Shown: piece after piece, positions 1-64,000 of the stretch
How positions within the stretch are numbered: the stretch's first letter is position 1
Layout of the letters: each line of letters starts with the position of its first letter
Assembly: GCA_020199995.1 (NCBI GenBank)
Contig: JAIVJM010000016.1
Location: 10,932 to 74,931 of the forward strand
Length of the DNA: 64,000 bases
Direction of reading: 5' to 3'
Source of the DNA: Acidobacteriota bacterium
GTDB taxonomy: Bacteria > Acidobacteriota > Blastocatellia > Pyrinomonadales > Pyrinomonadaceae
Made by a program: the position numbers and the translations under genes
The notes under the pieces: generated by a model
Databases searched by the model: none
Told to the model about the DNA's origin: nothing
Seen by the model: the letters and a program-made list of their open reading frames with translations, nothing else

Positions 1-402
1 CGAGGCCGGGAGATACGGCCCGAAGTAGAGCGAGCCGTCGCGCTGAATCCGGCGCGTAATCATGACGCGCGGGAAAGGCTCGCCGATTGTCAGCTTGAGG
101 TGCGGGTACTGCTTGTCGTCCTTGAGGAGCACATTGTAGCGCGGCCTGTGCAGCTTGATGAGGTTCGATTCCAACACCAGCGCCTCGACTTCGGTGTCGG
201 TGACGATGAATTCGAGGTCGCTGATGCGCTTGACCAGCTCGCGCGTCTTGCGGTCGTGGCCCCGGCCCGACTGGAAGTAGGAGCGCACGCGGTTGCGGAG
301 GTTCTTCGCCTTCCCGACGTAGATGATCTTCCCGCCCTCATCCTTGTGCAGATAGACGCCGGGCGCTAAGGGTAGGTTTTTGAGTTTCTCTTCGAGCGTC
401 AA
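1..402 (-). CDS. uvrC: Excinuclease ABC subunit C (UvrC), N-terminal GIY-YIG part; the gene continues beyond the window start
   Basis: My own minus-strand translation from TTG at 402 gives (M)[42 protein letters not shown]...[41 protein letters not shown]. This is the GIY-YIG motif order typical of UvrC. The ORF is absent from the track because it has a non-ATG start and runs off the edge. Confidence 0.85.
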
Positions 403-512
403 CGCTTGTCACCTGCTCTACCGTGTCTGTGGCTGTGGATTCAGGGTGTAGTTTAGCCCACGGAGCAGGAGAGGCGGAAACCGGGCGGCGGAAGCTCAAA
501 AGGTCGTTTTAT

Positions 513-722
513 AAAGCCCCTGATAAGGGGCGGAAGAATTTAGCCCACGGCGTCGGGCCGTGGGAAAGTACGAGGTCATGGATTCGTGAGCCCCTGATAA
601 GGGGCGAAAGATATTCAACGTCCGATGTCTTTCGCCCCTTATCAGGGGCTTAAAATCCGTCGCCACAGTTTTCCCACGGCTTACGACGTGGGCTAAATTC
701 CATCGCCCCTTATCAGGGGCTT
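513..722. repeat. Composite palindromic (MITE-like) intergenic element of about 210 bp
   Basis: The 16-nt hairpin GCCCCTGATAAGGGGC occurs four times: 516-531 and 590-605, and as its complement at 634-649 and 705-720. The hairpin TTTAGCCCACGG..CCGTGGGAAA occurs twice in inverted orientation (about 539-567 and 669-696). The whole block is mirror-symmetric about position ~619. An extra half-site TTTAGCCCACGG lies at 452-463. Confidence 0.6.
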
Positions 723-777
723 CTCAATCAGCTTTAAGAACGACACACCTGCGCTTCGGCTATAATCCAGCCCGCAT

Positions 778-1281
778 ATGCCCTTACCCATCGCACACGG
801 TTTGACGGGCGCAGGTATAGTCGCCGCCTTGCACCCGAACCCCGCGTCGAGACGCTACGGCGTCGCGCTGCTTGCGGGCGCGCTCTTGGCCAACGCCGCC
901 GATTTGGACTTCGCGCTGGTCTGGGCCTTTCACTCGAAGGCGTGGCACCGCGCGTTCACGCACTCTCTGTTCTTCGCGGCGGTCGTGGGCCTGTTGTTCG
1001 TGGCTGTCACGGGGAGGGCGCGTTTGCGGGAGGCTGTGGCGTCAGGGCTGGCCTTTATGTCGCACGGCGCGCTGGACTGGCTCACGACCAGAGAGGGCGG
1101 GGGCATCGAGCTGCTGTGGCCCTTTTCGTCGGCGCGGCTGATGCTCGGGATGTGGGGGCTCTCGGAAGTCCCTTCGAGGCTCCCACCTTCGGGCGTCCTG
1201 AAGGCGCTCTTCATCGAACTCCTCATCTTCGGGCCGCCCTTCGCGCTCATCCTGCTCCTGAGGCGGCGGCGCGCGAGTTGA
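778..1281 (+). CDS. Membrane-bound metal-dependent hydrolase, YdjM/DUF457 family
   Basis: 167-aa ORF. It has several hydrophobic helices and His/Asp motifs (PIAHGLTG, FTHSLFF, SHGALDWLT, GIELLWPFS) typical of the LexA-regulated YdjM family. Confidence 0.7.
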   Translation: MPLPIAHGLTGAGIVAALHPNPASRRYGVALLAGALLANAADLDFALVWAFHSKAWHRAFTHSLFFAAVVGLLFVAVTGRARLREAVASGLAFMSHGALDWLTTREGGGIELLWPFSSARLMLGMWGLSEVPSRLPPSGVLKALFIELLIFGPPFALILLLRRRRAS

Positions 1282-1294
1282 AACGGCCCCGCCG

Positions 1295-4255
1295 TCAGGG
1301 CGACTGCGCCGCTTTCGCGCTCGCGCCGAGGTTGAGGACGTAGGCGGTCTGGTTCGCGGTGAGGACGAAGAGACGACGGCCGTCGGGGCTGAACTGCGTG
1401 AGCGAGACGGGGCTGGAGAAATTGAACTGGTCGCGCTTCTCCATCGTCGAGAGGTCGTAGACGCTCAACTGCCCGCGCTCGTTCTCGACGCTGAGGAGGT
1501 TCGAGGCCCGCGACGCCGTGGGGCGGTGGCCGAAGAATTTCCCCTTCGGCTCGCCGCCCGCGAGCGCGTAGACCAGCACGCGGTTCTCCGTATCGGCGAT
1601 GACCACCCAGTCGCCCGAGACGAACACGTCCGCGATGCGGAAAGAGCCCTTGCCCGTCTCGACCAGCAAACTCCCCGTCACGCGGCCCGTCCACGAGTCG
1701 AACGTCTGGAGGAAGTAGTCGCCCTCCTTCTCCTTCAACGCCGCGAGCCGCCCGGCGAGCGCCGCGTCAAGTTTGGCCTCGGCCTTGACCGCCTCGGCCT
1801 TGACCGGCCAGGACAAAACCACCGAGCCGTGGTTCTCGTCCACCCACACGCCGGGCGCTTCCTTCGGGAAAGTCTTCGTCCAGAGCGAGGCGCCGCTGCG
1901 CGCGTCGCGCACGTCGAGCGTGATGTTCGACAGCCGGCTCCCGTCCTTGCCGTTGGCCTTGCGCGCGACGAGATAAGGGCCGTGCTGCGTCGCGCTCGCG
2001 TTGCCCATCATCATGTACTCTTTGACTTCGCGCTTCGAGGGGCCGTGCTGCGTCGCGCTCGCGTCGCCCATCTTCATGTGCTCTTTGACTTCGCGCTTCG
2101 AGGGGTCGAGGCGCGCGATGACGCGCTCGGTCTCCTCGTACTTCGGAAAGTCGGCGTAAGTAATCCCGTCGTCGCCCACGTAAGCGCCGCGGAAACCGCG
2201 GACGTGGAGGACGCGCTCGCCTTTGGTCAAATCCCAGATCGCGCCGCGCGTGCGCTCCGAAATAGCGAGCCACCTGAGGTCGGGCGAGACGGCGGCGGCG
2301 CGCAAACGACCCAGAGGGTTGCGCGGCAGCGAGACCTTCGAGACCATCTCTTTCTGCCCGACGCGGTAGAGCGCCAGCTCGCCGTTGACGCGCTCGGAGA
2401 CGAAGAGGTCGCCGTAGCCGTCGAGCGCGGGCTGCTTGTTCGCCATCATGATTTTTTTCGCCGCCAAATCCATAACCCCCACCGCGTATCCCTGCACAGG
2501 CCGGATGAGCAGGTAGTTACCGTGCGTCACCCCTTCAATCGAGCCGACGAGCGGGAGCTGCTCCAGCATGTCGCCTTTGGGGAAGCTCACGATGGCCGAC
2601 TCGCGGAAGTCACCAGGGTTGTGGCCGATGATGCGGTCGGGGCCGAGGAAGGAGAAATTGCGTGAGAGGATTTTCTTGAGCACCCCGCGCGCGGGGACGC
2701 TCGTTTTCGTCGAGAGGTCGAAGATCACCGCCGAGACTTCTTCGCTGGTCGTGTTTATGAGGGTGAAAGAGACGCTCCGCTGCCCGCTCGCGAAGTAGCG
2801 CCCGTCGGGCGAAAATTTCATGCCCACCCATTCGGGCGCGTCGAGCACGTCAATGTCGGCCCCGCCCTCCAGCACGTCCCTGAGGATCTTCATGAAGAGC
2901 ATGCTGATGAGGTCTGAGAAGGGGGGCTTGAAGAAATTCTTCTTCTGGAAAACTTGCGCGCCCGAGGCCACGTCGTAGAGCGAGAGCGCGTAGTTGCCTT
3001 CGAGACAGGCGAGCGTCCCGCCGTCGGGCGCGAGCGCGCTCTGCATGCAGCCGTCTTTGACGTACATCTCGCGCGCGCCCTTGAGCTTCGCCTCATTGAC
3101 GTTCCACGTCTCGACGCGCAACGCCGCGTTGTGCAGCACGATAGACTGCGAGTCGGGCGTGAACTGCGCCGAGAGCGCCTCGGGCGCCTCGATGCGGAAG
3201 AGCGGCGCGAACGGCTCGCGCGTCAGCACGTTGACGCCCGTGTCGTCCAGCGCGAGCACGTACCTGCCGTCGGGGCTGAAGCGCAGGCGCGTCACGTCGC
3301 CGCGCAAGGGGGGCTCCAACTGCTTCCGTGAGGCCACGTCGTGCAGCGCCTCGGTGCGCCCGACGCCCGTGTAGTTGACGACCGCTGCCTGCCAACGCTC
3401 GAACTCGCCCGTCGCGGTCGAGGCGCGCGGGGCGATGCACTCGGCGGGTAGCCCCGACAGGTTCTTGAGAATTTCGCGCAGCCGCCGAGCCTCCGGCTTC
3501 GTCGTGCCGAAGAGGTCTGAGAACCAGCCGCCGGTCTTGCCGCCGGTCTCGGCGAGGCGGTCCCAGAAGGCGGCGAAGGCCTGCGGGTCGTAGCTGGCGC
3601 TCGCCATCGCGTAGATGCCGACCTGATCGGCCTCGTACTGCTCGCGCTCGCCGTGCTTGTCGCCGCGCCGGAAGGCGCCGGGCTTGCGCGCCTCGTTCTC
3701 GATGAGACGGTTGTACTTCTCCAAGATGTCGCGGCGGTCTGTGACCTCTGTGACGCCGAGCACTTCGCGGAGGATGCGCGTCATGTCGGTGGCCGTCTGC
3801 CGCGAGGCGATGTGGCCCAGCTCGTGCGCGAGCACGCCGGCCAGCTCGTCTTCGGTGCGAGCGAGCGCGACGAGCTTGCGCGTGACGTAGATGCGACCGC
3901 CCGGCAGCGCGAAGGCATTGGCTTCCGGCAAGTCAACGAGGAAGAACTGGTAGCGCATCTCTGAGTCGGGGAGCTGGCGGACGAGCGACGCGCCGACGCG
4001 ACGCAGATAGCCCGTCATCTCTTCGTCTTCGACGACGCGGTAGTTGCGCTGGACGTGCTCGGCGATGGCGTCGCCCAAATCCATCTCCTGCCGCGGCGTG
4101 AAGATGTTCTGGCCGCGCGCTGGCGCGGTCACGGCGGGCGGCAGGCAGCGCGAAGGCTTCTGCTGTGACTGCGCCGCGACCGCGAGCGCCGCGGCGCAGA
4201 CGAGTTGCGGCGGAGGCGCAGATGTTACCGGAGAGGCCAGCCGGGCCGCAAACAG
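1295..4255 (-). CDS. Secreted M48-family zinc metalloprotease fused to a very long beta-propeller-like repeat region; start uncertain
   Basis: The HExxH motif sits in LAGVLAHELGHIASRQ with M48-like context (ANAFALPGGRIYVTRKL). About 800 aa follow with recurring SPDGRY/APDGG/SPDLRW segments. The track ORF 1295..5335 over-extends antisense through the PfkB gene. In-frame starts are ATG 4084 and GTG 4132. The signal-like segment LVCAAALAVAAQ lies upstream of both and is preceded only by CTG 4255. Confidence 0.7.
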   Translation of the reverse strand: MFAARLASPVTSAPPPQLVCAAALAVAAQSQQKPSRCLPPAVTAPARGQNIFTPRQEMDLGDAIAEHVQRNYRVVEDEEMTGYLRRVGASLVRQLPDSEMRYQFFLVDLPEANAFALPGGRIYVTRKLVALARTEDELAGVLAHELGHIASRQTATDMTRILREVLGVTEVTDRRDILEKYNRLIENEARKPGAFRRGDKHGEREQYEADQVGIYAMASASYDPQAFAAFWDRLAETGGKTGGWFSDLFGTTKPEARRLREILKNLSGLPAECIAPRASTATGEFERWQAAVVNYTGVGRTEALHDVASRKQLEPPLRGDVTRLRFSPDGRYVLALDDTGVNVLTREPFAPLFRIEAPEALSAQFTPDSQSIVLHNAALRVETWNVNEAKLKGAREMYVKDGCMQSALAPDGGTLACLEGNYALSLYDVASGAQVFQKKNFFKPPFSDLISMLFMKILRDVLEGGADIDVLDAPEWVGMKFSPDGRYFASGQRSVSFTLINTTSEEVSAVIFDLSTKTSVPARGVLKKILSRNFSFLGPDRIIGHNPGDFRESAIVSFPKGDMLEQLPLVGSIEGVTHGNYLLIRPVQGYAVGVMDLAAKKIMMANKQPALDGYGDLFVSERVNGELALYRVGQKEMVSKVSLPRNPLGRLRAAAVSPDLRWLAISERTRGAIWDLTKGERVLHVRGFRGAYVGDDGITYADFPKYEETERVIARLDPSKREVKEHMKMGDASATQHGPSKREVKEYMMMGNASATQHGPYLVARKANGKDGSRLSNITLDVRDARSGASLWTKTFPKEAPGVWVDENHGSVVLSWPVKAEAVKAEAKLDAALAGRLAALKEKEGDYFLQTFDSWTGRVTGSLLVETGKGSFRIADVFVSGDWVVIADTENRVLVYALAGGEPKGKFFGHRPTASRASNLLSVENERGQLSVYDLSTMEKRDQFNFSSPVSLTQFSPDGRRLFVLTANQTAYVLNLGASAKAAQSP
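1977..2102. repeat. Tandem duplication (2 x 63 bp) inside the M48/propeller gene
   Basis: 1977-2039 and 2040-2102 are near-identical. They encode PSKREVKEHMKMGDASATQHG and PSKREVKEYMMMGNASATQHG on the minus strand. Confidence 0.9.
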
Positions 4256-4300
4256 TTTTCCGGCCCGCGCCGGGGCGCGAGAGTCGCGCTTCGGGTTAGA

Positions 4301-5329
4301 ATGTCCCGGCTCTTGCGGCGTGTGATTTTTCGTCGCCGCCGAAACTTTGACTTGTCCGGACTGTTCAAGACCACAGTGCGATTTCCCTTCATCATTCCCG
4401 TCGAGAGAGAGTTCGACGCCGTCGGCTTCGGACTCAACGCCGTGGATCACCTTGTCGTCGTCCCCGCCTATCCGGAGTTCGACACAAAGACCCGCCTCGT
4501 CGAGCACGCGCAGAGCGCCGGGGGTCAGACCGCCTCGGCGATGGTCGGCCTCCAACGCCTCGGGCTGCGGACGGCCTACGCGGGACGCTTCGGCTCGGAC
4601 GAAGAGGGCCGGTTCGGGCTGGAGACGCTCGCGTCCGAAGGCGTTGAAGTGCAGCGCGCCGAAGTCGTCCACGGCGCGCGGACGCAGCTCGCCTTCATCA
4701 TCATCGAGGCGCGCACGGGCGAGCGCACCATCATCTGGGACAGAGACGAAAGGCTCGCCTACCGCGCGGCGGAAGCGCCCGAAGATTTCGCCGCCCGTGG
4801 CCGCGTGCTCCACATGGACGCGCACGACCCCCCGGCGTGCGCGCGTCTGGCGCGTGAGGCGCGCGCGGCGGGAACGATTGTCTCGCTCGACATTGACAAC
4901 ATCTACGCGGGGCTCGACGAACTCCTCCCGCTCGTTGACGTGCTGGTCTCCTCGAAAGAGTTCCCGCGCCGGCTGAACGGCACGGACGACCTCCGGGCGG
5001 CGCTCGTCGAGACGAAGTCGCGGCTTCGTCCCGGCGCGGTCGTCGGCGCGACTCTGGGCGGGCGCGGCGCTCTGATTTATCACGAAGGAGTCTTCATCGA
5101 AGCGCCCGCCTTCCCCGTTCCCGGCGGCTGCCGCGACACGACGGGCGCGGGCGATGCCTTCCACGCGGGCTTCCTCTATGGCCTGCTTCAGGGCGAAGAG
5201 ATCGAAGCCTGTCTCGCGCTGGGCTGCGCCGTCGCCGCGCTCAAGTGCCGCGCCCTCGGCGCGCGCACCGCGCTCCCGACCGCGTTTGAGCTGAACCAGC
5301 TTTTGACGGCGGAAGGCGAGACCTCCTGA
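4301..5329 (+). CDS. PfkB-family carbohydrate kinase (ribokinase-like)
   Basis: N-terminal AVGFGLNAVDH and C-terminal DTTGAGDAFHAGFLYG (PfkB signature 2). The start is ATG 4301 or in-frame GTG 4376. The track start at 4205 is unlikely. Confidence 0.8.
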   Translation: MSRLLRRVIFRRRRNFDLSGLFKTTVRFPFIIPVEREFDAVGFGLNAVDHLVVVPAYPEFDTKTRLVEHAQSAGGQTASAMVGLQRLGLRTAYAGRFGSDEEGRFGLETLASEGVEVQRAEVVHGARTQLAFIIIEARTGERTIIWDRDERLAYRAAEAPEDFAARGRVLHMDAHDPPACARLAREARAAGTIVSLDIDNIYAGLDELLPLVDVLVSSKEFPRRLNGTDDLRAALVETKSRLRPGAVVGATLGGRGALIYHEGVFIEAPAFPVPGGCRDTTGAGDAFHAGFLYGLLQGEEIEACLALGCAVAALKCRALGARTALPTAFELNQLLTAEGETS

Positions 5330-5419
5330 GCGCACCGCTCTCGCACGAGTCTTGAGCCGACGCCGCGATCATATTTATCCACCTTACAAGGACGACACGG
5401 CAAAGGACGACACACAGCC

Positions 5420-6124
5420 ATGCGATTGCTCATTACCCTGCTGCTCCTGCTCCACGCCCTCGCCGCCGGCACGCCCGCGCTCTCGACGCGGCAGACGGAC
5501 GAGCGCCGCTTCCTCGACTCAAGGCTCGTGCCCGCCGAAGGGCGCGCTCCGGCAGACTTCGTGCCGCGCGGTTGGAAGATTGAGGAGGAGGTGAAAGGCG
5601 ACTTGAACGGCGACGGCGTGGCGGACGCGGCGCTCCGCCTCGTCGAAGACCTGCCCGTCGAGACCGGAGGCGTGTGGAACGAACGCTACCGCGCGCTCGT
5701 CGTGCTCTTCGGGAAAGCGGGCGGCGGGTTCGCGCGCGCGGCGGTCACGGCCAAACTCCTCGCCTGCTCGACCTGCGCCGGGATGCTCGGCGACCCCGAG
5801 GGCGGCAACATCTCGCTCGAAATCAAGAACGGCGTGCTCAACGTCTCGCAACTGAGCGGCGCGCGCGACGCCACCGACCTCACGCAGCGCTTCCGGCATG
5901 ACCCGCGCCTCAAGCGCTTCCGGCTCATCGGTGAGGACATCGAAACCTACGACCGCGCCCTCGGCAACAGCGAAATCGTGAGCACCAACTATCTGACCGG
6001 CGTCCGCGTTACGAAGAAGCACCGCGTGCTCAAGAAAGACGGCGAACGCGTCCTCGTCTCGACCGCGCGGAAGAAGGTCGCGGCTCGGCGCCGCTTCATC
6101 GAGGATGTTGATTACGAGCGGTAG
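5420..6124 (+). CDS. Hypothetical secreted protein with a DxDGDG (FG-GAP/calcium-binding-like) motif
   Basis: 234-aa ORF with signal peptide MRLLITLLLLLHALAAG and the motif GDLNGDGVADAAL. I recognise no other family. Confidence 0.55.
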   Translation: MRLLITLLLLLHALAAGTPALSTRQTDERRFLDSRLVPAEGRAPADFVPRGWKIEEEVKGDLNGDGVADAALRLVEDLPVETGGVWNERYRALVVLFGKAGGGFARAAVTAKLLACSTCAGMLGDPEGGNISLEIKNGVLNVSQLSGARDATDLTQRFRHDPRLKRFRLIGEDIETYDRALGNSEIVSTNYLTGVRVTKKHRVLKKDGERVLVSTARKKVAARRRFIEDVDYER

Positions 6125-6161
6125 GTTGAAATACTTTCGAGAAACGAATCAGCGCGGGCCG

Positions 6162-7142
6162 TCAATCCCCGTAGCCTTGAGGATGCGACTGCATCCACTC
6201 CCAAGCCGATTCGACGATGGCGCGGAGGTCTTGAAACTGTGGAGACCAGCCGAGTTCGCGGCGGATTTTTTCTGAGCTGGCGACAAGGACGGCGGGATCG
6301 CCGGGGCGGCGCGGGGCCGTGCGCGCAGTGATGTCCCGGCCCGTCACGGCGCGGGCCACTTCGATGACTTCTTTGACGGTGTAGCCTTCGCCGCCGCAGC
6401 CGAGATTGTAGACGGCGCTGCGCTCTTCGAGGACAAAGAGGGCGAGGATGTGCGCGCGCGCGAGGTCTACGACGTGGATGTAGTCGCGGACGCATGAGCC
6501 GTCGCGCGTCGGGTAGTCGTCGCCGTAGACTTCGACGTGGGCGCGGCGGCCCGCCGCCGCTTGCAGGACGATGGGGATAAGGTGCGTTTCGGGTTCGTGC
6601 ACCTCGCCGCACGCGGGGGTCGCGCCCGCCGCGTTGAAGTAGCGGAGCGAGGCGGAGCGGATACCGTAGGCTTTCTCGTACCACTGGAGCGCGTGCTCGA
6701 AGGCGAGCTTCGTCTGGCCGTAGGGGTTGGTCGGGACGGTGGGGTCGGATTCTTCGACGGGCTGCTTCTCAGGCTCGCCGTAGGCGGCGGCGGTCGAGGA
6801 GAAGACAAGGCGGCGCACTCCCGTCTCGTTCATCGCGTCGAGCAGGGAGAGCCCGGCGAGCACGTTGTTGCGATAATACTTCGACGGGTTCTCGACCGAC
6901 TCGCCGACGAGCGAGGCCGCGGCCATGTGAATGACGGCCTCCGTCCGCTGCTCCTCAAAAGCGCGTCGCAGGCGCACACCGTCCAAAAGGTCTGCCTCGA
7001 CTAGGCCCGCGCCCCGCGCGACCGCCCCGCGATGGCCTTTGGAGAGATCGTCGTAGACTACGACCTCGTGGCCGTCCTGCAACAGCTCTTCCGTGACGAC
7101 GCTGCCGATGTAGCCGGCCCCGCCCGTGACCAGAACGCGCAT
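6162..7142 (-). CDS. galE: UDP-glucose 4-epimerase
   Basis: MRVLVTGGAGYIGS Rossmann start and YxxxK context (PTNPYGQTKLAFE). An AGGGAG Shine-Dalgarno lies 5 nt upstream of ATG 7142. The track start at 7154 is a GTG inside that SD. Confidence 0.9.
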   Translation of the reverse strand: MRVLVTGGAGYIGSVVTEELLQDGHEVVVYDDLSKGHRGAVARGAGLVEADLLDGVRLRRAFEEQRTEAVIHMAAASLVGESVENPSKYYRNNVLAGLSLLDAMNETGVRRLVFSSTAAAYGEPEKQPVEESDPTVPTNPYGQTKLAFEHALQWYEKAYGIRSASLRYFNAAGATPACGEVHEPETHLIPIVLQAAAGRRAHVEVYGDDYPTRDGSCVRDYIHVVDLARAHILALFVLEERSAVYNLGCGGEGYTVKEVIEVARAVTGRDITARTAPRRPGDPAVLVASSEKIRRELGWSPQFQDLRAIVESAWEWMQSHPQGYGD

Positions 7143-7215
7143 AGTCTCCCTCACAAAATGTCTCGATTTAAAATCTGCCTGATGCTAGCACGCGCCGCCA
7201 TTTCGTGACGACGTA

Positions 7216-7249
7216 AAACAGTAAGCAGTGAGCAGTAAGCAGTAAACCC
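7216..7249. repeat. Heptamer-repeat array (CAGTRAG x4-5); left arm of a split inverted repeat
   Basis: The sequence is aaaaCAGTAAGCAGTGAGCAGTAAGCAGTAAAccc. There is no local complementary partner. The complement lies at 9701-9747. Confidence 0.75.
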
Positions 7250-7543
7250 AGTCATGCCCGAGTTGATTGACTGCCCTTTGTGACTCTGAAACCATCGGAC
7301 AGGGCCTTCAACGACCGTGCGGACATTGACTCCTTCCCCCGCTCGATCTATCGTTTGGTCCACAAAAGAGTCGGACGGTCTTCCTCGCAAGGCTCCCCAG
7401 ACGCGGCGCTCAAATTACCTGAGACGCGCCGACGACGGCACACAACCCAATTAGCACCGGGCAGTGCCGCGTTGATTCACGAACACCTCGCGTCCCTTTA
7501 ACGCCTCGCACCCTTTCACAGCCTCCTCGCAAGAAAGGCACCC

Positions 7544-9076
7544 ATGAGAAGATTTCTCGTCATCGTCCTCCTGCCCGCCTTGACACTGGCCCCTGCCTTC
7601 GGCCAGAGCGTTGACTGGGACGGACGCGGCACAGGGACTAATTTGAAGCTGGATCGGATGGAGCGCAAGTCGTCTTCCAGAAGCAGCAGCAGCGAGCGCA
7701 ACGACAGAGACACCGAAAGTATGTACATCCCTCCGAGCCCGCCCGACCCTCTGCCCGACCTCGTCGGCGGCTATCGCAGCCTGCGAGGATGGTTCAGGAG
7801 CGATTTGTTCCCGGACGCCCCCGGCCTCGTCGAGCCGTCCAACATCTCGGAGCTGTACTGGTCGCTCTCAGCCCTGTCCGACTACGCTGGCGGCAAGCTT
7901 CGGAGCCTGAGATCGAAGGCAGCCGCGCTGAGGTCGCGCCATCAGGAGTTACAGGAACAGTTGCGCCGCGACAGCGACTTCAGCGCGGAACTCGCCCGCG
8001 AGATAGCCGAGATTGAAAGCGACATCGCACGCTCCAGCAGCGAAGCGCGGGAAGTCGAAGGCAAGCTCACGGCGCAGGGGGCGCTGCTCGAACAGGTCAC
8101 GTCCACTTTGAGACGGATCGAAGAGGAGACGAAGGCGAAGAAGGCCGAAGTGTTCCAGAGGCTCAGCGAGGCTCAGCGTCGCGGCGTCATACTGCCGCCC
8201 AGCAGTTACCGCAAGCTGCCGGAGCCGCCGCCGCCGGGCTACCGCCGCTGGGACGAGCCGCGCGCCGGAGTCGTCGCCATCCAACCGAATATGGTCGCGC
8301 CTGAAGCCATACGGGCGTTAGCGCCCGCCTCCGCCGCGCCCTTGAGCGTCAGACCCAGTTTCCCGCTGGCTCCGCTTGCGGCCCGTCGCGGCCCCGTCGG
8401 CGAACACGATGTGCGGCAGAAGATGGCCGAGATCAGCAGTACGATGCCGCTGATCAATGCTGCGACCGTGGCGCTTAACGAGGTCTACCAGCAAGTTGTC
8501 CAGCAGGAACGGCTGGCCGCCGCGACTTCGAGCGCCGTCGGGGCCTTACGCCAGCAGGCCGACACCCTCCACTCCGACCGGGAGAGTTCCGCCAATGCTC
8601 TGAATCAGGCAAAGGGGAAGCTGAGTGATGCCGTCGCCGCCTACCAGCGCCAGAGGGAGAGGCTGCCGCTTCACTGCCTCGAACAGGCTTTCTGGCAATA
8701 CTCCTACAAGAACATGATCAGCATGCTTGAAGTCAAAGAGCTGGCCTCGCAGACGAAGGAGTTGGCTACGGGAAGCGCCGCGGACAGGTACGTCAATGTG
8801 GACATCCCGGAGGGGGTTGAGGCGGCGCTGCCCGACATTGACATCAGAAACGTCCGCCGCGCCAAGAGGGTGATGAATCACATCGTCGAGTTGGGTGCGG
8901 ACACGCAGAAGGTTATCCTGCGCGTGCCCAACGTGTTCAATGACTTGGAGAGGCCGGAAGAACTTCACGCGGCCATGAAGGACGTGGTGAACCGCTTTCA
9001 ATTGAACCTCGCCGACGAGCTGAGCGTCGTACCCGAACCGCTGAAGTGGCTCTTCAACAGTAAGGGGACGCCATGA
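7544..9076 (+). CDS. Hypothetical secreted coiled-coil protein
   Basis: 510 aa. It has signal peptide MRRFLVIVLLPALTLAPAFGQ, a Ser-rich acidic tract (KSSSRSSSSERNDRD), long heptad-like helical regions (ELQEQLRRDSDFSAELAREIAEIESDIARSSSEAREVEGKL) and a Pro-rich linker (LPEPPPPGYRRW). I recognise no family. Confidence 0.6.
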   Translation: MRRFLVIVLLPALTLAPAFGQSVDWDGRGTGTNLKLDRMERKSSSRSSSSERNDRDTESMYIPPSPPDPLPDLVGGYRSLRGWFRSDLFPDAPGLVEPSNISELYWSLSALSDYAGGKLRSLRSKAAALRSRHQELQEQLRRDSDFSAELAREIAEIESDIARSSSEAREVEGKLTAQGALLEQVTSTLRRIEEETKAKKAEVFQRLSEAQRRGVILPPSSYRKLPEPPPPGYRRWDEPRAGVVAIQPNMVAPEAIRALAPASAAPLSVRPSFPLAPLAARRGPVGEHDVRQKMAEISSTMPLINAATVALNEVYQQVVQQERLAAATSSAVGALRQQADTLHSDRESSANALNQAKGKLSDAVAAYQRQRERLPLHCLEQAFWQYSYKNMISMLEVKELASQTKELATGSAADRYVNVDIPEGVEAALPDIDIRNVRRAKRVMNHIVELGADTQKVILRVPNVFNDLERPEELHAAMKDVVNRFQLNLADELSVVPEPLKWLFNSKGTP

Positions 9077-9672
9077 GGCGAAGTGTGCTCGCCGCTTTAA
9101 TTGCACTCGTCGTGCTGGCTGGCGGCGCGGCCTTCTATTACTTCCGGCATCGCACCCAGCAGCCTTTAGCTCGCCCGCTTGCGGGCAGAGAACAGGACAT
9201 ACAATCGTCGAGGGTGGCCGCCGTCCGCGAGACCCCTTTGCCGAATTTGCTGCAACAGCCAGGGCTGGTCAGCCGACGCTTCGCCCCCATGCGCCTCTAT
9301 GTGTCGGTCGCCCCCGAAATCGCAATCAAAAGGACGGACGGCGGCGCGGATTCGTCGAAGGATGAGATACTCGACATAGTGCCGATTCTCATCGTGTTGG
9401 AGAACGACAGCTATCAGGAAGTGGACGCCAGACGAGACCTCAAACTCGAAGGCGAAGAGTTATTCAACGTCTTCGTCACACACTCCGCTTCAGGGATTGT
9501 GTTCCGCCACAGTGAGCCCGCCGTGGAAACAGTCTGGGGGCCTGCCGAGAGGAAAACTTTCAAAGTACCCTGGCAGCCCACGATTGAGTCTTTGCCCGGC
9601 GAGTGCGTCATCTCCATGCGGCTCGCCTTCGGCGGTTCCGACGAAGTACAAATTCGCACCCGCCTGAAGTAA
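9073..9672 (+). CDS. Hypothetical membrane-anchored protein, translationally coupled to the preceding ORF
   Basis: It makes an ATGA start/stop overlap with 7544..9076. There is one N-terminal TM helix (VLAALIALVVLAGGAAFYYF). I recognise no family. Confidence 0.55.
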   Translation: MRRSVLAALIALVVLAGGAAFYYFRHRTQQPLARPLAGREQDIQSSRVAAVRETPLPNLLQQPGLVSRRFAPMRLYVSVAPEIAIKRTDGGADSSKDEILDIVPILIVLENDSYQEVDARRDLKLEGEELFNVFVTHSASGIVFRHSEPAVETVWGPAERKTFKVPWQPTIESLPGECVISMRLAFGGSDEVQIRTRLK

Positions 9673-9700
9673 ACAGTTAAGACGGCTGACCATGCCTGAC

Positions 9701-9747
9701 TCCTTACTGCTTACTCCTTACTGATCACTGCTTACTGCTCACTCTCC
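9701..9747. repeat. Heptamer-repeat array (CTYACTG); right arm complementary to 7216-7249
   Basis: The sequence tccttactgcttactccttactgatcactgcttactgctcactctcc is the reverse complement of the CAGTRAG words. Confidence 0.75.
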
Positions 9748-9828
9748 AATGCTGTCCCGCGCGGGCTGATTGGTGATATAAAAGCCGGGCCGATTTTCCA
9801 ACTCCCAGACACGAAGCGCGAAAGTTCA

Positions 9829-11654
<1,826 letters not shown>

Positions 11655-11669
11655 CTTCCGGAGTTACTG

Positions 11670-12116
11670 ATGCCGACGTGGGTGAAAGTCCTTCTCATCG
11701 CATGCGCGCTCCTCGTGCTGCTCACGCTGGCCGCCGCGGGTGCGGGCGTCTATCTGTGGCGGCAGCACGGGCGCGGGTTCGTCGAGAACACGCGGAAGAC
11801 CGGCGCGGAAGGGCAGGAGTACGGCAGGCATACGGACGCGCAAGGCTGCCTCGACGAAGCGCTCGCGCGCCACACGCGCGCCGGGGGGTTCGGCGAGATA
11901 GTCCGCACCAATATCTTCCTGCGGACGTGTCTCGACGCGAGCAGCCCCTCGCCCGGCTTCTGCGACGATGTGCCCCGCCAGTTCGAATTCATCAGGAGCG
12001 CGCAGTGGCAGCAGCAGCAATGCCAGAAGCACGGCCTCTCGCCTGAGAAGCAGTGCGGCCAGCTCTTCGCGCAGGTGCAGCAATACTGCGAGGCCCGCCG
12101 GCCCGGACAGAAATAG
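11670..12116 (+). CDS. Hypothetical membrane-anchored Cys-containing protein
   Basis: ATG 11670 (MPTWVKVLLIACALLVLLTLAAAGAGVYLW) lies just after the hairpin. The track start at 11598 reads through the hairpin and is rejected. Confidence 0.5.
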   Translation: MPTWVKVLLIACALLVLLTLAAAGAGVYLWRQHGRGFVENTRKTGAEGQEYGRHTDAQGCLDEALARHTRAGGFGEIVRTNIFLRTCLDASSPSPGFCDDVPRQFEFIRSAQWQQQQCQKHGLSPEKQCGQLFAQVQQYCEARRPGQK

Positions 12117-12142
12117 ACACACGCCGAGCGCAAGGTCACATC

Positions 12143-14644
12143 ATGAATCATCGTCTCCGCCCTCGACACGTCTTAATTCTCGTCAACATCGCTGTTTTTT
12201 TCTCTCTCTTCATCGCTCACTCCGAGGCGCGGGCCGCGTGGCGGGCGGGCGGCGACGTCAAGACCGTCGAGCGGCAGACGGACGGCGTGGTGCTCACGCT
12301 GACGAGCGGCGCGCGCGTCTCGGTCACTTTTCATGACCTCGAAACCGTGCGCGTGCGCTTCTCGCCGCGCGGCACGTTCGAGCGCGACTTTTCTTACGCC
12401 GTCGAGTCGAAAGACCGCCAGACCGTGCGCGCCACGGTGCGCGAAACCTTCAAGGATTCCATCGGCATCAACGCCTTCGGCGGCGCGAGCGTCGTCATCA
12501 ACCGCCGCCCTTTTCTCATCAAGGTGCTCGACGCCGACGGTCGCGTCGTCGTCGAAGACGACCCCGCGCGCCCCATTTCTTTCGACCCCGAGACGGGCGC
12601 GGTCGAGGCGTCGAAGCGGCGCGTCGAGTGGGAGACCTACTACGGCTTTGGCGAGAAGGCGATGCCGGTGTCGCGCCACACGCAGCACATGGTGATGTGG
12701 AACACGGACACCTACGGCTACCCGCGCGGCCTCGACCCCATCTATCAATCAATCGGCTTCTTCATCGCACTCCGCAAGGAACGTGATGCCGGGCTCGCCT
12801 ACGGACTCTTTCTCGACAACACGACGCGCACCTACTTCGACATGGGGAAGACGCGGCCCGAGAGCTACACGTTCGGCGCGGCGGGCGGCGAGCTGAACTA
12901 CTACGTCTTTACGGGGGGCCGTGGGCGGTCGCCCAAGCGTGTGCTCGGCGACTACACGGACTTGACGGGGCGCACGCCGCTCCCGCCCGCGTGGGCGCTC
13001 GGCAATCAGCAGTCGCGCTGGTCTTACTACCCGGAGGCGCGCGTCCGCGAGGTCGTCCGCAAATTCCGCGAGACGCGCACGCCGCTCGACGTCATCTACC
13101 TCGACATTGACTACATGGACGGCTTCCGCGTCTTCACTTGGGACAAGACGCGCTTCCCCGACCCCTCGAAGATGATCTCTGATTTTCGCGCCGAGGGCGT
13201 CCGCACCGTCGTCATCATTGACCCCGGCGTGAAGGTTGACGAGAACTATGCCGTCTACAATGAAGGACGCGCCGGGGGCTTTTTTACCAAGACGGCGAGC
13301 GGCGAAGAGCTGCACGAGAGCGTCTGGCCGGGCGTCTGCGCCTTCCCCGATTTCACCTCCGCAGCGGCGCGCGAGTGGTTCGGCTCGCTCTACCGCAAGC
13401 ATCTCGACGAGGGCATCGCCGGATTCTGGAACGACATGAACGAGCCCGGCGTCTTCCTCTCCGACCGGACGCCGAAGCCCGACACTTATCACCATCCGAA
13501 CAAGACCTTCCCGCTCACGGCGCGCCACGCGGGCGACGGCGAACCGGGCACGCACGCGCGCTACCACAACGTCTACGGGATGCAGATGGCGCGCTCGACT
13601 TTTGAAGGATTGAAAAAACTTCGCCCCGACGAGCGCCCCTTCGTTTTGACGCGCGCGGGCTACGCGGGTGTCCAGCGATTCTCTGCCGTCTGGACGGGCG
13701 ACAACGTCGCCTCGTGGGATCACCTGCGGCTTTCGATACCGATGCTCACGAACCTCGGCGTCTCGGGCGTGGCGCTCGTCGGCGCGGACGTGGGCGGCTT
13801 CTCCGGCGACCCCTCGCCCGAACTCTACGCGCGCTGGTTGCAGGCCGCCGCGCTCACGCCCTTCCTCCGCTCGCACTCCGAGTCCGGGTCGAAGCCCCAC
13901 GAGCCTTACTCCTTCGACCCCGAGTTCGTGGCCGTCAACCGCGCCTCAGTCGAGCTGCGATACCGTCTGCTCCCGTACCTCTACACGCTCTTTTACGAGC
14001 ACACCGAAACCGGCGCGCCCGTCATGCGCCCGCTCTGGTTCGAGTACCCTGCGGACGACCGCACCTATCTCGTCGAAGATCAGTACCTCGTGGGCCGCGA
14101 CCTGCTCGTCGCGCCCGTCCTGACCGAAGGCGCGACGAAGCGGCGCGTCTACTTCCCGCGCGGCGACATATGGGTGGACTGGTGGACGGGCAAGCGTTAC
14201 GAAGGCGGCAAGGACTTTGAGATTGACGCGCCCTTGAATCGCCTGCCGCTCTTCGCTCGCGCGGGCGCGACGATCCCCGTGCAGCCCGTCGTCCAGCACA
14301 CGGGCGAGATGGCGCGCGCACCCCTGACGCTGACAGTGGTCTCGGGCGCGAACAATGTCAGCCGCGTCTACGAGGACGCGGGCGACGGCTACGACTACCA
14401 GCGCGGCGCTTCGCGAACTCTGACCGCGACCGTCGAAGGCAACACCCTGCGCCTCGCGCGGGCGGGCGCGTACAACGTCTCGCGCCCCGTCGCGGCGGTC
14501 GAATTCCTCGGCGTCGCCGCCGCCCCGCGCGAAGTGCGTGCCGGCGGACGCGCCGTCTCGAACACGACTTTCGACACCGCCACGGGCCGCATCACCGTGC
14601 CGCTCCCGCCGGAGGGCGCGGAAGAAATTTTGCTTGTCCCGTAA
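12143..14644 (+). CDS. Glycoside hydrolase family 31 alpha-glucosidase
   Basis: GH31 catalytic context GFWNDMNEPGVF and GADVGGF. Signal/TM at MNHRLRPRHVLILVNIAVFFSLFIA. Start is ATG 12143. Confidence 0.85.
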   Translation: MNHRLRPRHVLILVNIAVFFSLFIAHSEARAAWRAGGDVKTVERQTDGVVLTLTSGARVSVTFHDLETVRVRFSPRGTFERDFSYAVESKDRQTVRATVRETFKDSIGINAFGGASVVINRRPFLIKVLDADGRVVVEDDPARPISFDPETGAVEASKRRVEWETYYGFGEKAMPVSRHTQHMVMWNTDTYGYPRGLDPIYQSIGFFIALRKERDAGLAYGLFLDNTTRTYFDMGKTRPESYTFGAAGGELNYYVFTGGRGRSPKRVLGDYTDLTGRTPLPPAWALGNQQSRWSYYPEARVREVVRKFRETRTPLDVIYLDIDYMDGFRVFTWDKTRFPDPSKMISDFRAEGVRTVVIIDPGVKVDENYAVYNEGRAGGFFTKTASGEELHESVWPGVCAFPDFTSAAAREWFGSLYRKHLDEGIAGFWNDMNEPGVFLSDRTPKPDTYHHPNKTFPLTARHAGDGEPGTHARYHNVYGMQMARSTFEGLKKLRPDERPFVLTRAGYAGVQRFSAVWTGDNVASWDHLRLSIPMLTNLGVSGVALVGADVGGFSGDPSPELYARWLQAAALTPFLRSHSESGSKPHEPYSFDPEFVAVNRASVELRYRLLPYLYTLFYEHTETGAPVMRPLWFEYPADDRTYLVEDQYLVGRDLLVAPVLTEGATKRRVYFPRGDIWVDWWTGKRYEGGKDFEIDAPLNRLPLFARAGATIPVQPVVQHTGEMARAPLTLTVVSGANNVSRVYEDAGDGYDYQRGASRTLTATVEGNTLRLARAGAYNVSRPVAAVEFLGVAAAPREVRAGGRAVSNTTFDTATGRITVPLPPEGAEEILLVP

Positions 14645-14697
14645 ACCCGGCTTGACCTGCCGGAGCCGCGACTCGCAAGGTCTTTTCATTGTCAGGA

Positions 14698-14856
14698 ATG
14701 AGCCACCGCAGGCACAGAGGGCACAGAGACAATCAAGGAAAGAAAGAGGGATGTGTTAAGGAAGGGTTGAATGATTCAACTCTCTATTAACACATCCCTC
14801 TTTACCTTTCTTCGTCCTGTCTTTCTCTCTGTGCCTGCGGTGTCTCTGTGGCTCAT
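14698..14856. repeat. Long imperfect inverted repeat (arms about 60-65 nt) with a central palindrome
   Basis: The left arm atgagccaccgcaggcacagagggcacagagac...gagggatgtgttaa pairs with ttaacacatccctc...gtctctgtggctcat. The centre contains TTGAATGATTCAA. Confidence 0.75.
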
Positions 14857-15091
14857 CTTTATCCTTGAGAATGAATAGACCCTGCCCGACCCGGAATTTT
14901 CCTTGCCAAAAACGCCGCTCCGTCTTATGCTTGCCGCAATCGCCGGAAGCGAAGGTGGTAACCATGATAAGCATGAAACTCTTCAGACTCGCCTAACTCG
15001 ACCGCAAACGGCCTCTCCGTTTCGTCTCTCATTTCCAAACATTGGAAAGCGGTTATCCGACCAGCAAATGGTCGGAAAGGTGTGTGGGTTA

Positions 15092-15994
<903 letters not shown>

Positions 15995-15996
15995 TA

Positions 15997-16773
15997 ATGG
16001 AACATACACTCAGGCAGACGTGGGCGTTCGTCTTCCGCGACATCAACCTGTCGCGGAGGTACATGTCCTGGATCGTCGTCTTCACCTTCTACGCGATGGT
16101 GAACACGGCGACCATCGCGCTCATCGGCGTGGCGCTCGGAGACCGCCGTTTGACGCTCATGCTCATCCTCGGCGCGCTCTTGTGGAACTTCCTCTCAGTG
16201 CTCTTCAGCGAGATCGCCAACTCGATCACTTACGAGCGTTGGGAGGGGACGCTCGAATATACGTTCATGGCCCCCGTCTCGCGGCTCACGCATCTGGCGG
16301 GCGTGAGCATCTACGTCACGCTCTACAGCATCGTGCGCACAATCGTCATCACGGCGGGCGTGACGCTCTTCGTGGACTTCGACCTCTCGCAAGCGAACCT
16401 CACGGGGCTCTTCGTCGTGCTGCTGGTCAGTAGCCTCGCCTTCATCGGCCTCGGACTGATGGCGGCGGCGCTGCCCGTCATGAGCCCGGAGCGCGGCGCG
16501 GAGGCGACGAACATCTTTCAGGGAGTCCTGCTGCTCGTCTCCGGCGTCTACTACCCCATCGAGGTTTTGCCCGCATGGCTCCAGCCGCTCGCCTACATCT
16601 CGCCCGCGACCTATGCGCTCTCGGCGAGCCGCAAGCTGATCGGCATCGGCGCGAGCGCCTCAGACCCCGCGCAAGGGGTGGGCGTCCCGCTCTCGGCGGT
16701 CACGCACGAGCTGCTCGTCGGCATCGTCGAGCGCTGGGCCAAGCGCACAGGCAAGCTGAAGCGGACTGGGTGA
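15997..16773 (+). CDS. ABC-2 type transporter permease
   Basis: 258 aa with about 6 hydrophobic helices. It starts 2 nt after the ATPase stop. Confidence 0.75.
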   Translation: MEHTLRQTWAFVFRDINLSRRYMSWIVVFTFYAMVNTATIALIGVALGDRRLTLMLILGALLWNFLSVLFSEIANSITYERWEGTLEYTFMAPVSRLTHLAGVSIYVTLYSIVRTIVITAGVTLFVDFDLSQANLTGLFVVLLVSSLAFIGLGLMAAALPVMSPERGAEATNIFQGVLLLVSGVYYPIEVLPAWLQPLAYISPATYALSASRKLIGIGASASDPAQGVGVPLSAVTHELLVGIVERWAKRTGKLKRTG

Positions 16774-16780
16774 GAGGACG

Positions 16781-16860
16781 AACACAGTACCGCGAGCGGT
16801 AGCGAGTGGGTTCGGGTGTGGATAAGCTCAACCCGCTCGCTACCGCTCGCGGTACTGTTT
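16781..16860. terminator. Bidirectional hairpin between convergent genes; T-run on the plus strand
   Basis: aacacagtaccgcgagcggtagcgagtgggtt pairs with aacccgctcgctaccgctcgcggtactgtt and is followed by TTTTT. The arms show 7-nt periodicity. Confidence 0.7.
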
Positions 16861-17316
16861 TTATTGGAAGGCTTGCATTACCTCGTCGGCGTGCTGCTCG
16901 ACGTTGACCTTGTCGAAGACTTTCTTAATCCTCCCTTCCTCGTCGATGAGGAAGGTCTTGCGCGCCACGCCCATGTAAGTCTTGTCGCCCCAACGCTGCT
17001 CGCCGTAGACGCCGTAGGCGTCCGAGACGGAATGATCCGTATCGGAGAGAAGCGTGAAAGGCAGACTGTACTTCGAGGCAAACGCCTGATGCGAGGCCCC
17101 GTCGTCGAGCGAGACGCCGAGCACCTTGATGCCCTTCTCTTCGTAATCGGAAGAGGCGTCGCGGAAAGAGCAAGCCTCTTTGGTGCAGCCCGGCGTGTCG
17201 TCCTTCGGATAAAAATAGAGCACCACTTTCTGGCCGCGAAAGTCGGACAGTTTCACGTCTTGACCTTCTGCGTCGCGCGTCGCGAACTCGGGCGCGGCGT
17301 CTCCCTCTTTGAGCAT
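16861..17316 (-). CDS. bcp: Thiol peroxidase / peroxiredoxin Bcp
   Basis: FYPKDDTPGCTKEAC active-site motif; 151 aa. Confidence 0.9.
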   Translation of the reverse strand: MLKEGDAAPEFATRDAEGQDVKLSDFRGQKVVLYFYPKDDTPGCTKEACSFRDASSDYEEKGIKVLGVSLDDGASHQAFASKYSLPFTLLSDTDHSVSDAYGVYGEQRWGDKTYMGVARKTFLIDEEGRIKKVFDKVNVEQHADEVMQAFQ

Positions 17317-17384
17317 CGTTTGATTCCCCTTCGGCTGAATGTATCTGAGATAGAGCGCAGGTATCTTATACCGAAGTCGCGGGA

Positions 17385-17408
17385 TGAAAAAACGGCGGAA
17401 GCCCGCCG
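17385..17408 (-). terminator. Rho-independent terminator after the phosphatase gene
   Basis: On the minus strand the stem CGGCGG-GCTT-CCGCCG is followed by TTTTTT. It begins 14 nt after the stop at 17422. Confidence 0.7.
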
Positions 17409-17421
17409 GGGTGCTGATTCT

Positions 17422-18246
17422 TTAGCGACTTGAGGTGCTCTCGTCAGCGGGCTTCACGCCTTTGCCGGCGGCTGTCTTGCGGAAAGAGCGGAAGTGTTCG
17501 GGGACGAACGTCGTGATGTGGTACGTGGCGGTGCGCCCGTCGGCGAAGGTCTGGTAGAGGTTGAACTCGGGGAGTTGGAGGCAGCTGAGCGCCGAGGCGG
17601 GGCCGTAGCCGGTGTCAATGCCGATGGCGTCGTGCGAGACGTAGATGCCGTGTCGTCCGAGGCGACCGAGCAGGGGCAGGAGCGGCGTCGGCGTGTGACC
17701 AAAGATGCAGGGCTTGCCGCGGTAGTGCTTGAAAAAATCCGGGTTGCGCGACCAGAGGAGGTGTCGCTCGTCAGTCTCGCTCGGATGTTTGCTGCCGTCG
17801 AGGCCGGCGTGGACATAGAAGGCGTAGGCGTCCTCGTGATAGAGCGGGAGGCCGCGGAAGAAGTCGAGGTGCTCGACGGGCACCGCGTCGCGGACGCAGC
17901 GCCGCGCCTCCTCCCACCACGAGCGCAGCTCTTCGGTCAGCTCGCCCCCAGTGTAGCCGCCGAAGGTCGTGTCGCTCCCGACCGCCGGGTGGAGCCAGAG
18001 GACGGCCCCTTCGTCGAGGAAGTCCAGAAGCATCTGCTCGTGGTTGCCGCGCAGGACGACGACGTTCGAGCCCCCCGCCTTGAGCGCCATCACATCGGCG
18101 ACCGTGCCGGGCACGTCCTCGCCGCGGTCAATGAGGTCACCGAGCAGAACGAGCATGTCCCGCGCGCCGTCGCGCGGCAGCATTTCGATCAGTTGACTTA
18201 GTTGCGCACGCCGCCCGTGCACGTCGCCGATGACGAAGGTGCTCAT
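17422..18246 (-). CDS. Metallophosphoesterase / PPP-family Ser-Thr protein phosphatase
   Basis: GDVHG, GDLIDRG and GNHE motifs. ATG 18246 is preceded by GGAGGA. It lies 41 nt downstream of the kinase stop. Confidence 0.85.
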   Translation of the reverse strand: MSTFVIGDVHGRRAQLSQLIEMLPRDGARDMLVLLGDLIDRGEDVPGTVADVMALKAGGSNVVVLRGNHEQMLLDFLDEGAVLWLHPAVGSDTTFGGYTGGELTEELRSWWEEARRCVRDAVPVEHLDFFRGLPLYHEDAYAFYVHAGLDGSKHPSETDERHLLWSRNPDFFKHYRGKPCIFGHTPTPLLPLLGRLGRHGIYVSHDAIGIDTGYGPASALSCLQLPEFNLYQTFADGRTATYHITTFVPEHFRSFRKTAAGKGVKPADESTSSR

Positions 18247-18287
18247 ACTCGGCAGTCCTCCCGTCCGGCCAAACGCCCCGGCCCACT

Positions 18288-21200
18288 TCAAGGCCCGAGG
18301 CGTCGCATCAGCTCGCCGAAGCGCGGGTCTTCGCGCAAAGGTTCCCAGTTCGGGTCTGACTCGAACCAGGGACGGTTTTCGTTCCCCAGTGTGATGGCAC
18401 GTCCCAGCCACTCGAAGGCCGTGTCGCGCTCGCCGAGCATGGCGTGCGCCGTCGCCAGCCAGTAGGCGACGTCGTGGTCGGCGTCAGCCGCCTCGCGCGC
18501 GCTCTTCCCCAGCTCGGCGCGGGCCGCCCCCTCGTCGCCCCCCTTGATCAGGAACTGCGCCAGCAGCGGTCGGACGGCATCCATGCGCGGGTGGCGCTCC
18601 ACAACTTCGCGCATGATACGGATGGCCGCCTCCGGCTCGCCACGACGCGCCAGCACGACGGCGCGGAAGGTCTTGACCAGAGGGTGCGCGGGCTCTGCCG
18701 CCGCGCCGAGGTCGAGCTCGGCGAGCGCGTCGTCGTAGCGCCGCTGGTACATGAAAATCCGCGCGCGGTTATAGCTCACGACGACGCGCTCGGCGGGATT
18801 GATCTTGACCATCCGGGCGAAGGCTTCGAGCGCCTCTTCGTAGCGCCCGTCGAGGCGGGCGAGCGTGGCCGAGACGAACTGCACGCCGACGTCGTTCGGC
18901 GCTTCGCGGCGCAGGCGCGCGACCCATTCGCGCGCCTGCCCCTTCTCGCCGCGCGCGAGGTGGATGAAGACCGTGTGGAGCCGCGCCTCCAGAAGCTTCG
19001 GGTCGAGCGCGAGCGCGCGCTCGAATGAGGCTTCGGCGCGCTCGTAGTCGCCCGCCCCGCCGAAGCCCTTGATGACGCGGTTGGCATAAGCGCCGCCCAG
19101 CGCGCAGTGCGCGAGAGCAAAATTCGGGTCGAGTTCGACGGCGCGCTCGAAATGCTTGATGGCCTCGTCCGAGTCCTCGCGCGCGAGCGTGTGGTAGATG
19201 AAGCGCCCACCCGCGTCGCGCCCGCGCAGGTATTCTTCGTAGGCGTCGGCGCTCGCCGTCGAGCGCGGCGACGAGCCCGCCTCCGTGCGGTCAATCGAGC
19301 TCTGATCCTGCGCCGCGCCTGCGGCCTGCAGCCCCCTCAGCTTCTCCTCTTCGAGGCGTTGCATCAGCGCGCGGAAGCCGGGGTCTTCGCGCAAGTGTTC
19401 CCAGTTCGGGTCGGACTCGAACCACGTCCGGTTCTCGTTGCCGAGGTCAATCGAGCGCCCGAGCCATTCGAGCGCCTCGTCGCGGTCGCCGAGCATGGCG
19501 TAGGTCGTGGCGAGCCAGTAGGCGATGTCGTGGTCGGCGGCGGCGGTCTCGCGGACGCGCTCGGTGAGCTGAGAGAGCGCGCCCACTTCGTCGCCCTGCT
19601 TGATGAGCTGCTGGGCGAGCAGGGGGCGGATGCCGTCCATCGCCGGGTGCTCATCGAGCACTTCGCGGAGGAGGCGCGCGGCCTCCTCGCGGTCGCCGTT
19701 GCGGCCCGTGATGACGGCGCGGAAGGTTTTAATCAGCGGGTGGTCGGGCTCGACCCTCGCGCCCTGATCGAGTTCTAAGAGCGCGTCCGTGAAGCGGTGC
19801 TGGTACATCATCACGCGCGCGCGGTTGTAGCTCGCCACGACGCGCGCCGCAGGGTCCAGACGGCCCAGCTTGTCGAAGGCGCGAAGCGCCCGGTCGTACT
19901 CGCCGTCGAGCCGGTGGAGCGCGCCCTTCACGAAGTAGACCGCCGCTTCGTTCGGGGCTTTCCGCACGAGCCGCGCGACTTCGGCGCGCGCCTTATGCTT
20001 CTCGCCGCGCGAAAGATAAATGAAGACCATCAGCATGCGTGCTTCGACGAGGTCGGGATCGAGTTCGAGCGCGCGGTTGAAGGCGTTCTCCGCCAGCTCG
20101 TAGTCCTCTACCCCGCCGAGCCCTTTGAGCACGCGGTTGGCGAAGCACGCGCCGAGGCCGCTGTAGGCCAAGGCGAAAGTCGAGTCGAGCTGGATGGCAC
20201 GCTGGAAGTGCTCGACGGCGCGGTCGCAGTCCGAGGGGTCGAGCGTGTGGAAGAGGAAGCGCGCGAAGTGGTCGCGCCCGCGCAGGTACTCCTCGTAGGC
20301 GGGCGCGCTCTGCGTGGCGGGGGCGGGCGCGTCCGCTTCGGTGGCGGCCCGCACGTCAACATTTAAGCCGCGCGCGATGCGCTGCGCGATGGTGTCCTGA
20401 AGCGCGATGATGTCTTCGGCGGACGCATCAATGCGGTCGCTCCAGAGGATGTCGCCCGTCTCGACCTCGATGAGCTGCGCGTTGACTCTGAGGTGGTCTC
20501 CGGCGCGCAGGAAGCTCGCCGAGAGCACCGCGCTCACGCCCAGCTCACGCCCCGCCTCGACGGGGTCAACCTGTATCCCCTGATATTTCGCGATGACTGA
20601 GGAGGAGCGCACGACGAGCGAGCGCACGCGCGCCAGCTCCGTAATCACCGCGTCGGCGAGCGAGAACTCGTAGAAGCCCGCCTCCGCGTCGTTGCTTAGA
20701 TTCCGGAAGGGCAGGATGGCGATGGACTTCTGCGTCTCGAACTGGCTGACGTGCGGCGACGCGGCGGCGGAGCCGCCGCCCGGCGCGCGCGGCGTCGAGG
20801 CGGAAGCTGATGCGGGCGACGCGGCGGTCGAGCGAATCATCCCCGGCGGGATGGAGGTCGGCTGCGTCTCGGCCCCCTTCAGGCTGCGCCACCAGCGCCG
20901 GAAGTTGCGCCCGACGCCCCCACCGCCCCGCTGGTGTCTGGGGGTCGAGAGCGGGACGATCTCGCCGGGCAGACCCGTTGTCTCGACGCCGGCTCCACCG
21001 CCTGAGGCCGACGCGGCCTCGCGCATCGCGGCGCGCAGGTCGTCGCGCAGCTCCGACATTCTCTGATAACGCGCTTCGGGGTTCTTCGCCAGCGCGCGGT
21101 CAATGATCTCTTGCAGGCGCGGCGGCGGGTTGTCGTCGCGCGCCTCGCTGATGGGCTGCGGCGTGTCATGGAGGACGGCGTAGCGTACCTCAACGCTCGT

Positions 21201-21860
21201 CTGCCCGCGGAAAGGCCATGTCCCCGCGAGCATCTCGTAGAGCAGCACTCCCGTCGAGAAGATATCCGCGCGGTGATCAACCTTCTGGCCCGTCGCCTGC
21301 TCGGGCGCGGCGTAGGTCGCCGTCCCGTAAGGGACGCCCAGCTCCGTGAGGTGAATGTCCGAGCCCTTCCGCTCGTCGTGCTGGCTCTCGTCCAAGAGCT
21401 TGGCGAGGCCGAAGTCCAGCACCTTCGCCAGCCCCGCGTCCGTGACCATCACGTTGCCCGCCTTGATGTCGCGATGGATGACGCCCTTCGAGTGCGCGGC
21501 GGTGAGGGCGTCGGCCACCTGATAAGCAATTGAGAGCGCGCTGTTGAGTGCGAGCGGGTGGCCCGCGACGACATCGCGGACGTTGCGCCCCTCGATGTAC
21601 TGCATGGCGATGAAGTGAAGGCCGTCAGCTTCGTGCAGGCCGTAGATGGTGCAGATGTTCGGGTGGTCTAAGGAGGAGGCGAGCTGAGCCTCGCGCTCGA
21701 AGCGCTTGAGGTTGACTTCGCGCGCCGTCAGCTCGGGCGAGAGCACCTTGATGACGACCGTGCGACCGAGTCGCTCGTCAGTCGCCCTGTAGACCGTGCC
21801 CTGCCCGCCCGCGCCGAGCTTTTCCGTGATGCGGTAGTTGAGGAGCGTCCTGCCAACCAT
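18288..21860 (-). CDS. Ser/Thr protein kinase fused to a TolB-like N-terminal module and two tandem copies of a roughly 320-aa TPR-like module
   Basis: Kinase motifs GAGGQGTVY, HRDIKAGN, DFGLAK and APE. It then has SIAILPFRNLS...GRELGV, then two homologous blocks starting APAYEEYLRGRD and ADAYEEYLRGRD. Confidence 0.9.
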   Translation of the reverse strand: MVGRTLLNYRITEKLGAGGQGTVYRATDERLGRTVVIKVLSPELTAREVNLKRFEREAQLASSLDHPNICTIYGLHEADGLHFIAMQYIEGRNVRDVVAGHPLALNSALSIAYQVADALTAAHSKGVIHRDIKAGNVMVTDAGLAKVLDFGLAKLLDESQHDERKGSDIHLTELGVPYGTATYAAPEQATGQKVDHRADIFSTGVLLYEMLAGTWPFRGQTSVEVRYAVLHDTPQPISEARDDNPPPRLQEIIDRALAKNPEARYQRMSELRDDLRAAMREAASASGGGAGVETTGLPGEIVPLSTPRHQRGGGGVGRNFRRWWRSLKGAETQPTSIPPGMIRSTAASPASASASTPRAPGGGSAAASPHVSQFETQKSIAILPFRNLSNDAEAGFYEFSLADAVITELARVRSLVVRSSSVIAKYQGIQVDPVEAGRELGVSAVLSASFLRAGDHLRVNAQLIEVETGDILWSDRIDASAEDIIALQDTIAQRIARGLNVDVRAATEADAPAPATQSAPAYEEYLRGRDHFARFLFHTLDPSDCDRAVEHFQRAIQLDSTFALAYSGLGACFANRVLKGLGGVEDYELAENAFNRALELDPDLVEARMLMVFIYLSRGEKHKARAEVARLVRKAPNEAAVYFVKGALHRLDGEYDRALRAFDKLGRLDPAARVVASYNRARVMMYQHRFTDALLELDQGARVEPDHPLIKTFRAVITGRNGDREEAARLLREVLDEHPAMDGIRPLLAQQLIKQGDEVGALSQLTERVRETAAADHDIAYWLATTYAMLGDRDEALEWLGRSIDLGNENRTWFESDPNWEHLREDPGFRALMQRLEEEKLRGLQAAGAAQDQSSIDRTEAGSSPRSTASADAYEEYLRGRDAGGRFIYHTLAREDSDEAIKHFERAVELDPNFALAHCALGGAYANRVIKGFGGAGDYERAEASFERALALDPKLLEARLHTVFIHLARGEKGQAREWVARLRREAPNDVGVQFVSATLARLDGRYEEALEAFARMVKINPAERVVVSYNRARIFMYQRRYDDALAELDLGAAAEPAHPLVKTFRAVVLARRGEPEAAIRIMREVVERHPRMDAVRPLLAQFLIKGGDEGAARAELGKSAREAADADHDVAYWLATAHAMLGERDTAFEWLGRAITLGNENRPWFESDPNWEPLREDPRFGELMRRLGP

Positions 21861-21863
21861 GAA

Positions 21864-21978
21864 GGGATTACGGATTGCGGATTTCGGATTTTAGATTTCG
21901 GATTATCATTTTCCCACGAGAGACGATGCGCAGATTCTAGACCCGCCCCCGCAAATCCACAATCGCAAATCCGAAACC
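21864..21978. repeat. Heptad-periodic hairpin (GGATTNC words)
   Basis: The left arm is gggattacggattgcggatttcggattttagatttcggattatc. The right arm is gcaaatccacaatcgcaaatccgaaacc. Confidence 0.7.
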
Positions 21979-22025
21979 TGAGATGTTTTTGACTGGCGCA
22001 CGGCCAGTCTCTAGTCGTGCACCGT

Positions 22026-22247
22026 TCAACCACGCGGCGGCGTGCCCCAGCCCGACCCGACGTACTCGCCGTCCCGCACCATGCACGGCACGGTCGGATC
22101 GCCGTCCGAGAAGGCCAGCATCTCCTTGCGCCGCGCGCGGTCGGTCTGCGCGTCGTACTCGGTCCACTCCACGCCCTCCGACTTGTAATAGTCGCGCGCC
22201 TGCTGGCAGTACGGACACCCCGGCTTGACGTAAATCACCAGTCCCAT
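22026..22247 (-). CDS. Glutaredoxin-like protein
   Basis: MGLVIYVKPGCPYCQQARDYY, 73 aa. The N-terminal extension in the track is rejected. Confidence 0.8.
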   Translation of the reverse strand: MGLVIYVKPGCPYCQQARDYYKSEGVEWTEYDAQTDRARRKEMLAFSDGDPTVPCMVRDGEYVGSGWGTPPRG

Positions 22248-22506
22248 CGCTCTTTTTCTCCCTTTCCATTTTATGCACCAGTGTAACGCACGCCCGCGCG
22301 AGTTGAGAAGCAATTGCGGCCCTCGCCGGCCACCCTCCCGAACGAACGCGGACGCCCCCGGCCAAGCCGGCTGCTCAGGAAGACCTCCGCACGTCGCGCT
22401 TATTTCGCGTATGATGCGAGGCACGCGAGCGCCGTCATTCATTTAAACCCCCGTCGGAAGGAAGCGCTCACATCATAAGACCATCGAACCAGGAGGAGGG
22501 AGCGGA

Positions 22507-23193
22507 ATGTCTACCAGCAAATCCCGCCGGCCTTCGGCAGCCGCCGAGCGTTGCCGCAAAAAATTCCTTCGCTACTTCCCCGGCGGCTTCCGCGACGAGA
22601 AGTACGTCGAATGGGAACGCGGCTACAAGTGGGAGACGCACGAGCGGTGGGAAGAGGCGCTCGGGCGCGACGAGTTTCGGAGGCTGCTCAGACGCGGCGA
22701 GTTCGCCGAGGTCACGGCCCGCGCGGTGCGCGTCGAGCAGAGCGCGCGCTACAGCATGATCTTCTCCTTCGAGAAGATGGCGCTGCGCGACGCGGTCAAG
22801 GAGCCCGAGGGCGCGCGCGCCTTCGCCGAGGGGCTCTACGACTTTCTCCACGGCCCCGGCGACACCGAGCGCAGGTTCGAGCGCTGGGTCGAGGTGGTCG
22901 CCGCGCTGCCGCGCCGCCAGACGCGCGTGCTGACGTGGCCACTCGTCACCGTCTTCGGCTTCATCGCCAGACCTGAAGAGCACTTCTTCCTCAAGCCGAA
23001 CGTCACGCGGGCGGCGGCGCGCGCCTACGGCTTCGACTTCCGGTACCAGTCGCGGCCCGACTGGGAGACCTACTCGAACCTGCTGGAGTTCGCCGAGACC
23101 GTGCGGCGCGACCAGCGCGACCTCAAGCCGCGCGACATGATAGACATCCAGTCGTTCGTCTGGGTGCAGGGGTCGGACGAGTACGCGGACTGA
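22507..23193 (+). CDS. Hypothetical protein
   Basis: 228-aa ORF with a strong SD (GGAGGAGGGAGCGGA-ATG). I recognise no family. Confidence 0.55.
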   Translation: MSTSKSRRPSAAAERCRKKFLRYFPGGFRDEKYVEWERGYKWETHERWEEALGRDEFRRLLRRGEFAEVTARAVRVEQSARYSMIFSFEKMALRDAVKEPEGARAFAEGLYDFLHGPGDTERRFERWVEVVAALPRRQTRVLTWPLVTVFGFIARPEEHFFLKPNVTRAAARAYGFDFRYQSRPDWETYSNLLEFAETVRRDQRDLKPRDMIDIQSFVWVQGSDEYAD

Positions 23194-23207
23194 ATCGAGC
23201 CGAAAGA

Positions 23208-23314
23208 GAAGATGAAGAAGAAATGATGAATGCGGAATGACGAGTGGTGAATAAGAAGGAGCTTGTCCTTTATTCATCACTCATCATTCCGCATTCATCA
23301 TTTCTTCTTCCATC
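23208..23314. repeat. Heptad-periodic hairpin (AATGATG family)
   Basis: gaagatgaagaagaaatgatgaatgcggaatgacgagtggtgaataa pairs with ttattcatcactcatcattccgcattcatcatttcttcttccatc. Confidence 0.8.
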
Positions 23315-23417
23315 CTGTGAATTGCCTGCGCGCCCGGCTCTCGTCACCCGCTGGGGTTTTCGTTATACTCTCGCTCTCCCCACGTTCTAACAGCCCCCGT
23401 GCCGGAGAGTTTGCCGC

Positions 23418-23723
23418 GTGTTCGAGAGCGACCTGCTTGACCCGTACGAAAAATTAATCTCCATCGAGGTGCTCGGCCAGAGCGTCGAGGTGCCCGAGAA
23501 GAACCGTCTGCTGCGCTGCTTCCAGTATCTCTCGCTGAACACCATCTCCTTCGGCGACTTCTGCTGGAACGGCGAGTGCACCAACTGCCAGTTCTGGTAT
23601 CACGAGCCGGGCGAGTCGGAGGCGCAGGACAAGACCGCGCTCTCCTGCCGCTTCGACGTGCGCGAGGGGCTCGTCGTCACACGACTCAGCCCGCACGTCG
23701 AAATCGAAGGAGTCAACAAGTGA
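23418..23723 (+). CDS. Small (2Fe-2S)-binding-domain-like protein (SoxA/HcnA N-terminal type)
   Basis: 101 aa with a GTG start. It carries the Cys cluster CWNGECTNCQ plus a later SC. The assignment is from motif memory only. Confidence 0.5.
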   Translation: MFESDLLDPYEKLISIEVLGQSVEVPEKNRLLRCFQYLSLNTISFGDFCWNGECTNCQFWYHEPGESEAQDKTALSCRFDVREGLVVTRLSPHVEIEGVNK

Positions 23724-23815
23724 AAGTCAGAAGTCCGCAACGATGAGCGATGAACTGAACGGCACGAGGGCTTTGCTTTCAGTTCATAGTTCATCGTTGC
23801 GGACTTCTGCGTTTC
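23722..23815. repeat. Heptad-periodic hairpin
   Basis: gaaagtcagaagtccgcaacgatgagcgatgaactgaa pairs with ttcagttcatagttcatcgttgcggacttctgcgtttc. Confidence 0.8.
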
Positions 23816-23827
23816 GGAGGTTTCCCC

Positions 23828-24865
23828 ATGCGTTTCGAGTATTACCACGAGGGACTGGCGGGCGTGCCGAAGCTGTCGGTGGACGGGACGGTGGAGAGTG
23901 CCGTCCACTTTTCGCACTGGCGCGGCAACCGCACCCCTTCGGAAGTCCGCGCCGATACCTCGACCGAGATTGCTCTGAACCTCGTCGCCTCGCCCCGCCG
24001 CGACGCGCTCACCGAGGGCATCGAACTCGTCACCAACAACCACTTCGACACGGACGGCGTGCTCTCGGTGTGGACTGTTCTCAAGGGCGCGGGCGCGCTC
24101 GAACTGCGCGATGAATTGGTCGCCGCCGCCGAGGCCGGAGACTTCTCCGAGCACACGGGGGCGCGCGGAGTCCGCGCGAGCCTCGTCATTCAGGGGAGCG
24201 ACAGCCCCCTCGCCGACGGCGGCGTGATCTCGCCGCTCGCGCACCGGCTCAAAGGGGGCGGGCAAGTGGACGAAGCTCGCGCCTACGCGCTCGTCCTCCC
24301 CGAAGTCGAAAACGTGCTCACGCGCACGGACGACTACGAGCCTTTATGGCGCGAGGGCTGGGCGGCGATTGAGGCGGCGCTGGAGAGCTTCGCGCGCGGA
24401 GCCTCGCGCGTCGAAGAGGACGCGGCGTCGGGCCTCTCCCTGATTACGCTCGCGCCCGACCTCTACGGCGCTTCCGGCTTCAAGCCGACGCGCCACGCCG
24501 CGCCCTACACCGCCATCTCGCACCACGCGCGCGGCGAGGTCTATCTCATCGCCATCCCCGGCGCTGAAGGCTGGAGCTACCGCGTGGATTATCCGTACTA
24601 CTCGTGGGCGGAAACGATTGTGCGCCCGCACGTCGAGCGGCGAGACTTCGCGGCGCTGGTCGAGCGGCTCAACGAACTGGAGCAAGGAGCAAAGGCGTTC
24701 TGGAAGACTGACGGGAGCGAGCTGACCTCGGCGGTCAAATTCACTGACGCGGGCGGCATCCTCTCGGCCTCGCGACTCGCGCCGGAAGAGGTGGCCTCAG
24801 AGGTGCGCTCTTTTCTGCTCGCCGAGCACGGCGGCGCGCGGGCCTCGCAGCCCGTCCGGGTGTAA
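23828..24865 (+). CDS. Hypothetical protein
   Basis: 345-aa ORF. It sits 3 nt upstream of the methyltransferase start, so it is probably co-transcribed. I recognise no family. Confidence 0.55.
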   Translation: MRFEYYHEGLAGVPKLSVDGTVESAVHFSHWRGNRTPSEVRADTSTEIALNLVASPRRDALTEGIELVTNNHFDTDGVLSVWTVLKGAGALELRDELVAAAEAGDFSEHTGARGVRASLVIQGSDSPLADGGVISPLAHRLKGGGQVDEARAYALVLPEVENVLTRTDDYEPLWREGWAAIEAALESFARGASRVEEDAASGLSLITLAPDLYGASGFKPTRHAAPYTAISHHARGEVYLIAIPGAEGWSYRVDYPYYSWAETIVRPHVERRDFAALVERLNELEQGAKAFWKTDGSELTSAVKFTDAGGILSASRLAPEEVASEVRSFLLAEHGGARASQPVRV

Positions 24866-24868
24866 AGC

Positions 24869-25462
24869 ATGGCCGACTGGGACGAGCGTTACCGGCGCGG
24901 CGAGCACGCGACCGACGAGCCGAGCCGCCTGCTCGTGCGCGCGGTCGAGGAGTTCGCGGCTCAAGTCGGAGGTGAAAGTTTCGGGGGCCGCCGCGCGCTC
25001 GACCTCGCGTGCGGCGCGGGCCGCCACGCGCTCTTTCTCGCGGGGCTGGGGTTTCAGGTCACGGCGGTTGACGCCTCGCGCGCCGGCATCGAACTGACGC
25101 TCGCGCGCGCACGCGAGCGAGACCTCAGCGTTGACGCGCGCGTCGCCGACCTCGAACGCGGCGAGTTCATCATCGAAGAAGCGGCTTACGATCTCGTCTG
25201 CGACTTCTACTTTCTCCAGCGCGACCTCTTCCCGCGGATGCGCGCGGGACTCCGGCCCGGCGGCCTCCTCGTCGCCGCGATTCACATGGTTGACGAGAGC
25301 CCGCTGGCGAAACCCATGCGCGATGACTTCCTCCTCCGCACCGGCGAGCTGCGCGAGGCGTTTAGCGAACTTGAAATCCTCCACTACCGAGAGACTGCTG
25401 GGCACGACGACGACGCGGGCGAGCACACGCGGCGCTCGGCGGAACTGATCGCACGACATTAA
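24869..25462 (+). CDS. Class I SAM-dependent methyltransferase (TehB-like size)
   Basis: Motif I is RALDLACGAGRHALFLA. An acidic residue sits at the end of beta-2 (VTAVDAS). 197 aa. Confidence 0.75.
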   Translation: MADWDERYRRGEHATDEPSRLLVRAVEEFAAQVGGESFGGRRALDLACGAGRHALFLAGLGFQVTAVDASRAGIELTLARARERDLSVDARVADLERGEFIIEEAAYDLVCDFYFLQRDLFPRMRAGLRPGGLLVAAIHMVDESPLAKPMRDDFLLRTGELREAFSELEILHYRETAGHDDDAGEHTRRSAELIARH

Positions 25463-25578
25463 AGAGTCAGGAGTCTGAAGTCAGGAGTCTGGAGCCGGAA
25501 AAGCCGTTCCCTCAAAAGGCACGCTCTTCGACGGCGAACTCTTAACTTCCGGCTCCAGACTCCGGACTTCAGACTCTT
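25462..25578. repeat. Heptad-periodic hairpin (GTCWGGA family)
   Basis: aagagtcaggagtctgaagtcaggagtctggagccggaa pairs with ttccggctccagactccggacttcagactctt. The loop is about 46 nt. Confidence 0.8.
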
Positions 25579-25583
25579 ATCTT

Positions 25584-26225
25584 ATGCATGACGTGATTAT
25601 CATCGGAGCAGGCGCGGCGGGGTTGTCCGCCGCGCTGTGGTGCGACGAGCTGGGACTGGACACGCTCGTGCTCGAACAGGGGGCGGAGGTCGGCGGGCAG
25701 CTCCTCAATGTCCACAACCCGATAGGGAATTATCCGGGCGTCGAGGCCGCGAACGGGACGGAGCTGCGCGACCTGTTCGCCGCGCAGGTCGCGGCGACGG
25801 TGACGCTCGTGCACCGCGGCAAGACTCTGGGCGCGCGCCGCGAGTTTGCCGAGAAGATTCAGGGCGACCACCGCATCACCGTCTTCAACGAAGCGACGCT
25901 CGAAGGAATTTTCGGGGGCGAGCGGGTCGAGGCGGTCGAAATCCTCCGGCGCGGCGCGCTCAAGCCGTTCCGCATGGCCGTGCGCGGAGTCCTCGTCCGC
26001 GTCGGCGTCGAGCCGAACGCCGAGCTGTTCGCCGGTCAGGCGCACACCGACGAACGCGGCTACCTCGTCGTCTCGGGCGAGCAGGAGACGAGCGTCGAGA
26101 ACGTCTTCGCCGCCGGAGACATCTCGAACCCGCTCGCGCCGACCGTCAGCGGGGCCTGCGGCGCGGGCGCGACCGCCGCCAAAATCATCGCCTCGCGCCT
26201 CACACTTAAAAGCCGTGAATCGTAA
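25584..26225 (+). CDS. Thioredoxin-reductase-like FAD oxidoreductase lacking the central NADPH/CxxC region (probably non-functional)
   Basis: The N-terminus DVIIIGAGAAGLSAALW...GGQL and the C-terminus VFAAGDISN...GAGATAA are TrxR-like. Only 213 aa are present, and the sequence jumps from AAQVAA directly to TVTLVHRG. Confidence 0.6.
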   Translation: MHDVIIIGAGAAGLSAALWCDELGLDTLVLEQGAEVGGQLLNVHNPIGNYPGVEAANGTELRDLFAAQVAATVTLVHRGKTLGARREFAEKIQGDHRITVFNEATLEGIFGGERVEAVEILRRGALKPFRMAVRGVLVRVGVEPNAELFAGQAHTDERGYLVVSGEQETSVENVFAAGDISNPLAPTVSGACGAGATAAKIIASRLTLKSRES

Positions 26226-26295
26226 ATCGTCAATCGCGAATAGAAGGAATCAGTTCTTTCTTGTCACGATTGACGATTTACGATTCACGGCTTTT
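26208..26295. repeat. Heptad-periodic hairpin (RAATCGT family)
   Basis: aaaagccgtgaatcgtaaatcgtcaatcg pairs with cgattgacgatttacgattcacggctttt. The TAA stop of the preceding ORF lies inside the left arm. Confidence 0.85.
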
Positions 26296-26349
26296 ACCGT
26301 TTGCGTTCGGCGCGTGGCGCTGATACTTTTTCGCGGGACGCTAAGACAG

Positions 26350-26673
26350 ATGAGTTTCCAGACAATCACCCCGGAGCAGCTCGACGAGCGGCGCAGGCGC
26401 GGCGATGCGTTGCTGTTGATTGACGTGCGCGAGCCGGAGGAGTTCGAGCTGGCGCGCATCGAGGGCGCGCGGCTCCTGCCGCTCAGCCGCTTCGACGAGT
26501 GGGCCTCGACGCTCGACGCCGGACAGGAGATCGTCTTCATGTGCCACCACGGCATCCGCAGCGCGCAGACCTGCGCCTTCTTCGCGCGTCAGGGCTTCCG
26601 TCAACTCTACAACCTCGCGGGCGGCATTGACCGCTGGTCGTGCGAAGTTGACCGGCGCGTCCCGCGATATTGA
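26350..26673 (+). CDS. Rhodanese-domain sulfurtransferase
   Basis: 107 aa. IDVREPEEF...MCHHGIRS active-site loop...GGIDRW. Confidence 0.85.
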   Translation: MSFQTITPEQLDERRRRGDALLLIDVREPEEFELARIEGARLLPLSRFDEWASTLDAGQEIVFMCHHGIRSAQTCAFFARQGFRQLYNLAGGIDRWSCEVDRRVPRY

Positions 26674-26687
26674 ATCAGCGGAAGGGG

Positions 26688-26775
26688 AAATAATGAACGC
26701 CTATGCGTTGAATGATGAATCAGAAGCAAGCTGTCTCTCTTTCATTCATCATTCAACATTCCGCGTTCATCATTT
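26688..26775. repeat. Heptad-periodic hairpin (AATGATG family)
   Basis: aaataatgaacgcctatgcgttgaatgatgaat pairs with ttcattcatcattcaacattccgcgttcatcattt. Confidence 0.8.
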
Positions 26776-26781
26776 GTCGTT

Positions 26782-27225
26782 ATGCTTGAGCCCGACGCCG
26801 AAGGTCGTCCCGCATACACGGAGGCGCACGCCGCCTTCTATCCGGAAGAGTATCTGGCCGGGATCGACCTCTACAACGAGGGCGAGTTCCACGCGGCGCA
26901 CGACGCCTGGGAGGAACGGTGGCGCGACGACGCCGGAGCACGCGAGAAGCTCTTCCTGCAAGGAATGATTCAGGCGGCGGTCATCTTCCACCACCTCGAA
27001 ATCGGGCGGCCCGGCGCGGCGCGGCGCATGCACCAGCTGGCGACGGAGAAGTTCGCGCGCCTCGGTGCGGCACGCTTCATGTCGCTCGACCTCGAAGACT
27101 ATCTCGCGCGGCTCGAACGCGCTCTCACGTGGCTCATCGAAGCGCGCGACCCGCGCGAGGTCGTGCCGCCCCCTTTCGCCGCGCCTCGTATTCAACTTCT
27201 GCCCGAGTTGATGGAGTACGACTGA
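26782..27225 (+). CDS. DUF309-domain protein
   Basis: GIDLYNEGEFHAAHDAWEERW...LFLQGMIQAAV matches the DUF309 signature as I remember it. Confidence 0.65.
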   Translation: MLEPDAEGRPAYTEAHAAFYPEEYLAGIDLYNEGEFHAAHDAWEERWRDDAGAREKLFLQGMIQAAVIFHHLEIGRPGAARRMHQLATEKFARLGAARFMSLDLEDYLARLERALTWLIEARDPREVVPPPFAAPRIQLLPELMEYD

Positions 27226-27340
27226 CCGGAGGCCGGCGACAGCCGCGAGGTGTTGGCGTCGGCGGGCGTTTGTGATTTAGAATCGGCGCGCGCAAACAGA
27301 CACACACAAGCGGCCACGGTCACAAGGAGAAGATTTCGGC

Positions 27341-28150
27341 GTGGAGATTATTGATAACCTCGACGACTGGCGCGACCGCTACGCGCGCTGGAAGCTGACC
27401 AACGAGATGCGCGACGACACCGTCGGCGCGCGTTACCCGTGGGTCGAGAATCGCCACGCGCCCTTCACGCCAGCGCGCCGCGCGCTCCCGATGCTCAACC
27501 TCGCGCTCATCACCTCGGCGGGCGCTTACATTGACGGGACGCAAGCCTTCGACACCGGCGTTGCGGGCGGCGACACTTCTTTCCGCGAGATTCCCATCGA
27601 GGTCGGGGCCGCGGACTTGAAGTGGTCGGCGCGCGGCTACGACCCGGCGGCGGTGCTCACGGACATGAACTCACAGGTTCCCGTCGGGCGGCTCAAGGAG
27701 TTCGAGGGCAACGGCATCATCGGCCAGCTCAATCCGGTCTGGTGGAGCCTCTGCGGCTTCATCCCGAGCGCGGGCCGCTTCGCGGGAACGACGCTCCCCG
27801 AGCTGGTCGAGCGCGTCGTGCGCTACGAGGTGCAGGCGGCGCTCCTCGTCCCGGCCTCGCGCCTGTGCCATCAGACGCTCGGCCTCGTCGGGCGCGCCGT
27901 CGAGGCCGCCGGCATCCCGACCATGATGCTCGCCGTTGACCGCGAAGCCTCGGAGCGCGTGCGCCCGCCGCGCGCGGTCTTCTATGCGGGCGAGTTCGGC
28001 TGCGTCGCCGGCAAGCCCGAATGGCCCGAGCACCAGCGCCGCATCCTCGACGAAGCGCTCCGCCTCATCGAGCCGATTGACCAGCCCGGCGTCCGCAAAC
28101 TCTCAGTCTCGCTCGAAACCGAAGTCGAGATGGGGCGCGGCGAAAAGTAA
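27341..28150 (+). CDS. Glycine/sarcosine/betaine reductase component-B-like (GRDB family) protein, non-selenocysteine
   Basis: GTG start after AAGGAG. LALITSAGAYI, SFREIP, VPVGRLKEFEGNGIIGQL and AAGIPTMMLA follow the GrdB/PrdB-like motif order. There is no in-frame TGA. Confidence 0.5.
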   Translation: MEIIDNLDDWRDRYARWKLTNEMRDDTVGARYPWVENRHAPFTPARRALPMLNLALITSAGAYIDGTQAFDTGVAGGDTSFREIPIEVGAADLKWSARGYDPAAVLTDMNSQVPVGRLKEFEGNGIIGQLNPVWWSLCGFIPSAGRFAGTTLPELVERVVRYEVQAALLVPASRLCHQTLGLVGRAVEAAGIPTMMLAVDREASERVRPPRAVFYAGEFGCVAGKPEWPEHQRRILDEALRLIEPIDQPGVRKLSVSLETEVEMGRGEK

Positions 28151-28160
28151 GAGCGCGCGT

Positions 28161-28200
28161 TTTCAGTCCACAGAATCGAGCCCCGGGAGGGGCTCTGAAA
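28161..28200. terminator. Hairpin between convergent genes
   Basis: TTTCAG...GAGCCCC-GGGA-GGGGCTC-TGAAA lies between the GRDB-like stop (28150) and the kinase stop (28219). Confidence 0.55.
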
Positions 28201-28218
28201 CTGCCTGCTGCCGGCGGC

Positions 28219-31200
28219 CTACTGCTTTTTGAATCTCGCCAGAACTTCTTCTACCTGTCCAAAGTTGAAGGGCTTGCCGATGACGGCGTCCGCGGCGTCG
28301 CCCGCGCCGTGCGAGCGGACGGCGTCCTTGCCATAGCCGGTAATGATGACGACGGGCAGGCCCGGGCGACGCCTTCGGACTTCGCGCGCCACTTCGAGGC
28401 CGTCCATCCCCGGCATCGAGAGGTCTGTGAAGACGAGATCGAAGCTCGCGCCTTCGAGGCGATGCCGTAGCTGACGAAGAGGCCGAGCCCCGTCCCGTGC
28501 ATCCCCTTCGTCGTGTAGAAGGGCTCGAAGATGCGCGCCCGCACCTCCTCGGTCATCCCCGCGCCAGTGTCCTTGAAAAGAATCTGCACGCGCCCGCCGC
28601 GCACGCGGCACTTGATCGAGAGGCGGCCCCCTTCGGGCATCGCGTCAATCGCGTTGACGATGAGGTTGACGAAGACTTCGCGCAGCTCCGAGGCGTTGCC
28701 GCGCGTGTGCAGGCCGCACGCCCCGTCGAGCCGCACGTCGTAGCTGAGGCCGCGCGCGCGGGCGTCGTTCTCCCAGCGTGTGCGCGTGATCTCGTTGGCG
28801 TCGCGCAAAAGCGCCCCGACTTCGAGCGGCGCGAACTCCTCGCCCGGCGACTGGTGCGCGAAAGAGCGGATGCGGCGGACGGTGGCGGCGGCGTCCTCGG
28901 CGGCGGTCTGGATGATGTCGAGGTTGCGCGCGATCTCCGCGTCGCGCGTCGCGCGCCGCAGGAGCTGCGCGCGCCCGAGGATGGCGGCGAGCGCGTTGTT
29001 GAAGTCGTGCGCCACGCCCGAGGCGAGCTGGCCCAGAGCGCGCAGCTTGTCGGCCTGTGCCGCCCGCTCGCGCTCCTGCTTCTGCTCCGTGATGTCGCGC
29101 GTGATGGTGAGCACGCCGGTGGTGCGCCCTTCGATGACGAGGGGCGTCGTGTCCATGAGGACGTGCCGCACGCTGGAGCCGCGCGTGATGATGCGCAGCT
29201 CCAGCGTCTGCGGCTCGCCCGCGAGCACGCGCCGGAAGCGTTCGGAGGCCATCTCGCGGTCGCCCTCTTCGATTAGTTCGAGGAAGACGCGGCCAATCAT
29301 CTCGCCCTTCTCATAGCCGTTCAACGCGCTCGCCGCCGAGTTGCTCCACATGATCCGGCCTTCCGGGTCGACGGCGCAGATGATCTCGCGCGCGCTCTCC
29401 AAAACGTTCTCCAAGAGCGACTGCCGCTCGCGCGCCACGGCCTCGACCTGCCGCAGCTCCGTGAGGTCGCGCACGGTGCAGACCGTGCCGATCTGTCCCG
29501 ATGTGTCGCGGATCGGCTCGGCGGTCACGAGGAGCGGAACGCCGAGCCGCTCGGGCGCGCGACCGACTCCATCTCCGCGCCCGCGCGGTTGACCCTCAGC
29601 AGCAGCCGGTCGTTGCCGAAGATGAAGATGCCGTCGGACATGGCGTCGAAGGTCACTTCCCAGGTGCGCTTCGCGCGCTCGACCATCTCGAAGAGCTCGG
29701 CCTGCGCGATGCCGGTGGCGAGCTGCGCGGCGACCTCCTCGACCAGAGCGACTTCGTCCTTCGCCCAGTGGCGCACGCGGTCGGTCTGGTGGATACAGAT
29801 CGCGCCGCGGAAGCGACCCTGCACGACGAGCGGGCAGAGAATTTTCGAGAGCGCGCCGTTGCTCGCCGAGAACTCGCGGAGCTTCGCGTTGAACTCGGGC
29901 GTGCCCGCGTCGTAGCTGGCCGCGTCGTGGGCGACAATCGTGCGCGGCGTGTTGATGAGGTACTGGCCGACCGGATTCTCGTAAGAGACGACGGAGCCGT
30001 ACATGCTCGGGCTCCCCGGCGCGAGGTACTCGTACTCGACGACCGCGCCCCCGACCGCCGGGTTGTAGGGGCGGATGTAGACGCGCGAGGCGCGCAGCGC
30101 CCGTCCCAGCTCGTGCGTCGCCGTGCGCGAGACCTCGGGCAGGTTGAGCGAGGCGCGGATGGCGTGGCTCAGGCGGTTGATGAGCGCCTCGCGCGTCGAG
30201 GTCGCCTCGGCGCGCTGGTAGAGCTCGGCCTGACGGATGGCGATGCCGGTCTGGTCGGCGACGGCGCGCGCGAGCGCCACGTCGGAGTCGCGCCAGCGGC
30301 GCGTCTCGCGCACGGTCGAGAGCGCGAAGGCGGCGCGCATCTCGTCGCCGACGCGGATGCCCGCGTACATGATCGAGCGCGTCCCGAGGTGGCGCAGGAT
30401 GTGGTCGTAGACGGGACGGATCGCCGGGTCTGTCGAGACGTCCTCGAAGGCGACGACGCCGTGCCGCCGGATGCTCTCGACGAGCCCCGCGACGAGCGGC
30501 ATCTTGTACTCCCGCCCGGCGGGATTGATGCCCGGCGCCGTGTACTCGGCGGCGTTCCGCACGACGCCCGCCTCGGCGTCCATGACGAAGAGCATGCACC
30601 TGTCCACGCCGAGGTGCGTGCCAATCTCGTTGACCGCCGTGCGGAAGACCTCGCCCGTGTCGAGCGACTGGCGGACGGCGCGCGTGATGCGGTTAATGAG
30701 CGCCTCGCGGCTCGCCTGTTCGGAGAGCTGTTCGGCGTCGCGCCGGCGCGCGATGAGCTGCGCCGTCTGTCGCGCGAAGGCGACTACGGGCAGCACGCTC
30801 TGGCGGTCGGGCGCGCATCCCGTGCACGGGTCGTCGAGCGAGATGAAGCCGACGAACTGTCCTTCGTTCGTCACGAGCGGGACGAACAGCTCGTCGCCTA
30901 CGTGCCATGGCGCGGCGCTCTCTTCGCGCGGCGCGGGCCGCTCGACATCGGCCTTGAAGCGGTCGGGGAAGACGCGGTCGAGGTGGTGGTAGCGGCCCGG
31001 CGGGTAGTAGGCCGCGAACCCCAGTACGCCGACCTCGATGCGCACGCCGCCCCGGATGAGGGCGGCGACCTCCTCGCGCGGGAAAGAGCTGGCGGACATC
31101 TCAACGACATACTCGCGCGGGACATTGGAGGAGTAAGAGATGATGTGCGGGTGATGCGGCGGTTCGTCAGTAAAAAGGACGACGATGCAGGAGCGGTAGT

Positions 31201-31369
31201 CGGTGACGCTCGTGATGGAATCAGCGAGCCCGGCGAAGAGGTCTTCAAGTCCGCGCCCGTCGCGCGGCGCGGCGGCGAGTGCCGTCAGCGCTTCGAGCTG
31301 ACGGACGGAGGCGCTCAGGCGCTCGCCGGTCTCGGCGCGCTCGGGCGTGTAGAATTCAGTCAGGGGCAT
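28219..31369 (-). pseudogene. GAF-GAF-GAF-PAS-PAS-HisKA-HATPase-REC hybrid sensor kinase, disrupted at two points
   Basis: The coding sense moves through three frames: track ORFs 29525..31687, 28251..30599 and 28219..28611. Frame change 1 is at about 29540-29580, inside the first PAS domain. Frame change 2 is at about 28450-28465, where ...GTGLGLFVSYGIA joins directly onto ...LEGASFDLVFTDLSMPGMDGLEV. The start is taken as ATG 31369 (MPLTEFY), with 31552 as an alternative. Confidence 0.75.
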
Positions 31370-31596
31370 GGCTGTCTCGTTCGGTGGAGGAAATTCAAGT
31401 TGTACAGAGCTTTCGTCGGCGTGCTCGGTGGTCGCTTCGGACGGCGCGCGAAAAGGTCTCCGAGAGGAGGGGCGAAAAGGTTCCTCTGCGAAAGTACGGC
31501 GCTGTCGGTTTACTTCCTTTACGTCGGCCCGGAGGATGAGGAAGCGGGCCATCAGGCAGGTCAAAGTATAACAAAACCGTGCCGGCGGTGTCATGC

Positions 31597-31722
31597 AAAA
31601 AGACAGTGAGCTGTGAGCAGTAAGCTGTGAGCAGTAAAGACAATTCGAGATTTGAGATTTCAAATTTGAAACCTCAAATCTTGACATCCTAACTGCTCAC
31701 TGCTTACTGCTTACTGTCTTTT
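31597..31722. repeat. Heptad-periodic hairpin (CAGTRAG family) with a nested inner hairpin
   Basis: The outer arms are agacagtgagctgtgagcagtaagctgtgagcagtaaagac and ctaactgctcactgcttactgcttactgtctttt. The inner hairpin is gagatttgagatttcaaatttgaaacctcaaatct (31647-31681). Confidence 0.85.
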
Positions 31723-32904
31723 CTTCGGCTTGGCCGTCGTCGTCGTGGTCTGCGCGAAATAGCCCTGACGGTAGGTGAGCCGCAGGTTCTGCTTGCGTAG
31801 CTCGGGGTTGACGACCTCAATCTTGAGCTGGCGGAAACTGCCGTCCTTCGCCTTGTTCGAGGATGAGTAGGCGACGAGGTACTGCGAGCGCAGCTCGTCC
31901 TGAATCTGCGCGAAGGCCGAGCGCAGGTCTGATTCGTCGCGCGGGAAGTAGGCGCGACCGCCCGTGCGCTCCGCGATCTTGCGCACGGAGCCTTCGTCCA
32001 CGCCGTCGAAGCTGAAGCTGTCGCCGATGCCGATGGCGTAGATGATGGTGTCGGTCTTCAAGGCCGAGTCAACGGCTTCGGCCAGCTTGAGGCGGCTGCT
32101 CGTGTCCACGCCGTCCGTGAGCAGGATGATGGCGCGGCGCGTCTTGTCGGAGGTCTCGGAGAGAACTTCTCTGGTCGTCACCCAGACCGAATCCCAGATG
32201 GCCGTGGAGCCGGCGCGCGACTGGTTGTCGCCTGAGATGGGCGGCGTGCCGGGGACGACTATCCCGCCGCCGATGTAGCCCGAGGGCGGCGTGAACTCGA
32301 CGCCCTCGATGGCGCGGCGCACGCGCTGGATGCTCCCCGTGAGGCCCAGTTCGAGCGTCGTCTCGCCCGTGAACGAGAGGACGGCGACCTCGTCCTTGCT
32401 CGGGCGGATGACAGTGTCGATGAAGCCGCGCGCGGCGCTCTTCTCTTCGGGCAGCGTCCGCTCCTGCGAGGCGCTGGTGTCGATCAGGATGGCGAGCGAG
32501 AGCGCGCGGTCGGTTTCGCGCTGGAAGGCGAAGACCTCCTGCTGAGTGCCGTCCTCGAAGATGCGAACGTCTTCGCGCTTGAGCGAAGTGATGAAGCGCT
32601 TGTTCTTATCCACCGCCGTGAAGAGGACGTTCGTGAGGTCGGTTTCGACCCTCAAGACGTCGTCGTCAATCGCTTCCGCATCGTCCTGCTTCGATGGCGT
32701 CGCCTTCGGCGCGGGCGTCTGTTGCGGCTGCGCCGACGCGGGCGCGGGAGTCTGCTGCGGCTGCGCCGTTTCGTCTGCGCGGCGCGGGCTGTTGATCTGC
32801 TCCTGCGCGCGCGTCGGCGCGAGCCCGCCGCCCCACGCCCCGGCGAGAACCGAGACGGTGAGCAACAGCGCCAGAGCGCGCCCGACTGTGTAGCGATAAG
32901 ACAT
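31711..32904 (-). CDS. Secreted VWA-domain protein (acidobacterial VWFA-related type)
   Basis: Signal peptide. A Gln/Pro-rich duplicated linker (QPQQTPAP x2). MIDAS motif ILIDTSASQ. The C-terminal motif YFAQ..LTYRQGY is also present in the next paralog. ATG 32904 with a GAGG SD is preferred over TTG 32913. Confidence 0.8.
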   Translation of the reverse strand: MSYRYTVGRALALLLTVSVLAGAWGGGLAPTRAQEQINSPRRADETAQPQQTPAPASAQPQQTPAPKATPSKQDDAEAIDDDVLRVETDLTNVLFTAVDKNKRFITSLKREDVRIFEDGTQQEVFAFQRETDRALSLAILIDTSASQERTLPEEKSAARGFIDTVIRPSKDEVAVLSFTGETTLELGLTGSIQRVRRAIEGVEFTPPSGYIGGGIVVPGTPPISGDNQSRAGSTAIWDSVWVTTREVLSETSDKTRRAIILLTDGVDTSSRLKLAEAVDSALKTDTIIYAIGIGDSFSFDGVDEGSVRKIAERTGGRAYFPRDESDLRSAFAQIQDELRSQYLVAYSSSNKAKDGSFRQLKIEVVNPELRKQNLRLTYRQGYFAQTTTTTAKPKKRQ

Positions 32905-32920
32905 CAAGTTCAAACCTCTA

Positions 32921-33004
32921 AAAATCGTGAATCGTCAATCGTGAATCGTCAATCGTGAAGATAGAAAAACCCGTTCTTTCTGATGACGATTTACGATTTA
33001 CGGC
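32921..33004. repeat. Heptad-periodic hairpin (RAATCGT family)
   Basis: The left arm aaaatcgtgaatcgtcaatcgtgaatcgtcaatcgtgaag pairs with the right arm cgatttacgatttacgg. Confidence 0.8.
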
Positions 33005-33996
33005 TTTGGTATCTCCCTGTCCGGCGTGTAGGCGCGCTTGGCGTTGACCTTGAGGCCGTCGGCGCTCGCGAGCTTGACTTCGATGCGGCGCTCCCTGCCA
33101 TCGAAGGGGCCTTCCGGCCTGTAGGTGATGAGGTACTGCGAGCGCAGCTCCTCGCCGATCTTCTGGAAGGCGCGTTCGAGCGCGAGCATGTCGCCGGTGT
33201 AGAAGGAGCGCCCGCCGGTCTCTTCGGAGAGCTTCTGAATATCCTTGTCGCCGCCGTCCTTGACGGTGCCGGCCTCGACGCCGGGCACGGCGCTCGTCGC
33301 AAAGCCGCCCTTCGTCGAGATGGCGAAGATGATGGTATCTGTCTTCTGCGCCATCTGGATGGCGTCCGAGAGCCGCGCGCGGCTGTAGGTGTCATCGCCG
33401 TCCGTGATGACGACCAGCGCGCGGCGCGGGCTGTTGGCGTTGCGCATCTTCTCGTCGCAGAACTGCCAGACGGCATCGTAGAGCGCGGTCCGGTTGCCCG
33501 GTTTCTTGACCCCGTTGACGGCGCGGTCAAGGAGGTCGAGGTTCGTCGTGAAGTCCTGACGGAGGATGATCTCGTCGTCAAAGGTGAGGAAGGCGACGCG
33601 GTCTTTGCGCGAGCGCGTCACGGTATAGATGAAGTTGAGCGCCGCCTCCTTCTCGAACTTGAGCTTGCCGGCGGTCGAGCCCGACGTGTCCATCAGCACG
33701 CCAATGTAGATCGGGAGCTTCTGGAGTTCTTTAATCTCGCCGAGAAAGTCGAACTGCACGGGCTTCTTGTCCTCGAAGACGGAGAAGTCGTTTTTGGTGA
33801 GCCCCGTCACCGGCTTGCCCTTCTTGTCGAGCACCGTGACGGGCACGCGGACGACGCGCGAGGTGGTGCTCTCGCGCTCCTCCTGCGCGGGCGCGGGGGG
33901 CGAGCGCGGCGCGGGCGTCTGCGCCGTGGCGGCGGCCAGCAGCACGCCGGCCAGAAACACGAACGAACTCATAACTTTGACGGTCTTCATCATCAT
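32998..33996 (-). CDS. Secreted VWA-domain protein (paralog of 31711..32904)
   Basis: Signal peptide MMMKTVKVMSSFVFLAGVLLAAATAQ. MIDAS motif VLMDTSGST. It has the same domain order as its neighbour. The start is one of ATG 33996, 33990 or 34032. Confidence 0.8.
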   Translation of the reverse strand: MMMKTVKVMSSFVFLAGVLLAAATAQTPAPRSPPAPAQEERESTTSRVVRVPVTVLDKKGKPVTGLTKNDFSVFEDKKPVQFDFLGEIKELQKLPIYIGVLMDTSGSTAGKLKFEKEAALNFIYTVTRSRKDRVAFLTFDDEIILRQDFTTNLDLLDRAVNGVKKPGNRTALYDAVWQFCDEKMRNANSPRRALVVITDGDDTYSRARLSDAIQMAQKTDTIIFAISTKGGFATSAVPGVEAGTVKDGGDKDIQKLSEETGGRSFYTGDMLALERAFQKIGEELRSQYLITYRPEGPFDGRERRIEVKLASADGLKVNAKRAYTPDREIPKP

Positions 33997-34339
33997 TTTG
34001 CGGGGAACGCGGGTGTAATTTTTCGGATTCATCCGACCGCTCTTCGGGCATGTCTTTCGATGCGCGCGGCGTGAAGAGTCGTTGCTTGCAAGCTCGCGCG
34101 ACAGTATAGCAACCAACCGCGACGCGCGGCCACCCGACTCGGCCCCGGCGGCGGCCACCGCGCGGCTCCTCGCGCCCGGCGCCTCCCGCCGCCGCCGCGT
34201 ATCACGTTCGTCGTCTTTTTTCCGCGGTGATATAATGCCGCGCCGTCCGAAGACGTAACCACACCCTTAAAGCGGTCGGGGCCGCCGACCGCGCCGGGCC
34301 GCTCCTTCTTGAAGGTCACCAGAGACGTTTCTCCGGGCG

Positions 34340-36762
34340 GTGGCCGTCCCCGTCCGACACTTGATCGAGGCTGGAAATCAGTTGACCCCCGATACAATCT
34401 CGCATTACCGCATCCTCAGAAAGCTCGACCGGGGCGGCATGGGCGAGGTCTTTCTCGCCGAAGACACGAATCTCGGGCGACCACTCGCGCTCAAACTCCT
34501 CCTCGCCGAGTACACGCGCGACCCGCGCCGCCTGCGACGCTTCGAGCAGGAGGCGCGCGCCGCCTCGGCCCTGAACCATCCGAACATCCTGACCATCTAC
34601 GAGATCGGGCGCGACGGCGAGCGCCACTACATCGCCGCCGAGTATGTGGACGGCGAGACGCTGCGCCGCCGCGCAAAGCGCGAAGCCTTCAACATCCCCG
34701 AAGCGTTAGACGTGGCTGCGCAGGTCGCCTCGGCGCTCGCCGCCGCGCACGCAAAAGGCATCATCCACCGCGACATCAAGCCCGAGAACGTCATGCTGAG
34801 GCCCGACGGCTACGTCAAAGTCCTCGACTTCGGCCTCGCCAAGCTCGTCGAGAAGTCGCGCGGCGGGCGCGCGTCCGCCGATCAGGAGGCCGAGACGATT
34901 GAGATGGCCGCCGCGCACACCAACCCCGGCGCGGTGATGGGCACGCCATGGTACATGTCTCCGGAGCAGGCGCAAGGGTTCCCGCTCGACGCGCGCACAG
35001 ACATCTGGAGTCTGGGCTGCGTGCTCTACGAGATGCTCGCGGGCCGCCCGCCATTCGACGGCGCGACGCCCAGCCACGTCATCGTCTCGATCCTCGAAGA
35101 TGAACCGCAACCCGTCTCGGCGCGCGCGCCCGGGGCTCCGCTCGAACTCGAACGCATCGTCGCGCGGGCGCTCAGGAAAGACCGGGACGAGCGTTACCAG
35201 ACCGCCGACGAGATGTCGGAAGACCTGCGCCGGCTGAGGCAGCGTCTCGAAGCCGGGGGGGCCGGGCGTCTGCACGAGACCCGCGGCGGGGGAGAGACGC
35301 GCGACACCGAGCCCGCGCGCGAGGAGCGCTTGACCGCCGACGACACACCGGGGGCGAACGCGACGGCGAACGCGTCGCGGCCCGCGCGGACACGCGCGCG
35401 CGCCGACGCCTTTGGTGAGGGCACGGCGGGGGTCTCGTCCCGGCGAGGCTCTGTGAAGGCGCTCGTCGCGGCGGCCTTGGCCTGCGTCATCGCCCTCGGC
35501 GCTTACGTCCTGTACGTCACTCGGTCTTCCGCTACAAGGGGCGCGGCGTCGAGCCGGCGGCGGTGGGGCGCGAGCTGGGCGTCGGCGCGGTGCTCGCCGG
35601 AGAGGTCACGCAGCGCGGCGAAGACTTGACGGTGAGCGTCGAGCTGATTGATGCGCGCGACAACACGCACCTCTGGGGCGAGAGGTACAGCCGCAAGCTC
35701 TCGGACGTGCTCACGATGCAGGAGGAGATCGCGCGAGAGATTGCGGCGCGCCTGCGCTCGCGCCTGCAAGGCGGCGCAAGCGACCCGAAGCGCTACACGC
35801 GCGACAACGAGGCGTATCAGGATTACCTGCGCGGGCGCTACTTCTGGAACAAGCGCAATGCGGAGGGCTTCCGCAAGGCCGTCACCTTCTTCAACCGCGC
35901 CATCGACCGCGACCCGAACTACGCGCTCGCCTACGCGGGGCTCGCCGACACTTACGCCCTCATGAGCGATTACAGCATCGTGCCTCCGCGCGAGGCGATG
36001 CCGAAGGCGAGGGCCGCGGCGCTGCGCGCCATCGAGCTTGACGAAGGGCTGGCCGAGGCGCACACGTCTCTGGCCTTCGTCCGCATGGCCTTCGACTGGA
36101 AGTGGGAAGAGGCCGAACGAGACTTCCGCCGCTCAATCGAACTGAACCCGAACTACGCGACCGCGCACCAGTGGTACGCCTCCTACCTCGTGCAGGTCGG
36201 GCGCTCCGGCGAGGCGTTGGCCGAAATCCGCCACGCGCAGGAACTCGACCCGCTCTCCTCCATCATCAGCGCCAACGCGGGCCTCTACCTCTACTACGCG
36301 CGCCAGTACGACGCGGCAATCGAGCAGCTCAAAAAGACGCTCGAAGTGGACGACCAGTTCGGCGTCGCGCACCTCTACCTCGGCTACGCATATCTCCAGC
36401 AGCCGGGCCGCACCCACGATGCGATCACAGAGTTCCAGCGCGCCGTCGAGCACATGGGCGAAGACCCCGAGACGCTCTCGGCGCTCGGCTACGCCTACGC
36501 CGTCGCGGGCCGCCGCGCCGAGGCCGAAGCGGTGCTCACGCAACTGCGCGAGCGTCGCGCGCGCGGCTATGTCTCGCCCTACTTCGTCGCCGTCGTCTAC
36601 GCCGGACTGGGCGACAGCGAGCGCGCCTTCGCGGCGCTCGACGAGTCATTCAAAGACCGACATCCCGGCATGATTCTCCTCAAGTCCGACCCGCGCTTCG
36701 ACCGCCTCCGCAAAGACGCGCGCTTCTCGAACCTTATCCGGCGCATCGAACAGCCCTCTTGA
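34340..36762 (+). pseudogene. Ser/Thr kinase - TM - (truncated TolB-like) - TPR protein, frame-disrupted at about 35515-35530
   Basis: The kinase frame (34340..35629) has HRDIKPEN, DFGLAK and SPE. It ends in out-of-frame residues after the TM helix ALVAAALACVIALGAYVLYV. A second frame, open from before 35521, reads SVFRYKGRGVEPAAVGRELGVGAVLAGEV... and continues with TPR repeats to 36762. Confidence 0.7.
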
Positions 36763-36834
36763 ACGCGGAAGGGGCTTTATAATTTTCCAAAGTGATAGTC
36801 GAAGTGGGCGGGTTACGAACAATTGCTTCTGCCG

Positions 36835-37872
36835 TCAGATTTCTAAAGAGTCGAGAAATTCCTGTAGCTCGACGGGGAGCGGCGCGTTGAAGCTCAGGGT
36901 CTCGCCGCTCAGCGGGTGCTTGAAGGAGAGGCGCTCGGCGTGGAGGAAGTGTCTGCCGAGGGCGGCGATGCGGTCGCGCAGGGTGTTATCGGGGAGGTTG
37001 CGGTCGCGCCCGCCGCCGTAGGTCGCGTCGCCGACGACGGGGTGCTTGATATGCGCGAGGTGGACGCGTATCTGGTGCGTGCGGCCCGTCTTGATCTCCA
37101 CGTCGAGGAGTGTGAACCGCTCGAACCGCCGGCGCACGCGCCAGAGCGAGAGCGCCTCGCGACCGCCTTCGCGGCGGACAGCCATGCGCGTGCGGTGGCG
37201 GGGGTCGCGACCGATTGCCTGCTCGATGCGGCCCGAATCCCGCTCGGCGCTCCCGTGCGCGAGCGCGACGTAGGACTTGAAGATCGTGCGCGCGCGAAAC
37301 TGTTCGGAGAGGAATTCGTGCGCCTGCGCGTTTTTGGCGACGACGATGAGGCCAGAGGTGTCGCGGTCGAGACGGTGGACGATGCCGGGCCGGAACGCGC
37401 CCGCGTGGCGCGAGAGGTGCTGGAAGTGGAAGGCGAGCGCGTTGGCGAGCGTCCCGGCGCGCACCCCCGCCGCCGGGTGCGTGACCATCCCGGCGGGCTT
37501 GTTGACGACGACGAGCTCTTCGTCCTCGTGGATGATGTCGAGCGGAATATTTTCCGGCGTGAGGTCTACGGGCGGGGGGGCCGGGATTTCGACCTCGATC
37601 TGTTCGCCCGCGCGGAGCTTGTAAGAAGGCTTCGCCGCGACGCCGCCGACGAGCACGTCGCCGTCCTCGACGTAACGCTTGATCGTCGTCCGGCTCGTGC
37701 CCTCGATGCGCGCGGCGAGGAAGGCGTCCAACCTCTCGCCCGTCTCCTCCCCGGAAACCAGAAACGTCAGTGGCTCGGCTCCGGGCTCGGCCACGGGCTC
37801 ATCCCCAAGCTCGTCCGACGCCCCGCCGTCCGGGGCTTCTATCCCCAAGTCGTCTTTGTCGCTCATGCTCAT
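36835..37872 (-). CDS. rluD: RluA-family 23S rRNA pseudouridine synthase (RluD-like)
   Basis: S4-like N-terminal domain and the catalytic HRLDRDTSGL motif. It makes an ATGA overlap with the lgt stop. Confidence 0.85.
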   Translation of the reverse strand: MSMSDKDDLGIEAPDGGASDELGDEPVAEPGAEPLTFLVSGEETGERLDAFLAARIEGTSRTTIKRYVEDGDVLVGGVAAKPSYKLRAGEQIEVEIPAPPPVDLTPENIPLDIIHEDEELVVVNKPAGMVTHPAAGVRAGTLANALAFHFQHLSRHAGAFRPGIVHRLDRDTSGLIVVAKNAQAHEFLSEQFRARTIFKSYVALAHGSAERDSGRIEQAIGRDPRHRTRMAVRREGGREALSLWRVRRRFERFTLLDVEIKTGRTHQIRVHLAHIKHPVVGDATYGGGRDRNLPDNTLRDRIAALGRHFLHAERLSFKHPLSGETLSFNAPLPVELQEFLDSLEI

Positions 37873-38708
37873 GCCGTTTCTGAAGCGTGCGCTTCCGTGT
37901 CTCCGACGCGTCCCGTCGGCTCAATGGAAGCGCGACGCCGGCGCAGCACGAGGAGGACGAGCCCGCCGAGCCCGACGAGGAGGCTGATGAGCTGCGAGGT
38001 CGAGAGCCCGGTCAAACTCGTCAGCCCAAGGATGTCGCCGCGCGGGTCGTCGCGGAAGAATTCGATGGTGAAGCGCGCCGCGCCGTAGAGCACGGCGTAG
38101 GAGAGAAGCACCTGCCCGTCGAAGCGCTTCCGGCGGTGCAGCCAAACGAGGAAGAGAAAGATGAGGAGCGCCGCGCCCGACTCGTAAAGCTGCGTCGGGT
38201 GGAGGTGCACGCCCGTGGGCACGCCCGTCACCTCATGCCCGCGCTCGGTGAACTCGACGCCCCACGGCAACGCGCACTCCTTGCCCCAGCAGCACCCGGC
38301 GGCGAAGCACCCCACACGACCGATTGACTGCCCCAGCGCCAACGCCGGCGCGAATGCGTCCGTCGTCTTCCAGAAAGGCATCCCGTAACGGCGCATCAGG
38401 AAGACCGCCGCCGCCAATCCACCGAGGAAGCCGCCGTAGAAGACGCCGCCCGAGCGCAGGAAGTCGAGCGAGAGCAGGCGCAGAGGCTCGTGCCTGTATT
38501 CCGGCTCGACCACCAGCAGCAAAAGCTTCGAGCCCACGAGCGCCGCCACCAGCATCCACAGCCCGAGGTCGAAGACGCGCTCGCGCTTGAGCCCGTCGCG
38601 CTCGCCGAGTCGCGCCGCCGCGAACAGCGCCGCGAGGAAGGCCAGCGCCAGCAGCACGCCGTAGGTGTTGACGGGGAAAGAGCCGATGCGGAAAATTTCT
38701 GGGAGCAT
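37869..38708 (-). CDS. lgt: Prolipoprotein diacylglyceryl transferase
   Basis: 279 aa, polytopic. GRVGCFAAGCCWG motif and an Lgt-type N-terminus (FPVNTYGVLLALAFL). Confidence 0.9.
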   Translation of the reverse strand: MLPEIFRIGSFPVNTYGVLLALAFLAALFAAARLGERDGLKRERVFDLGLWMLVAALVGSKLLLLVVEPEYRHEPLRLLSLDFLRSGGVFYGGFLGGLAAAVFLMRRYGMPFWKTTDAFAPALALGQSIGRVGCFAAGCCWGKECALPWGVEFTERGHEVTGVPTGVHLHPTQLYESGAALLIFLFLVWLHRRKRFDGQVLLSYAVLYGAARFTIEFFRDDPRGDILGLTSLTGLSTSQLISLLVGLGGLVLLVLRRRRASIEPTGRVGDTEAHASETA

Positions 38709-38712
38709 ATCT

Positions 38713-38797
38713 CAAGCCGTGAATCGTCAATCGTAAATCGTGAATCGGTAACAGAAGTTCTTTCTGTTTACGATTCACGATTTACGATTCACGGATT
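38713..38797. repeat. Heptad-periodic hairpin (RAATCGT family)
   Basis: caagccgtgaatcgtcaatcgtaaatcgtgaatcggtaacagaa pairs with ttctgtttacgattcacgatttacgattcacggatt. The right arm contains the lspA stop codon. Confidence 0.85.
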
Positions 38798-39325
38798 TTC
38801 GCTAGTCATCACTGCTTTCTGCCCGCCGCCTTCTTTCCTGCCTTCGAGGATGATGTCGAGCGCGAGCAGCGCCGCGCCCGTACAGATGGCGGCGTCGGCG
38901 ACGTTAAAGGTCGGCCACTGGAAAGAGCCGAGATGGACTTCGATGAAGTCAATGACGTGGCCGAGGCGGACGCGGTCGGTCAGGTTCCCGGCAATGCCCG
39001 CAAGCAGCAGCGCGCACGCGCCGAGCGTCCGATCGTCGGTGCGCGTTGTGCGGAAGATATAGAGCGCGACGCCGATGGCGGCCAGCCCTGCGAGCGAGAT
39101 GAGCAGCCAGCGCCCGAACTCGCCGCCCTCCTGAAACTGCCCGAAGGCGATGCCGGGATTCTCCGCGTAGCCGAAATGGAGGAAGCCTTCGACGGCCCGC
39201 AACGTCTCACCGAAGCGCAGTCGCCGCACTGCCCACGCCTTCGTCGCTTGATCGAGGAGGAAGACGCAGGCCGAGGCGAAGAGGTACGCCGCGCGCCAGC
39301 CCAAGTTTCGACCGCGGGCGCTCAA
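38789..39325 (-). CDS. lspA: Lipoprotein signal peptidase (signal peptidase II)
   Basis: NPGIAFG and FNVADAAI motifs. The probable start is TTG 39325, which overlaps the ileS TGA (GCTTGAGC). TTG 39304 is an alternative. Confidence 0.85.
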   Translation of the reverse strand: MSARGRNLGWRAAYLFASACVFLLDQATKAWAVRRLRFGETLRAVEGFLHFGYAENPGIAFGQFQEGGEFGRWLLISLAGLAAIGVALYIFRTTRTDDRTLGACALLLAGIAGNLTDRVRLGHVIDFIEVHLGSFQWPTFNVADAAICTGAALLALDIILEGRKEGGGQKAVMTSENP

Positions 39326-42300
39326 GCCTCGCTCCCTTCGGCCTCGATCTCGGCCAGCGCCTCGATGCAGCGCTCGCAGACGGTCGGGTAGCGCGTGAAC
39401 TCGCCGACGCGCGTCGAGTAGTTCCAGCAGCGCTCGCACTTCTCTCCGTCGGCGCGCTTGACGGCGACGCGCACCGCCGCCGCGCCCCCGGCGATTGTCG
39501 CCGGGTCGGTGTCGTCCGCAAGCGCGAGCGAGACTTGCGAGACGATGAAGATGTAAGCGAGCTGCCCGCGCTGCGCTGCGAGCAGCTCGAAAGTCTTCCG
39601 GTCGGCCTGAAGCTGGACGTGCGCTTCGAGGCTGCTGCCGATGAGCTTCGAGACGCGCGCCTCTTCGAGCGCGCGCATCACCAGCTCACGCACCTCGAAG
39701 ACGCGCGACCAGCGTTCGAGCAGCGCGGTGTCGCGCCGCGGCATCCGCAGCGGAAACTCAGCGAGGTGGACAGAGGGGAGCGCCGCCCCCTCCTCGACGT
39801 GTTTGGACGCGGGCAGGTTCTCCCAGATTTCGTCCGCCGTGAAGACGAGGATGGGCGCGAACAGTCGCGCCAGCGCGTCCGCTATCTCGAAGAGCGCCGT
39901 CTGCGCCGAGCGCCGCGCCTCCGAGCGCGGCGCGGAGGTGTAGAGCCTGTCCTTGATGATGTCGAAGTAGCGCGCCGAGAGCGTCACGGTGCAGAACTGG
40001 TAGAGCGTCTGGTAGGCCGCGTGGAACTCGAAAGCTTTGTAGCCTTCGGTCACGCGCTCGATGACCGAGTCGAGCTCGGCCAGCGCCCAGCGGTCAACTT
40101 CCTGCATCTCCGCGAGCGGAACGCGGTCGAGCGTGGGGTCGAAGCCTTCGAGGTTGCCGAGCGCGAAGCGCGCCGTGTTGCGCACCTTGCGGTAGGCGTC
40201 CGAGGCGCGCTGGAGGATTTCCTTCGAGCAGCGCATCTCTTCGTGGTAGTTCGACGACACTGACCACAGCCGGACGATCTCCGCGCCCGACTCGTCAACC
40301 ACCTCGTTCGGCGAGACCGAGTTGCCCGCCGACTTGTGCATCGCGCGCCCCTGCCCGTCCACGACCCAGCCGTTCGTGATGACCGTGTTGTAGGGCGCGC
40401 GCCCGTGGACGGCGAGCCCCACCATCAAAGACGAGTTGAACCAGCCGCGGAACTGGTCGCCGCCTTCGAGATAGACATCCGCGGGCCAGCGCAAGGAGTC
40501 GTATTTTTCGAGCACGGCGACCGAAGACGAGCCGCTGTCGAACCACACGTCGAGGATGTCCGTCTCCTTCGTGAACTCAGTGCCGCCGCAGGTCGGGCAC
40601 TTGAAGCCTTCCGGCAGCAGCTCCGTCGCCACGCGCGCGTACCACGCGTCCGAAGACTCGCGCTCGAAGATCTCGGCGACGTGTCTGATGACCTCGGGCC
40701 GCGCGATTGTCTCGTCGCACCCCGCGCCCGCGCAGTAGAAGACCGGAATCGGCACGCCCCAGACCCTCTGCCGCGAGACGCACCAGTCGGGGCGGCCCTT
40801 GAGCATGTTGCGCATCCGATCCTGACCCCACGACGGAACCCATTCGACGCGCTCCACCTCGCCGAGCGCGCCCTCGCGTAAGCTGACGGGGGCGGCCTCG
40901 TCGTTGTCCGTGTAGTTCGTCAGGTCGCGCCCGTCCTCGTCGCGCTCGACCTCGCCCGCCTCGTCAGTCGCGCCCGCCGTGTCGAGCGAGATGAACCACT
41001 GCGGCGTGGCGCGGAAGATAACCGGGTTCTTGCAGCGCCAGCAGTGCGGGTAGCGGTGCGCGTACTCCTCGCTGTGGACGAGCACGCCGCGCTCGCGCAT
41101 GAACTCGACTATCTCTGGGTTCGCCTCGAAGACGCCCCGGCCCGCGAAGTGCTCGACCTCGGGCGTGAAGCGCCCGGCGTTGTCCACGGGGCAATAGATT
41201 TCGAGGCCGTAGGCTTTGCCGAGCACGAAGTCGTCGTGGCCGTGGCCCGGCGCGGTGTGGACGAGCCCCGTCCCGGCCTTGCCCGTCGCCCGTCGGTCGC
41301 GCGCCTCACGCACGTCCAGCTCAGTCTCGGCGTCGGCCTCGCCACCGAGCGTGACGTGGTCGCCGAGCATGACGAGCGACGGACGGTCGAGCCACGCGTG
41401 GCGCGCTTCGAGCCGGTCGAGCCGCGAGCCGGGGAAGCGCGCAAACACCTTCGGCGACCACTCGACGGTTGACCATGACGCCGACATCACGGGGCCGTCG
41501 GGGCCTTCCGCCGGGTCGGACTCGCCGGACTCCATCCTGCTGAAGTCGCACTTGGCGGCGATGACCCCGATCAACTCGCTGGCGACGATGTAGACCTCGT
41601 CGCCGTTCTCGATGGCCGCGTACTCGAAGTTCGGGTTGACGGCGATGCCGAGGTTGGCGGGAAGCGTCCACGGCGTCGTCGTCCAGATGAGGAAGAAGAC
41701 GCGGCGCGGGTCGTCGTCGTCACCCAGAATGTCGCGCTTGAAGGCCTTGCCGTCCAACGTCTCCTCGGAGAGCGGGAACTTGACGTAGACCGAGGGGCTC
41801 GTGTGCTCGGCGTATTCGACCTCGGCCTCGGCGAGCGCCGTCTGGTCGTGGATGCACCAGTAGACGGGGCGCGCGCCCTTGTAGATGTAGCCGCGCTCGA
41901 CGAAGCGACCGAAGAGGCGGGCCGTCTCGGCCTCGTAGGCGTTCGACATCGTGAGGTAAGGGTTCTCCCACAACCCCGTCACGCCGAGGCGCTGGAAGTC
42001 GCGCGTCTGCCGCTTCAAGGCCTCGGCGGCGTGCTCGCGGCACGCGCGCCGGAAGCTGACCTGCGGAATCTCCGTCCGCTTCTTCCCCTTTTTGTCGAGA
42101 GCGCGCTCGACGTACTGCTCGATGGGGAGGCCGTGGCAGTCGTAGCCCGGGACGTAGGGCGAGTCGTAGCCCAACATCGTCCGCGACTTGACGACGAGGT
42201 CTTTGAGAATCTTGTTGAGCGCCGTGCCGAGGTGAATGTCGGAGTTGGCGTAGGGCGGCCCGTCATGCAGGATGAACCGCTCGCGCCCCGCGCGCGCTCT

Positions 42301-42441
42301 CCGGATCAGCGCGTAGAGGTTCATCGCCGACCACTTCTTCAGACGCGCGGGCTCGGCCTGCCCCAGATTCGCCTTCTGCGCGAAGGCGGTCTTCGGCAGG
42401 TTGACCGTTTTTTTCAGCTCAAGCGGTGTTTCTGTCGCCAT
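39322..42441 (-). CDS. ileS: Isoleucine--tRNA ligase
   Basis: 1039 aa. HIGH-type motif PPYANSDIHLGT, a KMSKS-type region (AMHKSAGNS) and a C-terminal CxxC...CxxC zinc finger (CERCWNY...CERC). Confidence 0.95.
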   Translation of the reverse strand: MATETPLELKKTVNLPKTAFAQKANLGQAEPARLKKWSAMNLYALIRRARAGRERFILHDGPPYANSDIHLGTALNKILKDLVVKSRTMLGYDSPYVPGYDCHGLPIEQYVERALDKKGKKRTEIPQVSFRRACREHAAEALKRQTRDFQRLGVTGLWENPYLTMSNAYEAETARLFGRFVERGYIYKGARPVYWCIHDQTALAEAEVEYAEHTSPSVYVKFPLSEETLDGKAFKRDILGDDDDPRRVFFLIWTTTPWTLPANLGIAVNPNFEYAAIENGDEVYIVASELIGVIAAKCDFSRMESGESDPAEGPDGPVMSASWSTVEWSPKVFARFPGSRLDRLEARHAWLDRPSLVMLGDHVTLGGEADAETELDVREARDRRATGKAGTGLVHTAPGHGHDDFVLGKAYGLEIYCPVDNAGRFTPEVEHFAGRGVFEANPEIVEFMRERGVLVHSEEYAHRYPHCWRCKNPVIFRATPQWFISLDTAGATDEAGEVERDEDGRDLTNYTDNDEAAPVSLREGALGEVERVEWVPSWGQDRMRNMLKGRPDWCVSRQRVWGVPIPVFYCAGAGCDETIARPEVIRHVAEIFERESSDAWYARVATELLPEGFKCPTCGGTEFTKETDILDVWFDSGSSSVAVLEKYDSLRWPADVYLEGGDQFRGWFNSSLMVGLAVHGRAPYNTVITNGWVVDGQGRAMHKSAGNSVSPNEVVDESGAEIVRLWSVSSNYHEEMRCSKEILQRASDAYRKVRNTARFALGNLEGFDPTLDRVPLAEMQEVDRWALAELDSVIERVTEGYKAFEFHAAYQTLYQFCTVTLSARYFDIIKDRLYTSAPRSEARRSAQTALFEIADALARLFAPILVFTADEIWENLPASKHVEEGAALPSVHLAEFPLRMPRRDTALLERWSRVFEVRELVMRALEEARVSKLIGSSLEAHVQLQADRKTFELLAAQRGQLAYIFIVSQVSLALADDTDPATIAGGAAAVRVAVKRADGEKCERCWNYSTRVGEFTRYPTVCERCIEALAEIEAEGSEA

Positions 42442-42540
42442 GGTAAATGGTTCGCTTCCTTCGATGAAAATTCATACTAACGCACAGCTTCTGCAAATCA
42501 AAAGTCGGGCCGGGGGAGCCCACCGCCCCCGCTAAAACTA

Positions 42541-42590
42541 AAGCGCCCGCGCCACTTCTCTCTCGCGGAAGTGTTGGCACGGGCGCTTTT
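42541..42590 (-). terminator. Long GC hairpin between the DUF948 gene and ileS
   Basis: AAGCGCCCG...CGGGCGCTT forms the outer stem and GCCACTTC...GAAGTG an inner stem. U-rich tracts flank it on both strands. Confidence 0.55.
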
Positions 42591-42616
42591 GCGCTCCTCT
42601 TAAGGATGTCGGTTCT

Positions 42617-43180
42617 TCAGCCGATGAACAACTCATCCTCCGCGTAGGTCTGGTCAATCTGTTTTGGAGTGGGGGCCACGAGCACTTCCAGACCGCGCCG
42701 CACCCCCGCCATAATCGCCGCGATCTCCCGCGCCGGGCTGACGATGCGTGACGTGATGAAGTTGGTCGTGACCATCAGTTGCGTGTGCGTCTCGTCTATC
42801 GAGCGGCTGATCATCTCGACCTTGTCGCGGGCCGTCTCCGCCGAGAAGCCGACGATCTGCTTGAGCTCGCGCACTTCGTCCCTGATGATCGAGGCTGACT
42901 CGGAGAAGTGCATCGAGGCGGTCGCAAGGTGGCCGGACATGATCGTCACCTGCTCGGCGACATCGCGCCCTTGCGCGGCGATCTGGCGCACCTGCTCGGC
43001 GAGCCCGCCCACGCGCTCAAAGAGCGGCTCGATTCTCCGCTCGACGTTTGTCACCGCCCGCACGACGCGGCCCACGACGACGGCCATGACGACCGCCGCC
43101 ACGGCGATCACGACGAAAGAGACGGCGACCACCACCATCACCCAGAACGCCGGATCGTTCGTGCTCATTTGTAGCGCCAT
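42617..43180 (-). CDS. DUF948-domain membrane-anchored stress-type protein
   Basis: It has an N-terminal TM helix followed by a long helical region (VERRIEPLFERVGGLAEQVRQIAAQGRDVAEQV). It is paired with a YtxH-type gene upstream, as is common for this family. Confidence 0.6.
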   Translation of the reverse strand: MALQMSTNDPAFWVMVVVAVSFVVIAVAAVVMAVVVGRVVRAVTNVERRIEPLFERVGGLAEQVRQIAAQGRDVAEQVTIMSGHLATASMHFSESASIIRDEVRELKQIVGFSAETARDKVEMISRSIDETHTQLMVTTNFITSRIVSPAREIAAIMAGVRRGLEVLVAPTPKQIDQTYAEDELFIG

Positions 43181-43184
43181 AACA

Positions 43185-43290
43185 ATTTTCAGTTTCCAGT
43201 TTTCAGTTTTCAGACTTCGGTTTTCGGTTCATGGATTGGCCATCTCAAAGCTGAGATGGCAGAACTGAAAACTGAAAATTGAAAACCGAC
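43185..43290. repeat. Heptad-periodic hairpin (TTTCAGT words) with a nested central hairpin
   Basis: The arms are attttcagtttccagttttcagttttcagacttcggttttcggttc and aactgaaaactgaaaattgaaaaccgac. The inner hairpin is GCCATCTCA-AAG-CTGAGATGGC (43239-43260). Confidence 0.8.
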
Positions 43291-43569
43291 TACTCTCTTT
43301 CGGGATAAGTCGGCGCGGGCTCGATCATCGGAGCGCCGCCGGAGCGGAGTTTCTCTTCGCGGTACGCCTGTTTGCCGGCTTCGATGGCGGCGGAGAGATT
43401 CTCTCCCCTTGCGCGTCACGTCGGCGATGTCCTCGCGCAGCTCGCGCCCTGACTTCGGCGCGAACAGAAGCGCCACGACCGCGCCCACGGTGCCGCCCAT
43501 CACGAAGTACGCGAGCCGCGTCCCCGCGTCCGAATCGCCCCGCCGCGCGCGCTGCATCTTGTTCGACAT
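43290..43569 (-). pseudogene. YtxH-domain protein with a 1-nt frameshift at a G4/C4 run
   Basis: ATG 43569 follows a GAGGG SD and gives MSNKMQRARRGDSDAGTRLAYFVMGGTVGAVVALLFAPKSGRELREDIADVTRKG. After the CCCC run at 43405-43408 the plausible continuation ENLSAAIEAGKQAYREEKLRSGGAPMIEPAPTYPERE* is in another frame, with its stop at 43290. Confidence 0.65.
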
Positions 43570-43680
43570 ACGCTTTACCCTCACACGTTGAAGCCCGTGC
43601 GCTCCAATGATTTCCGTCGAAATTTTTAACTCTTTCGACCCACCCCGAACTATAACAAATGCGCGCGAAGCGGCGCAATA

Positions 43681-43807
43681 AAGAAGGGCAAAAGGAAAAA
43701 GGAAAAAGGAAAAAGTAAGAGAGCCAAGGCGACGCGCGCCGGGCTCTCGCTTCACTCGTCAGGTTCTTTCTTCTACTTTTACCTTTTTCCTTTTTCCTTT
43801 TGCCTTC
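43681..43807. repeat. Heptad-periodic hairpin (GGAAAAA words)
   Basis: aagaagggcaaaaggaaaaaggaaaaaggaaaaagtaagag pairs with ttctacttttacctttttcctttttccttttgccttc. The right arm reaches the stop codon of the next gene. Confidence 0.8.
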
Positions 43808-45965
43808 ACTCTTCCGCCTCGCCGTTGTACTGCTGGAGCTTGCGGTAGAGCGTCTTGCGACCGATGCCGAGGGCGCGCGCGGCGCGCGTCTTGTCGCCGC
43901 CCGTGTAGTCGAGAGTGGCTTCGATGGCGCGGCGTTCGATCTCGTCAATGGTCGCCGGGACGCTCAGCTCCAACTTGACCTCGCGCCCTTCGAGCGCCGC
44001 GCGTTCGCGCTCGCTGCGGTCTCGCGCGCGCTCTTCGCGCAGGACGCGGCTGATGGATTCGGGCAGGTCTTCGGGCTCGATCTGCCGGCCCGAGGCGATG
44101 ATGACGGCGCGCTCGACGGCGTTCTCAAGCTCGCGCACGTTGCCCGGCCAGTCGTAGTTGATGAGCGCTTCGAGCGCGCGCCGCGAGATGCCGGGGATGA
44201 AGCGTCCGGTCTTCTGCTTATAGTGTTCGAGGAAGTGGATAACGAGCGTGTGGATGTCGCCGGGCCGCTCGCGCAAAGGGGGCAAAGAGATGGGGAAGAC
44301 CGAGAGGCGGTAGAAGAGGTCGCGCCGGAACGTCCCCTGCTCGGCGGCGCGTTCGAGGTCGACGTTCGAGGCGGCGATGACGCGCACGTCCGTCTTCAGG
44401 ACCTCGCTTCCACCGACGCGCGTCAGCTCGCCGTCCTGTAAGACGCGCAGCAGGCTCACCTGAGCCGAGAGGCTCATCTCGCCGATTTCGTCGAGAAAGA
44501 GCGTGCCGCCATCGGCCTCCTCGAAACGCCCGCGGCGGCGCGAGCGCGCGTCGGTGAACGCGCCGCGCTCGTGACCGAAGAGCTCCGACTCCAAAAGCGT
44601 CTCGGGGATCGCGCCGCAGTTGAGCTTGACGTAGGGCTTGTCGCTCCGTCGCGAGTTGTAGTGAATGAGGTTGGCCAAGAGTTCCTTGCCCGTCCCCGAT
44701 TCGCCCTCGATGAGCACTGAGGTCGCCGTGTCGGCGACGTTGAGGGCGAGCTCGATGGCGCGGCGGATGGCCGGGGCCTGCCCGATGATGCGGTCTTCGG
44801 CGTGGCGCTCGTGCAGCACGCTCCTCAGCCGCATCACCTCCGCCGAGAGCTGGTCGCGTTCGAGCGCCGTGCCCAACTGAACGGCGATGCCTTCGACGAG
44901 GGCGACTTCGTGCTCCTCGAAGCCTTCGCGCGCCTGACTCCAGACGAAGCCCAAAAGCCCGAAGGCCTGCTCGCCGATGCGCACCGGCGCGACGAGCGCC
45001 GCGCGCCCGCCCAGAGTCGCGTTGAAGGCGAAGCGCACCTGCTCGGGCAGCTCCGAATCCATCACGCGCAGCGTCCGCGGCTTCGCCATCAGCTCGACCA
45101 CCGCGGGGAAGGCCGAGATGTCTATTGATTTCCCGTGCGACTCGATGAGCTCGCGCACCCTCGCCGTGGTCGCGTGCGGCGCGGCCTTGAAGGCGGCGAG
45201 GCTGATGGACTTGCCCGAAGGCTCGATGACGCCGAGCGCGCAGTAGTCCGCGCCGACGAGCGTGTTGGCTCGCTCCAGAACGTGCGAGGTCAGCTCGCCA
45301 AAGTCCGAGCGCGCGTTGAGCAGGTTGGCGATCTCAAGGAGTGCGCGCGTGCGGTCGGCCTCGCGCTGCTTGTCCGTGTAGAGGCGCGCGTACTGGTAGC
45401 CGACGGCGATCTGCCGCGCGATGGATTGCAGGAACGAGACCTCCTCGTCCTCCCAGCGCCGCGGCGCGCGCGTCGTGTGGAGCCCGACAAGCCCGAGCAC
45501 GCTGCCGTCGAGGACGACCGGCACGATGAGGAGCGAGCGCGTGCCGAGGCTCGCGGGGAGCAGTCCGACGCGCGGGTCGAGGTTGGCGACCGAGGTGTCG
45601 TCGAGGCGGATGGGCTGCGCGAGATTGAATCGCTCGCCGAGCTGCGTGATGTCCACGGGGAAGGAGGTGCCGAGGCTCGAAGGCACGTCCGCGGCGGCCC
45701 GCCACTCGTGGCTGATGCGCAGCTCGCCCGTGCGCACGAGCTGGATCACGTCGCAGCGATCAACGTCCATCATCCGCCCCAGCTCGGCGACGATGGCGCG
45801 CAGGAACTTGTCGAGGTCGATTTCGGAATGGATGTTCGGGGCGAGGCGGTTGATGATCGCCTCGCGGGCCTCGTGCATCTGCATCTTGCGCTCGGGCGAG
45901 AGCGTCTGCGCGGAAGTGCTCGGCATCGGACGCTGTCCAGACAAAGGCGAAGAATTCTCCTTCAC
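43806..45965 (-). CDS. Sigma-54-dependent transcriptional activator with two N-terminal GAF domains
   Basis: GESGTGKE Walker A, ESELFGHERGAFTDA (a GAFTGA variant), an R-finger region and a C-terminal Fis-type HTH (TRAARALGIGRKTLYRKL). The start is uncertain: GTG 45965, ATG 45926 or ATG 45884. Confidence 0.9.
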   Translation of the reverse strand: MKENSSPLSGQRPMPSTSAQTLSPERKMQMHEAREAIINRLAPNIHSEIDLDKFLRAIVAELGRMMDVDRCDVIQLVRTGELRISHEWRAAADVPSSLGTSFPVDITQLGERFNLAQPIRLDDTSVANLDPRVGLLPASLGTRSLLIVPVVLDGSVLGLVGLHTTRAPRRWEDEEVSFLQSIARQIAVGYQYARLYTDKQREADRTRALLEIANLLNARSDFGELTSHVLERANTLVGADYCALGVIEPSGKSISLAAFKAAPHATTARVRELIESHGKSIDISAFPAVVELMAKPRTLRVMDSELPEQVRFAFNATLGGRAALVAPVRIGEQAFGLLGFVWSQAREGFEEHEVALVEGIAVQLGTALERDQLSAEVMRLRSVLHERHAEDRIIGQAPAIRRAIELALNVADTATSVLIEGESGTGKELLANLIHYNSRRSDKPYVKLNCGAIPETLLESELFGHERGAFTDARSRRRGRFEEADGGTLFLDEIGEMSLSAQVSLLRVLQDGELTRVGGSEVLKTDVRVIAASNVDLERAAEQGTFRRDLFYRLSVFPISLPPLRERPGDIHTLVIHFLEHYKQKTGRFIPGISRRALEALINYDWPGNVRELENAVERAVIIASGRQIEPEDLPESISRVLREERARDRSERERAALEGREVKLELSVPATIDEIERRAIEATLDYTGGDKTRAARALGIGRKTLYRKLQQYNGEAEE

Positions 45966-46103
45966 AAAAAAGTCCGGCGTGCTCAGTGGCCCCGTCGCAT
46001 TTTAACTTGAGGAGAGCGCCGCCGGGGAATTGATGCTTCGGGCCGCGAGGTTTTTTCGTCGGGCGCAAATCATAACAACTGGGTCGGAGGAAGGCAAAGA
46101 AGG

Positions 46104-46197
46104 AGAGGCTTGAGGCCTTGAGACTTGAGGCTCAAAACAGCTTGAGGCCGGAGACTTGTTCTTTAACAAGTCTCCGGCCTCAAGCCTCAACCCTCTC
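46104..46197. repeat. Heptad-periodic hairpin (CTTGAGR words) with a perfect 20-bp inner stem
   Basis: The inner stem is cttgaggccggagacttgtt-ctt-taacaagtctccggcctcaag (46141-46184). It is flanked by gagaggcttgagg and cctcaaccctctc. Confidence 0.85.
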
Positions 46198-46842
46198 TTA
46201 TCTGACCTGCGCCACTTCGTCCGCCGACGAGGGGAAGAGGCGGAAGTAGGTGCGCGCCTCTTCGGGGGTGAGCACGGGGTGCTGGGTCTTGCCGTAGCGG
46301 CCCGTGATGATGCGGACGTAGTTCTGCGTCTCGTTGTAGGGAGGCACGCCCTCGAACTTGTCCACGGAGCCTTCGCCGGCGTTGTAACCGGCCAGCGCCA
46401 GCACGACGTCGCCGTCGAAGCGCTTGAGGAGCCAGCGCAGATACTTCGTGCCCGCCTCGATGTTCGCCTCGGGGTTCAACCTGTCCTCGCAGTTGAAGCG
46501 TTTGGCGGTCGCGGGCATGAGCTGCATCATCCCCTGCGCGCCAGCGTGCGAGAGCGCGCTCGGCTTGTACTTCGACTCCTGCCAGATGACGGCGTGGAGG
46601 AGGCGCGGGTCAACGCCTGCGCGCGAGCCGATGTCGAAGATAATGCGGTCAAGTTCAGGGTCGCCGGACGTGGGCACGTCCGCCGGGATGACATTCGCTT
46701 CGGCGTTGGTCTTCGCTGCCACGGGCGCGAGCACGCGCGTAAAGGGACTGTCGGCCAGATTGGTCAGGAAAAAGATTGCGACGAGCGCAAAAGTAATGTT
46801 CTTGAAAGAGCGAAAAGGGGATGTACGTCGGGTCAAATGCAT
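46198..46842 (-). CDS. Lytic transglycosylase (SLT domain), secreted
   Basis: WQESKYKPSALSHAGAQGMMQLMPATA and AGYNAGEG motifs, with an N-terminal hydrophobic anchor. Confidence 0.85.
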   Translation of the reverse strand: MHLTRRTSPFRSFKNITFALVAIFFLTNLADSPFTRVLAPVAAKTNAEANVIPADVPTSGDPELDRIIFDIGSRAGVDPRLLHAVIWQESKYKPSALSHAGAQGMMQLMPATAKRFNCEDRLNPEANIEAGTKYLRWLLKRFDGDVVLALAGYNAGEGSVDKFEGVPPYNETQNYVRIITGRYGKTQHPVLTPEEARTYFRLFPSSADEVAQVR

Positions 46843-47271
46843 TCTCGGTCGTTCTCCATGTGAGCTGTCGGCCTGTTGCTCAGACGCCGGGCCGGCGACG
46901 ATTGCATCAACACTGATGCAAGGGTTTGGGGGCTACGCATGGTGGAAACGATCTGCCTTGCACTACTCAAAGAGCAGCCTATCGAAACCGAGAGTAAGAT
47001 GGGCGAAAGGCTCAACCAGTTGCTTTTAGCGCACGGAAACTGTGCATTTAAGTGCTTTAAATGTACGTATTTAAATCAACCAACCCTAACTGTTGACAGG
47101 GTAAAATTTGTCCCCCCTATCGCGCATCATGAACGACCTTTTTGCAGCCTCGCGAGTGCCCCCGCGTACCGAAGGGAGACAAAAATCGTCTGCTTGCCGT
47201 AAAAAAATTTACGGTTCATTTTGACGTAGCGGACGCGAACGCTTTAGTCCGCATCGTAGTTTTCAGCCCTT

Positions 47272-47299
47272 TTGCACATCGCGGATTTGCCCGTATAAT
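47272..47299 (+). promoter_or_regulatory. Candidate sigma-70 promoter for the FmdB-type gene
   Basis: TTGCAC (47272-47277), a 16-nt spacer and TATAAT (47294-47299), 50 nt upstream of ATG 47349. Confidence 0.45.
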
Positions 47300-47348
47300 T
47301 TCGTTCGAGAGAATCACACTCGAAGCGAAAGAGGCCGACGAAGAGATT

Positions 47349-47702
47349 ATGCCCATTTACGAGTACAGCTGTCAGAAATGCGGGGCGCACCTCGAAGTCA
47401 TGCGGAAGATTACGGACAAGCCGCTCGCGCGCCACCCGAAATGCGGCGGCAAGCTCTCGAAGGAATGGTCGCAGACGAGCTTCCAACTGAAGGGCTCGGG
47501 CTGGTACGTGACGGATTACGCCGGGAAGAAGCAGGACTCGAAGGAGAGCGCGGAGGCGAAAACCGACGCCGCCGAAGCGAAGACGACCGAGGCCCGGAAG
47601 ACCGACGGCGGAGAAAAGTCGGAGAGCAAAGTCGAGAGCAAGGCGGAGGCTAAGAAGACCTCGAAGAGTTCCGCCAAGGCCGCGCCGAGCGGCAAGGACT
47701 AA
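47349..47702 (+). CDS. FmdB-family zinc-ribbon protein with a Lys/Glu/Ala-rich tail
   Basis: MPIYEYSCQKCG...HPKCGG...SGWYVTDY. Confidence 0.85.
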   Translation: MPIYEYSCQKCGAHLEVMRKITDKPLARHPKCGGKLSKEWSQTSFQLKGSGWYVTDYAGKKQDSKESAEAKTDAAEAKTTEARKTDGGEKSESKVESKAEAKKTSKSSAKAAPSGKD

Positions 47703-47724
47703 CCCACTACCGGAAGCGAGCAAC

Positions 47725-48630
47725 ATGCGCGCGCCACATAAACTCTTAAGTTGTCTCTTCGCCTGCGGCCTCCTCGCCGGGCTCGCCGCCGGGCAGGCCG
47801 GGCGGCGGCCCGACGCCGCGAGCACGATGCGCGAGCGCTTCGTCTCGCTCAATCTCTACGCCTCGCGCGCCGACGGCTCCGACACCCCCGTCACCGCCAA
47901 AGACGTTGCGCTCTACGACGCCGGGATGGAACAGGCCATCCAGAGCTTCACGCCCGACCCCAGCCCCGCACACATCGTGCTCCTCGTGGACAACTCGCTC
48001 GGACTGCGGGCCGACGTCGAGAAGCTGCAACAGGCGACGCGCGAGTTCGCCTACGAAATCTATGAGGGCGATCAGGTGATGGTCATCGGCTACGACCAGA
48101 ACGCCGAGATCATCTCGGACTGGACGGACGACGCGAAGAAGATTGAGCAGGCGCTGCCGACCTTCCGCAAGCGTGGCGAGCCGCATCTCTTCGACGCGCT
48201 CGCCGCTGTCTTGAACGACGCGCTCGTGCCCTTCTCGGCGCGCACGCGCAAGCGCGCCGTCGTGCTCGTCGCCGACGGCCTCGACCGCGGGAGCAAGTCC
48301 CACTTCGACGACATCCTCCGCACGCTTCAGGCGCAGGACATCACCGTCTACGCGCTGCAAATCCCCGACCGCACGGGCGGGGCTCTCAGGCGCGACCGGC
48401 TCAAGCCCGCGCAGGTCATCCAGAAACTCGTCGAAGGCACGGGCGGGCGCGTCCTCTCCGTCAATGAGCCGCGCGAGGCCGCCAAGTCAGTCTGCGACGA
48501 ACTGCGCCGTCACCGCTACGTGCTCTCATACACGCCCGCCTCAGTCCCCTTCTTCGGCACACGACGCCTCCTCGTCCTCCCGAACGAAGGCGTCAACGTG
48601 CGCCACAAGCTGGCGCATCCGGGGCAGTGA
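47725..48630 (+). CDS. Secreted VWA-domain protein (third paralog)
   Basis: Signal peptide. A MIDAS-like LLVDNSLGL. The same overall order as 31711 and 32998, and a C-terminal YVLSYTP motif. Confidence 0.75.
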   Translation: MRAPHKLLSCLFACGLLAGLAAGQAGRRPDAASTMRERFVSLNLYASRADGSDTPVTAKDVALYDAGMEQAIQSFTPDPSPAHIVLLVDNSLGLRADVEKLQQATREFAYEIYEGDQVMVIGYDQNAEIISDWTDDAKKIEQALPTFRKRGEPHLFDALAAVLNDALVPFSARTRKRAVVLVADGLDRGSKSHFDDILRTLQAQDITVYALQIPDRTGGALRRDRLKPAQVIQKLVEGTGGRVLSVNEPREAAKSVCDELRRHRYVLSYTPASVPFFGTRRLLVLPNEGVNVRHKLAHPGQ

Positions 48631-48824
48631 AAGCTGCCGCCTGAAGCTGCCGCCTTCCAAAACACAGAAGGGATGTGCGGCGCGTACGAGTCGTAGATAA
48701 AAGAGCCTGTAACTGAGCCGTTGCAGTTTGTCGCGTCGCGCGAGCTACACGGTGGGAGGGGCGCGGAAGGTTATAAACCGGGATGGCGCCGAGCACGGAG
48801 CGGAACTTTTTGACTGCGTTTCCC

Positions 48825-50111
48825 TTATCGCTGAGGACTGACTTTTCCCGCCTCAGACAGATAGCTCTCCAGTGCCGGCATCAAGAGGTGCGCGAACACT
48901 TCGTGCCCCTTCGGGTTGAGATGTCCGTCCAGCTCGAAAAACATTGAAGCTTCGTCAGCCCGCACGCGGAAGGCTTCGGTGACGTCGAAAACGCGCACCC
49001 CCGAACTCGCGCCGGCCGCGCCGATGGCCTCACTCGCCGCGTTCGATGTAACCATTTCCGGGACTAAGGAGAGGCCGAGGCGGCGACTGCTTTCAAGGTC
49101 TCGACGGCTGGCGTAAACCTTGTAGGGTATCGAGACCACTACCACTTCGGCCCGGTTTCCAGCCGCGACCTCCTTGATGTTCATGAGCGCCTGACTCATC
49201 GCCGAAATCATCGCCCGCACCGCCGGACGGCTCGTCTCCAACATCTCTATGAAGTAGTCCGGGCGCTTCAACGTGCCCTGCAACAGGCTCGGGTTGAGTT
49301 CGCCACGCTGGAAACGCTCTCTGACTTCACGGTCGAGCCGGTCAAAGCGCGTTCTTTCTTCCGTCGTTAGAGCCTGCAATATGCTCTCCGCCTGACTCTT
49401 CCATTCGGTGTTTACGAGCTGGCGGCTGAGAGCGCGCTTCCGCAGCAGAAAGAGAAGGTTCGGGTAGAGCCGGCTCATGACAGCGCCCGCCAAAGGGGAT
49501 GCGTCATCCCGCACGAAACTTTTCGCGGCCTCATGGCCCCCAGTCCTCGCGGGCGATGTTAACGATCCCTCTTCTCTCTTCAACTGCGCGAGGTCGTCGC
49601 CCTGCGTGATGCCCACGATCACGATATCAGGTTTCAGTAAAGGGATTGCCCTGACCGCGGTTTGCGCGTCCGCGACTGGAGAAGCGCCCGGCTGCCCCAG
49701 ATTGGCGACCTCGATGTCGTATCCGCGCTCGCGCAGACTCGCTTCGAGCACCTTCGGCCATGACTGCTCGGCGCTCACGCCCCACCCGTAGGTGAAAGAG
49801 TCGCCGATTACCAGGACCCTCGTCCCGGCCTCTTTGGTGAGTGTGAATTCGCGGTCGCGGAACCCGAGACGGTTGATGTGCGCCGTGAAAGAGAACTCCG
49901 GCGTTTGGTAAGTGAGCGTCGAACCGGGCGGGAAGATCAATCCGGCGGCTTCGACCGGCTTCTCGATAAATGAGCCGACCAGACGGTCGGCTAAAACTGT
50001 CAGCAGCAACGTGCCGAGGATGAAAAGCACAGGGACGATAATTTTTATCCCCGCGCTACGTCCGAGGCGGGTTCGGCGGTCGAGATGTCCGTGTGCTTCA
50101 GAGTTCGACAC
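48825..50111 (-). CDS. Membrane-anchored SGNH/GDSL-family hydrolase
   Basis: N-terminal TM helix, block I VLVIGDSFTYGWGV and block V ELDGHLNPKGHEVFA. Confidence 0.7.
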   Translation of the reverse strand: MSNSEAHGHLDRRTRLGRSAGIKIIVPVLFILGTLLLTVLADRLVGSFIEKPVEAAGLIFPPGSTLTYQTPEFSFTAHINRLGFRDREFTLTKEAGTRVLVIGDSFTYGWGVSAEQSWPKVLEASLRERGYDIEVANLGQPGASPVADAQTAVRAIPLLKPDIVIVGITQGDDLAQLKREEGSLTSPARTGGHEAAKSFVRDDASPLAGAVMSRLYPNLLFLLRKRALSRQLVNTEWKSQAESILQALTTEERTRFDRLDREVRERFQRGELNPSLLQGTLKRPDYFIEMLETSRPAVRAMISAMSQALMNIKEVAAGNRAEVVVVSIPYKVYASRRDLESSRRLGLSLVPEMVTSNAASEAIGAAGASSGVRVFDVTEAFRVRADEASMFFELDGHLNPKGHEVFAHLLMPALESYLSEAGKVSPQR

Positions 50112-50153
50112 TTGAGATATTTTGTTGAATTCCAGGACGGCCCATAACAGACC

Positions 50154-51797
50154 TTACCCGGTGCGCCCGGCGAGGTTGGCGACGACGGCGACCAACTCGC
50201 TCGGGCTAATCGGCTTCGGCACATGTATCTGGAAGCCTGATTGAAGCACCCGGATGCGAGCTTCTTCGCCCGCGTAAGCTGTCAGTGCCGCCGCCGCCGG
50301 AATCTTACCCCCGCGCTCCTTCCCAAGAGCGCGCACTTTAGCAATCAGGGAGTAGCCATCTTCATCCGGCATCCCGATGTCGCTGATAAGCACGTCGAAC
50401 GCTTCTTCCGCTACCGCTTCCAGCGCGGCGGCTGCCGAACTTGCCGTTTTCACCCGCGCCCCGCAGCCTTCGAGTATGAATTGCAGCAACTCACACGTGT
50501 CCGCTTCGTCGTCAACGACAAGCACACGGAGACCATCAAGCTCCGGCGGGCACTCGAACTCCGGCGGCTTAAACTCCGGCCTCTCCGGCGCGCTCCCGGT
50601 GTCGCTTGTCGCACTGCGCACCGCCATCAACGGCAGACTGACAGTGAAGGTCGAGCCAAGACCTTCACCCTTGCTGTCAACCCGCACCATCCCGCCATGC
50701 AATTCGACCAGTTGACGGACAATCGCTAAACCTAAGCCTAACCCGCCGAATGCTCGCGTGGTCGTCGCATCGGCTTGCCGGAAGCGGTCGAAGACGTGCG
50801 GCAGGAACTCCGGCGCGATGCCAAGACCTGTATCGCTGACTGTCATTTCGACATGTGATTCGACGCGCTCCAGTCGAATCAGCACGCGCCCGGCCTTAGG
50901 CGTAAACTTGATGGCATTCGAGATGAGATTCCACGCTACCTGTTGCAGCCGGTCAGGGTCGCCGGAGACTTGCCCCGCCGGAGAATCAAGTTGCAACTGC
51001 AAACGTATCTCTTTGGCCTCCGCCGCCGGGCGCAGGCCGTCAACCGCCGCGATGATGATGGCTCCGAGGTCAACGGGTTGCACGCTCATGCGCAGCTTGC
51101 CGGTGATGATGCGCGCGACATCGAGCAGATCGTCAACCATCTGCACTTGCATCTGCGCATTACGCCGGATGACTTCGGCGGCGCGTAAGGAAGTTACGGG
51201 GTCGAGCCTAGGGTCTCTTAACATCTCCGCCCACCCGACAATCGCAGTCAGTGGGGTGCGGAGTTCGTGCGAGAGCGTGGCGAGAAATTCATCTTTGAGA
51301 TGGTTCGCTCTCTCCGCGGTTTCCGTGAGCTCATGTTGCCGGGTTGCGGAGAGCAGGAGCTGTTCGTTCATCTCCACCGCTTGTCTTCGGAAGGACGCTA
51401 TCTCCGTCACATCGGTCACCTGAATGATGACCCCCACCGGGTGTTCGTCCGACCCGAGGATGGCCCACACCGAATAAGACCAGTAAACGGGTGGCGTTGT
51501 ATGGCTGTGCTCCTGCTCGACTAAAATCTCCGGCGTTCCCGTGCGATACACACGGTCTAAAAGCGGGAGACATCCATTTTCATCCCCTTCCGGCACGGCC
51601 TCGGCGAAGGGGCGTCCGATCAGTTCCTCTCGCTCCCTCCCGACAAGGCGCGCGAACGCGGCATTGAGGTGGCGCGCGATGTGCGTTGTTCCCTCGACGG
51701 CAACCATCGGCTGCGGTGAAAGTTCGGAAAAGTATCGGCACAGACGCACAATGTCGAAAGCCTGCGCCCCCGTGACTGACCATGGTTTCTCACGCAT
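50154..51797 (-). CDS. Hybrid sensor histidine kinase / response regulator (PAS-HisKA-HATPase-REC)
   Basis: H-box FLATLSHELRTPL, G-boxes (GLGIAPE, GGLGLGLAIV), and a REC domain (VLVVDDEAD...DVLISDIGMPDEDG...PKP). An AGGAG SD lies 9 nt after the kaiC stop. Confidence 0.9.
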   Translation of the reverse strand: MREKPWSVTGAQAFDIVRLCRYFSELSPQPMVAVEGTTHIARHLNAAFARLVGREREELIGRPFAEAVPEGDENGCLPLLDRVYRTGTPEILVEQEHSHTTPPVYWSYSVWAILGSDEHPVGVIIQVTDVTEIASFRRQAVEMNEQLLLSATRQHELTETAERANHLKDEFLATLSHELRTPLTAIVGWAEMLRDPRLDPVTSLRAAEVIRRNAQMQVQMVDDLLDVARIITGKLRMSVQPVDLGAIIIAAVDGLRPAAEAKEIRLQLQLDSPAGQVSGDPDRLQQVAWNLISNAIKFTPKAGRVLIRLERVESHVEMTVSDTGLGIAPEFLPHVFDRFRQADATTTRAFGGLGLGLAIVRQLVELHGGMVRVDSKGEGLGSTFTVSLPLMAVRSATSDTGSAPERPEFKPPEFECPPELDGLRVLVVDDEADTCELLQFILEGCGARVKTASSAAAALEAVAEEAFDVLISDIGMPDEDGYSLIAKVRALGKERGGKIPAAAALTAYAGEEARIRVLQSGFQIHVPKPISPSELVAVVANLAGRTG

Positions 51798-51806
51798 ATC
51801 GCACTC

Positions 51807-53324
51807 CTACTCATTACTTTCCGGTTCGTCCATTGACTCATGGATTTCTCCCGGTTCACCATTCCATGGGCCGGGAACTCCGGTGGTCAGACCGCGATAG
51901 CCCTCCAATCGCTCGCCGATGACAAGACCCTCGGAAGTGATTTCGAATTCGCGCATGTCTACGCTGTGTGCGCTGCGACGCATCTTGATGATGACCATCA
52001 TCTTGCGGAGTTGGCCGTTGATGGAGACGTACCGCAGGCGGAGGATGTCGTCACTCAGGAACGAGATCGCGTATGAGCTGAGGGTGAACTCGGTAAAAGT
52101 CTCCTGAACTTCAACGGTGCTGAGGATCGTCACGCCCGTCCTCGTGAGTGCGCCGATCATCCGGTACAGCGATTCCCGGAAGTCGGTGCGGAAGCCGGGA
52201 GCCAGCGCCATCTCGAACCCGGCCAGCGAATCTATCACCAGCCGCTTAGCGCCCAACGCCTCCACCGCATCTATGATTTCACGCACCGTCTCATCCACGG
52301 ACAGGTCGAGGGGGCGGATGTAGAGGAGTTTGAGTGTGCCCTCCTTCTGCGGCGTGTCCAGGTCAAGGCCAAAGCTGGCGGCACGGTCCGCGTACTCCTT
52401 GGGCCGCTCCTCGAACATCGCCACGATCCCCGGCTCCCCCTGACGGATGCCCTCGACGATGAACTTGGTACCCAGCAGCGACTTCCCCGTCCCCGATGAA
52501 CCCGCCACCAGCAAGCTGTCCCCTTCGGGAATGCCCCCGCCCATCATCTCGTCCAGTTCGGGGATACCGCTCGAAAGTCGACGATGCCCCTTGGGTTTCT
52601 CTTCACTGTCGTTGAGACCGAGGGTGCGCGGGAAGGTTTGCAGCCCCGCATCGGTGATGCGGAAGGTGTGCAGCCCCGGCACCGAGGCTTGCCCGCGCGA
52701 CTTCCTGATCTGCAACTTCCGCACGATGGAGTTCCGCTCTATCTGCTGCGAGAGCCAGAAGAATCCGTCGGCGACGGTGAAGACGGGGTTATCACGAATC
52801 TCGCCCTCGTCGTATTCTCCGATGAGAAACGTGGTCGCCTGCCAGCTCGTCAGATTAACGGCTAGCCGCTGGATGAAACCCTGAAGTTCCACGTCACTTC
52901 CGCCGGACTGTGCCTTCCGCACCACGGTGCGAAAAGAGTCCACCACGACGATGCCGGGACTGACCGCCTCGACCTCTTTGACAATCTCCTCCAGCACCGC
53001 GTTCAGGTCTTGATCGAGCACGACCTGACTGAGGTTGATGAAGCGGACCGAGGTGTTCAACTTGGTCTGGTCGAAAAATTGAAACTGCTGCTGATACCGC
53101 AGCATCTTGATGGCCGGTTCGCCCAGCACGGTGAAATACAGCGCGGGGCGCTCCGGCTTGGCATTGGCGAACATGATTTGATGAGCCAACGTCGTCTTCC
53201 CGCCACCGGGCGCGCCCGCGATGATGTTAAAAGAAAACTCCGGCAAGCCGCCGCCCAGAATCTCATCCAGACCCGGCACGCCGGTCGGCAGTGTCCGAAT
53301 CTCCACCTTGTCTTGCACGCTCAT
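51807..53324 (-). CDS. kaiC: KaiC-like double RecA-domain ATPase
   Basis: There are two Walker A motifs (GAPGGGKT and GSSGTGKS). GVPGLDEILGGGLP and GIPELDEMMGGGIP open each half. 505 aa. Confidence 0.9.
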   Translation of the reverse strand: MSVQDKVEIRTLPTGVPGLDEILGGGLPEFSFNIIAGAPGGGKTTLAHQIMFANAKPERPALYFTVLGEPAIKMLRYQQQFQFFDQTKLNTSVRFINLSQVVLDQDLNAVLEEIVKEVEAVSPGIVVVDSFRTVVRKAQSGGSDVELQGFIQRLAVNLTSWQATTFLIGEYDEGEIRDNPVFTVADGFFWLSQQIERNSIVRKLQIRKSRGQASVPGLHTFRITDAGLQTFPRTLGLNDSEEKPKGHRRLSSGIPELDEMMGGGIPEGDSLLVAGSSGTGKSLLGTKFIVEGIRQGEPGIVAMFEERPKEYADRAASFGLDLDTPQKEGTLKLLYIRPLDLSVDETVREIIDAVEALGAKRLVIDSLAGFEMALAPGFRTDFRESLYRMIGALTRTGVTILSTVEVQETFTEFTLSSYAISFLSDDILRLRYVSINGQLRKMMVIIKMRRSAHSVDMREFEITSEGLVIGERLEGYRGLTTGVPGPWNGEPGEIHESMDEPESNE

Positions 53325-53806
53325 GGTTTTTCCTCACCTCTCAAATGCGCTCCGTCCGTGGACGCCTCCGGCCATGTGTCAAGCACCAGGCGCAGAGTCA
53401 AAGCTTCGCCGATGAAGGTCGTCAGCAGTTCCAGCAGGTAGGCCACAAGAACCGCTCCGGCCTCTCCCGCCGCCGCCGCCCCCTCCCCCTCGCTCCCCTC
53501 GATTCCATCGAATCCCTCCACAGAGCCGTCCGCGCGTACCTGCACCATATTCAGCGAGGGAACTTCCGCCTTCGCCAGTGTCAGAGCGCGGGATAAAAGA
53601 GAGCGAAAGCCGTCAACTCCCGCGAGCCTGATGAGGTACAAACGTAACTCTCCAATGACCAGCGCCGCGACACCTACGCGTGCATCTGACGAGTTGGCGC
53701 GCGCCGCCTCAAACACGAGTAAGCGCCGGGCCAGTTCTTGATTTTGTGGTGAAGCCGTACTCATCGGGTGCGCCTCTGACGCCTCATTGTAACTGCTCTC
53801 AGACAT
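53321..53806 (-). CDS. Hypothetical protein translationally coupled to kaiC
   Basis: It makes an ATGA overlap with the kaiC start. 161 aa, or 147 aa from ATG 53764 with an AGAGG SD. I recognise no family. Confidence 0.55.
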   Translation of the reverse strand: MSESSYNEASEAHPMSTASPQNQELARRLLVFEAARANSSDARVGVAALVIGELRLYLIRLAGVDGFRSLLSRALTLAKAEVPSLNMVQVRADGSVEGFDGIEGSEGEGAAAAGEAGAVLVAYLLELLTTFIGEALTLRLVLDTWPEASTDGAHLRGEEKP

Positions 53807-53823
53807 GGGCTTTATTGGTGCTC

Positions 53824-54948
53824 TTACTCTACTCCTGCTTTGTCAGGAATAGTGAATCGAAACGTCGAGCCTTGACCGAGTTCACTTTCGACCGCAACCT
53901 CTCCGCCGTGGGCTTCAGCGAACTGCTTGACGATGGCGAGGCCGAGTCCCATCCCGCTTTTTTTGTCCGGGTCGGTTTCTAATTTATCGAACACTTTTTC
54001 CAGCCGGTCTGCTGGAATCCCTGCGCCGTTGTCGCTCACCCAGCATTCGATGAAAGCGGATTCTTTGATTATCTTCGCACCGACAATAACTTCTCCGTTC
54101 GGGGTGTAGTCAATGGCGTTAGAGATCAAGTTCTGAAAGATAAGGGTCAACATGTTGGCATCGGCGAACGCTGTCAACTCTTCGGGCACTTCGTTGGTCA
54201 AACACAGGTTCGAAGCTGCGGCCAGTGGACTGAGGTCGCTGACGAGCACTTCAACCAGCGCCCTCAGTTTTACTTCCTGCCGCTCCACCTTTTCGTTCAC
54301 CTGCGCCTTCAGATTCGCTTCTTCCCGCACTACTTTGACGACCAATGAATTTAAGCGGCTGACATTACGATGCATGGTTTCCAGTAACATGCTAGCCCGC
54401 TCGTCCTTCACTACGTCAGGGACTGTCGCTTCGAGAAGCTTGGCCGCCATCGCGATAGCTGAAAGTGGAGACCTCAGATCGTGGGCGACGAAGGTTAAAT
54501 GCTCCTCACGCCGTTGCTGTATCTCGAGAGCCTTTTGCGCGGCATACGTCTTCACCGCCAGACCGATTGAGACGTCAATAACGCGGTTGATGGTTCGGTT
54601 GACCACCCCACGAAGTCTCAAGTCATGCCTTTCGATAAGGTCCTGAATGACGCCGCGCAGGGCGTTGTATTCCGCCACCACCTCCTCGACATCGAATCCG
54701 AGGCGGAGCCGATCCAGCCCATGAGTAATAGGATTTTCTTTTAGTCCTTCGATCATCGACTCGTCGGAACACAGTTCAAGCTCACAGGCTAATTCCTCGA
54801 GCAAATCGGGGATGTGATCGTTAAGAGTCGGCACGTCGAGGTTATGCGCCACAGAAAGCTGTTGCACCTCGCGCCGCCATTCGGCGAGTAAGGTATCGCG
54901 CTCTCGTCTAATCAGCGCCGCCAGTGCGTCGAGATTTTCAGCCGACAT
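53824..54948 (-). CDS. Sensor histidine kinase with a helical RsbRD-N/globin-coupled-like N-terminal domain
   Basis: H-box FVAHDLRSPLSAI and an HATPase domain (SNAIDYTP, DNGAGIP, GMGLGLAIV). The N-terminal 150 aa resemble the RsbR-type non-haem globin sensor domain; this is from memory. Confidence 0.8.
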   Translation of the reverse strand: MSAENLDALAALIRRERDTLLAEWRREVQQLSVAHNLDVPTLNDHIPDLLEELACELELCSDESMIEGLKENPITHGLDRLRLGFDVEEVVAEYNALRGVIQDLIERHDLRLRGVVNRTINRVIDVSIGLAVKTYAAQKALEIQQRREEHLTFVAHDLRSPLSAIAMAAKLLEATVPDVVKDERASMLLETMHRNVSRLNSLVVKVVREEANLKAQVNEKVERQEVKLRALVEVLVSDLSPLAAASNLCLTNEVPEELTAFADANMLTLIFQNLISNAIDYTPNGEVIVGAKIIKESAFIECWVSDNGAGIPADRLEKVFDKLETDPDKKSGMGLGLAIVKQFAEAHGGEVAVESELGQGSTFRFTIPDKAGVE

Positions 54949-55035
54949 TTTTCTACTCCGTGAAGCGCCGGGTTGGATCGGGACAGCGCAGATATCATGT
55001 TTCGTTCAGAGATTCAACTATCTGCCGTCCTTCAC

Positions 55036-57447
55036 TCAACCTGATCGCTCTCGTTGAATGAGGCTCGCCATGACGGTCACCAGCTCGGCCAGCTCGACCG
55101 GCTTAGAGATATGCATCTGAAAGCCCGCCCTCAGCGCCCGCAGGCGGTCTTCGGTTCTCGCATACGCCGTCAGGGCGATGGCCGGTATTTTCCCTCCGCG
55201 GGCGGCAGGCAGCGCCCTTACTTTCCTGATCAACGCGTAACCGTCCTCGACCGGCATCCCGATGTCGCTGATTAAGAGATCGGGCCGCTCCGCTTCGATA
55301 GCTTCGAGCGCCTCTTGAGCGGAGCTGGTAGTCAAGACTTCCGCACCGCATTGGCCGATCCCGACCCTGAGTAACTCCCTCGTATCAGCCTCATCGTCAA
55401 CCACGAGCACCTTCAGCCCGTCTAATCTTTCGGGACAGGTGTATGAGAGGAGCGGGTCTCTGGCCGCCGGGTGGACGCGCTCCGCAAGTTTATCCTTTTG
55501 ATAGACCGGAACTACGGGGAGCTTCACGACGAAAGTTGCCCCCTGTCCTTCGCCCTGACTGTCAGCCTCGACCGTGCCGCCGTGCAGCTCTACCAGATGG
55601 CGGACGATTGCCAGCCCCAGTCCGAGCCCGCCGTGCTGGCGAGTCGTCTTCTGGTCGGCCTGACGGAATCGCTCGAAGACGTGCGGCAGAAACTCCGGTT
55701 TGATCCCGGCCCCCGTGTCGCTGACCGTGATCTCGATGTGCGAGTTGATGCGCTCGAGCCTGATTTGCACCCTCCCGTCTTTGGGGGTGAACTTGATGGC
55801 GTTCGACAGTAAATTCCAGACGACCTGTTGAAGACGCGCCGGGTCGCCCGCGACGGAAATCACGCCCGTGTCCATCACCTTCTGAATCCGCACGTTTTTA
55901 GCTTCGGCTGCCGGTCGCAGTGCCTCGATGGCCGATTCGATGAACGAGCCGGGCTCAACCTGCCTGACATCGAGGCGCAACTTGCCTGTAATGATCCTCG
56001 ACACGTCGAGCAGGTCGTCAATGAGCTGCGACTGCGCGCGCGCGTTACGTTCGATGGTCTCAAGCGCGCTGGTCGTACTTGTTCCATCGATTTGTCCGGA
56101 GCGCAGCAGGTGCGCCCAGCCGAGGATGGCCGTGAGCGGCGTCCGCAATTCGTGCGAGACGGTGGCGAGGAACTCGTCCTTCAGGCGGTTCGCTTCCCGC
56201 AGCTCTTCAGCCGTGCGGCGCTGCTCGTCAACGTCCGTGTTCGTGCCGAACCAGCGCACAATTTGGCCCTGAGAACCGCGGAGCGGATTGACGCGCGTCA
56301 GGAACCAGCGGAACACGCCGTCAGCACCCTTGAGCGGGAACTCCATCTCGAACGGCTCGCCGGTCTCGATTGATGCTTTCCATCTCTCGACCACTCGCGG
56401 CAGCATCTCCGCGTCGTGGACGGACTGCCAGCCCCACCCTTCCATCTGCTCGGGCGTCGTCCCCGTGTAGTCGTACCACCTCTGGTTATACCAGAAGATG
56501 TAACCCTCGGCATCGGCCATCCACACCAGCTGCGGCACGGCGTCGGCGAGCGTGCGGAGCTGCCCCTCGCTCTCCCGCAACGCTTCTTCAGCACGTTTGC
56601 GCTCGGTGATATCGAGCGACAGGTAGAGCACTGCCCCTGCCCTGCCGTTTCGCCCCGGCAGCGCAGTCCACGTGACTAGTAATTGCCGCCGTCCATTCGG
56701 GAGATCGACTTCAATCTCATCAGTTTCGCTGAGGCCGGTCGTGTACACGCGGCCCAGAATGGAAGCCACTACTTTGTCGGCTTCGGGCACGACTTCGGCG
56801 TGGGAGCGCCCCAGGAACTGCTCTTCAGAAAGACCCGTAAGTTCACACGTCTGCCGATTAACTAATACGAAACGGTGGTCCGGGCCCTCCATTATGCCGA
56901 TGGCGAGCGGGGCGTGCTCCAGCACGAGTTGGGTTAAGTTCCGCTGCCGCTCGGCCTCGGCCCGGGCCGACTGTTCGCGTGAAAGCAGCTCCTCAAGCTG
57001 ACTTCTGGAATTATGCAGCTCTTCTTCAGCCCGCTTACGCTCCGTGATGTCGCGCGTGAAGCAGCGCGTGTGGACAAACTTGTCCTCCTCCCACATCACG
57101 TTCGAGTTGATGAGCACGTGCCGGACCGATCCGTCCTTACATCTCAGTTGCGCCTCGTGGTCGTGGAGCGTCTCATTGTTCGTCAGCCGGCGCAGGATGT
57201 CGTTGATGACACCGCTGTCGGCGTGAAACTCGGTGATGCTGCGCCCGATATACTCTTCCCGTGTGTAGCCGAGCATGTCCAGCTCGGCCTGATTAGCCCA
57301 CAGGATCGTCCCGTCGGCCCCGACCCAGTGCAGGCAGACTGAGGCATTTTCGATAAAGTCGGCCAGCTCATGCTCGCGCCGGCGCAGCTCTTCGAGAGTA
57401 TTTCTCTCCTCAAGAGAGCGTTCAGGAATTACATCGTCAATAGCCAT
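55036..57447 (-). CDS. Hybrid sensor histidine kinase / response regulator with three PAS domains
   Basis: There are three PAS blocks, each ending in DITERK or TNTDVDE. H-box FLATVSHELRTPL, an HATPase domain, and REC (VLVVDDEADT...DLLISDIGMPVEDG...SKP). The start is ATG 57447, or TTG 57477 as in the track. Confidence 0.9.
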   Translation of the reverse strand: MAIDDVIPERSLEERNTLEELRRREHELADFIENASVCLHWVGADGTILWANQAELDMLGYTREEYIGRSITEFHADSGVINDILRRLTNNETLHDHEAQLRCKDGSVRHVLINSNVMWEEDKFVHTRCFTRDITERKRAEEELHNSRSQLEELLSREQSARAEAERQRNLTQLVLEHAPLAIGIMEGPDHRFVLVNRQTCELTGLSEEQFLGRSHAEVVPEADKVVASILGRVYTTGLSETDEIEVDLPNGRRQLLVTWTALPGRNGRAGAVLYLSLDITERKRAEEALRESEGQLRTLADAVPQLVWMADAEGYIFWYNQRWYDYTGTTPEQMEGWGWQSVHDAEMLPRVVERWKASIETGEPFEMEFPLKGADGVFRWFLTRVNPLRGSQGQIVRWFGTNTDVDEQRRTAEELREANRLKDEFLATVSHELRTPLTAILGWAHLLRSGQIDGTSTTSALETIERNARAQSQLIDDLLDVSRIITGKLRLDVRQVEPGSFIESAIEALRPAAEAKNVRIQKVMDTGVISVAGDPARLQQVVWNLLSNAIKFTPKDGRVQIRLERINSHIEITVSDTGAGIKPEFLPHVFERFRQADQKTTRQHGGLGLGLAIVRHLVELHGGTVEADSQGEGQGATFVVKLPVVPVYQKDKLAERVHPAARDPLLSYTCPERLDGLKVLVVDDEADTRELLRVGIGQCGAEVLTTSSAQEALEAIEAERPDLLISDIGMPVEDGYALIRKVRALPAARGGKIPAIALTAYARTEDRLRALRAGFQMHISKPVELAELVTVMASLIQRERSG

Positions 57448-57632
57448 CAGGATTATTTGACCCTTGGTGCAAAACAAGAGAAGCGCAGTGGGGGTTCTCT
57501 AACCGGACTTCTCATTAAACGGGGGAAATTCATTATACGAGGTAATACAAAGATGTACATCTCTACTATAGAGGATGTGAATGTTCCGGGGTGTGCTGTA
57601 GGCGCAGCTCCCAACGGTACTTTTCATTTCGG

Positions 57633-57815
57633 TCACTGCTTTCGCGAGTAGACGTAGAACATGACGCAGATGACGAGGACGAGGAGTGCTTCGAGCTGGA
57701 TGAAGTATTGGCGGTCGAAGCGGCCCGCGTCGTCGAAGGCGAGCGGGTAGAGAAAGAAGCTGCCGAAGGCGAGGCCGGCGGCGAGCCAGATGATTTGGCG
57801 CTTCCTGTCCCACAT
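57633..57815 (-). CDS. Possible small two-helix membrane protein
   Basis: MWDRKRQIIWLAAGLAFGSFFLYPLAFDDAGRFDRQYFIQLEALLVLVICVMFYVYSRKQ. The only support is the ORF and its hydrophobicity. Confidence 0.35.
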   Translation of the reverse strand: MWDRKRQIIWLAAGLAFGSFFLYPLAFDDAGRFDRQYFIQLEALLVLVICVMFYVYSRKQ

Positions 57816-57821
57816 CTTTTT

Positions 57822-57928
57822 TAAGAAGTCAGGAGTCCCGAGTCTGGAGCATGAAGTTAAGAAGTTCAGAGTCGAAGAGACTCTCTTTTTCCTGCTCCAG
57901 ACTTCAGACTCCAAGCTCCGGACTATCC
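57822..57928. repeat. Heptad-periodic hairpin (GTCWGGA family)
   Basis: aagaagtcaggagtcccgagtctggagca pairs with tgctccagacttcagactccaagctccggactatcc. The right arm contains the aminotransferase TAG stop. Confidence 0.8.
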
Positions 57929-59119
57929 TTTACGGAGTTTTTGCAGGCGCTCGGCGGCGGCTTCGAGCGTCTCGTCTTTTTTGCAGAAGCAGAAGCGCAC
58001 CTGTCGCGCGCCAAGTTCGGGGCGGCTGTAGAAGCTTGAGCCGGGGACGCAGGCGACGCCGACTTCGCGGACGAGATGGCGCGTAAACTCCACGTCGTCG
58101 GCGAAGCCGAACGCCGAGATATCGGTCATCACGTAGTACGCGCCGTCGGGGCGGAAGACTTTGAAGCCCGCCGCTTCGAGGACGGGCAGGAGCATGTCGC
58201 GGCGTCGCCGGTAATCGTTTTGCAGGTGCTCGTAATAAACGGGCGGCAGCCGCAGGGCATAGGCCCCGGCGCGCTGCAAGGGGGCGGCGGCCCCGACGGT
58301 GAGGAAGTCGTGAACCTTGCGGACGGCGTTCGTGATGTCGGGCGGCGCTATCACATAGCCGACCCTCCAGCCCGTCACCGAGTAGGTCTTCGACATCGAG
58401 TTGACGACCACCGTGCGCTCGCGCATCCCCGGAAGCTGCGCCATCGAGATGTGCTCGACCGCGCGGTCTTCGCGCGGGTAGGTGATGTGCTCGTAGATTT
58501 CGTCGGTGAAGCAAAGCGCGTCGAACTCCCGGCAGAGCGCGGCGACGAACTCCAGTTCCTCGCGCGTGAAAACTTTTCCGGTCGGGTTGTTCGGGTTGCA
58601 GATGATGACGGCCCGGGTGCGCTCGTTGAAGGCGGCGCGCAGCTCATCGGGGTCGAACGCCCAGTCGGGCGCGCGAAGTGGCACATAGCGCGGGCGCGCG
58701 TCGGAGAGGATTACGTCGGGCGCGTAGTTCTCGTAGAAGGGCTCGAAGATGACGACCTCTTCGCCGGGGTCTACGGTCGCCATCATCGCGGCGATCATCC
58801 CCTCGGTCGAGCCGCAGGTGACGGTCAGTTCGGTCTCCGGGTCACAGTCTATGCCGAGATACCACTTCGTCTTCTCGGCAATCGCCTCGCGGAAATCCTT
58901 TGCGCCCCACGTGATCGCGTACTGGTTAACGTCCTCTTCGATGGCCCGCATGGCGGCGAGCTTCAAGTCCTCCGGCGCGGGGAAATCCGGAAACCCCTGC
59001 GAGAGGTTGACGGCCCCATAGCGCATCGCCTCGCGCGTCATCTCGCGGATGACGGACTCGGTGAAGCGGCCCGCCTTGTGCGACACGCGGCGTCGAGTTG
59101 AGGCAGATGGTGTGCTCAT
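57923..59119 (-). CDS. Class I/II PLP-dependent aminotransferase
   Basis: NPNNPTG and SMSKTYSVTGWRVGY (PLP lysine) motifs; 398 aa. Confidence 0.9.
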   Translation of the reverse strand: MSTPSASTRRRVSHKAGRFTESVIREMTREAMRYGAVNLSQGFPDFPAPEDLKLAAMRAIEEDVNQYAITWGAKDFREAIAEKTKWYLGIDCDPETELTVTCGSTEGMIAAMMATVDPGEEVVIFEPFYENYAPDVILSDARPRYVPLRAPDWAFDPDELRAAFNERTRAVIICNPNNPTGKVFTREELEFVAALCREFDALCFTDEIYEHITYPREDRAVEHISMAQLPGMRERTVVVNSMSKTYSVTGWRVGYVIAPPDITNAVRKVHDFLTVGAAAPLQRAGAYALRLPPVYYEHLQNDYRRRRDMLLPVLEAAGFKVFRPDGAYYVMTDISAFGFADDVEFTRHLVREVGVACVPGSSFYSRPELGARQVRFCFCKKDETLEAAAERLQKLRKG

Positions 59120-59360
59120 AAGATGTTTCCGGCCTCGCGCTAAAATTCGTCTCCCAAGGCCCGAAGCGCGATGCTCTCACAGACCGCGAGCGCGTGGCAA
59201 ATCGTCCCCGCGCCGACCCCGCGCCGACCCCGCCCCGTCCCGTCGCCGCCCCGCCTCTGGCCTGCCGCCCCCCGCGCAATCTATAATTCCCGGGACGACG
59301 ACCGGGACGGCGACAACTTCACCAGTCGTTGTCGCGTCAAAACTTTCCCGAAGCAAAGTT

Positions 59361-59468
59361 ATGAGCGAACACGGCAAATGCCCGATGGGCACACACCCCT
59401 GGCTGGCGACCTTTCTGGCGCTCGCCTTCATCCTCGTCTTTCTGGCGAGCAAGTTCGGACTACTTTAA
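59361..59468 (+). CDS. Possible 35-aa membrane peptide
   Basis: MSEHGKCPMGTHPWLATFLALAFILVFLASKFGLL. There is no clear SD. The only support is the ORF and its hydrophobicity. Confidence 0.2.
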   Translation: MSEHGKCPMGTHPWLATFLALAFILVFLASKFGLL

Positions 59469-59491
59469 GCTCCCCGGCGAGACTCCTCTAG

Positions 59492-60064
59492 AACACAATA
59501 TACAGGGACAATCTGTGGGGCGACCCGGAGTCGGTCTCAGGCAGGGGCTCGACGCTGGCGCGCACCGCCGTCGTCCGCGACGCGCTGCCCTCGCTTCTCA
59601 AAGACCTGCGGGCCGAGTCGCTGCTCGACGCTCCTTGCGGTGACTTCAACTGGATACGGCACACGCGGCTCGAAGGTATCGAGTACGTCGGCGTGGATGT
59701 CGTGCCGGACTTAATCGCGCGGAACCGGCAGATGTACGGGAGGCCGGGGAGGTCGTTTTTCGTCTCAGACCTGACGAAGGATGCGCTCCCGAGAGTTGAC
59801 GTCATCCTGTGTCGTGACTGCTTCTACCATTTCTCCTTCCGGGACATTCAAGCCACGGTCGCGAACTTCAAAAAGAGCCGCTCCACGTATCTGCTCGCCA
59901 CGACGCACACCAGCGCGGGGCCGAACCGGAACATTGCGACCGGAGATTGGCGGGCCATTAATCTGCAGCGCCCCCCCTTCGATTTTCCCGAGCCCTTGCG
60001 TCTGCTCGTCGAAGACCCGGCGACGAGCGAGAGCCTCGGATTGTGGCGACTCGGCGACCTGTGA
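59492..60064 (+). pseudogene. Class I SAM-dependent methyltransferase lacking its 5' end and start codon
   Basis: The frame opens directly after TAG 59489-59491 and reads NTIYRDNLWGDPESVSGRGSTLARTAVVRDALPSLLKDLRAESLLDAPCGDFNWIRH... The first ATG/GTG/TTG in frame is GTG 59693, which lies after the SAM-binding DAPCGD motif. Confidence 0.6.
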
Positions 60065-60126
60065 GTGAATCCGTGTCAGCCGTCGAACGAGGGCCAAGGG
60101 ACGACGCCGTGCGGCGCGTCGAGAAG

Positions 60127-61158
60127 TCACTCGGGCGGCGGCTGCTCCTGCTCGGCGGCCTGTCGCTGGAGCTGTTCGATGATGGAGCGGATGGCGCTGG
60201 CGTGGCTGCCTTCGGGCGCGAGTTCGAGATACTTCTCGTAGGCGGCGGCGGCGTCCTTCCACTTCTCCAGCTTCTCGTAATTTCTGCCGAGCAGTTCGTA
60301 GAGCACGGGCTCGGTGTCGGAGAGCTGCGCGACGGCCTTGCGGAAAGCGCCGACCGCCTCTTGGTGCTCGCCTTTGTCTTCGAAGACGATTCCCAAACCC
60401 GTGTAGGCTTCGGGCTGGAAGCCGCGCGCCTCGCGGATGGCGCGGCGGTAGGCCTCGATGGCGGCTTCGGGGTCGCCCAAACCCCGCAGAACTCGCCCCT
60501 CGACCGCCGAAGCCTCGGCGTAGGCGGGGCGCGCGCGCCGCGCCGCGGCGATCTCCGCGAGCGCGCCGTCGTGGTCGTCCGTCGCCATCAGCGCGCGCGC
60601 CAACCCGACGCGCGCGGCGGCAAAGCGCGGGCGCAATTTTAAGGCTTGACGGTAAAGCTCGGCGGCGGTTTGCGCGCCACCGGCCTTCTCGCGCGCTTCT
60701 TCGGCCTGCTGAAAGAGCAGCTCGGCCTCGTCCGTCGCCGCCACGAGGCGGACTTCGACCGTGCCGCGCCGCGCTGGCAGGAGCGCGACAATGCGCTCCT
60801 GAAAACCGCGCGCACGCACGCGCAGGGCGTGACGCCCCGCCGAGACGTTCGCGAGCCTCAGTTCCCCTTCGGCATCCGCCGCTCCGCGCCGCACTTCGTC
60901 CACCCAAACGATTGCGCCCGGCTGTGTCTTGACGTTGATCGAGCGGGCCTTGGCCGCGACGGCGGCGGCGGGCTTCTTCGGGGCGGGCGCACTCGAAGAG
61001 GTGGTCGCTTTCTTCGGGGCGGCAGCCGCCGCGGCGGCCTTTGCTTTTCTCTGCGCGTGTGCGGGCGTCGCCCACGGCGTCAACACGCAGAGCGACAACG
61101 CCGGCGCGAGCGCCAGCGCGCTAACTCTCGTCCCCCTCTGACCCGGAGTCTTGCTCAT
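60127..61158 (-). CDS. Secreted PEGA-like beta-sandwich plus TPR repeat protein
   Basis: ATG 61158 makes an ATGA overlap with the upstream gene. There is a signal peptide, an Ala/Lys/Pro linker, the block INVKTQPGAIVWVDEV...HALRVRARGF, then TPR-like repeats. Confidence 0.7.
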   Translation of the reverse strand: MSKTPGQRGTRVSALALAPALSLCVLTPWATPAHAQRKAKAAAAAAAPKKATTSSSAPAPKKPAAAVAAKARSINVKTQPGAIVWVDEVRRGAADAEGELRLANVSAGRHALRVRARGFQERIVALLPARRGTVEVRLVAATDEAELLFQQAEEAREKAGGAQTAAELYRQALKLRPRFAAARVGLARALMATDDHDGALAEIAAARRARPAYAEASAVEGRVLRGLGDPEAAIEAYRRAIREARGFQPEAYTGLGIVFEDKGEHQEAVGAFRKAVAQLSDTEPVLYELLGRNYEKLEKWKDAAAAYEKYLELAPEGSHASAIRSIIEQLQRQAAEQEQPPPE

Positions 61159-63500
61159 TCTTCCTCGTTGCTCGAAACGCGTCGGGGCCGCGCTTTGTTG
61201 TTGGCGGGCGACGCGGCGGGAGTCGCCGATTCGATGGGGCGGCGCACGGCGCGCGCTCCGACTTCGGGGCGAAAGCGCCCCTGCTCGTCGTAGAGGCGGC
61301 GGTATTGCAGCAGGTTGCGGACGACGCCCTGCACGTAGCCGCGCGTCTCTTTGAAGGGGATGGCCTCGGCCCACTCGTCAATCTGGAGCGGCAGGCTGGT
61401 GCGCCACGCCGCGGCCCTTCCGGGACCGGCGTTGTAGGCGGCGGCGACGTACTCGATGCGCCCGAACTTGTCGAGCTGATCTTTGAAGTAGGACGTGCCG
61501 AGCCGGATGTTGAGGCGGGGCTGGAAGAGCGACTCGACGCTGATGGCTTCGCCGACGCCGTATCGTTTCGCCGTCAGCCGCGCAGTGGGGACGAGCAGTT
61601 GCATGAGCCCGTAGGCGTCGGCGTGCGAGGCGGCGCGCGGGTTGAAGACCGACTCCTGCCGGATGAGCCCGGCGACGGTGTAGGGGTCGAGACTTTTGGC
61701 GCGCGCTTCCTGCACGATGATGTCCCAGTAGGCGAGCGGGTAGAAGACGTCCCACTCTTCGGGCGTCATCTCCTCGACCTCCATCTGCGAGTAGTCGGGG
61801 AAGCTCCGGCGCAGCACGTTGAAGGCCTGCACGTTGTCGTTGCGCGCGCGGTAGAGCTTCGCCTTCGAGAGATTGAGACTCGGACTCGCGGGCGCGGCTT
61901 CGAGCGCCCGGTCGAGTTCGGCGTGTGCCTCGCCGTCCATCCCGACGGCGGCCAGTTCTTCGGCGCGCTTGACTCGCGCGGCCTCGCGCGGCCCGGCGGT
62001 CTCTTCCGCCTCGGCGACGGGCTTCAAGTTAGCGACGGCGCGCGCGACCATAGAGTCGGGCGCAAAGTTTGTCGCGGGGATGCGCGCGCCCGCCTGCTTC
62101 AAAGCGTCGAGGCGCTGCCGCGAGAGATAGCCGTACCAGTTGGCGTCGTAGCGTTCGAGCATACCCTCGTAGAGGGCACGCGCCTCGGCCAGACGACCCG
62201 CGCGCTCCGTGTCGCGCGCGGCCCAGTAGCCCGCGCGGCCCCGGTTGTCGGTGTTGCGGTCGGCGTAATTCGCCAGATGCTCGATGAGGAGGCGCGAAGA
62301 TTCGTCGAACCTCTTGGCCTCGTGCGCGGCCCACGCGATCTCGAACTGCGCGCCCGCGACTTCCGATTCGCCCGGAAAAGTCTCGACGGCAAGGCGGTAA
62401 AAGCTCATCGCCTCGAAATTATTCTTCGCGTCCTTCGCCGTCTGCCCGGCGGCGACGACGGCGCGCTTCGTCCAGTCGCTTACGGGAAAGGCGCGGCGCA
62501 GCTCTGCGAGCGTCGAGCGGGCCGCGTCCCACTGCCGCGCGCGCGCGTAGTGCTGCGCGAGATAGTGGAGCGCCTCGGCGCGCACGTCGCCCGCCGAAGC
62601 GGGGACGGCGGTGAGCGAGGCAATCGTCTCGGGCGCGCGGCGTGCGTGGTAGGCGGCTACCCCTCGGCGCAGGCGGGCCCGCGGCGTGGCCGTCGCGGGG
62701 AAGCGAGCGAAGGCGTCTTCGTAGGCGAAGACGGCGTCGCCGTAGCGCTTCGACAAAAAGAGCCTTTCGGCGCGCGCTGCGGCCTCTTCAGCGGAGGCGG
62801 GCGCGACGCTGGACGAAAGTCGCGCGAAGGCGGCGGCGGCCTCGGCGTCGGCGGAGTCCGACGGCGTCGCGTAAAAATAGAGGCGGCGGTAGGCGGCGAG
62901 AGCGCGCAGAGGGTCGCCCGTCTGCTCGTAAGCCTTCGCTGTCAGCAGGATCGCTTCGTCGTTGTCGGTGTCGGCGAGTTTCTTCAAGGCCAGAGGGATT
63001 CCGGCAGACTGTCCGTCCTGCGCGAGTAGTTGCGCGGCGCGCAGCGTGGCCTCGCGCGCGCGCAGTGAGTCCGCGTCGTCGCGCGCGAGTTCTTCGAGCG
63101 CGGCGCGCGCCTCGGCCCTGCGTCCCGTCTTCTCTAACGCGTCGGCCCTCAGCCAGAGCGCGTAATCGCCAATCGCCGTCTGTCTTTTGATGTCGCCGGA
63201 AGAGAGCAGCGAGGCCGCGCCCGCGAAGTTGTTGGCCGCGGCGCGGATGCGCGACTGGAGGACGAGGGCCAGCGCGCCCGTGCGCGTGCCCGCGTAATCG
63301 GAGGCGAGTTGCGCGACCGCGGCTTCGGCGGGCAGCGTGCCGCCGCGCGTGAGCAGTCGCAGGCGCTCGAAGGCGGCGGGCTCGTCTCTGGTCTGCGTGC
63401 GGCAGCTCGCGACGGCGAACGGCAGCGTCGCCGCCCCCAGAAGCGCCGCGCAGAGGGTGACGACAAAAGTGAAGCGGTGGCTGTTGAAATGATTCTTCAA
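61155..63500 (-). CDS. Soluble lytic murein transglycosylase (Slt70-like: superhelical repeats plus SLT domain)
   Basis: Signal peptide, about 550 aa of TPR-like helical repeats, and a C-terminal catalytic region IRQESVFNPRAASHADAYGLMQL...AAYNAGPGR. Confidence 0.85.
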   Translation of the reverse strand: MKNHFNSHRFTFVVTLCAALLGAATLPFAVASCRTQTRDEPAAFERLRLLTRGGTLPAEAAVAQLASDYAGTRTGALALVLQSRIRAAANNFAGAASLLSSGDIKRQTAIGDYALWLRADALEKTGRRAEARAALEELARDDADSLRAREATLRAAQLLAQDGQSAGIPLALKKLADTDNDEAILLTAKAYEQTGDPLRALAAYRRLYFYATPSDSADAEAAAAFARLSSSVAPASAEEAAARAERLFLSKRYGDAVFAYEDAFARFPATATPRARLRRGVAAYHARRAPETIASLTAVPASAGDVRAEALHYLAQHYARARQWDAARSTLAELRRAFPVSDWTKRAVVAAGQTAKDAKNNFEAMSFYRLAVETFPGESEVAGAQFEIAWAAHEAKRFDESSRLLIEHLANYADRNTDNRGRAGYWAARDTERAGRLAEARALYEGMLERYDANWYGYLSRQRLDALKQAGARIPATNFAPDSMVARAVANLKPVAEAEETAGPREAARVKRAEELAAVGMDGEAHAELDRALEAAPASPSLNLSKAKLYRARNDNVQAFNVLRRSFPDYSQMEVEEMTPEEWDVFYPLAYWDIIVQEARAKSLDPYTVAGLIRQESVFNPRAASHADAYGLMQLLVPTARLTAKRYGVGEAISVESLFQPRLNIRLGTSYFKDQLDKFGRIEYVAAAYNAGPGRAAAWRTSLPLQIDEWAEAIPFKETRGYVQGVVRNLLQYRRLYDEQGRFRPEVGARAVRRPIESATPAASPANNKARPRRVSSNEEE

Positions 63501-64000
63501 AACGCTCTTCCTTCTTCTCGGCGTCGCGCGCCCGTACGCAGTGACGCCCGGTCGTGATGTCGGGGGGAGAAGGATTATAACTGTTCCGCGCCGGGATGCG
63601 GTGAAATCCTGAGCCCGGCGACTTCAAGCGCCGTTTGGATGCGACGCCGCTCAAGCACCGTTCGCTTAAAGCGTAGTGAAATAGCCGCCCGCCCACAGCT
63701 CCGCAGAGGCGGAAGAAGCAGTTCGGCTGCCGACACTTCAGTGGGGGCGGACCCGGACAAACTTTAAAACGCGGGCCCGCGGGAGAGTGTGTGACGGCGG
63801 CCGAAGCCCTGCCTCACCCGCGCCCCGATTCAAAATTGTGAGAGGCAATCTGGCGGGCGTGGGGTGGGTGAGCCGTGGGGGTTTTTCCGATACACCCTCA
63901 TGCTCTTACGCCGCCTGAGATAATTGAGAACGGGCGGGCTGAAGAATCTAATGCTTAGGCAGCTTGCCGAAAGAAAAAACCATAGCAGCGCCTTTATGGC

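Follow-up and report, generated by a model that had tools for sequence, protein, structure and literature searches.

Palindromic heptanucleotide-repeat hairpins between the genes of a Pyrinomonadaceae genome and its Blastocatellia relatives

Heptanucleotide repeats are in excess in bacteria, and to our knowledge this excess has no accepted explanation. Cyanobacteria carry STRR words such as CCCCAGT and CAACAGT; REPs are associated with RAYT transposases (IS200/IS605-like), and some insertion sequences target REP loops; intrinsic terminators have short GC-rich stems. By 2007 the heptanucleotide excess was already on record (cited in PMC4692102). In the high-GC genome of Xanthomonas campestris 186 intergenic GGGAATC heptamer arrays have been described, among which 70 pairs form convergent inverted repeats (Rehm et al. 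2015, PLoS One, PMC4692102). These arrays are found at corresponding junctions of two species, with lengths that vary; their mean distance is 28 nt to the ORF upstream and 160 nt to the one downstream, and they consist of a unit (GGGAATC or GGGANTN) with G-tracts able to form G-quadruplexes; GGGGA(C/T)T arrays are described for Nostoc (PMC4692102). The TAACTGA repeats of Beggiatoaceae form 169 direct sets and 1 indirect set (MacGregor 2015, PMC4679880). REPs are 20-40 bp long, bear a terminal GTAG or CGTC tag and conform to one or a few consensuses in each genome; roles in mRNA stabilisation, termination and supercoiling are hypothesised for them (Di Nocera et al. 2013, PMC3733652).

The 64-kb stretch analysed here (the window) derives from a Pyrinomonadaceae MAG (Blastocatellia, Acidobacteriota), a soil acidobacterium, and was compared with 161 sequences (1.7 Mb) from related contigs, numbered as L loci. 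Pyrinomonadaceae and Blastocatellia are abundant in soil and have almost no molecular genetics. An inverted-repeat search and Tandem Repeats Finder (TRF) located inverted repeats and period-7 arrays where the initial annotation had placed them (Table 1). When 21-nt windows with 18 or more lag-k matches were tallied over the full 64 kb for lags 4 to 15, lag 7 gave 10 runs, lag 14 gave five and each other lag none or one; the periodicity is far above chance, and the lag-7 autocorrelation proposed as a check bears it out. Heptamer arms had been listed at 18 loci. Lag 7 is the best lag in 16 of these arms (shuffle p <= 0.008), and those at 14698 (lag-7 identity 0.29, p=0.56) and 16781 (0.32, p=0.27) belong to long hairpins that are not heptameric. 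The arrays are tandem, head-to-tail runs of 7-nt units, as in STRR-type arrays of at least three units (TRF period 7), and some are ABAB arrays with a 14-nt period and 95-100% match (TRF). The 161 sequences contain 136 long inverted repeats that are AT-shifted; a lag-7 identity of at least 0.6 is reached by 62% of them, and no other lag exceeds 4%. An inverted partner lies within 250 nt of 146 of 202 heptamer arrays (72%) vs 10 of 370 control segments, and of 85 of the 98 arrays from loci with GC of at least 0.60. The architecture is seen in over 100 assemblies that are independent and stem from different projects, one contig being 5 Mb long. Chance or an assembly artefact is practically ruled out by this recurrence and by the lag-7 excess over other lags and shuffles.

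Complete hairpins occur at 14 loci of the window. Core arms, defined as the ungapped part of the hairpin arm, are built from several degenerate heptads, measure 24-65 nt (median 31) and enclose loops with a median of 28 nt; arm GC is 0.44 vs 0.59 for the loci. Word diversity is high, with 72 canonical words among 135 arrays, few copies per word, and 10 or more word families within the 64 kb. Words of the 5' arm are mostly AT-rich (AATGATG, ATTGCCG, ACAGTAG and others), GGG being found in only a few.

Table 1. Heptamer arrays and hairpins in the window, and the ORFs enclosed by the two half arrays
Element	Coordinates	Strand	Evidence	Context
Half element, single CAGTAAG/CAGTGAG array, 3.9 units	7219..7245	.	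TRF period 7; lag-7 identity 0.84, p<0.0005	Divergent region upstream of epimerase gene; left edge of 2.45-kb two-gene insert
Two ORFs (7544-9076, 9073-9672) between inverted half arrays	7544..9672	+	No Pfam match	Missing at orthologous junction; epimerase directly adjoins amidohydrolase in L161, L162
Half element, ACTGCTT/ACTCCTT array	9699..9753	.	TRF period 7 and 14; lag-7 identity 0.69	Reverse complement of CAGTAAG family; right edge of 2.45-kb insert; flanks conserved in L161, L162
Hairpin, arms (GATGAAT)x5 + (TTCATCA)x3	11579..11654	.	Inverted repeat, TRF, fold, lag-7 test	Amidohydrolase TGA stop within first heptad; ribosome-binding site GGAG directly 3'
Hairpin, GGATTNC arms	21865..21985	.	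TRF period 7/14; fold; lag-7 identity 0.75	Between glutaredoxin-like gene and Ser/Thr kinase-TPR gene
Hairpin, AATGATG family, 41-nt arms, 95% complementary	23214..23310	.	Inverted-repeat search	Contains composite GATGAATGCGGAATGA, found again in L081, L086, L103, L010
Hairpin, GTCAGAA/AACGATG heptads	23722..23815	.	Inverted repeat; orthologue alignment	Begins at upstream stop codon, finishes at next gene's ribosome-binding site
Hairpin, GTCWGRA family, 14-nt ABAB periodicity	25452..25595	.	Inverted repeat; TRF period 14 at 100%	
Hairpin, RAATCGT family, 43-nt arms, 4-nt loop	26207..26296	.	Inverted repeat; family alignment	Upstream TAA stop within second heptad; TTTT after stem
Hairpin, AATGATG family	26690..26780	.	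TRF; fold; lag-7 identity 0.62	Downstream of rhodanese gene
Outer hairpin, CAGTRAG family	31598..31722	.	Inverted repeats; TRF; fold	Second heptamer hairpin (GAGATTT, 31643-31685) nested inside loop; promoter-like site ATGACA-18-TATACT with TG, sense direction, 3' of hairpin
Hairpin, RAATCGT family, asymmetric (5.3 vs 2.4 units)	32921..33005	.	TRF; fold; family alignment	Upstream stop within first heptad
Hairpin, RAATCGT family, between lspA and lgt	38714..38797	.	Inverted repeats; family alignment	lspA TGA stop within first heptad
Hairpin, TTTTCAG family	43186..43290	.	Inverted repeat; TRF	
Hairpin, GGAAAAA family	43687..43806	.	Inverted-repeat search	Abuts stop of sigma-54 activator gene; motif TGTTATAGT 3' in sense direction
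Hairpin, CTTGAGG family	46105..46195	.	TRF; fold	Promoter-like site 3', sense direction
Hairpin, GTCWGGA family	57822..57925	.	Word family; fold; lag-7 identity 0.68	Overlaps aminotransferase gene's stop

The four word families said to recur at distant loci (CAGTRAG, RAATCGT, AATGATG and GTCWGGA) were all recovered. RAATCGT copies have common termini AAAAGCCGTG...CACGGCTTTT and a common loop GTTCTTTCT (family alignment), and another genome (L008) contributes a fourth copy. In several families six heptad positions are fixed and one is hypervariable; in the RAATCGT family the variable position is often mismatched between the arms and does not co-vary. Hairpins are nested at three sites, in the window (31598-31722), in L084 and in L063. 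The split pair given as 7216/9701 is also real, two single, mutually inverted arrays being separated by 2.45 kb. Since termini and loops are common to families, both within the window and across genomes, the families are best taken, at the sequence level, as dispersed, related elements rather than as independently evolved canonical terminators, and the original proposal to this effect is supported.

At 45 co-directional junctions the core starts at a median of 1 nt past the upstream stop codon (IQR -5 to 8) and ends at a median of 31 nt ahead of the next start; the hairpins fill the space from the stop codon to the next gene's promoter or ribosome-binding site, and promoter-like sites with a TG extension are found 3' of hairpins. 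Their presence at 'nearly every' gene junction was an overstatement: among the 37 junctions that measure 40 nt or more, 14 (about one third) hold a full hairpin, and between 9.6 and 46.2 kb 13 of 24 do. The horizontally acquired island at 48.7-57.6 kb has no such hairpins. Flanking genes are housekeeping genes with synteny conserved across genera, as in ileS-lspA-lgt-rluD. Integron attC sites were considered and rejected, given these syntenic housekeeping flanks, the lack of an integrase in the window and the lack of a core sequence common to the families.

Loci of Pyrinomonadaceae and Blastocatellia, whose GC ranges from 0.44 to 0.70, carry heptamer hairpins, and hardly any are seen in the outgroup loci from outside the Acidobacteriota (L075-L077, L079 and L080); judged from these loci, the palindromic heptamer trait is one of the whole class Blastocatellia. 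Comparison of orthologous junctions, as initially proposed, revealed hairpins that are kept while the word changes, and also changes in heptad copy number. At junction 43186 the hairpins of the window and of L001 are built on one word and are set apart by two indels of 7 nt each, and at 11579 the perfect (GATGAAT)x5 of the window corresponds to degenerate versions in L161 and L162. At 46105 the conserved flanks are the same in L001 and enclose an AAAAGGC hairpin unrelated to that of the window; at 57822 the L001 orthologue is again of the GTCWGGA family and L008 carries a RAATCGT element. Junction 43687 holds a hairpin in the window and in L001, the close relative L003 having instead a short GC-rich stem, and GC-rich stems with T-rich tails are found in L003 at junctions where others carry heptamer hairpins.

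The initial annotation knew of no described class of this kind, but the inverted heptamer arrays of Xanthomonas, members of a repeat type that has received little study, are a published precedent for the Blastocatellia hairpins (Rehm et al. 2015, PMC4692102). Both are tandem heptamer arrays of high-GC genomes, about 90% intergenic and largely in convergent inverted pairs (about 75% of X. campestris arrays; 146/202 here), with the upstream ORF much nearer than the downstream one (here median 1 nt vs 31 nt, n=45). Also, both are found at orthologous junctions of related species, where their length and sequence vary, both are degenerate at fixed heptad positions, and GGGAATC rotated is GAATCGG, one base off the GAATCGT found here. 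Several differences set the Blastocatellia elements apart from this precedent: dozens of words, mostly AT-rich and without G-runs, in place of a single G-rich word with G-quadruplex potential; arms that here are near-perfect long palindromes with mirrored variant heptads; nesting, stop codons inside arms and family replacement at orthologous junctions, not reported there; and a host phylum that is here Acidobacteriota. The link drawn to cyanobacterial STRR holds for the 7-nt unit. STRR and Beggiatoaceae repeats are likewise intergenic, lineage-wide and highly abundant, cores such as CAGT are in common with STRR, and TAACTGA differs little from AAACTGA, a rotated form of the TTTTCAG word. The link fails in arrangement, since those repeats are direct arrays of one or few words per genome, often just upstream of start codons, whereas here dozens of words are 72% palindromically paired and anchored to stop codons. 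REP/BIME sequences are similar in that they, too, are extragenic palindromes scattered over gene 3' ends and the interior of operons, the insertion sequences in REP loops being an analogue of the nesting; they have no internal 7-nt periodicity, in contrast to the present elements with their 24-65 nt core arms and their ten or more families of words in the window.

In E. coli, quasipalindrome template-switch mutagenesis transfers a change of one arm into the other at the DNA level. The arms described here are complementary in register (0.93, vs 0.76 after a 7-nt slide). Among orthologues of junction 23722 both sides changed in 14 of 34 pairs and 93.9% of cells are paired, a result attained by 0 of 500 shuffles. 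Of the sense-strand mismatches, 39 are G.U and 48 A.C (p=0.39), without an excess of G.U on the transcribed strand. These patterns suggest that the arms are kept complementary by DNA-level copying, selection on the RNA fold not appearing to be responsible, and the mirrored heptad variants together with the missing G.U bias point to a template-switch-like process. The E. coli mechanism is a known DNA-level route able to mirror heptad variants, yet one of single-locus mutational hotspots, not known as the upkeep of a genome-wide repeat family. Compensatory change could also be mimicked by replacement of a whole element by a paralogue.

The reading we prefer, with a probability of about 0.5, is that the hairpins are DNA-level palindromic heptanucleotide-repeat elements that combine 7/14-nt slippage, arm-to-arm copying and a terminator position, with a putative role at transcript 3' ends. 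Arms would gain or lose 7- or 14-nt units via slippage, as the comparison of relatives supports, and a process within the palindrome, for example gene conversion or template switching, would restore arm symmetry, as the pattern of variants suggests. The comparison also supports word families that move between junctions and displace one another at a given junction, and new elements, even genes, that can land in the loop. Read-through transcripts would then have a hairpin with a stem of about 30-45 bp directly 3' of the stop codon, the most likely role of which is to hold back 3' exonucleases and, in the manner of a terminator, to insulate transcription units from one another; the hairpins probably mark transcript ends.

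Conserved termini and loop at distant loci and in other genomes, different families at orthologous junctions, nesting within loops and inverted arrays on both sides of the 2.45-kb insert could all also reflect REP- or MITE-like mobility, that is, non-autonomous palindromes moved in trans by a transposase encoded elsewhere (e.g. a hairpin-recognising enzyme) and targeted just past stop codons or to the tips of existing hairpins. We regard this as rather unlikely: no target-site duplication is visible between filled and empty sites, the empty site holding a different short stem-loop; no hairpin starts with a terminal GTAG or CGTC (hairpin ends and the AAAAGCCGTG... family consensus read directly from the sequences); the ~50 window ORFs scanned against Pfam include no transposase, integrase or RAYT; a single enzyme would need to recognise all 72 canonical words, with few copies each; and transposition leaves the 7-nt periodicity and the 7-nt indels unexplained. 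Ordinary factor-independent terminators, evolved in place under RNA-level selection with heptads as a by-product of slippage in stem lengthening, would agree with stem-loops directly past stop codons and ahead of the next promoter, with the canonical GC-rich stems and T tails of L003 at the same junctions, and with the A-tract/T-tract flanks of some copies, e.g. AAAAGCCGTG...CACGGCTTTT. They are an unlikely explanation, however. U-tracts are rare, as first noted: at least 5 T within 10 nt 3' of the stem are present in 16 of 95 related hairpins (17%) and missing in 83%, so that classical intrinsic termination is unlikely for most. The stems are also far longer and more AT-rich than those of terminators, the transcribed strand shows no G.U excess, the same dispersed families recur at non-orthologous junctions and in other genomes, and some hairpins lie between divergent genes (4 of 32 junctions, and the L162 epimerase/amidohydrolase junction), where a 3'-end role, that of the preferred reading included, is impossible.

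The slippage and copying model gives no reason for a unit size of 7 nt, and the strict 7-nt unit spans dozens of unrelated words and groups as distant as Blastocatellia, Xanthomonas, cyanobacteria and Beggiatoaceae. A dedicated machine behind it, either an enzyme writing or lengthening heptad palindromes at hairpin tips and stop-proximal sites or a protein that reads a heptad footprint, seems distinctly unlikely. Protein-binding arrays as the whole explanation, in which the heptad is the footprint of a protein on the arm or duplex (e.g. a cold-shock-domain protein) and the hairpins are regulated antitermination or stability switches, are very unlikely. Such arrays would account for the strict period across unrelated words and for the one hypervariable position beside six fixed ones in several families, and Bacillus CspB, which binds heptamer direct repeats with one protein per heptamer, provides a precedent (MacGregor 2015, PMC4679880). 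Arm polarity would fit as well, the 5' arm being purine-rich in 63 heptamer hairpins vs 31, with only 12% C; but non-heptameric long inverted repeats have the same polarity (133 vs 65), so that it is not heptad-specific, and word diversity speaks against a sequence-specific binder. If a reader protein of the cold-shock-domain kind did exist, the elements would be genome-wide tunable transcript-end or antitermination switches, not passive microsatellites.

Because word families are numerous, copies are nested and orthologous junctions can be traced, the palindromic heptamer elements make slippage, arm-to-arm copying and element turnover directly testable, and they offer a natural system for the survival of long perfect palindromes in a bacterial chromosome. 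Their density, 14 in 64 kb, corresponds to the order of a thousand palindromes in a 5-Mb genome, likely troublesome for assembly and annotation. Because stop codons lie inside arms, the palindromes determine ORF ends; a ytxH-like ORF reads through one arm of the TTTTCAG hairpin at 43186 and has its stop in the loop (43210).

Long imperfect inverted repeats were detected by a repeat search at the window positions where the initial annotation had placed them, and Tandem Repeats Finder reported the hairpin arms as period-7 or period-14 arrays. When 21-nt windows with at least 18 self-matches at a given lag were counted over the whole 64 kb, lag 7 yielded 10 runs and lag 14 yielded 5, with 0-1 at each of the other lags from 4 to 15. 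The arms themselves showed lag-7 periodicity far above that at other lags and in shuffles. This heptameric structure holds for 16 of the 18 arms originally described (best lag 7, shuffle p≤0.008), the exceptions being 14698 and 16781, which are genuine hairpins devoid of it. Complete hairpins are found at 14 of these loci. A full hairpin occupies 14 of the 37 window junctions of at least 40 nt, and 13 of 24 between 9.6 and 46.2 kb, so the assertion that nearly every junction is occupied was too strong. The heptamer hairpins are a real feature, with robust statistical backing and a presence throughout the lineage.

The window (65% GC) encodes an IleRS whose matches come from genomes of Pyrinomonadaceae and Blastocatellia (Acidobacteriota), with a top identity of 83% (locus L001); the closest relatives obtained have 90% (L081) and 83% (L001) identity at the protein level. 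Pfam scans of approximately 50 window ORFs showed ordinary chromosomal genes (ileS-lspA-lgt-rluD, a sigma-54 activator, Ser/Thr kinases, ABC transporters), with no transposase, integrase or RAYT among them, and no tRNA or tmRNA was found in the window. The distribution of the elements was analyzed in 161 sequences (1.7 Mb), to which IleRS loci and metagenome loci contributed 80 each in addition to the window. An inverted-repeat finder recovered 304 long ungapped inverted repeats, 136 of which have arms shifted towards AT with respect to their own locus; lag-7 identity reaches at least 0.6 in 62% of these 136, versus no more than 4% at each of the other lags between 2 and 12. Heptamer arrays occur in Blastocatellia loci across GC contents of 0.44-0.70, and hardly any are present in the outgroup loci from outside the Acidobacteriota (L075-L077, L079, L080). 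An inverted partner lies within 250 nt of 146 of 202 arrays, compared with 10 of 370 control segments chosen at random, and accompanies 87% of arrays where locus GC is 0.60 or higher. Words are diverse (72 canonical words in 135 arrays), with recurring cores that include GATT, CAGT and TGAT. The palindromic heptamer trait is therefore a property of the clade.

Core arms span 24-65 nt (median 31), are separated by loops with a median of 28 nt, and have a GC content of 0.44 compared to 0.59 for their loci. Across 45 co-directional junctions from 23 high-GC loci, the median distance between the upstream stop codon and the beginning of the core is 1 nt (IQR -5 to 8), and that between the end of the core and the next start is 31 nt. 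In the window, the upstream stop codon falls within the first or second heptad at 11579, 26207, 32921, 38714 and 57822, and a ytxH-like ORF traverses one arm of the 43186 hairpin to end in its loop. The elements are not restricted to gene 3' ends, since they also occur at 4 of 32 divergent junctions, and the divergent epimerase/amidohydrolase junction of L162 carries a 150-nt heptamer hairpin; depletion at divergent junctions (12% versus 26%) was not significant (p=0.18). A T-tract, defined as five or more T within 10 nt past the stem, follows only 16 of 95 hairpins. Polarity is intrinsic to the palindromes, the 5' arm being purine-rich in 63 hairpins versus 31 (p=0.0013) with a C content of 12%, and non-heptameric inverted repeats show the same purine bias. 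Stop triplets number 2.24 per 5' arm and 0.91 per 3' arm; selection of heptads to close all three reading frames was rejected as the reason for this excess, because arm base composition alone predicts approximately 2.3 and 1.35, respectively. Promoter-like sites with a TG extension occur 3' of three hairpins in the sense direction. Their motif, TGTTATNNT, is present in 3 copies against 0.6 expected in the window, is kept in L001, L003 and L007, and probably represents an extended -10 promoter element. A consensus terminator and promoter scan gave counts similar to those of shuffles and was informative only for two promoter-like sites past hairpins.

Synteny of the window is extensive with L001, L003, L006-L008, L010 and L063. 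At junction 43687 the hairpin is kept while its word differs: GGAAAAA in the window, GGCAAAA in L001, GGTGATA in L063, GTAGACG in L007, AATGATG in L010 and ATTGCCG in L049. At junction 46105 the window and L001 can be aligned in the flanks but not in the hairpins (CTTGAGG versus AAAAGGC). Where the word is retained, differences in the alignments are heptad-sized or mirrored: two 7-nt indels separate orthologues at junction 43186, and a GGAAAAA to GTAAAAA change affects both arms at junction 43687. In the high-GC locus L003 (GC 0.70), ordinary stems that are short, GC-rich and followed by T-rich tails replace the heptamer hairpins of junctions 43687 and 31597, and junction 43186 has a one-heptad mini-palindrome, CAGTAGACTACTG, of which L007 has a multi-heptad version. 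At junction 23722, four orthologues show frequent compensation, with double-sided changes in 14 of 34 pairs, and 93.9% of cells are paired (reached by 0 of 500 shuffles; slid controls, ≤2).

Arm complementarity is 0.93 in register and 0.76 when slid by 7 nt, the latter equal to the lag-7 self-identity (0.76), and variant heptads are mirrored from arm to arm. Selection on the transcript could keep such pairing, in which case G.U should exceed A.C on the sense strand. No such excess was obtained in MFE folds of 15 sense-assigned window hairpins (35 versus 39) or in 48 co-directional hairpins (39 versus 48, p=0.39), and the double changes at junction 23722 include many of the G:C to C:G type. Together these results argue against transcript selection and favor copying at the DNA level, or paralogue replacement, as what may maintain arm pairing. 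The preferred reading is that the elements are palindromic microsatellites that grow through slippage in 7- or 14-nt steps, keep their symmetry via copying between arms, and spread to, and displace one another at, permissive sites; their position and dynamics are shown by the comparisons. They occupy the space from the stop codon to the next promoter and so place a long hairpin at the end of the upstream message, where they probably block 3' exonucleases and insulate in the manner of a terminator.

Families are dispersed and may be nested. The reported recurrence of RAATCGT with a shared stem base is borne out, as copies at 26207, 32921, 38714 and L008:3313 have common termini and loop (consensus AAAAGCCGTGAATCGT...GAACAGAAAGAAC..GTTCTTTCTGTTC...CACGGCTTTT), and the AATGATG-family composite GATGAATGCGGAATGATGAAT occurs in the window, L081 (twice), L086, L103 and L010. 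A hairpin of one family lies inside the loop of another in the window (31598-31722) and in the comparison loci L084, L063 and L162 (see table). The split pair 7216/9701 is explained by gene content: the epimerase and amidohydrolase genes are directly adjacent in L161 and L162, and in the window they are separated by two ORFs (7544-9672, no Pfam match) whose edges are inverted CAGTAAG arrays and whose outer flanks are conserved in both relatives. A further segment, 48700-57600, has no counterpart in any syntenic relative, where 48.6 kb adjoins 57.6 kb; lower in GC (0.57-0.60) and free of heptamer hairpins, it codes for a GDSL lipase, hybrid histidine kinases, a KaiC-like ATPase and an RsbR-like kinase.

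Coordinates of half elements, promoter-like motifs and nested hairpins
Feature	Position	Strand	Description
Half element	7219-7245		Inverted orientation relative to the 9699-9753 array
Half element	9699-9753		Inverted orientation relative to the 7219-7245 array
TGTTATNNT motif	31565-31573, 43649-43657, 46069-46077	minus	20-40 nt downstream of hairpin, sense direction
Nested hairpin	L084:1289-1436		GGGTGTT within AATGATG
Nested hairpin	L063:22109-22284		AGGAGTC within GGTGATA
Nested hairpin	L162:7800-7960		GAGATTT within GGGATGA

The closest published case is that of the GGGAATC arrays of Xanthomonas campestris, which number 186 and form 70 convergent inverted pairs (Rehm et al. 2015, PMC4692102). 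These arrays are 89-93% intergenic, are separated from the upstream ORF by 28 nt on average, occupy identical junctions in two species with variable length, and have no known function (PMC4692102). Their description makes the initial claim to novelty too strong, and the Blastocatellia elements belong with this known, still unexplained type of repeat. New with respect to Xanthomonas are the phylum, the large number of different AT-rich words, the near-perfect palindromy with mirrored variants, the stop codons within arms, the nesting, and the family turnover at orthologous junctions. Polymerase slippage is an idea of Mrazek et al. for heptamer repeats, as relayed in PMC4692102. The cyanobacterial STRR and the TAACTGA repeats of Beggiatoaceae (PMC4679880) are direct arrays, whereas the elements here are mostly inverted pairs. 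REP elements, integron attC sites and CRISPR were rejected on anatomy, and at least one defining feature of REP elements, attC sites and intrinsic terminators is missing here. As regards MITEs, junction 43687 has filled versions (window, L001) and an empty one (L003), with no visible target-site duplication and a different short stem-loop at the empty site. No window sequence met the gathering threshold of an Rfam family, and permissive searches around 43.1-43.9 kb and 14.6-17.0 kb yielded nothing but miRNA-precursor matches below threshold, uninformative because such models fit any long hairpin. A literature search found no description of such elements in Blastocatellia or Chloracidobacterium.

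Other structures also occur in the window. The non-heptameric 16781-16861 hairpin is flanked by convergent genes, and TTTTT comes directly after it. Several contigs from soil metagenomes (L146:255-377, L150:1217-1318, L159:826-959) contain its arm, ACCGCGAGCGGTAGCGAGTGGGTT, in the form ACCGGGAGCGGTAGCGACTGGGT, indicating a separate conserved palindromic family. The 14698-14860 hairpin (171 nt, 68 pairs) gives no lag-7 signal; in L161 and L162 its site, which the GH31 and ABC-transporter genes flank, holds an additional gene for an aminotransferase. The ABC-transporter ATPase gene is preceded by a structured leader (~14960-15150; L161:8390-8530, L162:14330-14490) that is non-coding, conserved and without Rfam match, with three hairpins (e.g., CAAACGG..CCGTTTC, TTTCCAAA..TTGGAAA and CCGACCA..TGGTCGG) whose loops vary between genomes. 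Nested palindromes of a distinct class, based on AAGCCCCTGATAAGGGGC and with no 7-nt periodicity, occupy 514-722 (arms 514-553/683-722 and 589-614/625-650) within a 400-nt divergent intergenic region, folding at -229 kcal/mol over 423 nt. The N-terminal part of the YtxH-like gene (43566-43210, minus strand), at 43406-43522, shows 75-87% nucleotide conservation across genera, above that of neighboring genes. Finally, a 63-nt tandem duplication (1977-2105; 2.0 copies, 95% identical) lies within an M48-peptidase/WD40 ORF (1295-5335, minus strand), and a GC-rich CCCCG/CCCCGCGCCGA repeat tract with periods of 5, 11, 16 and 22 occupies 59203-59275 in a 400-nt intergenic region.

Follow-up and report, generated by a model that had tools for sequence, protein, structure and literature searches.

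A two-gene cassette between the separated arms of a heptamer-repeat hairpin in a Pyrinomonadaceae genome: a probable case of insertion into a palindromic repeat

Introduction

Long palindromes are unstable in Escherichia coli, where both their cleavage by SbcCD and the occurrence of insertions at palindrome centres are established. Hairpins can also serve as targets for mobile DNA, since elements of the IS110/IS1111 family insert into REP or attC hairpins. Repeats built from short tandem units take several forms: the foldback (FB) elements of eukaryotes have long inverted termini composed of short tandem repeats, which sometimes enclose genes, and the STRR sequences of cyanobacteria are intergenic tandem heptamer repeats. 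Direct heptamer repeats of the unit TAACTGA have been described from Beggiatoaceae, Cyanobacteria and Bacteroidetes, with one inverted pair among 170 sets (PMC4679880).

The locus described here comes from a MAG of a soil acidobacterium of the family Pyrinomonadaceae, within a 64-kb stretch of DNA that was examined as a whole (hereafter, the window). Two complementary arrays of tandem heptamers, with a two-gene cassette between them, are flanked by the divergently oriented genes galE (minus strand) and amidohydrolase (plus strand). We consider it probable that a resident heptamer hairpin was split when the ORF1–ORF2 unit entered between its arms, and that the arms are relics of that hairpin.

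The locus resembles the E. coli insertions in that an AT-rich, near-perfect palindrome is interrupted near its centre with both arms intact, the interruption abolishing the hairpin or cruciform; it differs in that the genome is a natural one, in that a functional two-gene unit of 2.4 kb forms the interruption, and in that breakage and repair are presumed steps. As with REP and BIME targets, abundant intergenic hairpins would act as landing sites, and in L081, which has a copy of the cassette, the last heptamer unit borders on an IS110-family element; however, the arms here are tandem heptamer arrays of many units without a single REP consensus, and the inserted DNA is not an IS. Integron cassettes are likewise genes bounded by imperfect hairpin-forming repeats, but the present cassette has its own promoter, and the two arms enclose it alone, instead of one repeat following every cassette of a series. 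No attC core sites (RYYYAAC/GTTRRRY) occur in the arms, the nearest candidate (GTTAAGA, 9676–9682) failing at its last position, and the syntenic neighbourhood holds no IntI integrase, the syntenic flanks in L089 consisting of housekeeping genes only. The arrays of Pyrinomonadaceae share with TAACTGA and STRR arrays a period of seven, a mostly intergenic position, forward units with stops in all three frames and a capacity to overlap gene ends; but those arrays are direct, whereas most Pyrinomonadaceae arrays (160 of 198) form one arm of a hairpin. The searchable literature yielded no account of heptamer-armed hairpins from Acidobacteriota.

Results

Two complementary arrays without local partners

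Arm A (7216–7246, plus strand) lies between the galE promoter box and the cassette and consists of about four tandem CAGTRAG heptamers (AAACAGTAAG CAGTGAG CAGTAAG CAGTAAA). Arm B (9696–9747, plus strand) lies between the stop codon of ORF2 and the amidohydrolase promoter box and consists of about six tandem CTYACTG/CTYACTC heptamers, the complement of arm A; it reads CTCCTTA CTGCTTA CTCCTTA CTGATCA CTGCTTA CTGCTCA CT over approximately 9696–9747 and shows a 14-nt super-period. The original prediction, that the CAGTRAG array at about 7216 has no local partner and finds its complement at about 9701–9747, was confirmed by a repeat search, in which 7219–7245 pairs with 9711–9737 over 27 nt at 93% complementarity and at a distance of 2465 nt. 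When three consecutive CAGTRAG units were sought with at most three mismatches, the window yielded four sites only (0.01 expected by chance): 7219–7246 (+), 9696–9744 (−), 31604–31638 (+) and 31689–31716 (−). The last two fall within the intact CAGTRAG hairpin that had been predicted at 31597–31722 and that is indeed present (about 31590–31730, strand unassigned), with CAGTRAG/CTGTGAG arms, a nested ATTTGAG palindrome in its loop and a z-score of −11.

In a scan of the window for AT-rich period-7 arrays, only those beginning at 7216 and 9692 were partnerless, their local scores being 5–7 and their mutual score 21; every other array had a local reverse-complement partner or was self-palindromic (31643). 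Folding of either arm with nearby sequence gave no significant partner (z from +1.4 to −1.1), and the two arms joined in silico form a hairpin of −40 to −43 kcal/mol with z about −5. A heptamer hairpin of this family has two complementary arms, each of at least three tandem AT-rich heptamers, with 4–90 nt between them, which lets the strand fold back, and its intergenic position matches that of hairpins in relatives. Arms A and B have four and about six units, respectively, and share their position with hairpins of five relatives, but at their present separation the strand does not self-fold in this manner. The statement that arms elsewhere in the window are 17–50 nt apart was roughly right, although the actual range is 4–57 nt.

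Neither arm retains a recognizable inner partner. The first units of arm B can form a weak local stem of about 12 bp (9668–9712, plus strand) with 9668–9682 (AGTAAACAGTTAAG), but comparison with shuffled sequences gave this stem no significance. We considered AGTAAACAGTTAAG as a remnant inner arm and rejected it, as it is mostly the conserved lysine–stop end of ORF2 (..CTG AAG TAA). The heptamer TTGACTG at 7268 was considered as a degenerate arm and then as a −35 box, and was also rejected, the promoter common to the homologues lying at 7326–7354.

The same junction without the cassette

Both arms and the cassette lie inside a lineage-specific segment (7200–9766, strand unassigned), immediately outside of which homology to relatives breaks off, at about 7199 and 9767. 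For the three closest relatives (L088–L090, with 80–82% amidohydrolase identity and the same wider synteny), homology ends at 7192–7199 and restarts at 9767–9768. The two flanking boxes are conserved and native to the junction: the galE-proximal box (7181–7199, strand unassigned) is GATGSTAGCACGCGCC, and the amidohydrolase-proximal spacer (9767–9828, plus strand), which begins with TGATTGGTGATATAAAAGCCGGGCCGATTTT, is probably the promoter and 5′ UTR of the amidohydrolase gene.

In about 17 relatives, the three closest among them, galE (−) and amidohydrolase (+) are direct neighbours separated by 200–580 nt, and ORF1 and ORF2 are absent from this site in all of them. In five of these relatives (L090, L089, L027, L028 and L073), an intact heptamer hairpin occupies the interval bounded by the two conserved boxes. 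The expected empty site with a short-loop hairpin was thus recovered, but not with CAGTRAG units: the heptamers of the five hairpins differ, and a CAGTRAG hairpin was seen at the empty site in no relative examined. Because the units differ, the state before insertion is reconstructed by analogy. In other lineages, other genes occupy the galE–amidohydrolase spacer without any arms, so a hairpin is unnecessary for insertion there; within Pyrinomonadaceae, the spacer is a recurrent site of gene insertion.

The left edge of the inserted DNA falls somewhere in 7239–7325 and the right edge in 9673–9698, limits that fit both entry into the loop and entry just beside it. The left junction is independently confirmed by L081, and the right junction (ORF2–arm B–amidohydrolase) is known from one MAG assembly only. 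Misassembly through the arms is unlikely on general reasoning, since the longest exact match between arm A and the reverse complement of arm B, about 13 nt, is in our judgement below typical assembler k-mers.

The cassette and its homologues

The two coupled reading frames expected between the arms are present and overlap by 4 nt. ORF1 (7544–9076, plus strand) encodes 510 amino acids with a Ser-rich region and a coiled coil, belongs to no curated family, and has an N-terminal hydrophobic segment that resembles a signal peptide when the translation is inspected by eye. ORF2 (9073–9672, plus strand) encodes 199 amino acids ending, like all its homologues, in ..RTRLK and a stop codon; its N-terminal hydrophobic segment, again by eye, looks like a transmembrane helix. 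Sequence searches with both proteins against Pfam, NCBIfam, PADLOC and PDB returned coiled-coil noise only, and Rfam gave no match in 7100–9900 or in L081.

The two genes form a conserved pair with its own promoter. ORF2 homologues are always translationally coupled to ORF1 homologues, and the promoter-like site (7326–7354, plus strand; TTGACT-17-TATCGT) recurs before the ORF1 homologues of L082, L084, L085, L086 and L087. Elsewhere the pair occupies other loci without arrays (AT-rich heptamer arrays are absent from six other contexts), and in one MAG the pair and the amidohydrolase gene are on different contigs (L082 and L067, respectively). The non-coding stretch upstream of the promoter (7247–7325, plus strand) is about 88% identical to L081 and was found in no other context. 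The cassette copy in L081 is itself 88% identical and retains the last heptamer unit only: its homology to the window starts exactly at that unit (CAGTAAACCC), to the left of which lies unrelated DNA, the IS110 element, and the L081 sequence ends within ORF2. The L091 sequence likewise ends there, and an IS6-like element cuts its ORF1 short.

The cassette is atypical in composition, as had been suspected by eye from its use of AGA, AGT, TTG and ATA. These codons make up 39 of its 709 codons as opposed to 217 of 13917 in 31 other genes (odds ratio 3.7, p = 2e-10), and the GC3 check points the same way, with 0.80 for ORF1 and 0.71 for ORF2 against 0.846 ± 0.056 in those genes. Homologues of the pair at other loci match their neighbours in codon usage and GC3, unlike the cassette in the window.

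Heptamer hairpins across the family

A survey of approximately 1.4 Mb from relatives detected 98 heptamer hairpins, of which 85 have arms 11–90 nt apart; arm complementarity in intact hairpins is 82–95%. About 10% of the arrays in relatives have no clear local partner, and about 10% of all arrays have a partner of the same family within 6 kb (e.g., three in L054, two in L056 and the pair 32923/38715 in the window). Three relatives (L048, L069 and L013) show a layout of an extra arm, a gene and a complete hairpin. Campbell-type integration, in which direct-repeat arms flank the insert, fits these three layouts and was rejected for the window. Nested palindromes are common in the loops; for example, the hairpin 3′ of the amidohydrolase gene contains a nested GAGATTTCAAA palindrome in L088 and L090 that is absent from the window and from L089. 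From such comparisons, the loops of heptamer hairpins do appear to accept insertions. The original prediction had proposed a search for further cassettes bracketed by complementary arrays, and none turned up: the 98 hairpins detected in about 1.4 Mb include no further case of a segment of gene size enclosed by two lone arms that complement each other.

Discussion

Two readings of the locus had been put forward, entry of the cassette into a pre-existing hairpin and movement of a mobilisable cassette with the arrays as its terminal inverted repeats. The empty junctions, together with the five hairpins between the same boxes, support the former. The latter supposes that the arrays came with the incoming DNA, as the ends of a foldback-like unit moved into the spacer by transposition or recombination, and we regard it as unlikely. 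The arms do lie at the very edges of the lineage-specific segment, as terminal inverted repeats would, IS elements are associated with close copies of the cassette, and in L081 the cassette is accompanied by at least one heptamer unit and therefore travels with it in two genomes; but an IS110 hit in arm A of the same orthologous insertion explains L081 equally well, and hairpins are already present at the orthologous empty sites. A target-site duplication was sought and none was found, the best direct repeat being CATGCC (CATGCCYGA, at the inner edges of the arms; p = 0.08–0.16), and no direct repeat occurs in the sequence outside the arms. Domain searches of ORF1 and ORF2 revealed no transposase or recombinase, nor do the syntenic flanks contain one, and no second copy of the arm-bounded cassette was found, either in the window of the source genome or among the six array-free contexts of the pair. 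With no duplication, transposase or second copy, the locus is like a foldback transposon in form only.

It is doubtful, too, that the pairing of the arms is coincidental, each of the two new spacers having had its own CAGTRAG-family hairpin or array whose inner arm was lost or never there. Same-family hairpins in adjacent spacers are not rare, about 10% of arrays in relatives lack a clear local partner, and the three layouts with an extra arm and the weak local stem of arm B could be taken in its favour. Yet coincidence requires that the neighbours belong to one family, that two arms were lost independently and that exactly the outer two were kept. From the observed rates of arrays, the odds of this are roughly 5e-4 for a spacer pair and about 0.02 for a window; moreover, the apparent inner-arm remnants are the ORF2 stop region and ordinary upstream sequence. 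That the inverted arrays are functional, either as inversion sites for the 2.45-kb segment or as partners in long-range RNA pairing, seems very improbable. Their inverted identity (27 nt at 93%) is not below the range of intact hairpins, but this is the neutral-decay expectation over the 12% divergence to L081, and the longest exact match between the arms is short. There is no invertase or site-specific recombinase in the cassette or in the flanking genes, and inverting a segment that includes its own promoter would switch nothing. Arm A lies upstream of this promoter, beside the divergent gene, so the arms fall outside the cassette transcript and share no predicted transcript.

If a cassette did enter a resident hairpin, the galE–amidohydrolase spacer would first have held an ordinary hairpin of the family, of the CAGTRAG type. 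A self-contained transcription unit, extending from its own promoter through ORF1 to the stop of ORF2, would then have entered between the arms, in or next to the loop; its gene pair is one that other members of Pyrinomonadaceae carry elsewhere. Most plausibly, the AT-rich palindrome would have broken at its centre and a DNA fragment would have been captured as the break was repaired; with divergent promoters on either side of the palindrome, negative supercoiling would have favoured extrusion of a cruciform. Alternatively, an element that targets hairpin loops may have inserted. Now 2.45 kb apart, the arms would no longer be able to pair and most likely survive as decaying relics. Loss of the hairpin would probably leave transcription from the cassette promoter free to continue into the amidohydrolase gene.

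What is observed directly is the two arms, an insertion placed relative to a conserved junction, atypical composition and, in relatives, hairpins where the orthologous site is empty. On the reading that we favour, the locus is a clear before-and-after case of gene insertion into a palindromic repeat and not a new mobile element; taken singly, it is a scar of evolution and not a device at work. A bolder view would be that hairpin loops and arms are preferred integration sites (for small palindromic elements, IS110-type elements and occasional gene units) or foldback-like carriers, and not just terminator-like relics, in which case this locus and those of L048, L069 and L013 would exemplify gene insertion targeted to hairpins, a process undescribed in bacteria; we hold this to be speculative and rather unlikely.

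The locus allows a gene gain to be dated and to be placed with a precision of tens of bases, and it is further evidence that foreign DNA is accepted by the loops of the abundant hairpins of Pyrinomonadaceae. If hairpin centres are preferred entry points, this class of repeats would be linked to genome plasticity in a major soil phylum.

Results

According to protein matches, the window (G+C content 64.6%) derives from a Pyrinomonadaceae MAG (Acidobacteriota), and the locus reads, from left to right, galE (6162..7154, minus strand), arm A (7216-7246; about four tandem CAGTRAG heptamers), a non-coding stretch of about 300 nt, ORF1 (7544..9076), ORF2 (9073..9672), arm B (~9696-9747; about six units, CTYACTG alternating with CTYACTC, the complement of arm A) and an amidohydrolase gene (9829..11583, plus strand). 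The original prediction held that the left array has no local partner, that its complement lies far downstream across two ORFs, and that an intact CAGTRAG hairpin exists near 31.6 kb; all three points are borne out. A period-7 array scan of the window gave arms A and B local partner scores of 5-7 versus a mutual score of 21, a repeat search paired 7219-7245 with 9711-9737 (27 nt, 93% complementary, 2465 nt apart), and the 31.6-kb hairpin folds with z = -11. Folded locally, neither arm does better than shuffled sequence (z +1.4 to -1.1), and the two arms joined in silico give a hairpin of -40 to -43 kcal/mol (z ~ -5). A three-unit CAGTRAG pattern (up to 3 mismatches) occurs at four sites in the window, where 0.01 is expected by chance: arms A and B, and both arms of the 31.6-kb hairpin. 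All other AT-rich period-7 arrays in the window have a reverse-complement partner no more than 300 nt away or are self-palindromic.

Across the window and 87 related loci (~1.3 Mb), 160 of 198 AT-rich period-7 arrays have a clear local partner and represent one arm of a hairpin. When the window and 91 loci (~1.4 Mb) were considered, 98 hairpins were detected, with an arm-to-arm distance of 11-90 nt in 85; the 17-50 nt that the original prediction gave for the window is roughly right. Eight more have distances of 94-200 nt, and all six of these that were folded contain nested palindromes in the loop; distances of 369 and 623 nt are special cases among loci where an extra arm and one or more genes precede a complete hairpin, and those of 953 and 1350 nt arise where separate, complete hairpins cross-match. 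Within this ~1.4-Mb set, the window pair, at 2465 nt, is the sole case of two lone arms. The arrangement of extra arm, gene(s) and complete hairpin occurs at three other loci (L048, L069, L013) and could have arisen by insertion within an arm or by duplication of local DNA.

At least 12 intergenic spacers of the window hold AT-rich hairpins with tandem-heptamer arms (11568-11654, 21863-21960, 23214-23310, 23722-23815, 25452-25595, 26207-26296, 26703-26775, 32919-33002, 38714-38797, 43180-43286, 43684-43806 and 46105-46195), whose units vary (GATGAAT, CGTGAAT, GAGTCAG, TTTTCAG, AAAAGGA and others). Stop codons of upstream genes can be embedded in the first heptamer units (window 11568-11613, where the amidohydrolase TGA falls within (GATGAAT)n; L048 4229-4253 and 4568-4600), and TGA-, TAA- or TAG-bearing units at period 7 place stops in all three frames. 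Consecutive spacers carry GGTGTTG-family hairpins in L054 (1488-1543, 2809-2886, 3750-3826) and GATGAGT-family hairpins in L056 (2391-2507, 3353-3440), which points to local spread or to gene conversion among neighbouring hairpins. Other repeats include a non-heptamer palindrome family, CAGTACCGCGAGCGGTAGCGAG..., at window 16781-16861 and in the distant relative L048 (4295-4365, with an extra heptamer arm to one side and a complete hairpin of that arm's family to the other); a further palindromic family, detected by repeat search as nested inverted repeats that cluster at window 514-722 and are based on AAGCCCCTGATAAGGGGC; and a 63-nt unit tandemly duplicated (95% match) at 1977-2105 within a long ORF (1295..5335, minus strand).

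For comparison of the junction, 80 amidohydrolase loci were fetched from Pyrinomonadaceae genomes, and in none of them does a homologue of ORF1 or ORF2 lie near the amidohydrolase gene. The empty junction that had been anticipated, with galE (minus) directly adjoining the amidohydrolase gene (plus) across a spacer of 200-580 nt, occurs in about 17 of the 80 and also in the three closest relatives found (L088, L089 and L090; amidohydrolase identity 80-82%), which keep the wider gene order of a 234-aa gene, galE, amidohydrolase, a 148-aa gene, GH31 and so on. In these three, nucleotide homology to the window ends at 7192-7199 and restarts at 9767-9768, coinciding with two conserved boxes, GATGSTAGCACGCGCC and TGATTGGTGATATAAAAGCCGGGCCGATTTT. 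Because homology breaks at these boxes, the lineage-specific segment is 7200-9766, and arms A and B lie just inside its two ends; the DNA between the arms is an insertion.

The expectation of an intact short-loop hairpin at the empty site was borne out: five relatives have heptamer hairpins there, with units other than CAGTRAG. In L090 the spacer holds an intact short-loop hairpin built from AAAAGGT/AAAAGGC units; the hairpin of L089 consists of GGATGAA-like units and encloses a nested (ATTTGAG)x3 array in its loop. Heptamer hairpins are likewise found in the more distant L027, L028 and L073; L088 has GC-rich filler, and most other relatives are without a hairpin. Since it is seen in five relatives, an intact heptamer hairpin between the two boxes is a recurrent state, although its unit is not conserved and the exact ancestral form, a CAGTRAG hairpin, occurs at the empty site in none of the relatives compared.

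Other lineages hold unrelated genes in this spacer, from one to four or more: one small secreted protein gene in L019, L023 and L045 (each with its own promoter-like box when the spacers were read at the sequence level), a DUF1697-like gene in L078, two genes in L022, four in L034, and others in L058, L060 and L047. No heptamer arms or arrays were seen around the spacer genes of these nine loci. The galE-amidohydrolase spacer is a general, recurrent gene-insertion spot in Pyrinomonadaceae.

The two cassette genes are translationally coupled, and the pair recurs in Pyrinomonadaceae at 39-85% identity, always together, with neighbouring genes that vary from place to place; in one MAG the pair and the amidohydrolase gene are on separate contigs (L082 and L067). 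None of these other contexts has AT-rich heptamer arrays flanking the pair. ORF1 resembles an exported protein with a coiled coil, judging from weak SMC/LmuB-type matches and an N-terminal hydrophobic segment read by eye from the translation, and ORF2 appears, from its hydrophobic N-terminus, likewise judged by eye, to be a small membrane-anchored protein; neither matched a curated family, defence model or solved structure. The same promoter-like box stands upstream of all ORF1 homologues (in the window TTGACT-17-TATCGT, 7326-7354), and all ORF2 homologues end in ..RTRLK-stop; therefore, the inserted unit spans promoter to stop codon, reaching at most ~80 nt to the left of the promoter and ~26 nt to the right of the stop.

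The codon bias noted by eye in the original prediction was confirmed, AGA, AGT, TTG and ATA being 3.7-fold enriched in the cassette (p = 2e-10), and the proposed GC3 comparison agrees: 0.80 for ORF1 and 0.71 for ORF2 vs 0.846 +/- 0.056 in 31 other window genes. In other genomes, the GC3 of the homologues lies close to that of their neighbours, and the composition of the cassette fits acquisition from a lower-GC relative. A gene block at 47142-57477 also has low GC3 (0.71-0.78 vs ~0.85-0.9 elsewhere) and may be another acquired region.

Two related loci carry close copies. L081 is 88% identical over window 7240-9384, its homology starting exactly at the last heptamer unit, CAGTAAACCC (the CAGTAAA unit next to the cassette), to the left of which lie ~400 nt of non-coding sequence and an IS110-family transposase gene (PF01548 + PF02371; IS110 region 1-1258). 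Because this contig breaks off within the transposase gene at one end and within ORF2 at the other, it shows neither galE nor arm B. L091, which ends in ORF2, is 92% identical over window 8915-9160; in this copy (L091 7937-8456, and the JGI contig that carries P0133) an IS6/IS240-family transposase fragment cuts ORF1 to ~50-70 residues, and ORF2 is intact. With IS110 adjoining one copy and an IS6-like fragment truncating the other, the close copies lie in IS-rich surroundings; the ORF2-arm B-amidohydrolase junction is visible in the window's MAG assembly only. A related IS110-family copy is found at the end of L073 (1-258), and this IS family may target heptamer arrays.

Discussion

The junction has gained an insertion, with limits known to a precision of tens of bases; the arrays at its edges have lost their hairpin potential. 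The most probable explanation, and one put forward in the original prediction, is that a resident hairpin was split by insertion of the cassette between its arms, since one event explains why the arms lie at the segment edges, why empty orthologous sites hold hairpins, and why no other lone arms are present in the window. The prediction's other reading, that the arrays are terminal inverted repeats of a mobilisable cassette, now seems improbable: the L081 copy, with homology beginning at the last heptamer unit, could be taken as support, but IS110 insertion into arm A explains it equally well, and the locus has no target duplication or transposase, nor did the other contexts of the pair or the ~1.4-Mb scan yield a second arm-bounded copy.

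It is also unlikely that the arms belong to two neighbouring elements of one family, each having lost its inner arm. About 10% of arrays have same-family neighbours and about 10% are without a partner, but the joint requirement would be satisfied at only ~5e-4 per spacer pair, or ~0.02 per window. Two candidate inner-arm remnants were rejected, one being ORF2's own end and the other ordinary upstream sequence. Least probable is a functional inversion or pairing device, given that there is no recombinase, that the promoter is internal to the segment, and that the arms are not on one predicted transcript.

The splitting of a resident hairpin gains independent support from signs that loops of heptamer hairpins take up DNA: nested palindromes are common in the large loops of those folded and can differ between orthologous sites; the hairpin 3' of the amidohydrolase gene is of the same GATGAAY family in the window and the three closest relatives, and its nested GAGATTTCAAA palindrome is present in L088 and L090 and absent from the window and L089. 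A small ATTTGAG/CTCAAAT palindrome sits in the loops of different outer hairpins (window 31643-31671; L089 7850-7880; L088 ~3830-3865; L090 ~3130-3170), and at the hairpin 3' of the amidohydrolase gene it is polymorphic, L088 and L090 having it and the window and L089 lacking it, which suggests a tiny element targeting hairpin loops.

Cyanobacterial STRR are direct heptamer arrays. The nearest described heptamer arrays also include the TAACTGA direct repeats (PMC4679880); in both, the repeats are direct, whereas the arrays here are hairpin arms. REP/BIME elements serve as palindromic insertion targets, but they are not hairpins of tandem heptamers; foldback transposons are similar to this locus only in form, and the features of integron attC sites are absent from it. 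Our literature searches turned up no account of hairpins with heptamer arms in Acidobacteriota, and no published description of the repeat class.

If a resident hairpin was split, the cassette could have entered when the centre of the palindrome broke and a DNA fragment was captured there. The hairpin would have lain between two divergent promoters, where negative supercoiling would favour cruciform extrusion, and SbcCD-type cleavage is known to target long palindromes. Because arm B alone folds into a weak 12-bp stem, transcription from the cassette promoter would probably read through into the amidohydrolase gene. We read the locus as the outcome of a single evolutionary event, in which a gene unit was inserted into a palindromic intergenic repeat.

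Follow-up and report, generated by a model that had tools for sequence, protein, structure and literature searches.

What can a KaiC-like ATPase do when its gene stands among histidine kinase genes and its usual clock partners are missing from the neighbourhood? This question is raised by a locus of an Acidobacteriota bacterium, which we analyzed within a 64-kb stretch of DNA (hereafter, the window). A first-pass annotation had described five minus-strand genes in it as a KaiC-centred signalling operon devoid of KaiA and KaiB, and had proposed a non-circadian function.

Organization of the locus

The ORF list matched the five annotated genes exactly in position and strand. The domains assigned to their products were borne out by Pfam, as was the view that the cluster is built around a double-domain KaiC-like ATPase accompanied by kinases. 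The features, including a small protein termed UNK here, are listed in Table 1.

Table 1 Features of the KaiC-like locus, with positions counted from the first nucleotide of the window
Feature	Description	Position	Strand	Basis
HK1	PAS x3-HisKA-HATPase_c-REC hybrid kinase	55036-57477	minus	Pfam
HK2	RsbRD_N (E 9e-8)-HisKA-HATPase_c kinase	53824-54948	minus	Pfam
UNK	unannotated helical protein, 161 aa	53321-53806	minus	ORF; no Pfam match
KaiC-like ATPase	two PF06745 KaiC domains (E 1e-73)	51807-53324	minus	Pfam
HK3	PAS_4-HisKA-HATPase_c-REC hybrid kinase	50154-51797	minus	Pfam
Promoter-like site	sigma-70-like match TGTACA-16-TATAAT, 10/12	57532-57559	minus	upstream of HK1

Reading of the sequence confirmed that UNK and the KaiC-like gene overlap by ATGA, with GAGG upstream, and that the ATG of HK3 lies 9 nt past the KaiC stop codon, which is spanned by AGGAG. 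The other spacings, read in the same way, were 87 nt from HK1 to HK2 and 17 nt from HK2 to UNK, and no convincing terminator was seen between the five genes. The site upstream of HK1 was the only promoter-like match in 48500-58200; as approximately two such matches are expected by chance, it gives positional support only. Judging from the spacing and this single site, the five genes could plausibly be transcribed together. For HK1, the ATG at 57447 is a more likely start than the TTG at 57477. UNK may start from the ATG at 53806 (161 aa) or from that at 53764 (147 aa), and many of its homologues are 143-146 aa long. Membrane-like segments were found in none of the five proteins. The GC content of HK2, 0.537 against 0.60-0.61 in the neighbouring genes, was deviant within the window.

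A KaiC-like ATPase without KaiA or KaiB

All six frames of the window were searched by phmmer (--max) with S. elongatus KaiB (100% identical to 4kso_C) and the KaiA sequence from 5n8y_M. Only noise was obtained (E > 0.8), in agreement with the annotated lack of both proteins, and no KaiA or KaiB homologues were found beside 83 related loci. A kaiB gene could be located elsewhere in the genome, outside the window. SasA-type output kinases were rejected, since the kinase N-termini consist of PAS or RsbRD_N domains from residue 9 to 42 onward and the KaiB search was matchless in all frames.

KaiC was by far the best family match of the ATPase, followed by weak matches to the DnaB, RadA, and RecA models. 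Its scores against NCBIfam NF006799 and TIGR02655 were 243.9 bits (cutoff 408) and 161.8 bits (cutoff 546), respectively, both missing the cutoff, and its identity with T. elongatus KaiC was 28.7%. It belongs to a discrete clade, within which identity is at least 50% and from which other KaiC-like proteins are separated by identities of at most 32%. The gap was also seen among 285 plasmid-encoded KaiC-like proteins, where the clade members showed 69% and 52-53% identity and the remainder at most 32%.

Both domains retain the Walker A, Walker B, and arginine finger motifs (GAPGGGKT, VVDS, and KxRG in CI; GSSGTGKS, IDSL, and KMR in CII), and the Lys, Asp, and Arg of these motifs were invariant in 60 orthologues. 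The median identity within the family was 81% for CI and 69% for CII. In CII, the catalytic residues are intact, including the E305-306 pair. The CI glutamate pair (E77-E78 in S. elongatus), which sets the pace of the circadian clock, aligns to Leu67-Gly68, followed by a single Glu69; LGEP was found at this place in 60/60 orthologues. This displaced glutamate may still be catalytic, and it is hence uncertain that catalysis is performed by CII alone.

The phosphosite region of CII, which the first-pass annotation had singled out for a check, contains Ser421-Phe422 in place of Ser431-Thr432, again in all 60 orthologues. Because Thr432 is replaced by Phe throughout, the ordered two-site phosphorylation cycle cannot run. 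The residue equivalent to Thr426 is Ser416, which is invariant in the orthologues, as is Ser421. In addition, the alignment shows the CI segment holding the KaiB-binding loop (B-loop) to be shortened by 7 residues, and the C-terminus is not conserved and has no KaiA-binding extension. The change of Thr432, the loss of the CI pair, and the short B-loop segment fit the proposed non-circadian role.

UNK, KaiC and their variable partners

Neighbourhood comparison of relatives did not support the idea that the five genes form one conserved unit. In the closest relative, whose UNK is 86% identical, only UNK, the KaiC-like ATPase, and the PAS-HisKA-HATPase-REC kinase were present. The conserved unit is the KaiC-like ATPase with UNK always before it and, in most cases, a PAS histidine kinase after it. 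UNK and the KaiC-like gene were both present, the latter 3' of the former, in 73/73 loci with enough DNA, and they overlapped by 4 or 17 nt in 57 of the 59 full pairs, across three phyla. The pair occurred in Acidobacteriota, Planctomycetota, Verrucomicrobiota, Alpha- and Betaproteobacteria, and UNK proteins were additionally found in Methylomirabilota and Oligoflexus. UNK was found neither beside four sampled KaiC-like genes of at most 32% identity nor beside the second KaiC of two loci (L049 and L074). For this KaiC-like clade, UNK is an obligate partner encoded upstream. The order UNK-KaiC-kinase was repeated in dozens of independent genomes, which is more than chance would produce, and the 9-nt gap between KaiC and HK3 was kept in Pyrinomonadaceae. 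The pair was also carried on Paracoccus and Caballeronia plasmids, beside IS elements. Horizontal transfer, and not constraint, could explain the high KaiC identity across phyla and these IS-flanked plasmid copies.

No part of the locus is more conserved or less understood than UNK, which was treated as a side issue in the first-pass annotation. It had no match in Pfam, NCBIfam, PADLOC, or PDB sequences; its family comprised 2104 clusters at 50% identity (E ≤ 1e-3). The AF2 model was confident (pLDDT 86.4, pTM 0.78) and all-alpha, and its best Foldseek match in the PDB had E = 3 and a TM of about 0.2. Identity with KaiB was rejected, because the thioredoxin-like alpha/beta fold is absent and no match to KaiB was obtained by sequence, profile (PDB and Pfam), or fold; the small protein is accordingly not a KaiB. 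Identity with KaiA was also rejected: the hhalign probability was 0.7%, Foldseek against the PDB returned no KaiA structure, and Pfam KaiA matched none of 67 UNK members. In one protein (P0199), whose gene immediately precedes a KaiC gene, a receiver is followed by the helical domain of UNK. Such REC-UNK fusions were found on four contigs, among toxin-antitoxin (TA) pairs and an integrase.

The third partner varied from lineage to lineage. Besides the PAS-HisKA-REC kinase, it was an HK3-like PAS on a HisKA_3 core (L035), an HWE kinase with a single REC, a GGDEF-HisKA-HATPase kinase, a Crp/Fnr-type regulator (approximately 30 Terriglobia loci), or the REC fused directly to UNK. The Terriglobia loci were without any adjacent kinase and carried two UNK paralogues. 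A changing third partner beside a constant UNK-KaiC pair fits a hub with exchangeable outputs.

HK3 has its H-box histidine at residue 177 and its receiver aspartate at residue 473. In Pyrinomonadaceae and Planctomycetota it is conserved as the module's third gene, with orthologues following KaiC in Pyrinomonadaceae, Gemmatales, and Isosphaeraceae. The part co-conserved with KaiC is its PAS domain, which showed 66-93% identity in these three groups and still 66-76% where that of the kinase core was only 40-46%. This conservation suggests direct KaiC-PAS contact. PAS docking cannot be universal, since the partners in Paracoccus and Caballeronia are without a PAS domain. HK1 and HK2 are lineage-specific accessories. 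HK1 is a paralogue of HK3 whose sensor array differs; its transmitter and REC are 59.6% identical to those of HK3 over 394 aa. A hybrid kinase comparable to HK1 was found upstream only in L007 (3xPAS) and L023 (no PAS found by domain BLAST). HK2 (H-box at 156) is an accessory input with orthologues in four loci; these precede UNK in L007 and L023 and follow HK3 in L001 and L011, and the other Pyrinomonadaceae loci have none. The globin/RsbR-like sensor annotated for HK2 corresponds to the RsbRD_N match. As RsbRD_N is followed by HisKA and HATPase_c, with STAS absent, an RsbR/stressosome sensor was rejected.

A proposed signalling module and its known relatives

We propose, with a probability of roughly 60%, that the locus encodes a cytoplasmic signalling module independent of KaiA and KaiB, the core of which is UNK complexed with a ring of the divergent KaiC-like ATPase. 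In the following model, any contact between proteins, any phosphorylation, and the direction in which control runs are what we infer. The ATPase would act as an ATP-driven switch and not as a circadian oscillator, with CII as the catalytic half, in which the single invariant Ser421 is a possible site of modification, and CI, the more conserved half in the family, binding nucleotide and serving as a docking surface. Through the overlap of their genes, UNK and KaiC would be made in a fixed proportion, and UNK would bind the ring and control its nucleotide or phosphorylation state. This state of KaiC would be read by the N-terminal PAS of HK3, so that HK3 is switched from kinase to phosphatase or back and phosphate moves to the receiver of HK3 itself and from there to an Hpt or response regulator. 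HK1, with its three PAS domains, and HK2, with RsbRD_N, may be further kinases added upstream as extra inputs.

The constancy of UNK and KaiC beside a changing effector may also be read in another way, in which UNK is not a regulator but an adaptor or client that bridges the ring to a nearby effector (kinase, cyclase, or Crp) or is the substrate remodelled by the ATPase. The paired UNK paralogues of Terriglobia and the REC-UNK fusion, in which UNK stands where a response regulator has its output, also favour this reading. We regard it as rather unlikely, since a Pseudomonas KaiC binds its kinase directly via PAS with no UNK present, and the co-conserved PAS suggests the same contact here. A more speculative idea, and a doubtful one, is that UNK, though not homologous to KaiA, corresponds to it in function: helical, probably dimeric, binding the KaiC-like ring, switching on nucleotide exchange and Ser421 autophosphorylation, and controlled in some lineages by the fused receiver. 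If so, LbKaiC2-type ATPases would look inert in vitro because the partner is missing from the assays, and UNK with its KaiC would form a widespread switch of two proteins, or a primitive timer, with an evolutionary origin separate from that of KaiA and KaiB.

It is improbable that the module is a genuine timer, namely an hourglass or damped oscillator like purple-bacterial KaiBC with UNK in place of KaiB. The invariant Ser421 and Ser416 and the intact CII would suit such a timer, and non-cyanobacterial KaiC homologues can reportedly time physiology (PMC4794148). Against it, however, stand the failure to find KaiB, the Phe at Thr432, the lost pace-setting pair, and the shorter B-loop segment, as well as the temperature-dependent ATPase of LbKaiC2, for which autophosphorylation was not detected. 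The poor conservation of HK1 and HK2 and the weak DnaB, RadA, and RecA matches might instead suggest a chance neighbourhood, in which independent two-component genes surround a RecA/RadA-type ATPase without a signalling role. We consider this very improbable, because UNK, KaiC, and a signalling protein are syntenic in more than 70 loci of several phyla, the 9-nt spacing before HK3 is kept in Pyrinomonadaceae, and KaiC is the best family match by far. Finally, we find it hardly credible that the UNK-KaiC cassette is selfish or defensive mobile DNA, for instance a TA-like pair or an anti-phage system. The IS-adjoined plasmid copies and the TA pairs and integrase around the REC-UNK loci point that way, but PADLOC yielded generic P-loop and HATPase matches only, and in most genomes the module is chromosomal, syntenic, and always tied to signal-transduction proteins.

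The preferred reading, a signalling module built on UNK and the ATPase ring, has counterparts among known systems. Archaeal KaiC-like ATPases were reportedly proposed as signal-transduction hubs by Makarova, Galperin and Koonin in 2017 (cited in PMC11680916); they too are tied to varied signalling partners, but they are mostly single-domain proteins of other clades with other partners. Cyanobacterial KaiABC shares with this locus a two-ring RecA-type ATPase hub that is read by histidine kinases, and in both systems the gene immediately before kaiC encodes a small helical or accessory protein. In contrast to KaiABC with SasA/CikA, KaiA, KaiB, the CI glutamate pair, and Thr432 are absent here, and the kinases begin with PAS or RsbRD_N instead of the KaiB-like domain of SasA. 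The REC-UNK layout of P0199 resembles, in architecture only, that of KaiA and KaiA3, although no homology to UNK was found by hhalign or Foldseek. KaiA and KaiA3 (the latter described in PMC11372060) combine a receiver-type N-domain with a helical KaiC-binding C-domain.

LbKaiC2 of Leptolyngbya boryana (LBWT_17950) is a multimer with low, temperature-dependent ATPase activity and no detected autophosphorylation, assayed alone; it is approximately 26% identical to canonical KaiC and is regarded by its authors as a unique group, distinct from C2 and C3 (Matsukami et al. 2024, PMC11680916). Both proteins have a single CI Glu69, a CII glutamate pair (304-305 in LbKaiC2, 305-306 here), one phosphosite serine (417 and 421, respectively), and no KaiA-binding extension, and a kinase gene follows the stop codon after 3 nt in LbKaiC2 and 9 nt here. 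Judged solely by these matching motif positions, LbKaiC2 would belong to the same clade; an UNK gene upstream of it is not mentioned in PMC11680916.

In Pseudomonas, KaiB-less KaiC-like proteins with adjacent (hybrid) histidine kinases have been described and tested, with a stress-related, not circadian, function; in P. putida, the PAS domain of the kinase alone suffices for KaiC binding (Terrettaz et al., bioRxiv 10.1101/2022.01.26.477890). The locus studied here has the same make-up, a double-domain KaiC-like ATPase without KaiB in one predicted operon with a same-strand kinase or hybrid kinase and receiver, kept in relatives. At the phosphosite, the Pseudomonas groups have TY/SY, SS, or no pair that could be phosphorylated (10.1101/2022.01.26.477890), unlike the invariant Ser-Phe here, as compared by published description only, and no small upstream partner was reported among their neighbours, whereas UNK is obligatory here. 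As such KaiB-less modules are already known, the association of KaiC with kinases is not new in kind; the novelty of the locus is UNK, a previously undescribed partner protein.

Organisation of the five-gene locus

The first-pass annotation described five minus-strand genes centred on a KaiC-like ATPase, and the ORF list gave identical coordinates (table below). Pfam agreed with its domain assignments, the unannotated 161-aa protein, termed UNK, being without a match. The junctions were also confirmed: UNK overlaps the KaiC-like gene by ATGA, and the third histidine kinase gene (HK3) starts 9 nt past the KaiC-like stop, with AGGAG lying across that stop. The remaining gaps are 87 nt (HK1-HK2) and 17 nt (HK2-UNK). 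The ATG at 57447 is the more probable start of HK1, and that of UNK may be 53806 or 53764. The only promoter-like site found lies immediately 5' of HK1, in a scan whose number of matches was no higher than the chance expectation, and no convincing terminator was found between the five genes. All five proteins are acidic, and none has a membrane-like segment. The transmitter plus receiver of HK1 is 59.6% identical to that of HK3.

Features of the locus and of the flanking genes (window coordinates)
Feature	Coordinates	Strand	Assignment
Sigma-54 activator	43806-45965	-	GAF-GAF, Fis-type HTH
Flanking gene	47725-48630	+	VWA-domain protein
SGNH/GDSL hydrolase	48825-50111	-	AlgX-like C-terminal domain; begins 42 nt past HK3
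HK3	50154-51797	-	PAS_4, HisKA, HATPase_c, receiver (Pfam)
KaiC-like	51807-53324	-	Two KaiC (PF06745) domains (Pfam)
UNK	53321-53806	-	Pfam: none
HK2	53824-54948	-	RsbRD_N (E 9e-8), HisKA, HATPase_c (Pfam)
HK1	55036-57477	-	PAS x3, HisKA, HATPase_c, receiver (Pfam)
Promoter-like site	57559-57532		TGTACA-16-TATAAT
Flanking gene	57923-59119	-	Class I/II aminotransferase
Flanking gene	61155-63500	-	TPR plus SLT lytic transglycosylase

Comparison of neighbourhoods showed that the five-gene combination is not kept in relatives. In the nearest relative, whose UNK is 86% identical, only UNK, the KaiC-like gene and a PAS kinase are present. An upstream hybrid kinase with three PAS domains was found in one related locus (L007) and a related hybrid kinase with no PAS detected in another (L023), the other loci having neither. 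An RsbRD_N kinase accompanies four loci, lying 5' in two of them and 3' in the other two. The GC content of HK2 is 0.537 (GC3 0.616), with 0.60-0.61 in the four neighbouring genes and 0.646 in the window; together with its shifting position in relatives, this low value suggests a later insertion of HK2. In our reading, a three-gene module was later extended by HK1 and HK2 as lineage-specific input kinases. The SGNH/GDSL hydrolase was rejected as a sixth operon member because unrelated genes occupy the same place in relatives.

UNK and its KaiC-like partner

UNK had no match in Pfam, NCBIfam, PADLOC or PDB sequences, either as a single sequence or as a 67-sequence profile. It nevertheless belongs to a large family: a word-indexed search yielded 2067 proteins at E ≤ 1e-3, and an exhaustive search yielded 2104 clusters at 50% identity, 962 of them with E ≤ 1e-10. 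The family is spread over at least six phyla and has members in Candidatus Methylomirabilis and Oligoflexus tunisiensis, from which the proteins alone rather than loci were retrieved, and every source name seen was "hypothetical protein". Residues R55, G63, G66, R73, L127, G133 and W145 of UNK are invariant. The AlphaFold model of UNK, built on a diverse alignment, is of good confidence (pLDDT 86.4, pTM 0.78) and all-helical with one small hairpin.

A genome scan with an alignment of 14 closer UNK sequences gave 80 loci, and extra loci were obtained by exact look-ups and from plasmids. A KaiC-like gene of the same clade was located 3' of UNK in all 73 loci having at least 300 nt past UNK, and the two genes overlap in 57 of the 59 full pairs (by 4 nt in 37 and by 17 nt in 20). 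Around four sampled KaiC-likes that are at most 32% identical (Agrobacterium C58 pAt, Phenylobacterium, Sinorhizobium and Sphingobium), the UNK profile gave no match, and it gave none next to the second KaiC of two Terriglobales loci (L049 and L074). Sampling of plasmids and 83 related loci, to which the apparent confinement of UNK to one KaiC clade also refers, shows that this highly conserved KaiC-like clade is always accompanied by the UNK family.

The second KaiC of L049 and L074 (2436-6598) is a more canonical double-domain protein, 25-31% identical to that of the window, with a PocR-PAS-GAF-HisKA_3 kinase after it; this KaiC is located approximately 4 kb upstream of UNK-UNK-KaiC.

Among 285 plasmid-borne KaiC-likes, that of Paracoccus was 69% identical to the window's, three Caballeronia copies were 52-53% identical, and the rest were at 32% or less, a clean gap that marks the KaiC-like protein as a discrete clade. 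The 69% identity between an alphaproteobacterium and the acidobacterial window suggests horizontal spread. Plasmid UNK-KaiC cassettes (L086, L092 and L097) are bracketed by IS110, IS5 and IS21; L086 is on the Paracoccus liaowanqingii plasmid NZ_CP040765.1 (4109-7227).

Solved KaiC structures matched the KaiC-like protein at E 1e-62 to 1e-45; it scored well below both NCBIfam KaiC cutoffs and is 28.7% identical to T. elongatus KaiC. In HMMER, the canonical N-terminal half (CI) aligned best to the C-terminal half (CII) of the window's protein, so that its N-terminal half is the divergent one. Motifs were compared by aligning the window's protein with 59 orthologues and T. elongatus KaiC. CI retains Walker A (GAPGGGKT), the Asp of Walker B and its arginine finger, none of which varies within the family; the position of its catalytic Glu-Glu pair is occupied by Leu-Gly, followed by a single Glu69, also invariant. 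Relative to T. elongatus KaiC, the segment with the KaiB-binding loop lacks 7 residues. CII retains both Walker motifs, the Glu305-Glu306 pair and the arginine finger, again invariant. In the CII phosphosite region, which the first-pass annotation had singled out, Thr426/Ser431/Thr432 correspond to Ser416/Ser421/Phe422, invariant in the family. The C-terminus showed no conservation in this alignment. Median identity within the family is higher in CI (81%) than in CII (69%).

The proposed absence of KaiA and KaiB was borne out for the DNA searched, although a KaiB may lie elsewhere in the genome. With the S. elongatus KaiB sequence (identical to 4kso_C) and a KaiA query from 5n8y_M, filters off, neither a KaiB nor a KaiA homologue was found in the six frames of the 64-kb window and the 83 related loci, the matches being noise only. 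The kinases have no SasA-like KaiB domain, since their N-termini are taken by PAS or RsbRD_N. The possibility that UNK or a nearby ORF is KaiB was rejected from the lack of any PDB sequence or profile match, the all-helical model and the empty six-frame search. Homology of UNK to KaiA likewise failed: Foldseek of the model against the PDB gave no match (best E 3, TM approximately 0.2), the hhalign probability was 0.7%, and the KaiA search returned noise. Hence, on every test applied, UNK is distinct from both KaiB and KaiA. A relationship to the RsbRD_N domain of HK2 was also rejected (hhalign probability 0.07%), as was a defence system at the UNK/KaiC locus, for which PADLOC matches were generic only. 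A conserved ORF of approximately 150 aa (~9965-10425; no Pfam match) lies directly 3' of the KaiC-like gene in four Terriglobia loci (L050, L055, L056 and L073); its weak, recurrent KaiA matches (E 0.65-2.3) were treated as noise because of the empty Pfam result.

The variable third component

The third component is PAS-HisKA-HATPase-REC in Pyrinomonadaceae, Gemmatales and Isosphaeraceae, the same PAS on a HisKA_3 core in one Gemmataceae locus (L035), and a PAS kinase without receiver in Pedosphaera and Bryobacteraceae. The IS-flanked Paracoccus plasmid locus has an HWE kinase and a single receiver, and Caballeronia has GGDEF-HisKA-HATPase. In approximately 30 Terriglobia loci, the adjacent kinase is absent and a Crp/Fnr-type regulator is located 5' of two tandem UNK paralogues; this cNMP-binding regulator (~6200-7200 in L032-L082) lies directly upstream of UNK-UNK-KaiC-like, and in a few loci downstream on the opposite strand. 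A Crp/Fnr gene is also located 5' of an unrelated KaiC-like gene on the Sphingobium plasmid pSRL1 (L096).

UNK carries a fused receiver domain in four independent contigs (L087-L090). The fusion and KaiC-like genes adjoin PIN/MazE and PhdYeFM toxin-antitoxin pairs and an N6/N4 DNA methyltransferase, with an integrase near the fusion in L089; these loci may represent a mobile island.

Where a PAS kinase is present, the PAS domain is 66-76% identical across phyla and the kinase core 40-46%, and PAS outlasts a swap of the core. This pattern of conservation points to PAS as the part likely to touch the UNK-KaiC pair. In the mechanism we propose, the KaiC-like ring would act as an ATP-driven switch whose state is set by UNK and read by the HK3 PAS domain, and the output would pass from the HK3 receiver to a further partner.

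Comparison with known KaiC systems

KaiC homologues are far more numerous than true clocks. KaiC-centred, KaiB-less modules with kinases are already known, as is the concept of KaiC-like hubs. In the literature, we found no description of the UNK family, its strict tie to one KaiC clade or the receiver-UNK fusion, and looking for a named partner of KaiC turned up nothing relevant. The UNK family offers a concrete missing component that KaiC research can test, and cultured carriers (Paracoccus liaowanqingii, Caballeronia sp. SBC1 and SBC2, and Oligoflexus tunisiensis) make tests of UNK/KaiC practical.

The receiver-UNK fusion has the layout of KaiA and KaiA3, although homology is not detectable, and we regard a KaiA-like function of UNK as possible but unlikely. 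In Pseudomonas, KaiB-less KaiC homologues bind a neighbouring kinase, for which the PAS domain is sufficient (10.1101/2022.01.26.477890), in agreement with the PAS contact suggested here. In LbKaiC2, a KaiC homologue of Leptolyngbya boryana, the corresponding residues are E69, E304-305 and one Ser; a C-terminal extension is missing, and a kinase gene lies 3 nt downstream. The protein is a multimer with low, temperature-dependent ATPase activity, and its autophosphorylation was not detectable when assayed alone (PMC11680916). The window's KaiC-like protein bears the same marks, as likened by published motif positions rather than by sequence. By this analogy, the only biochemical data that probably apply to the present KaiC-like clade are those for LbKaiC2, and the absence of an UNK partner may account for the near-inactivity of LbKaiC2 on its own.
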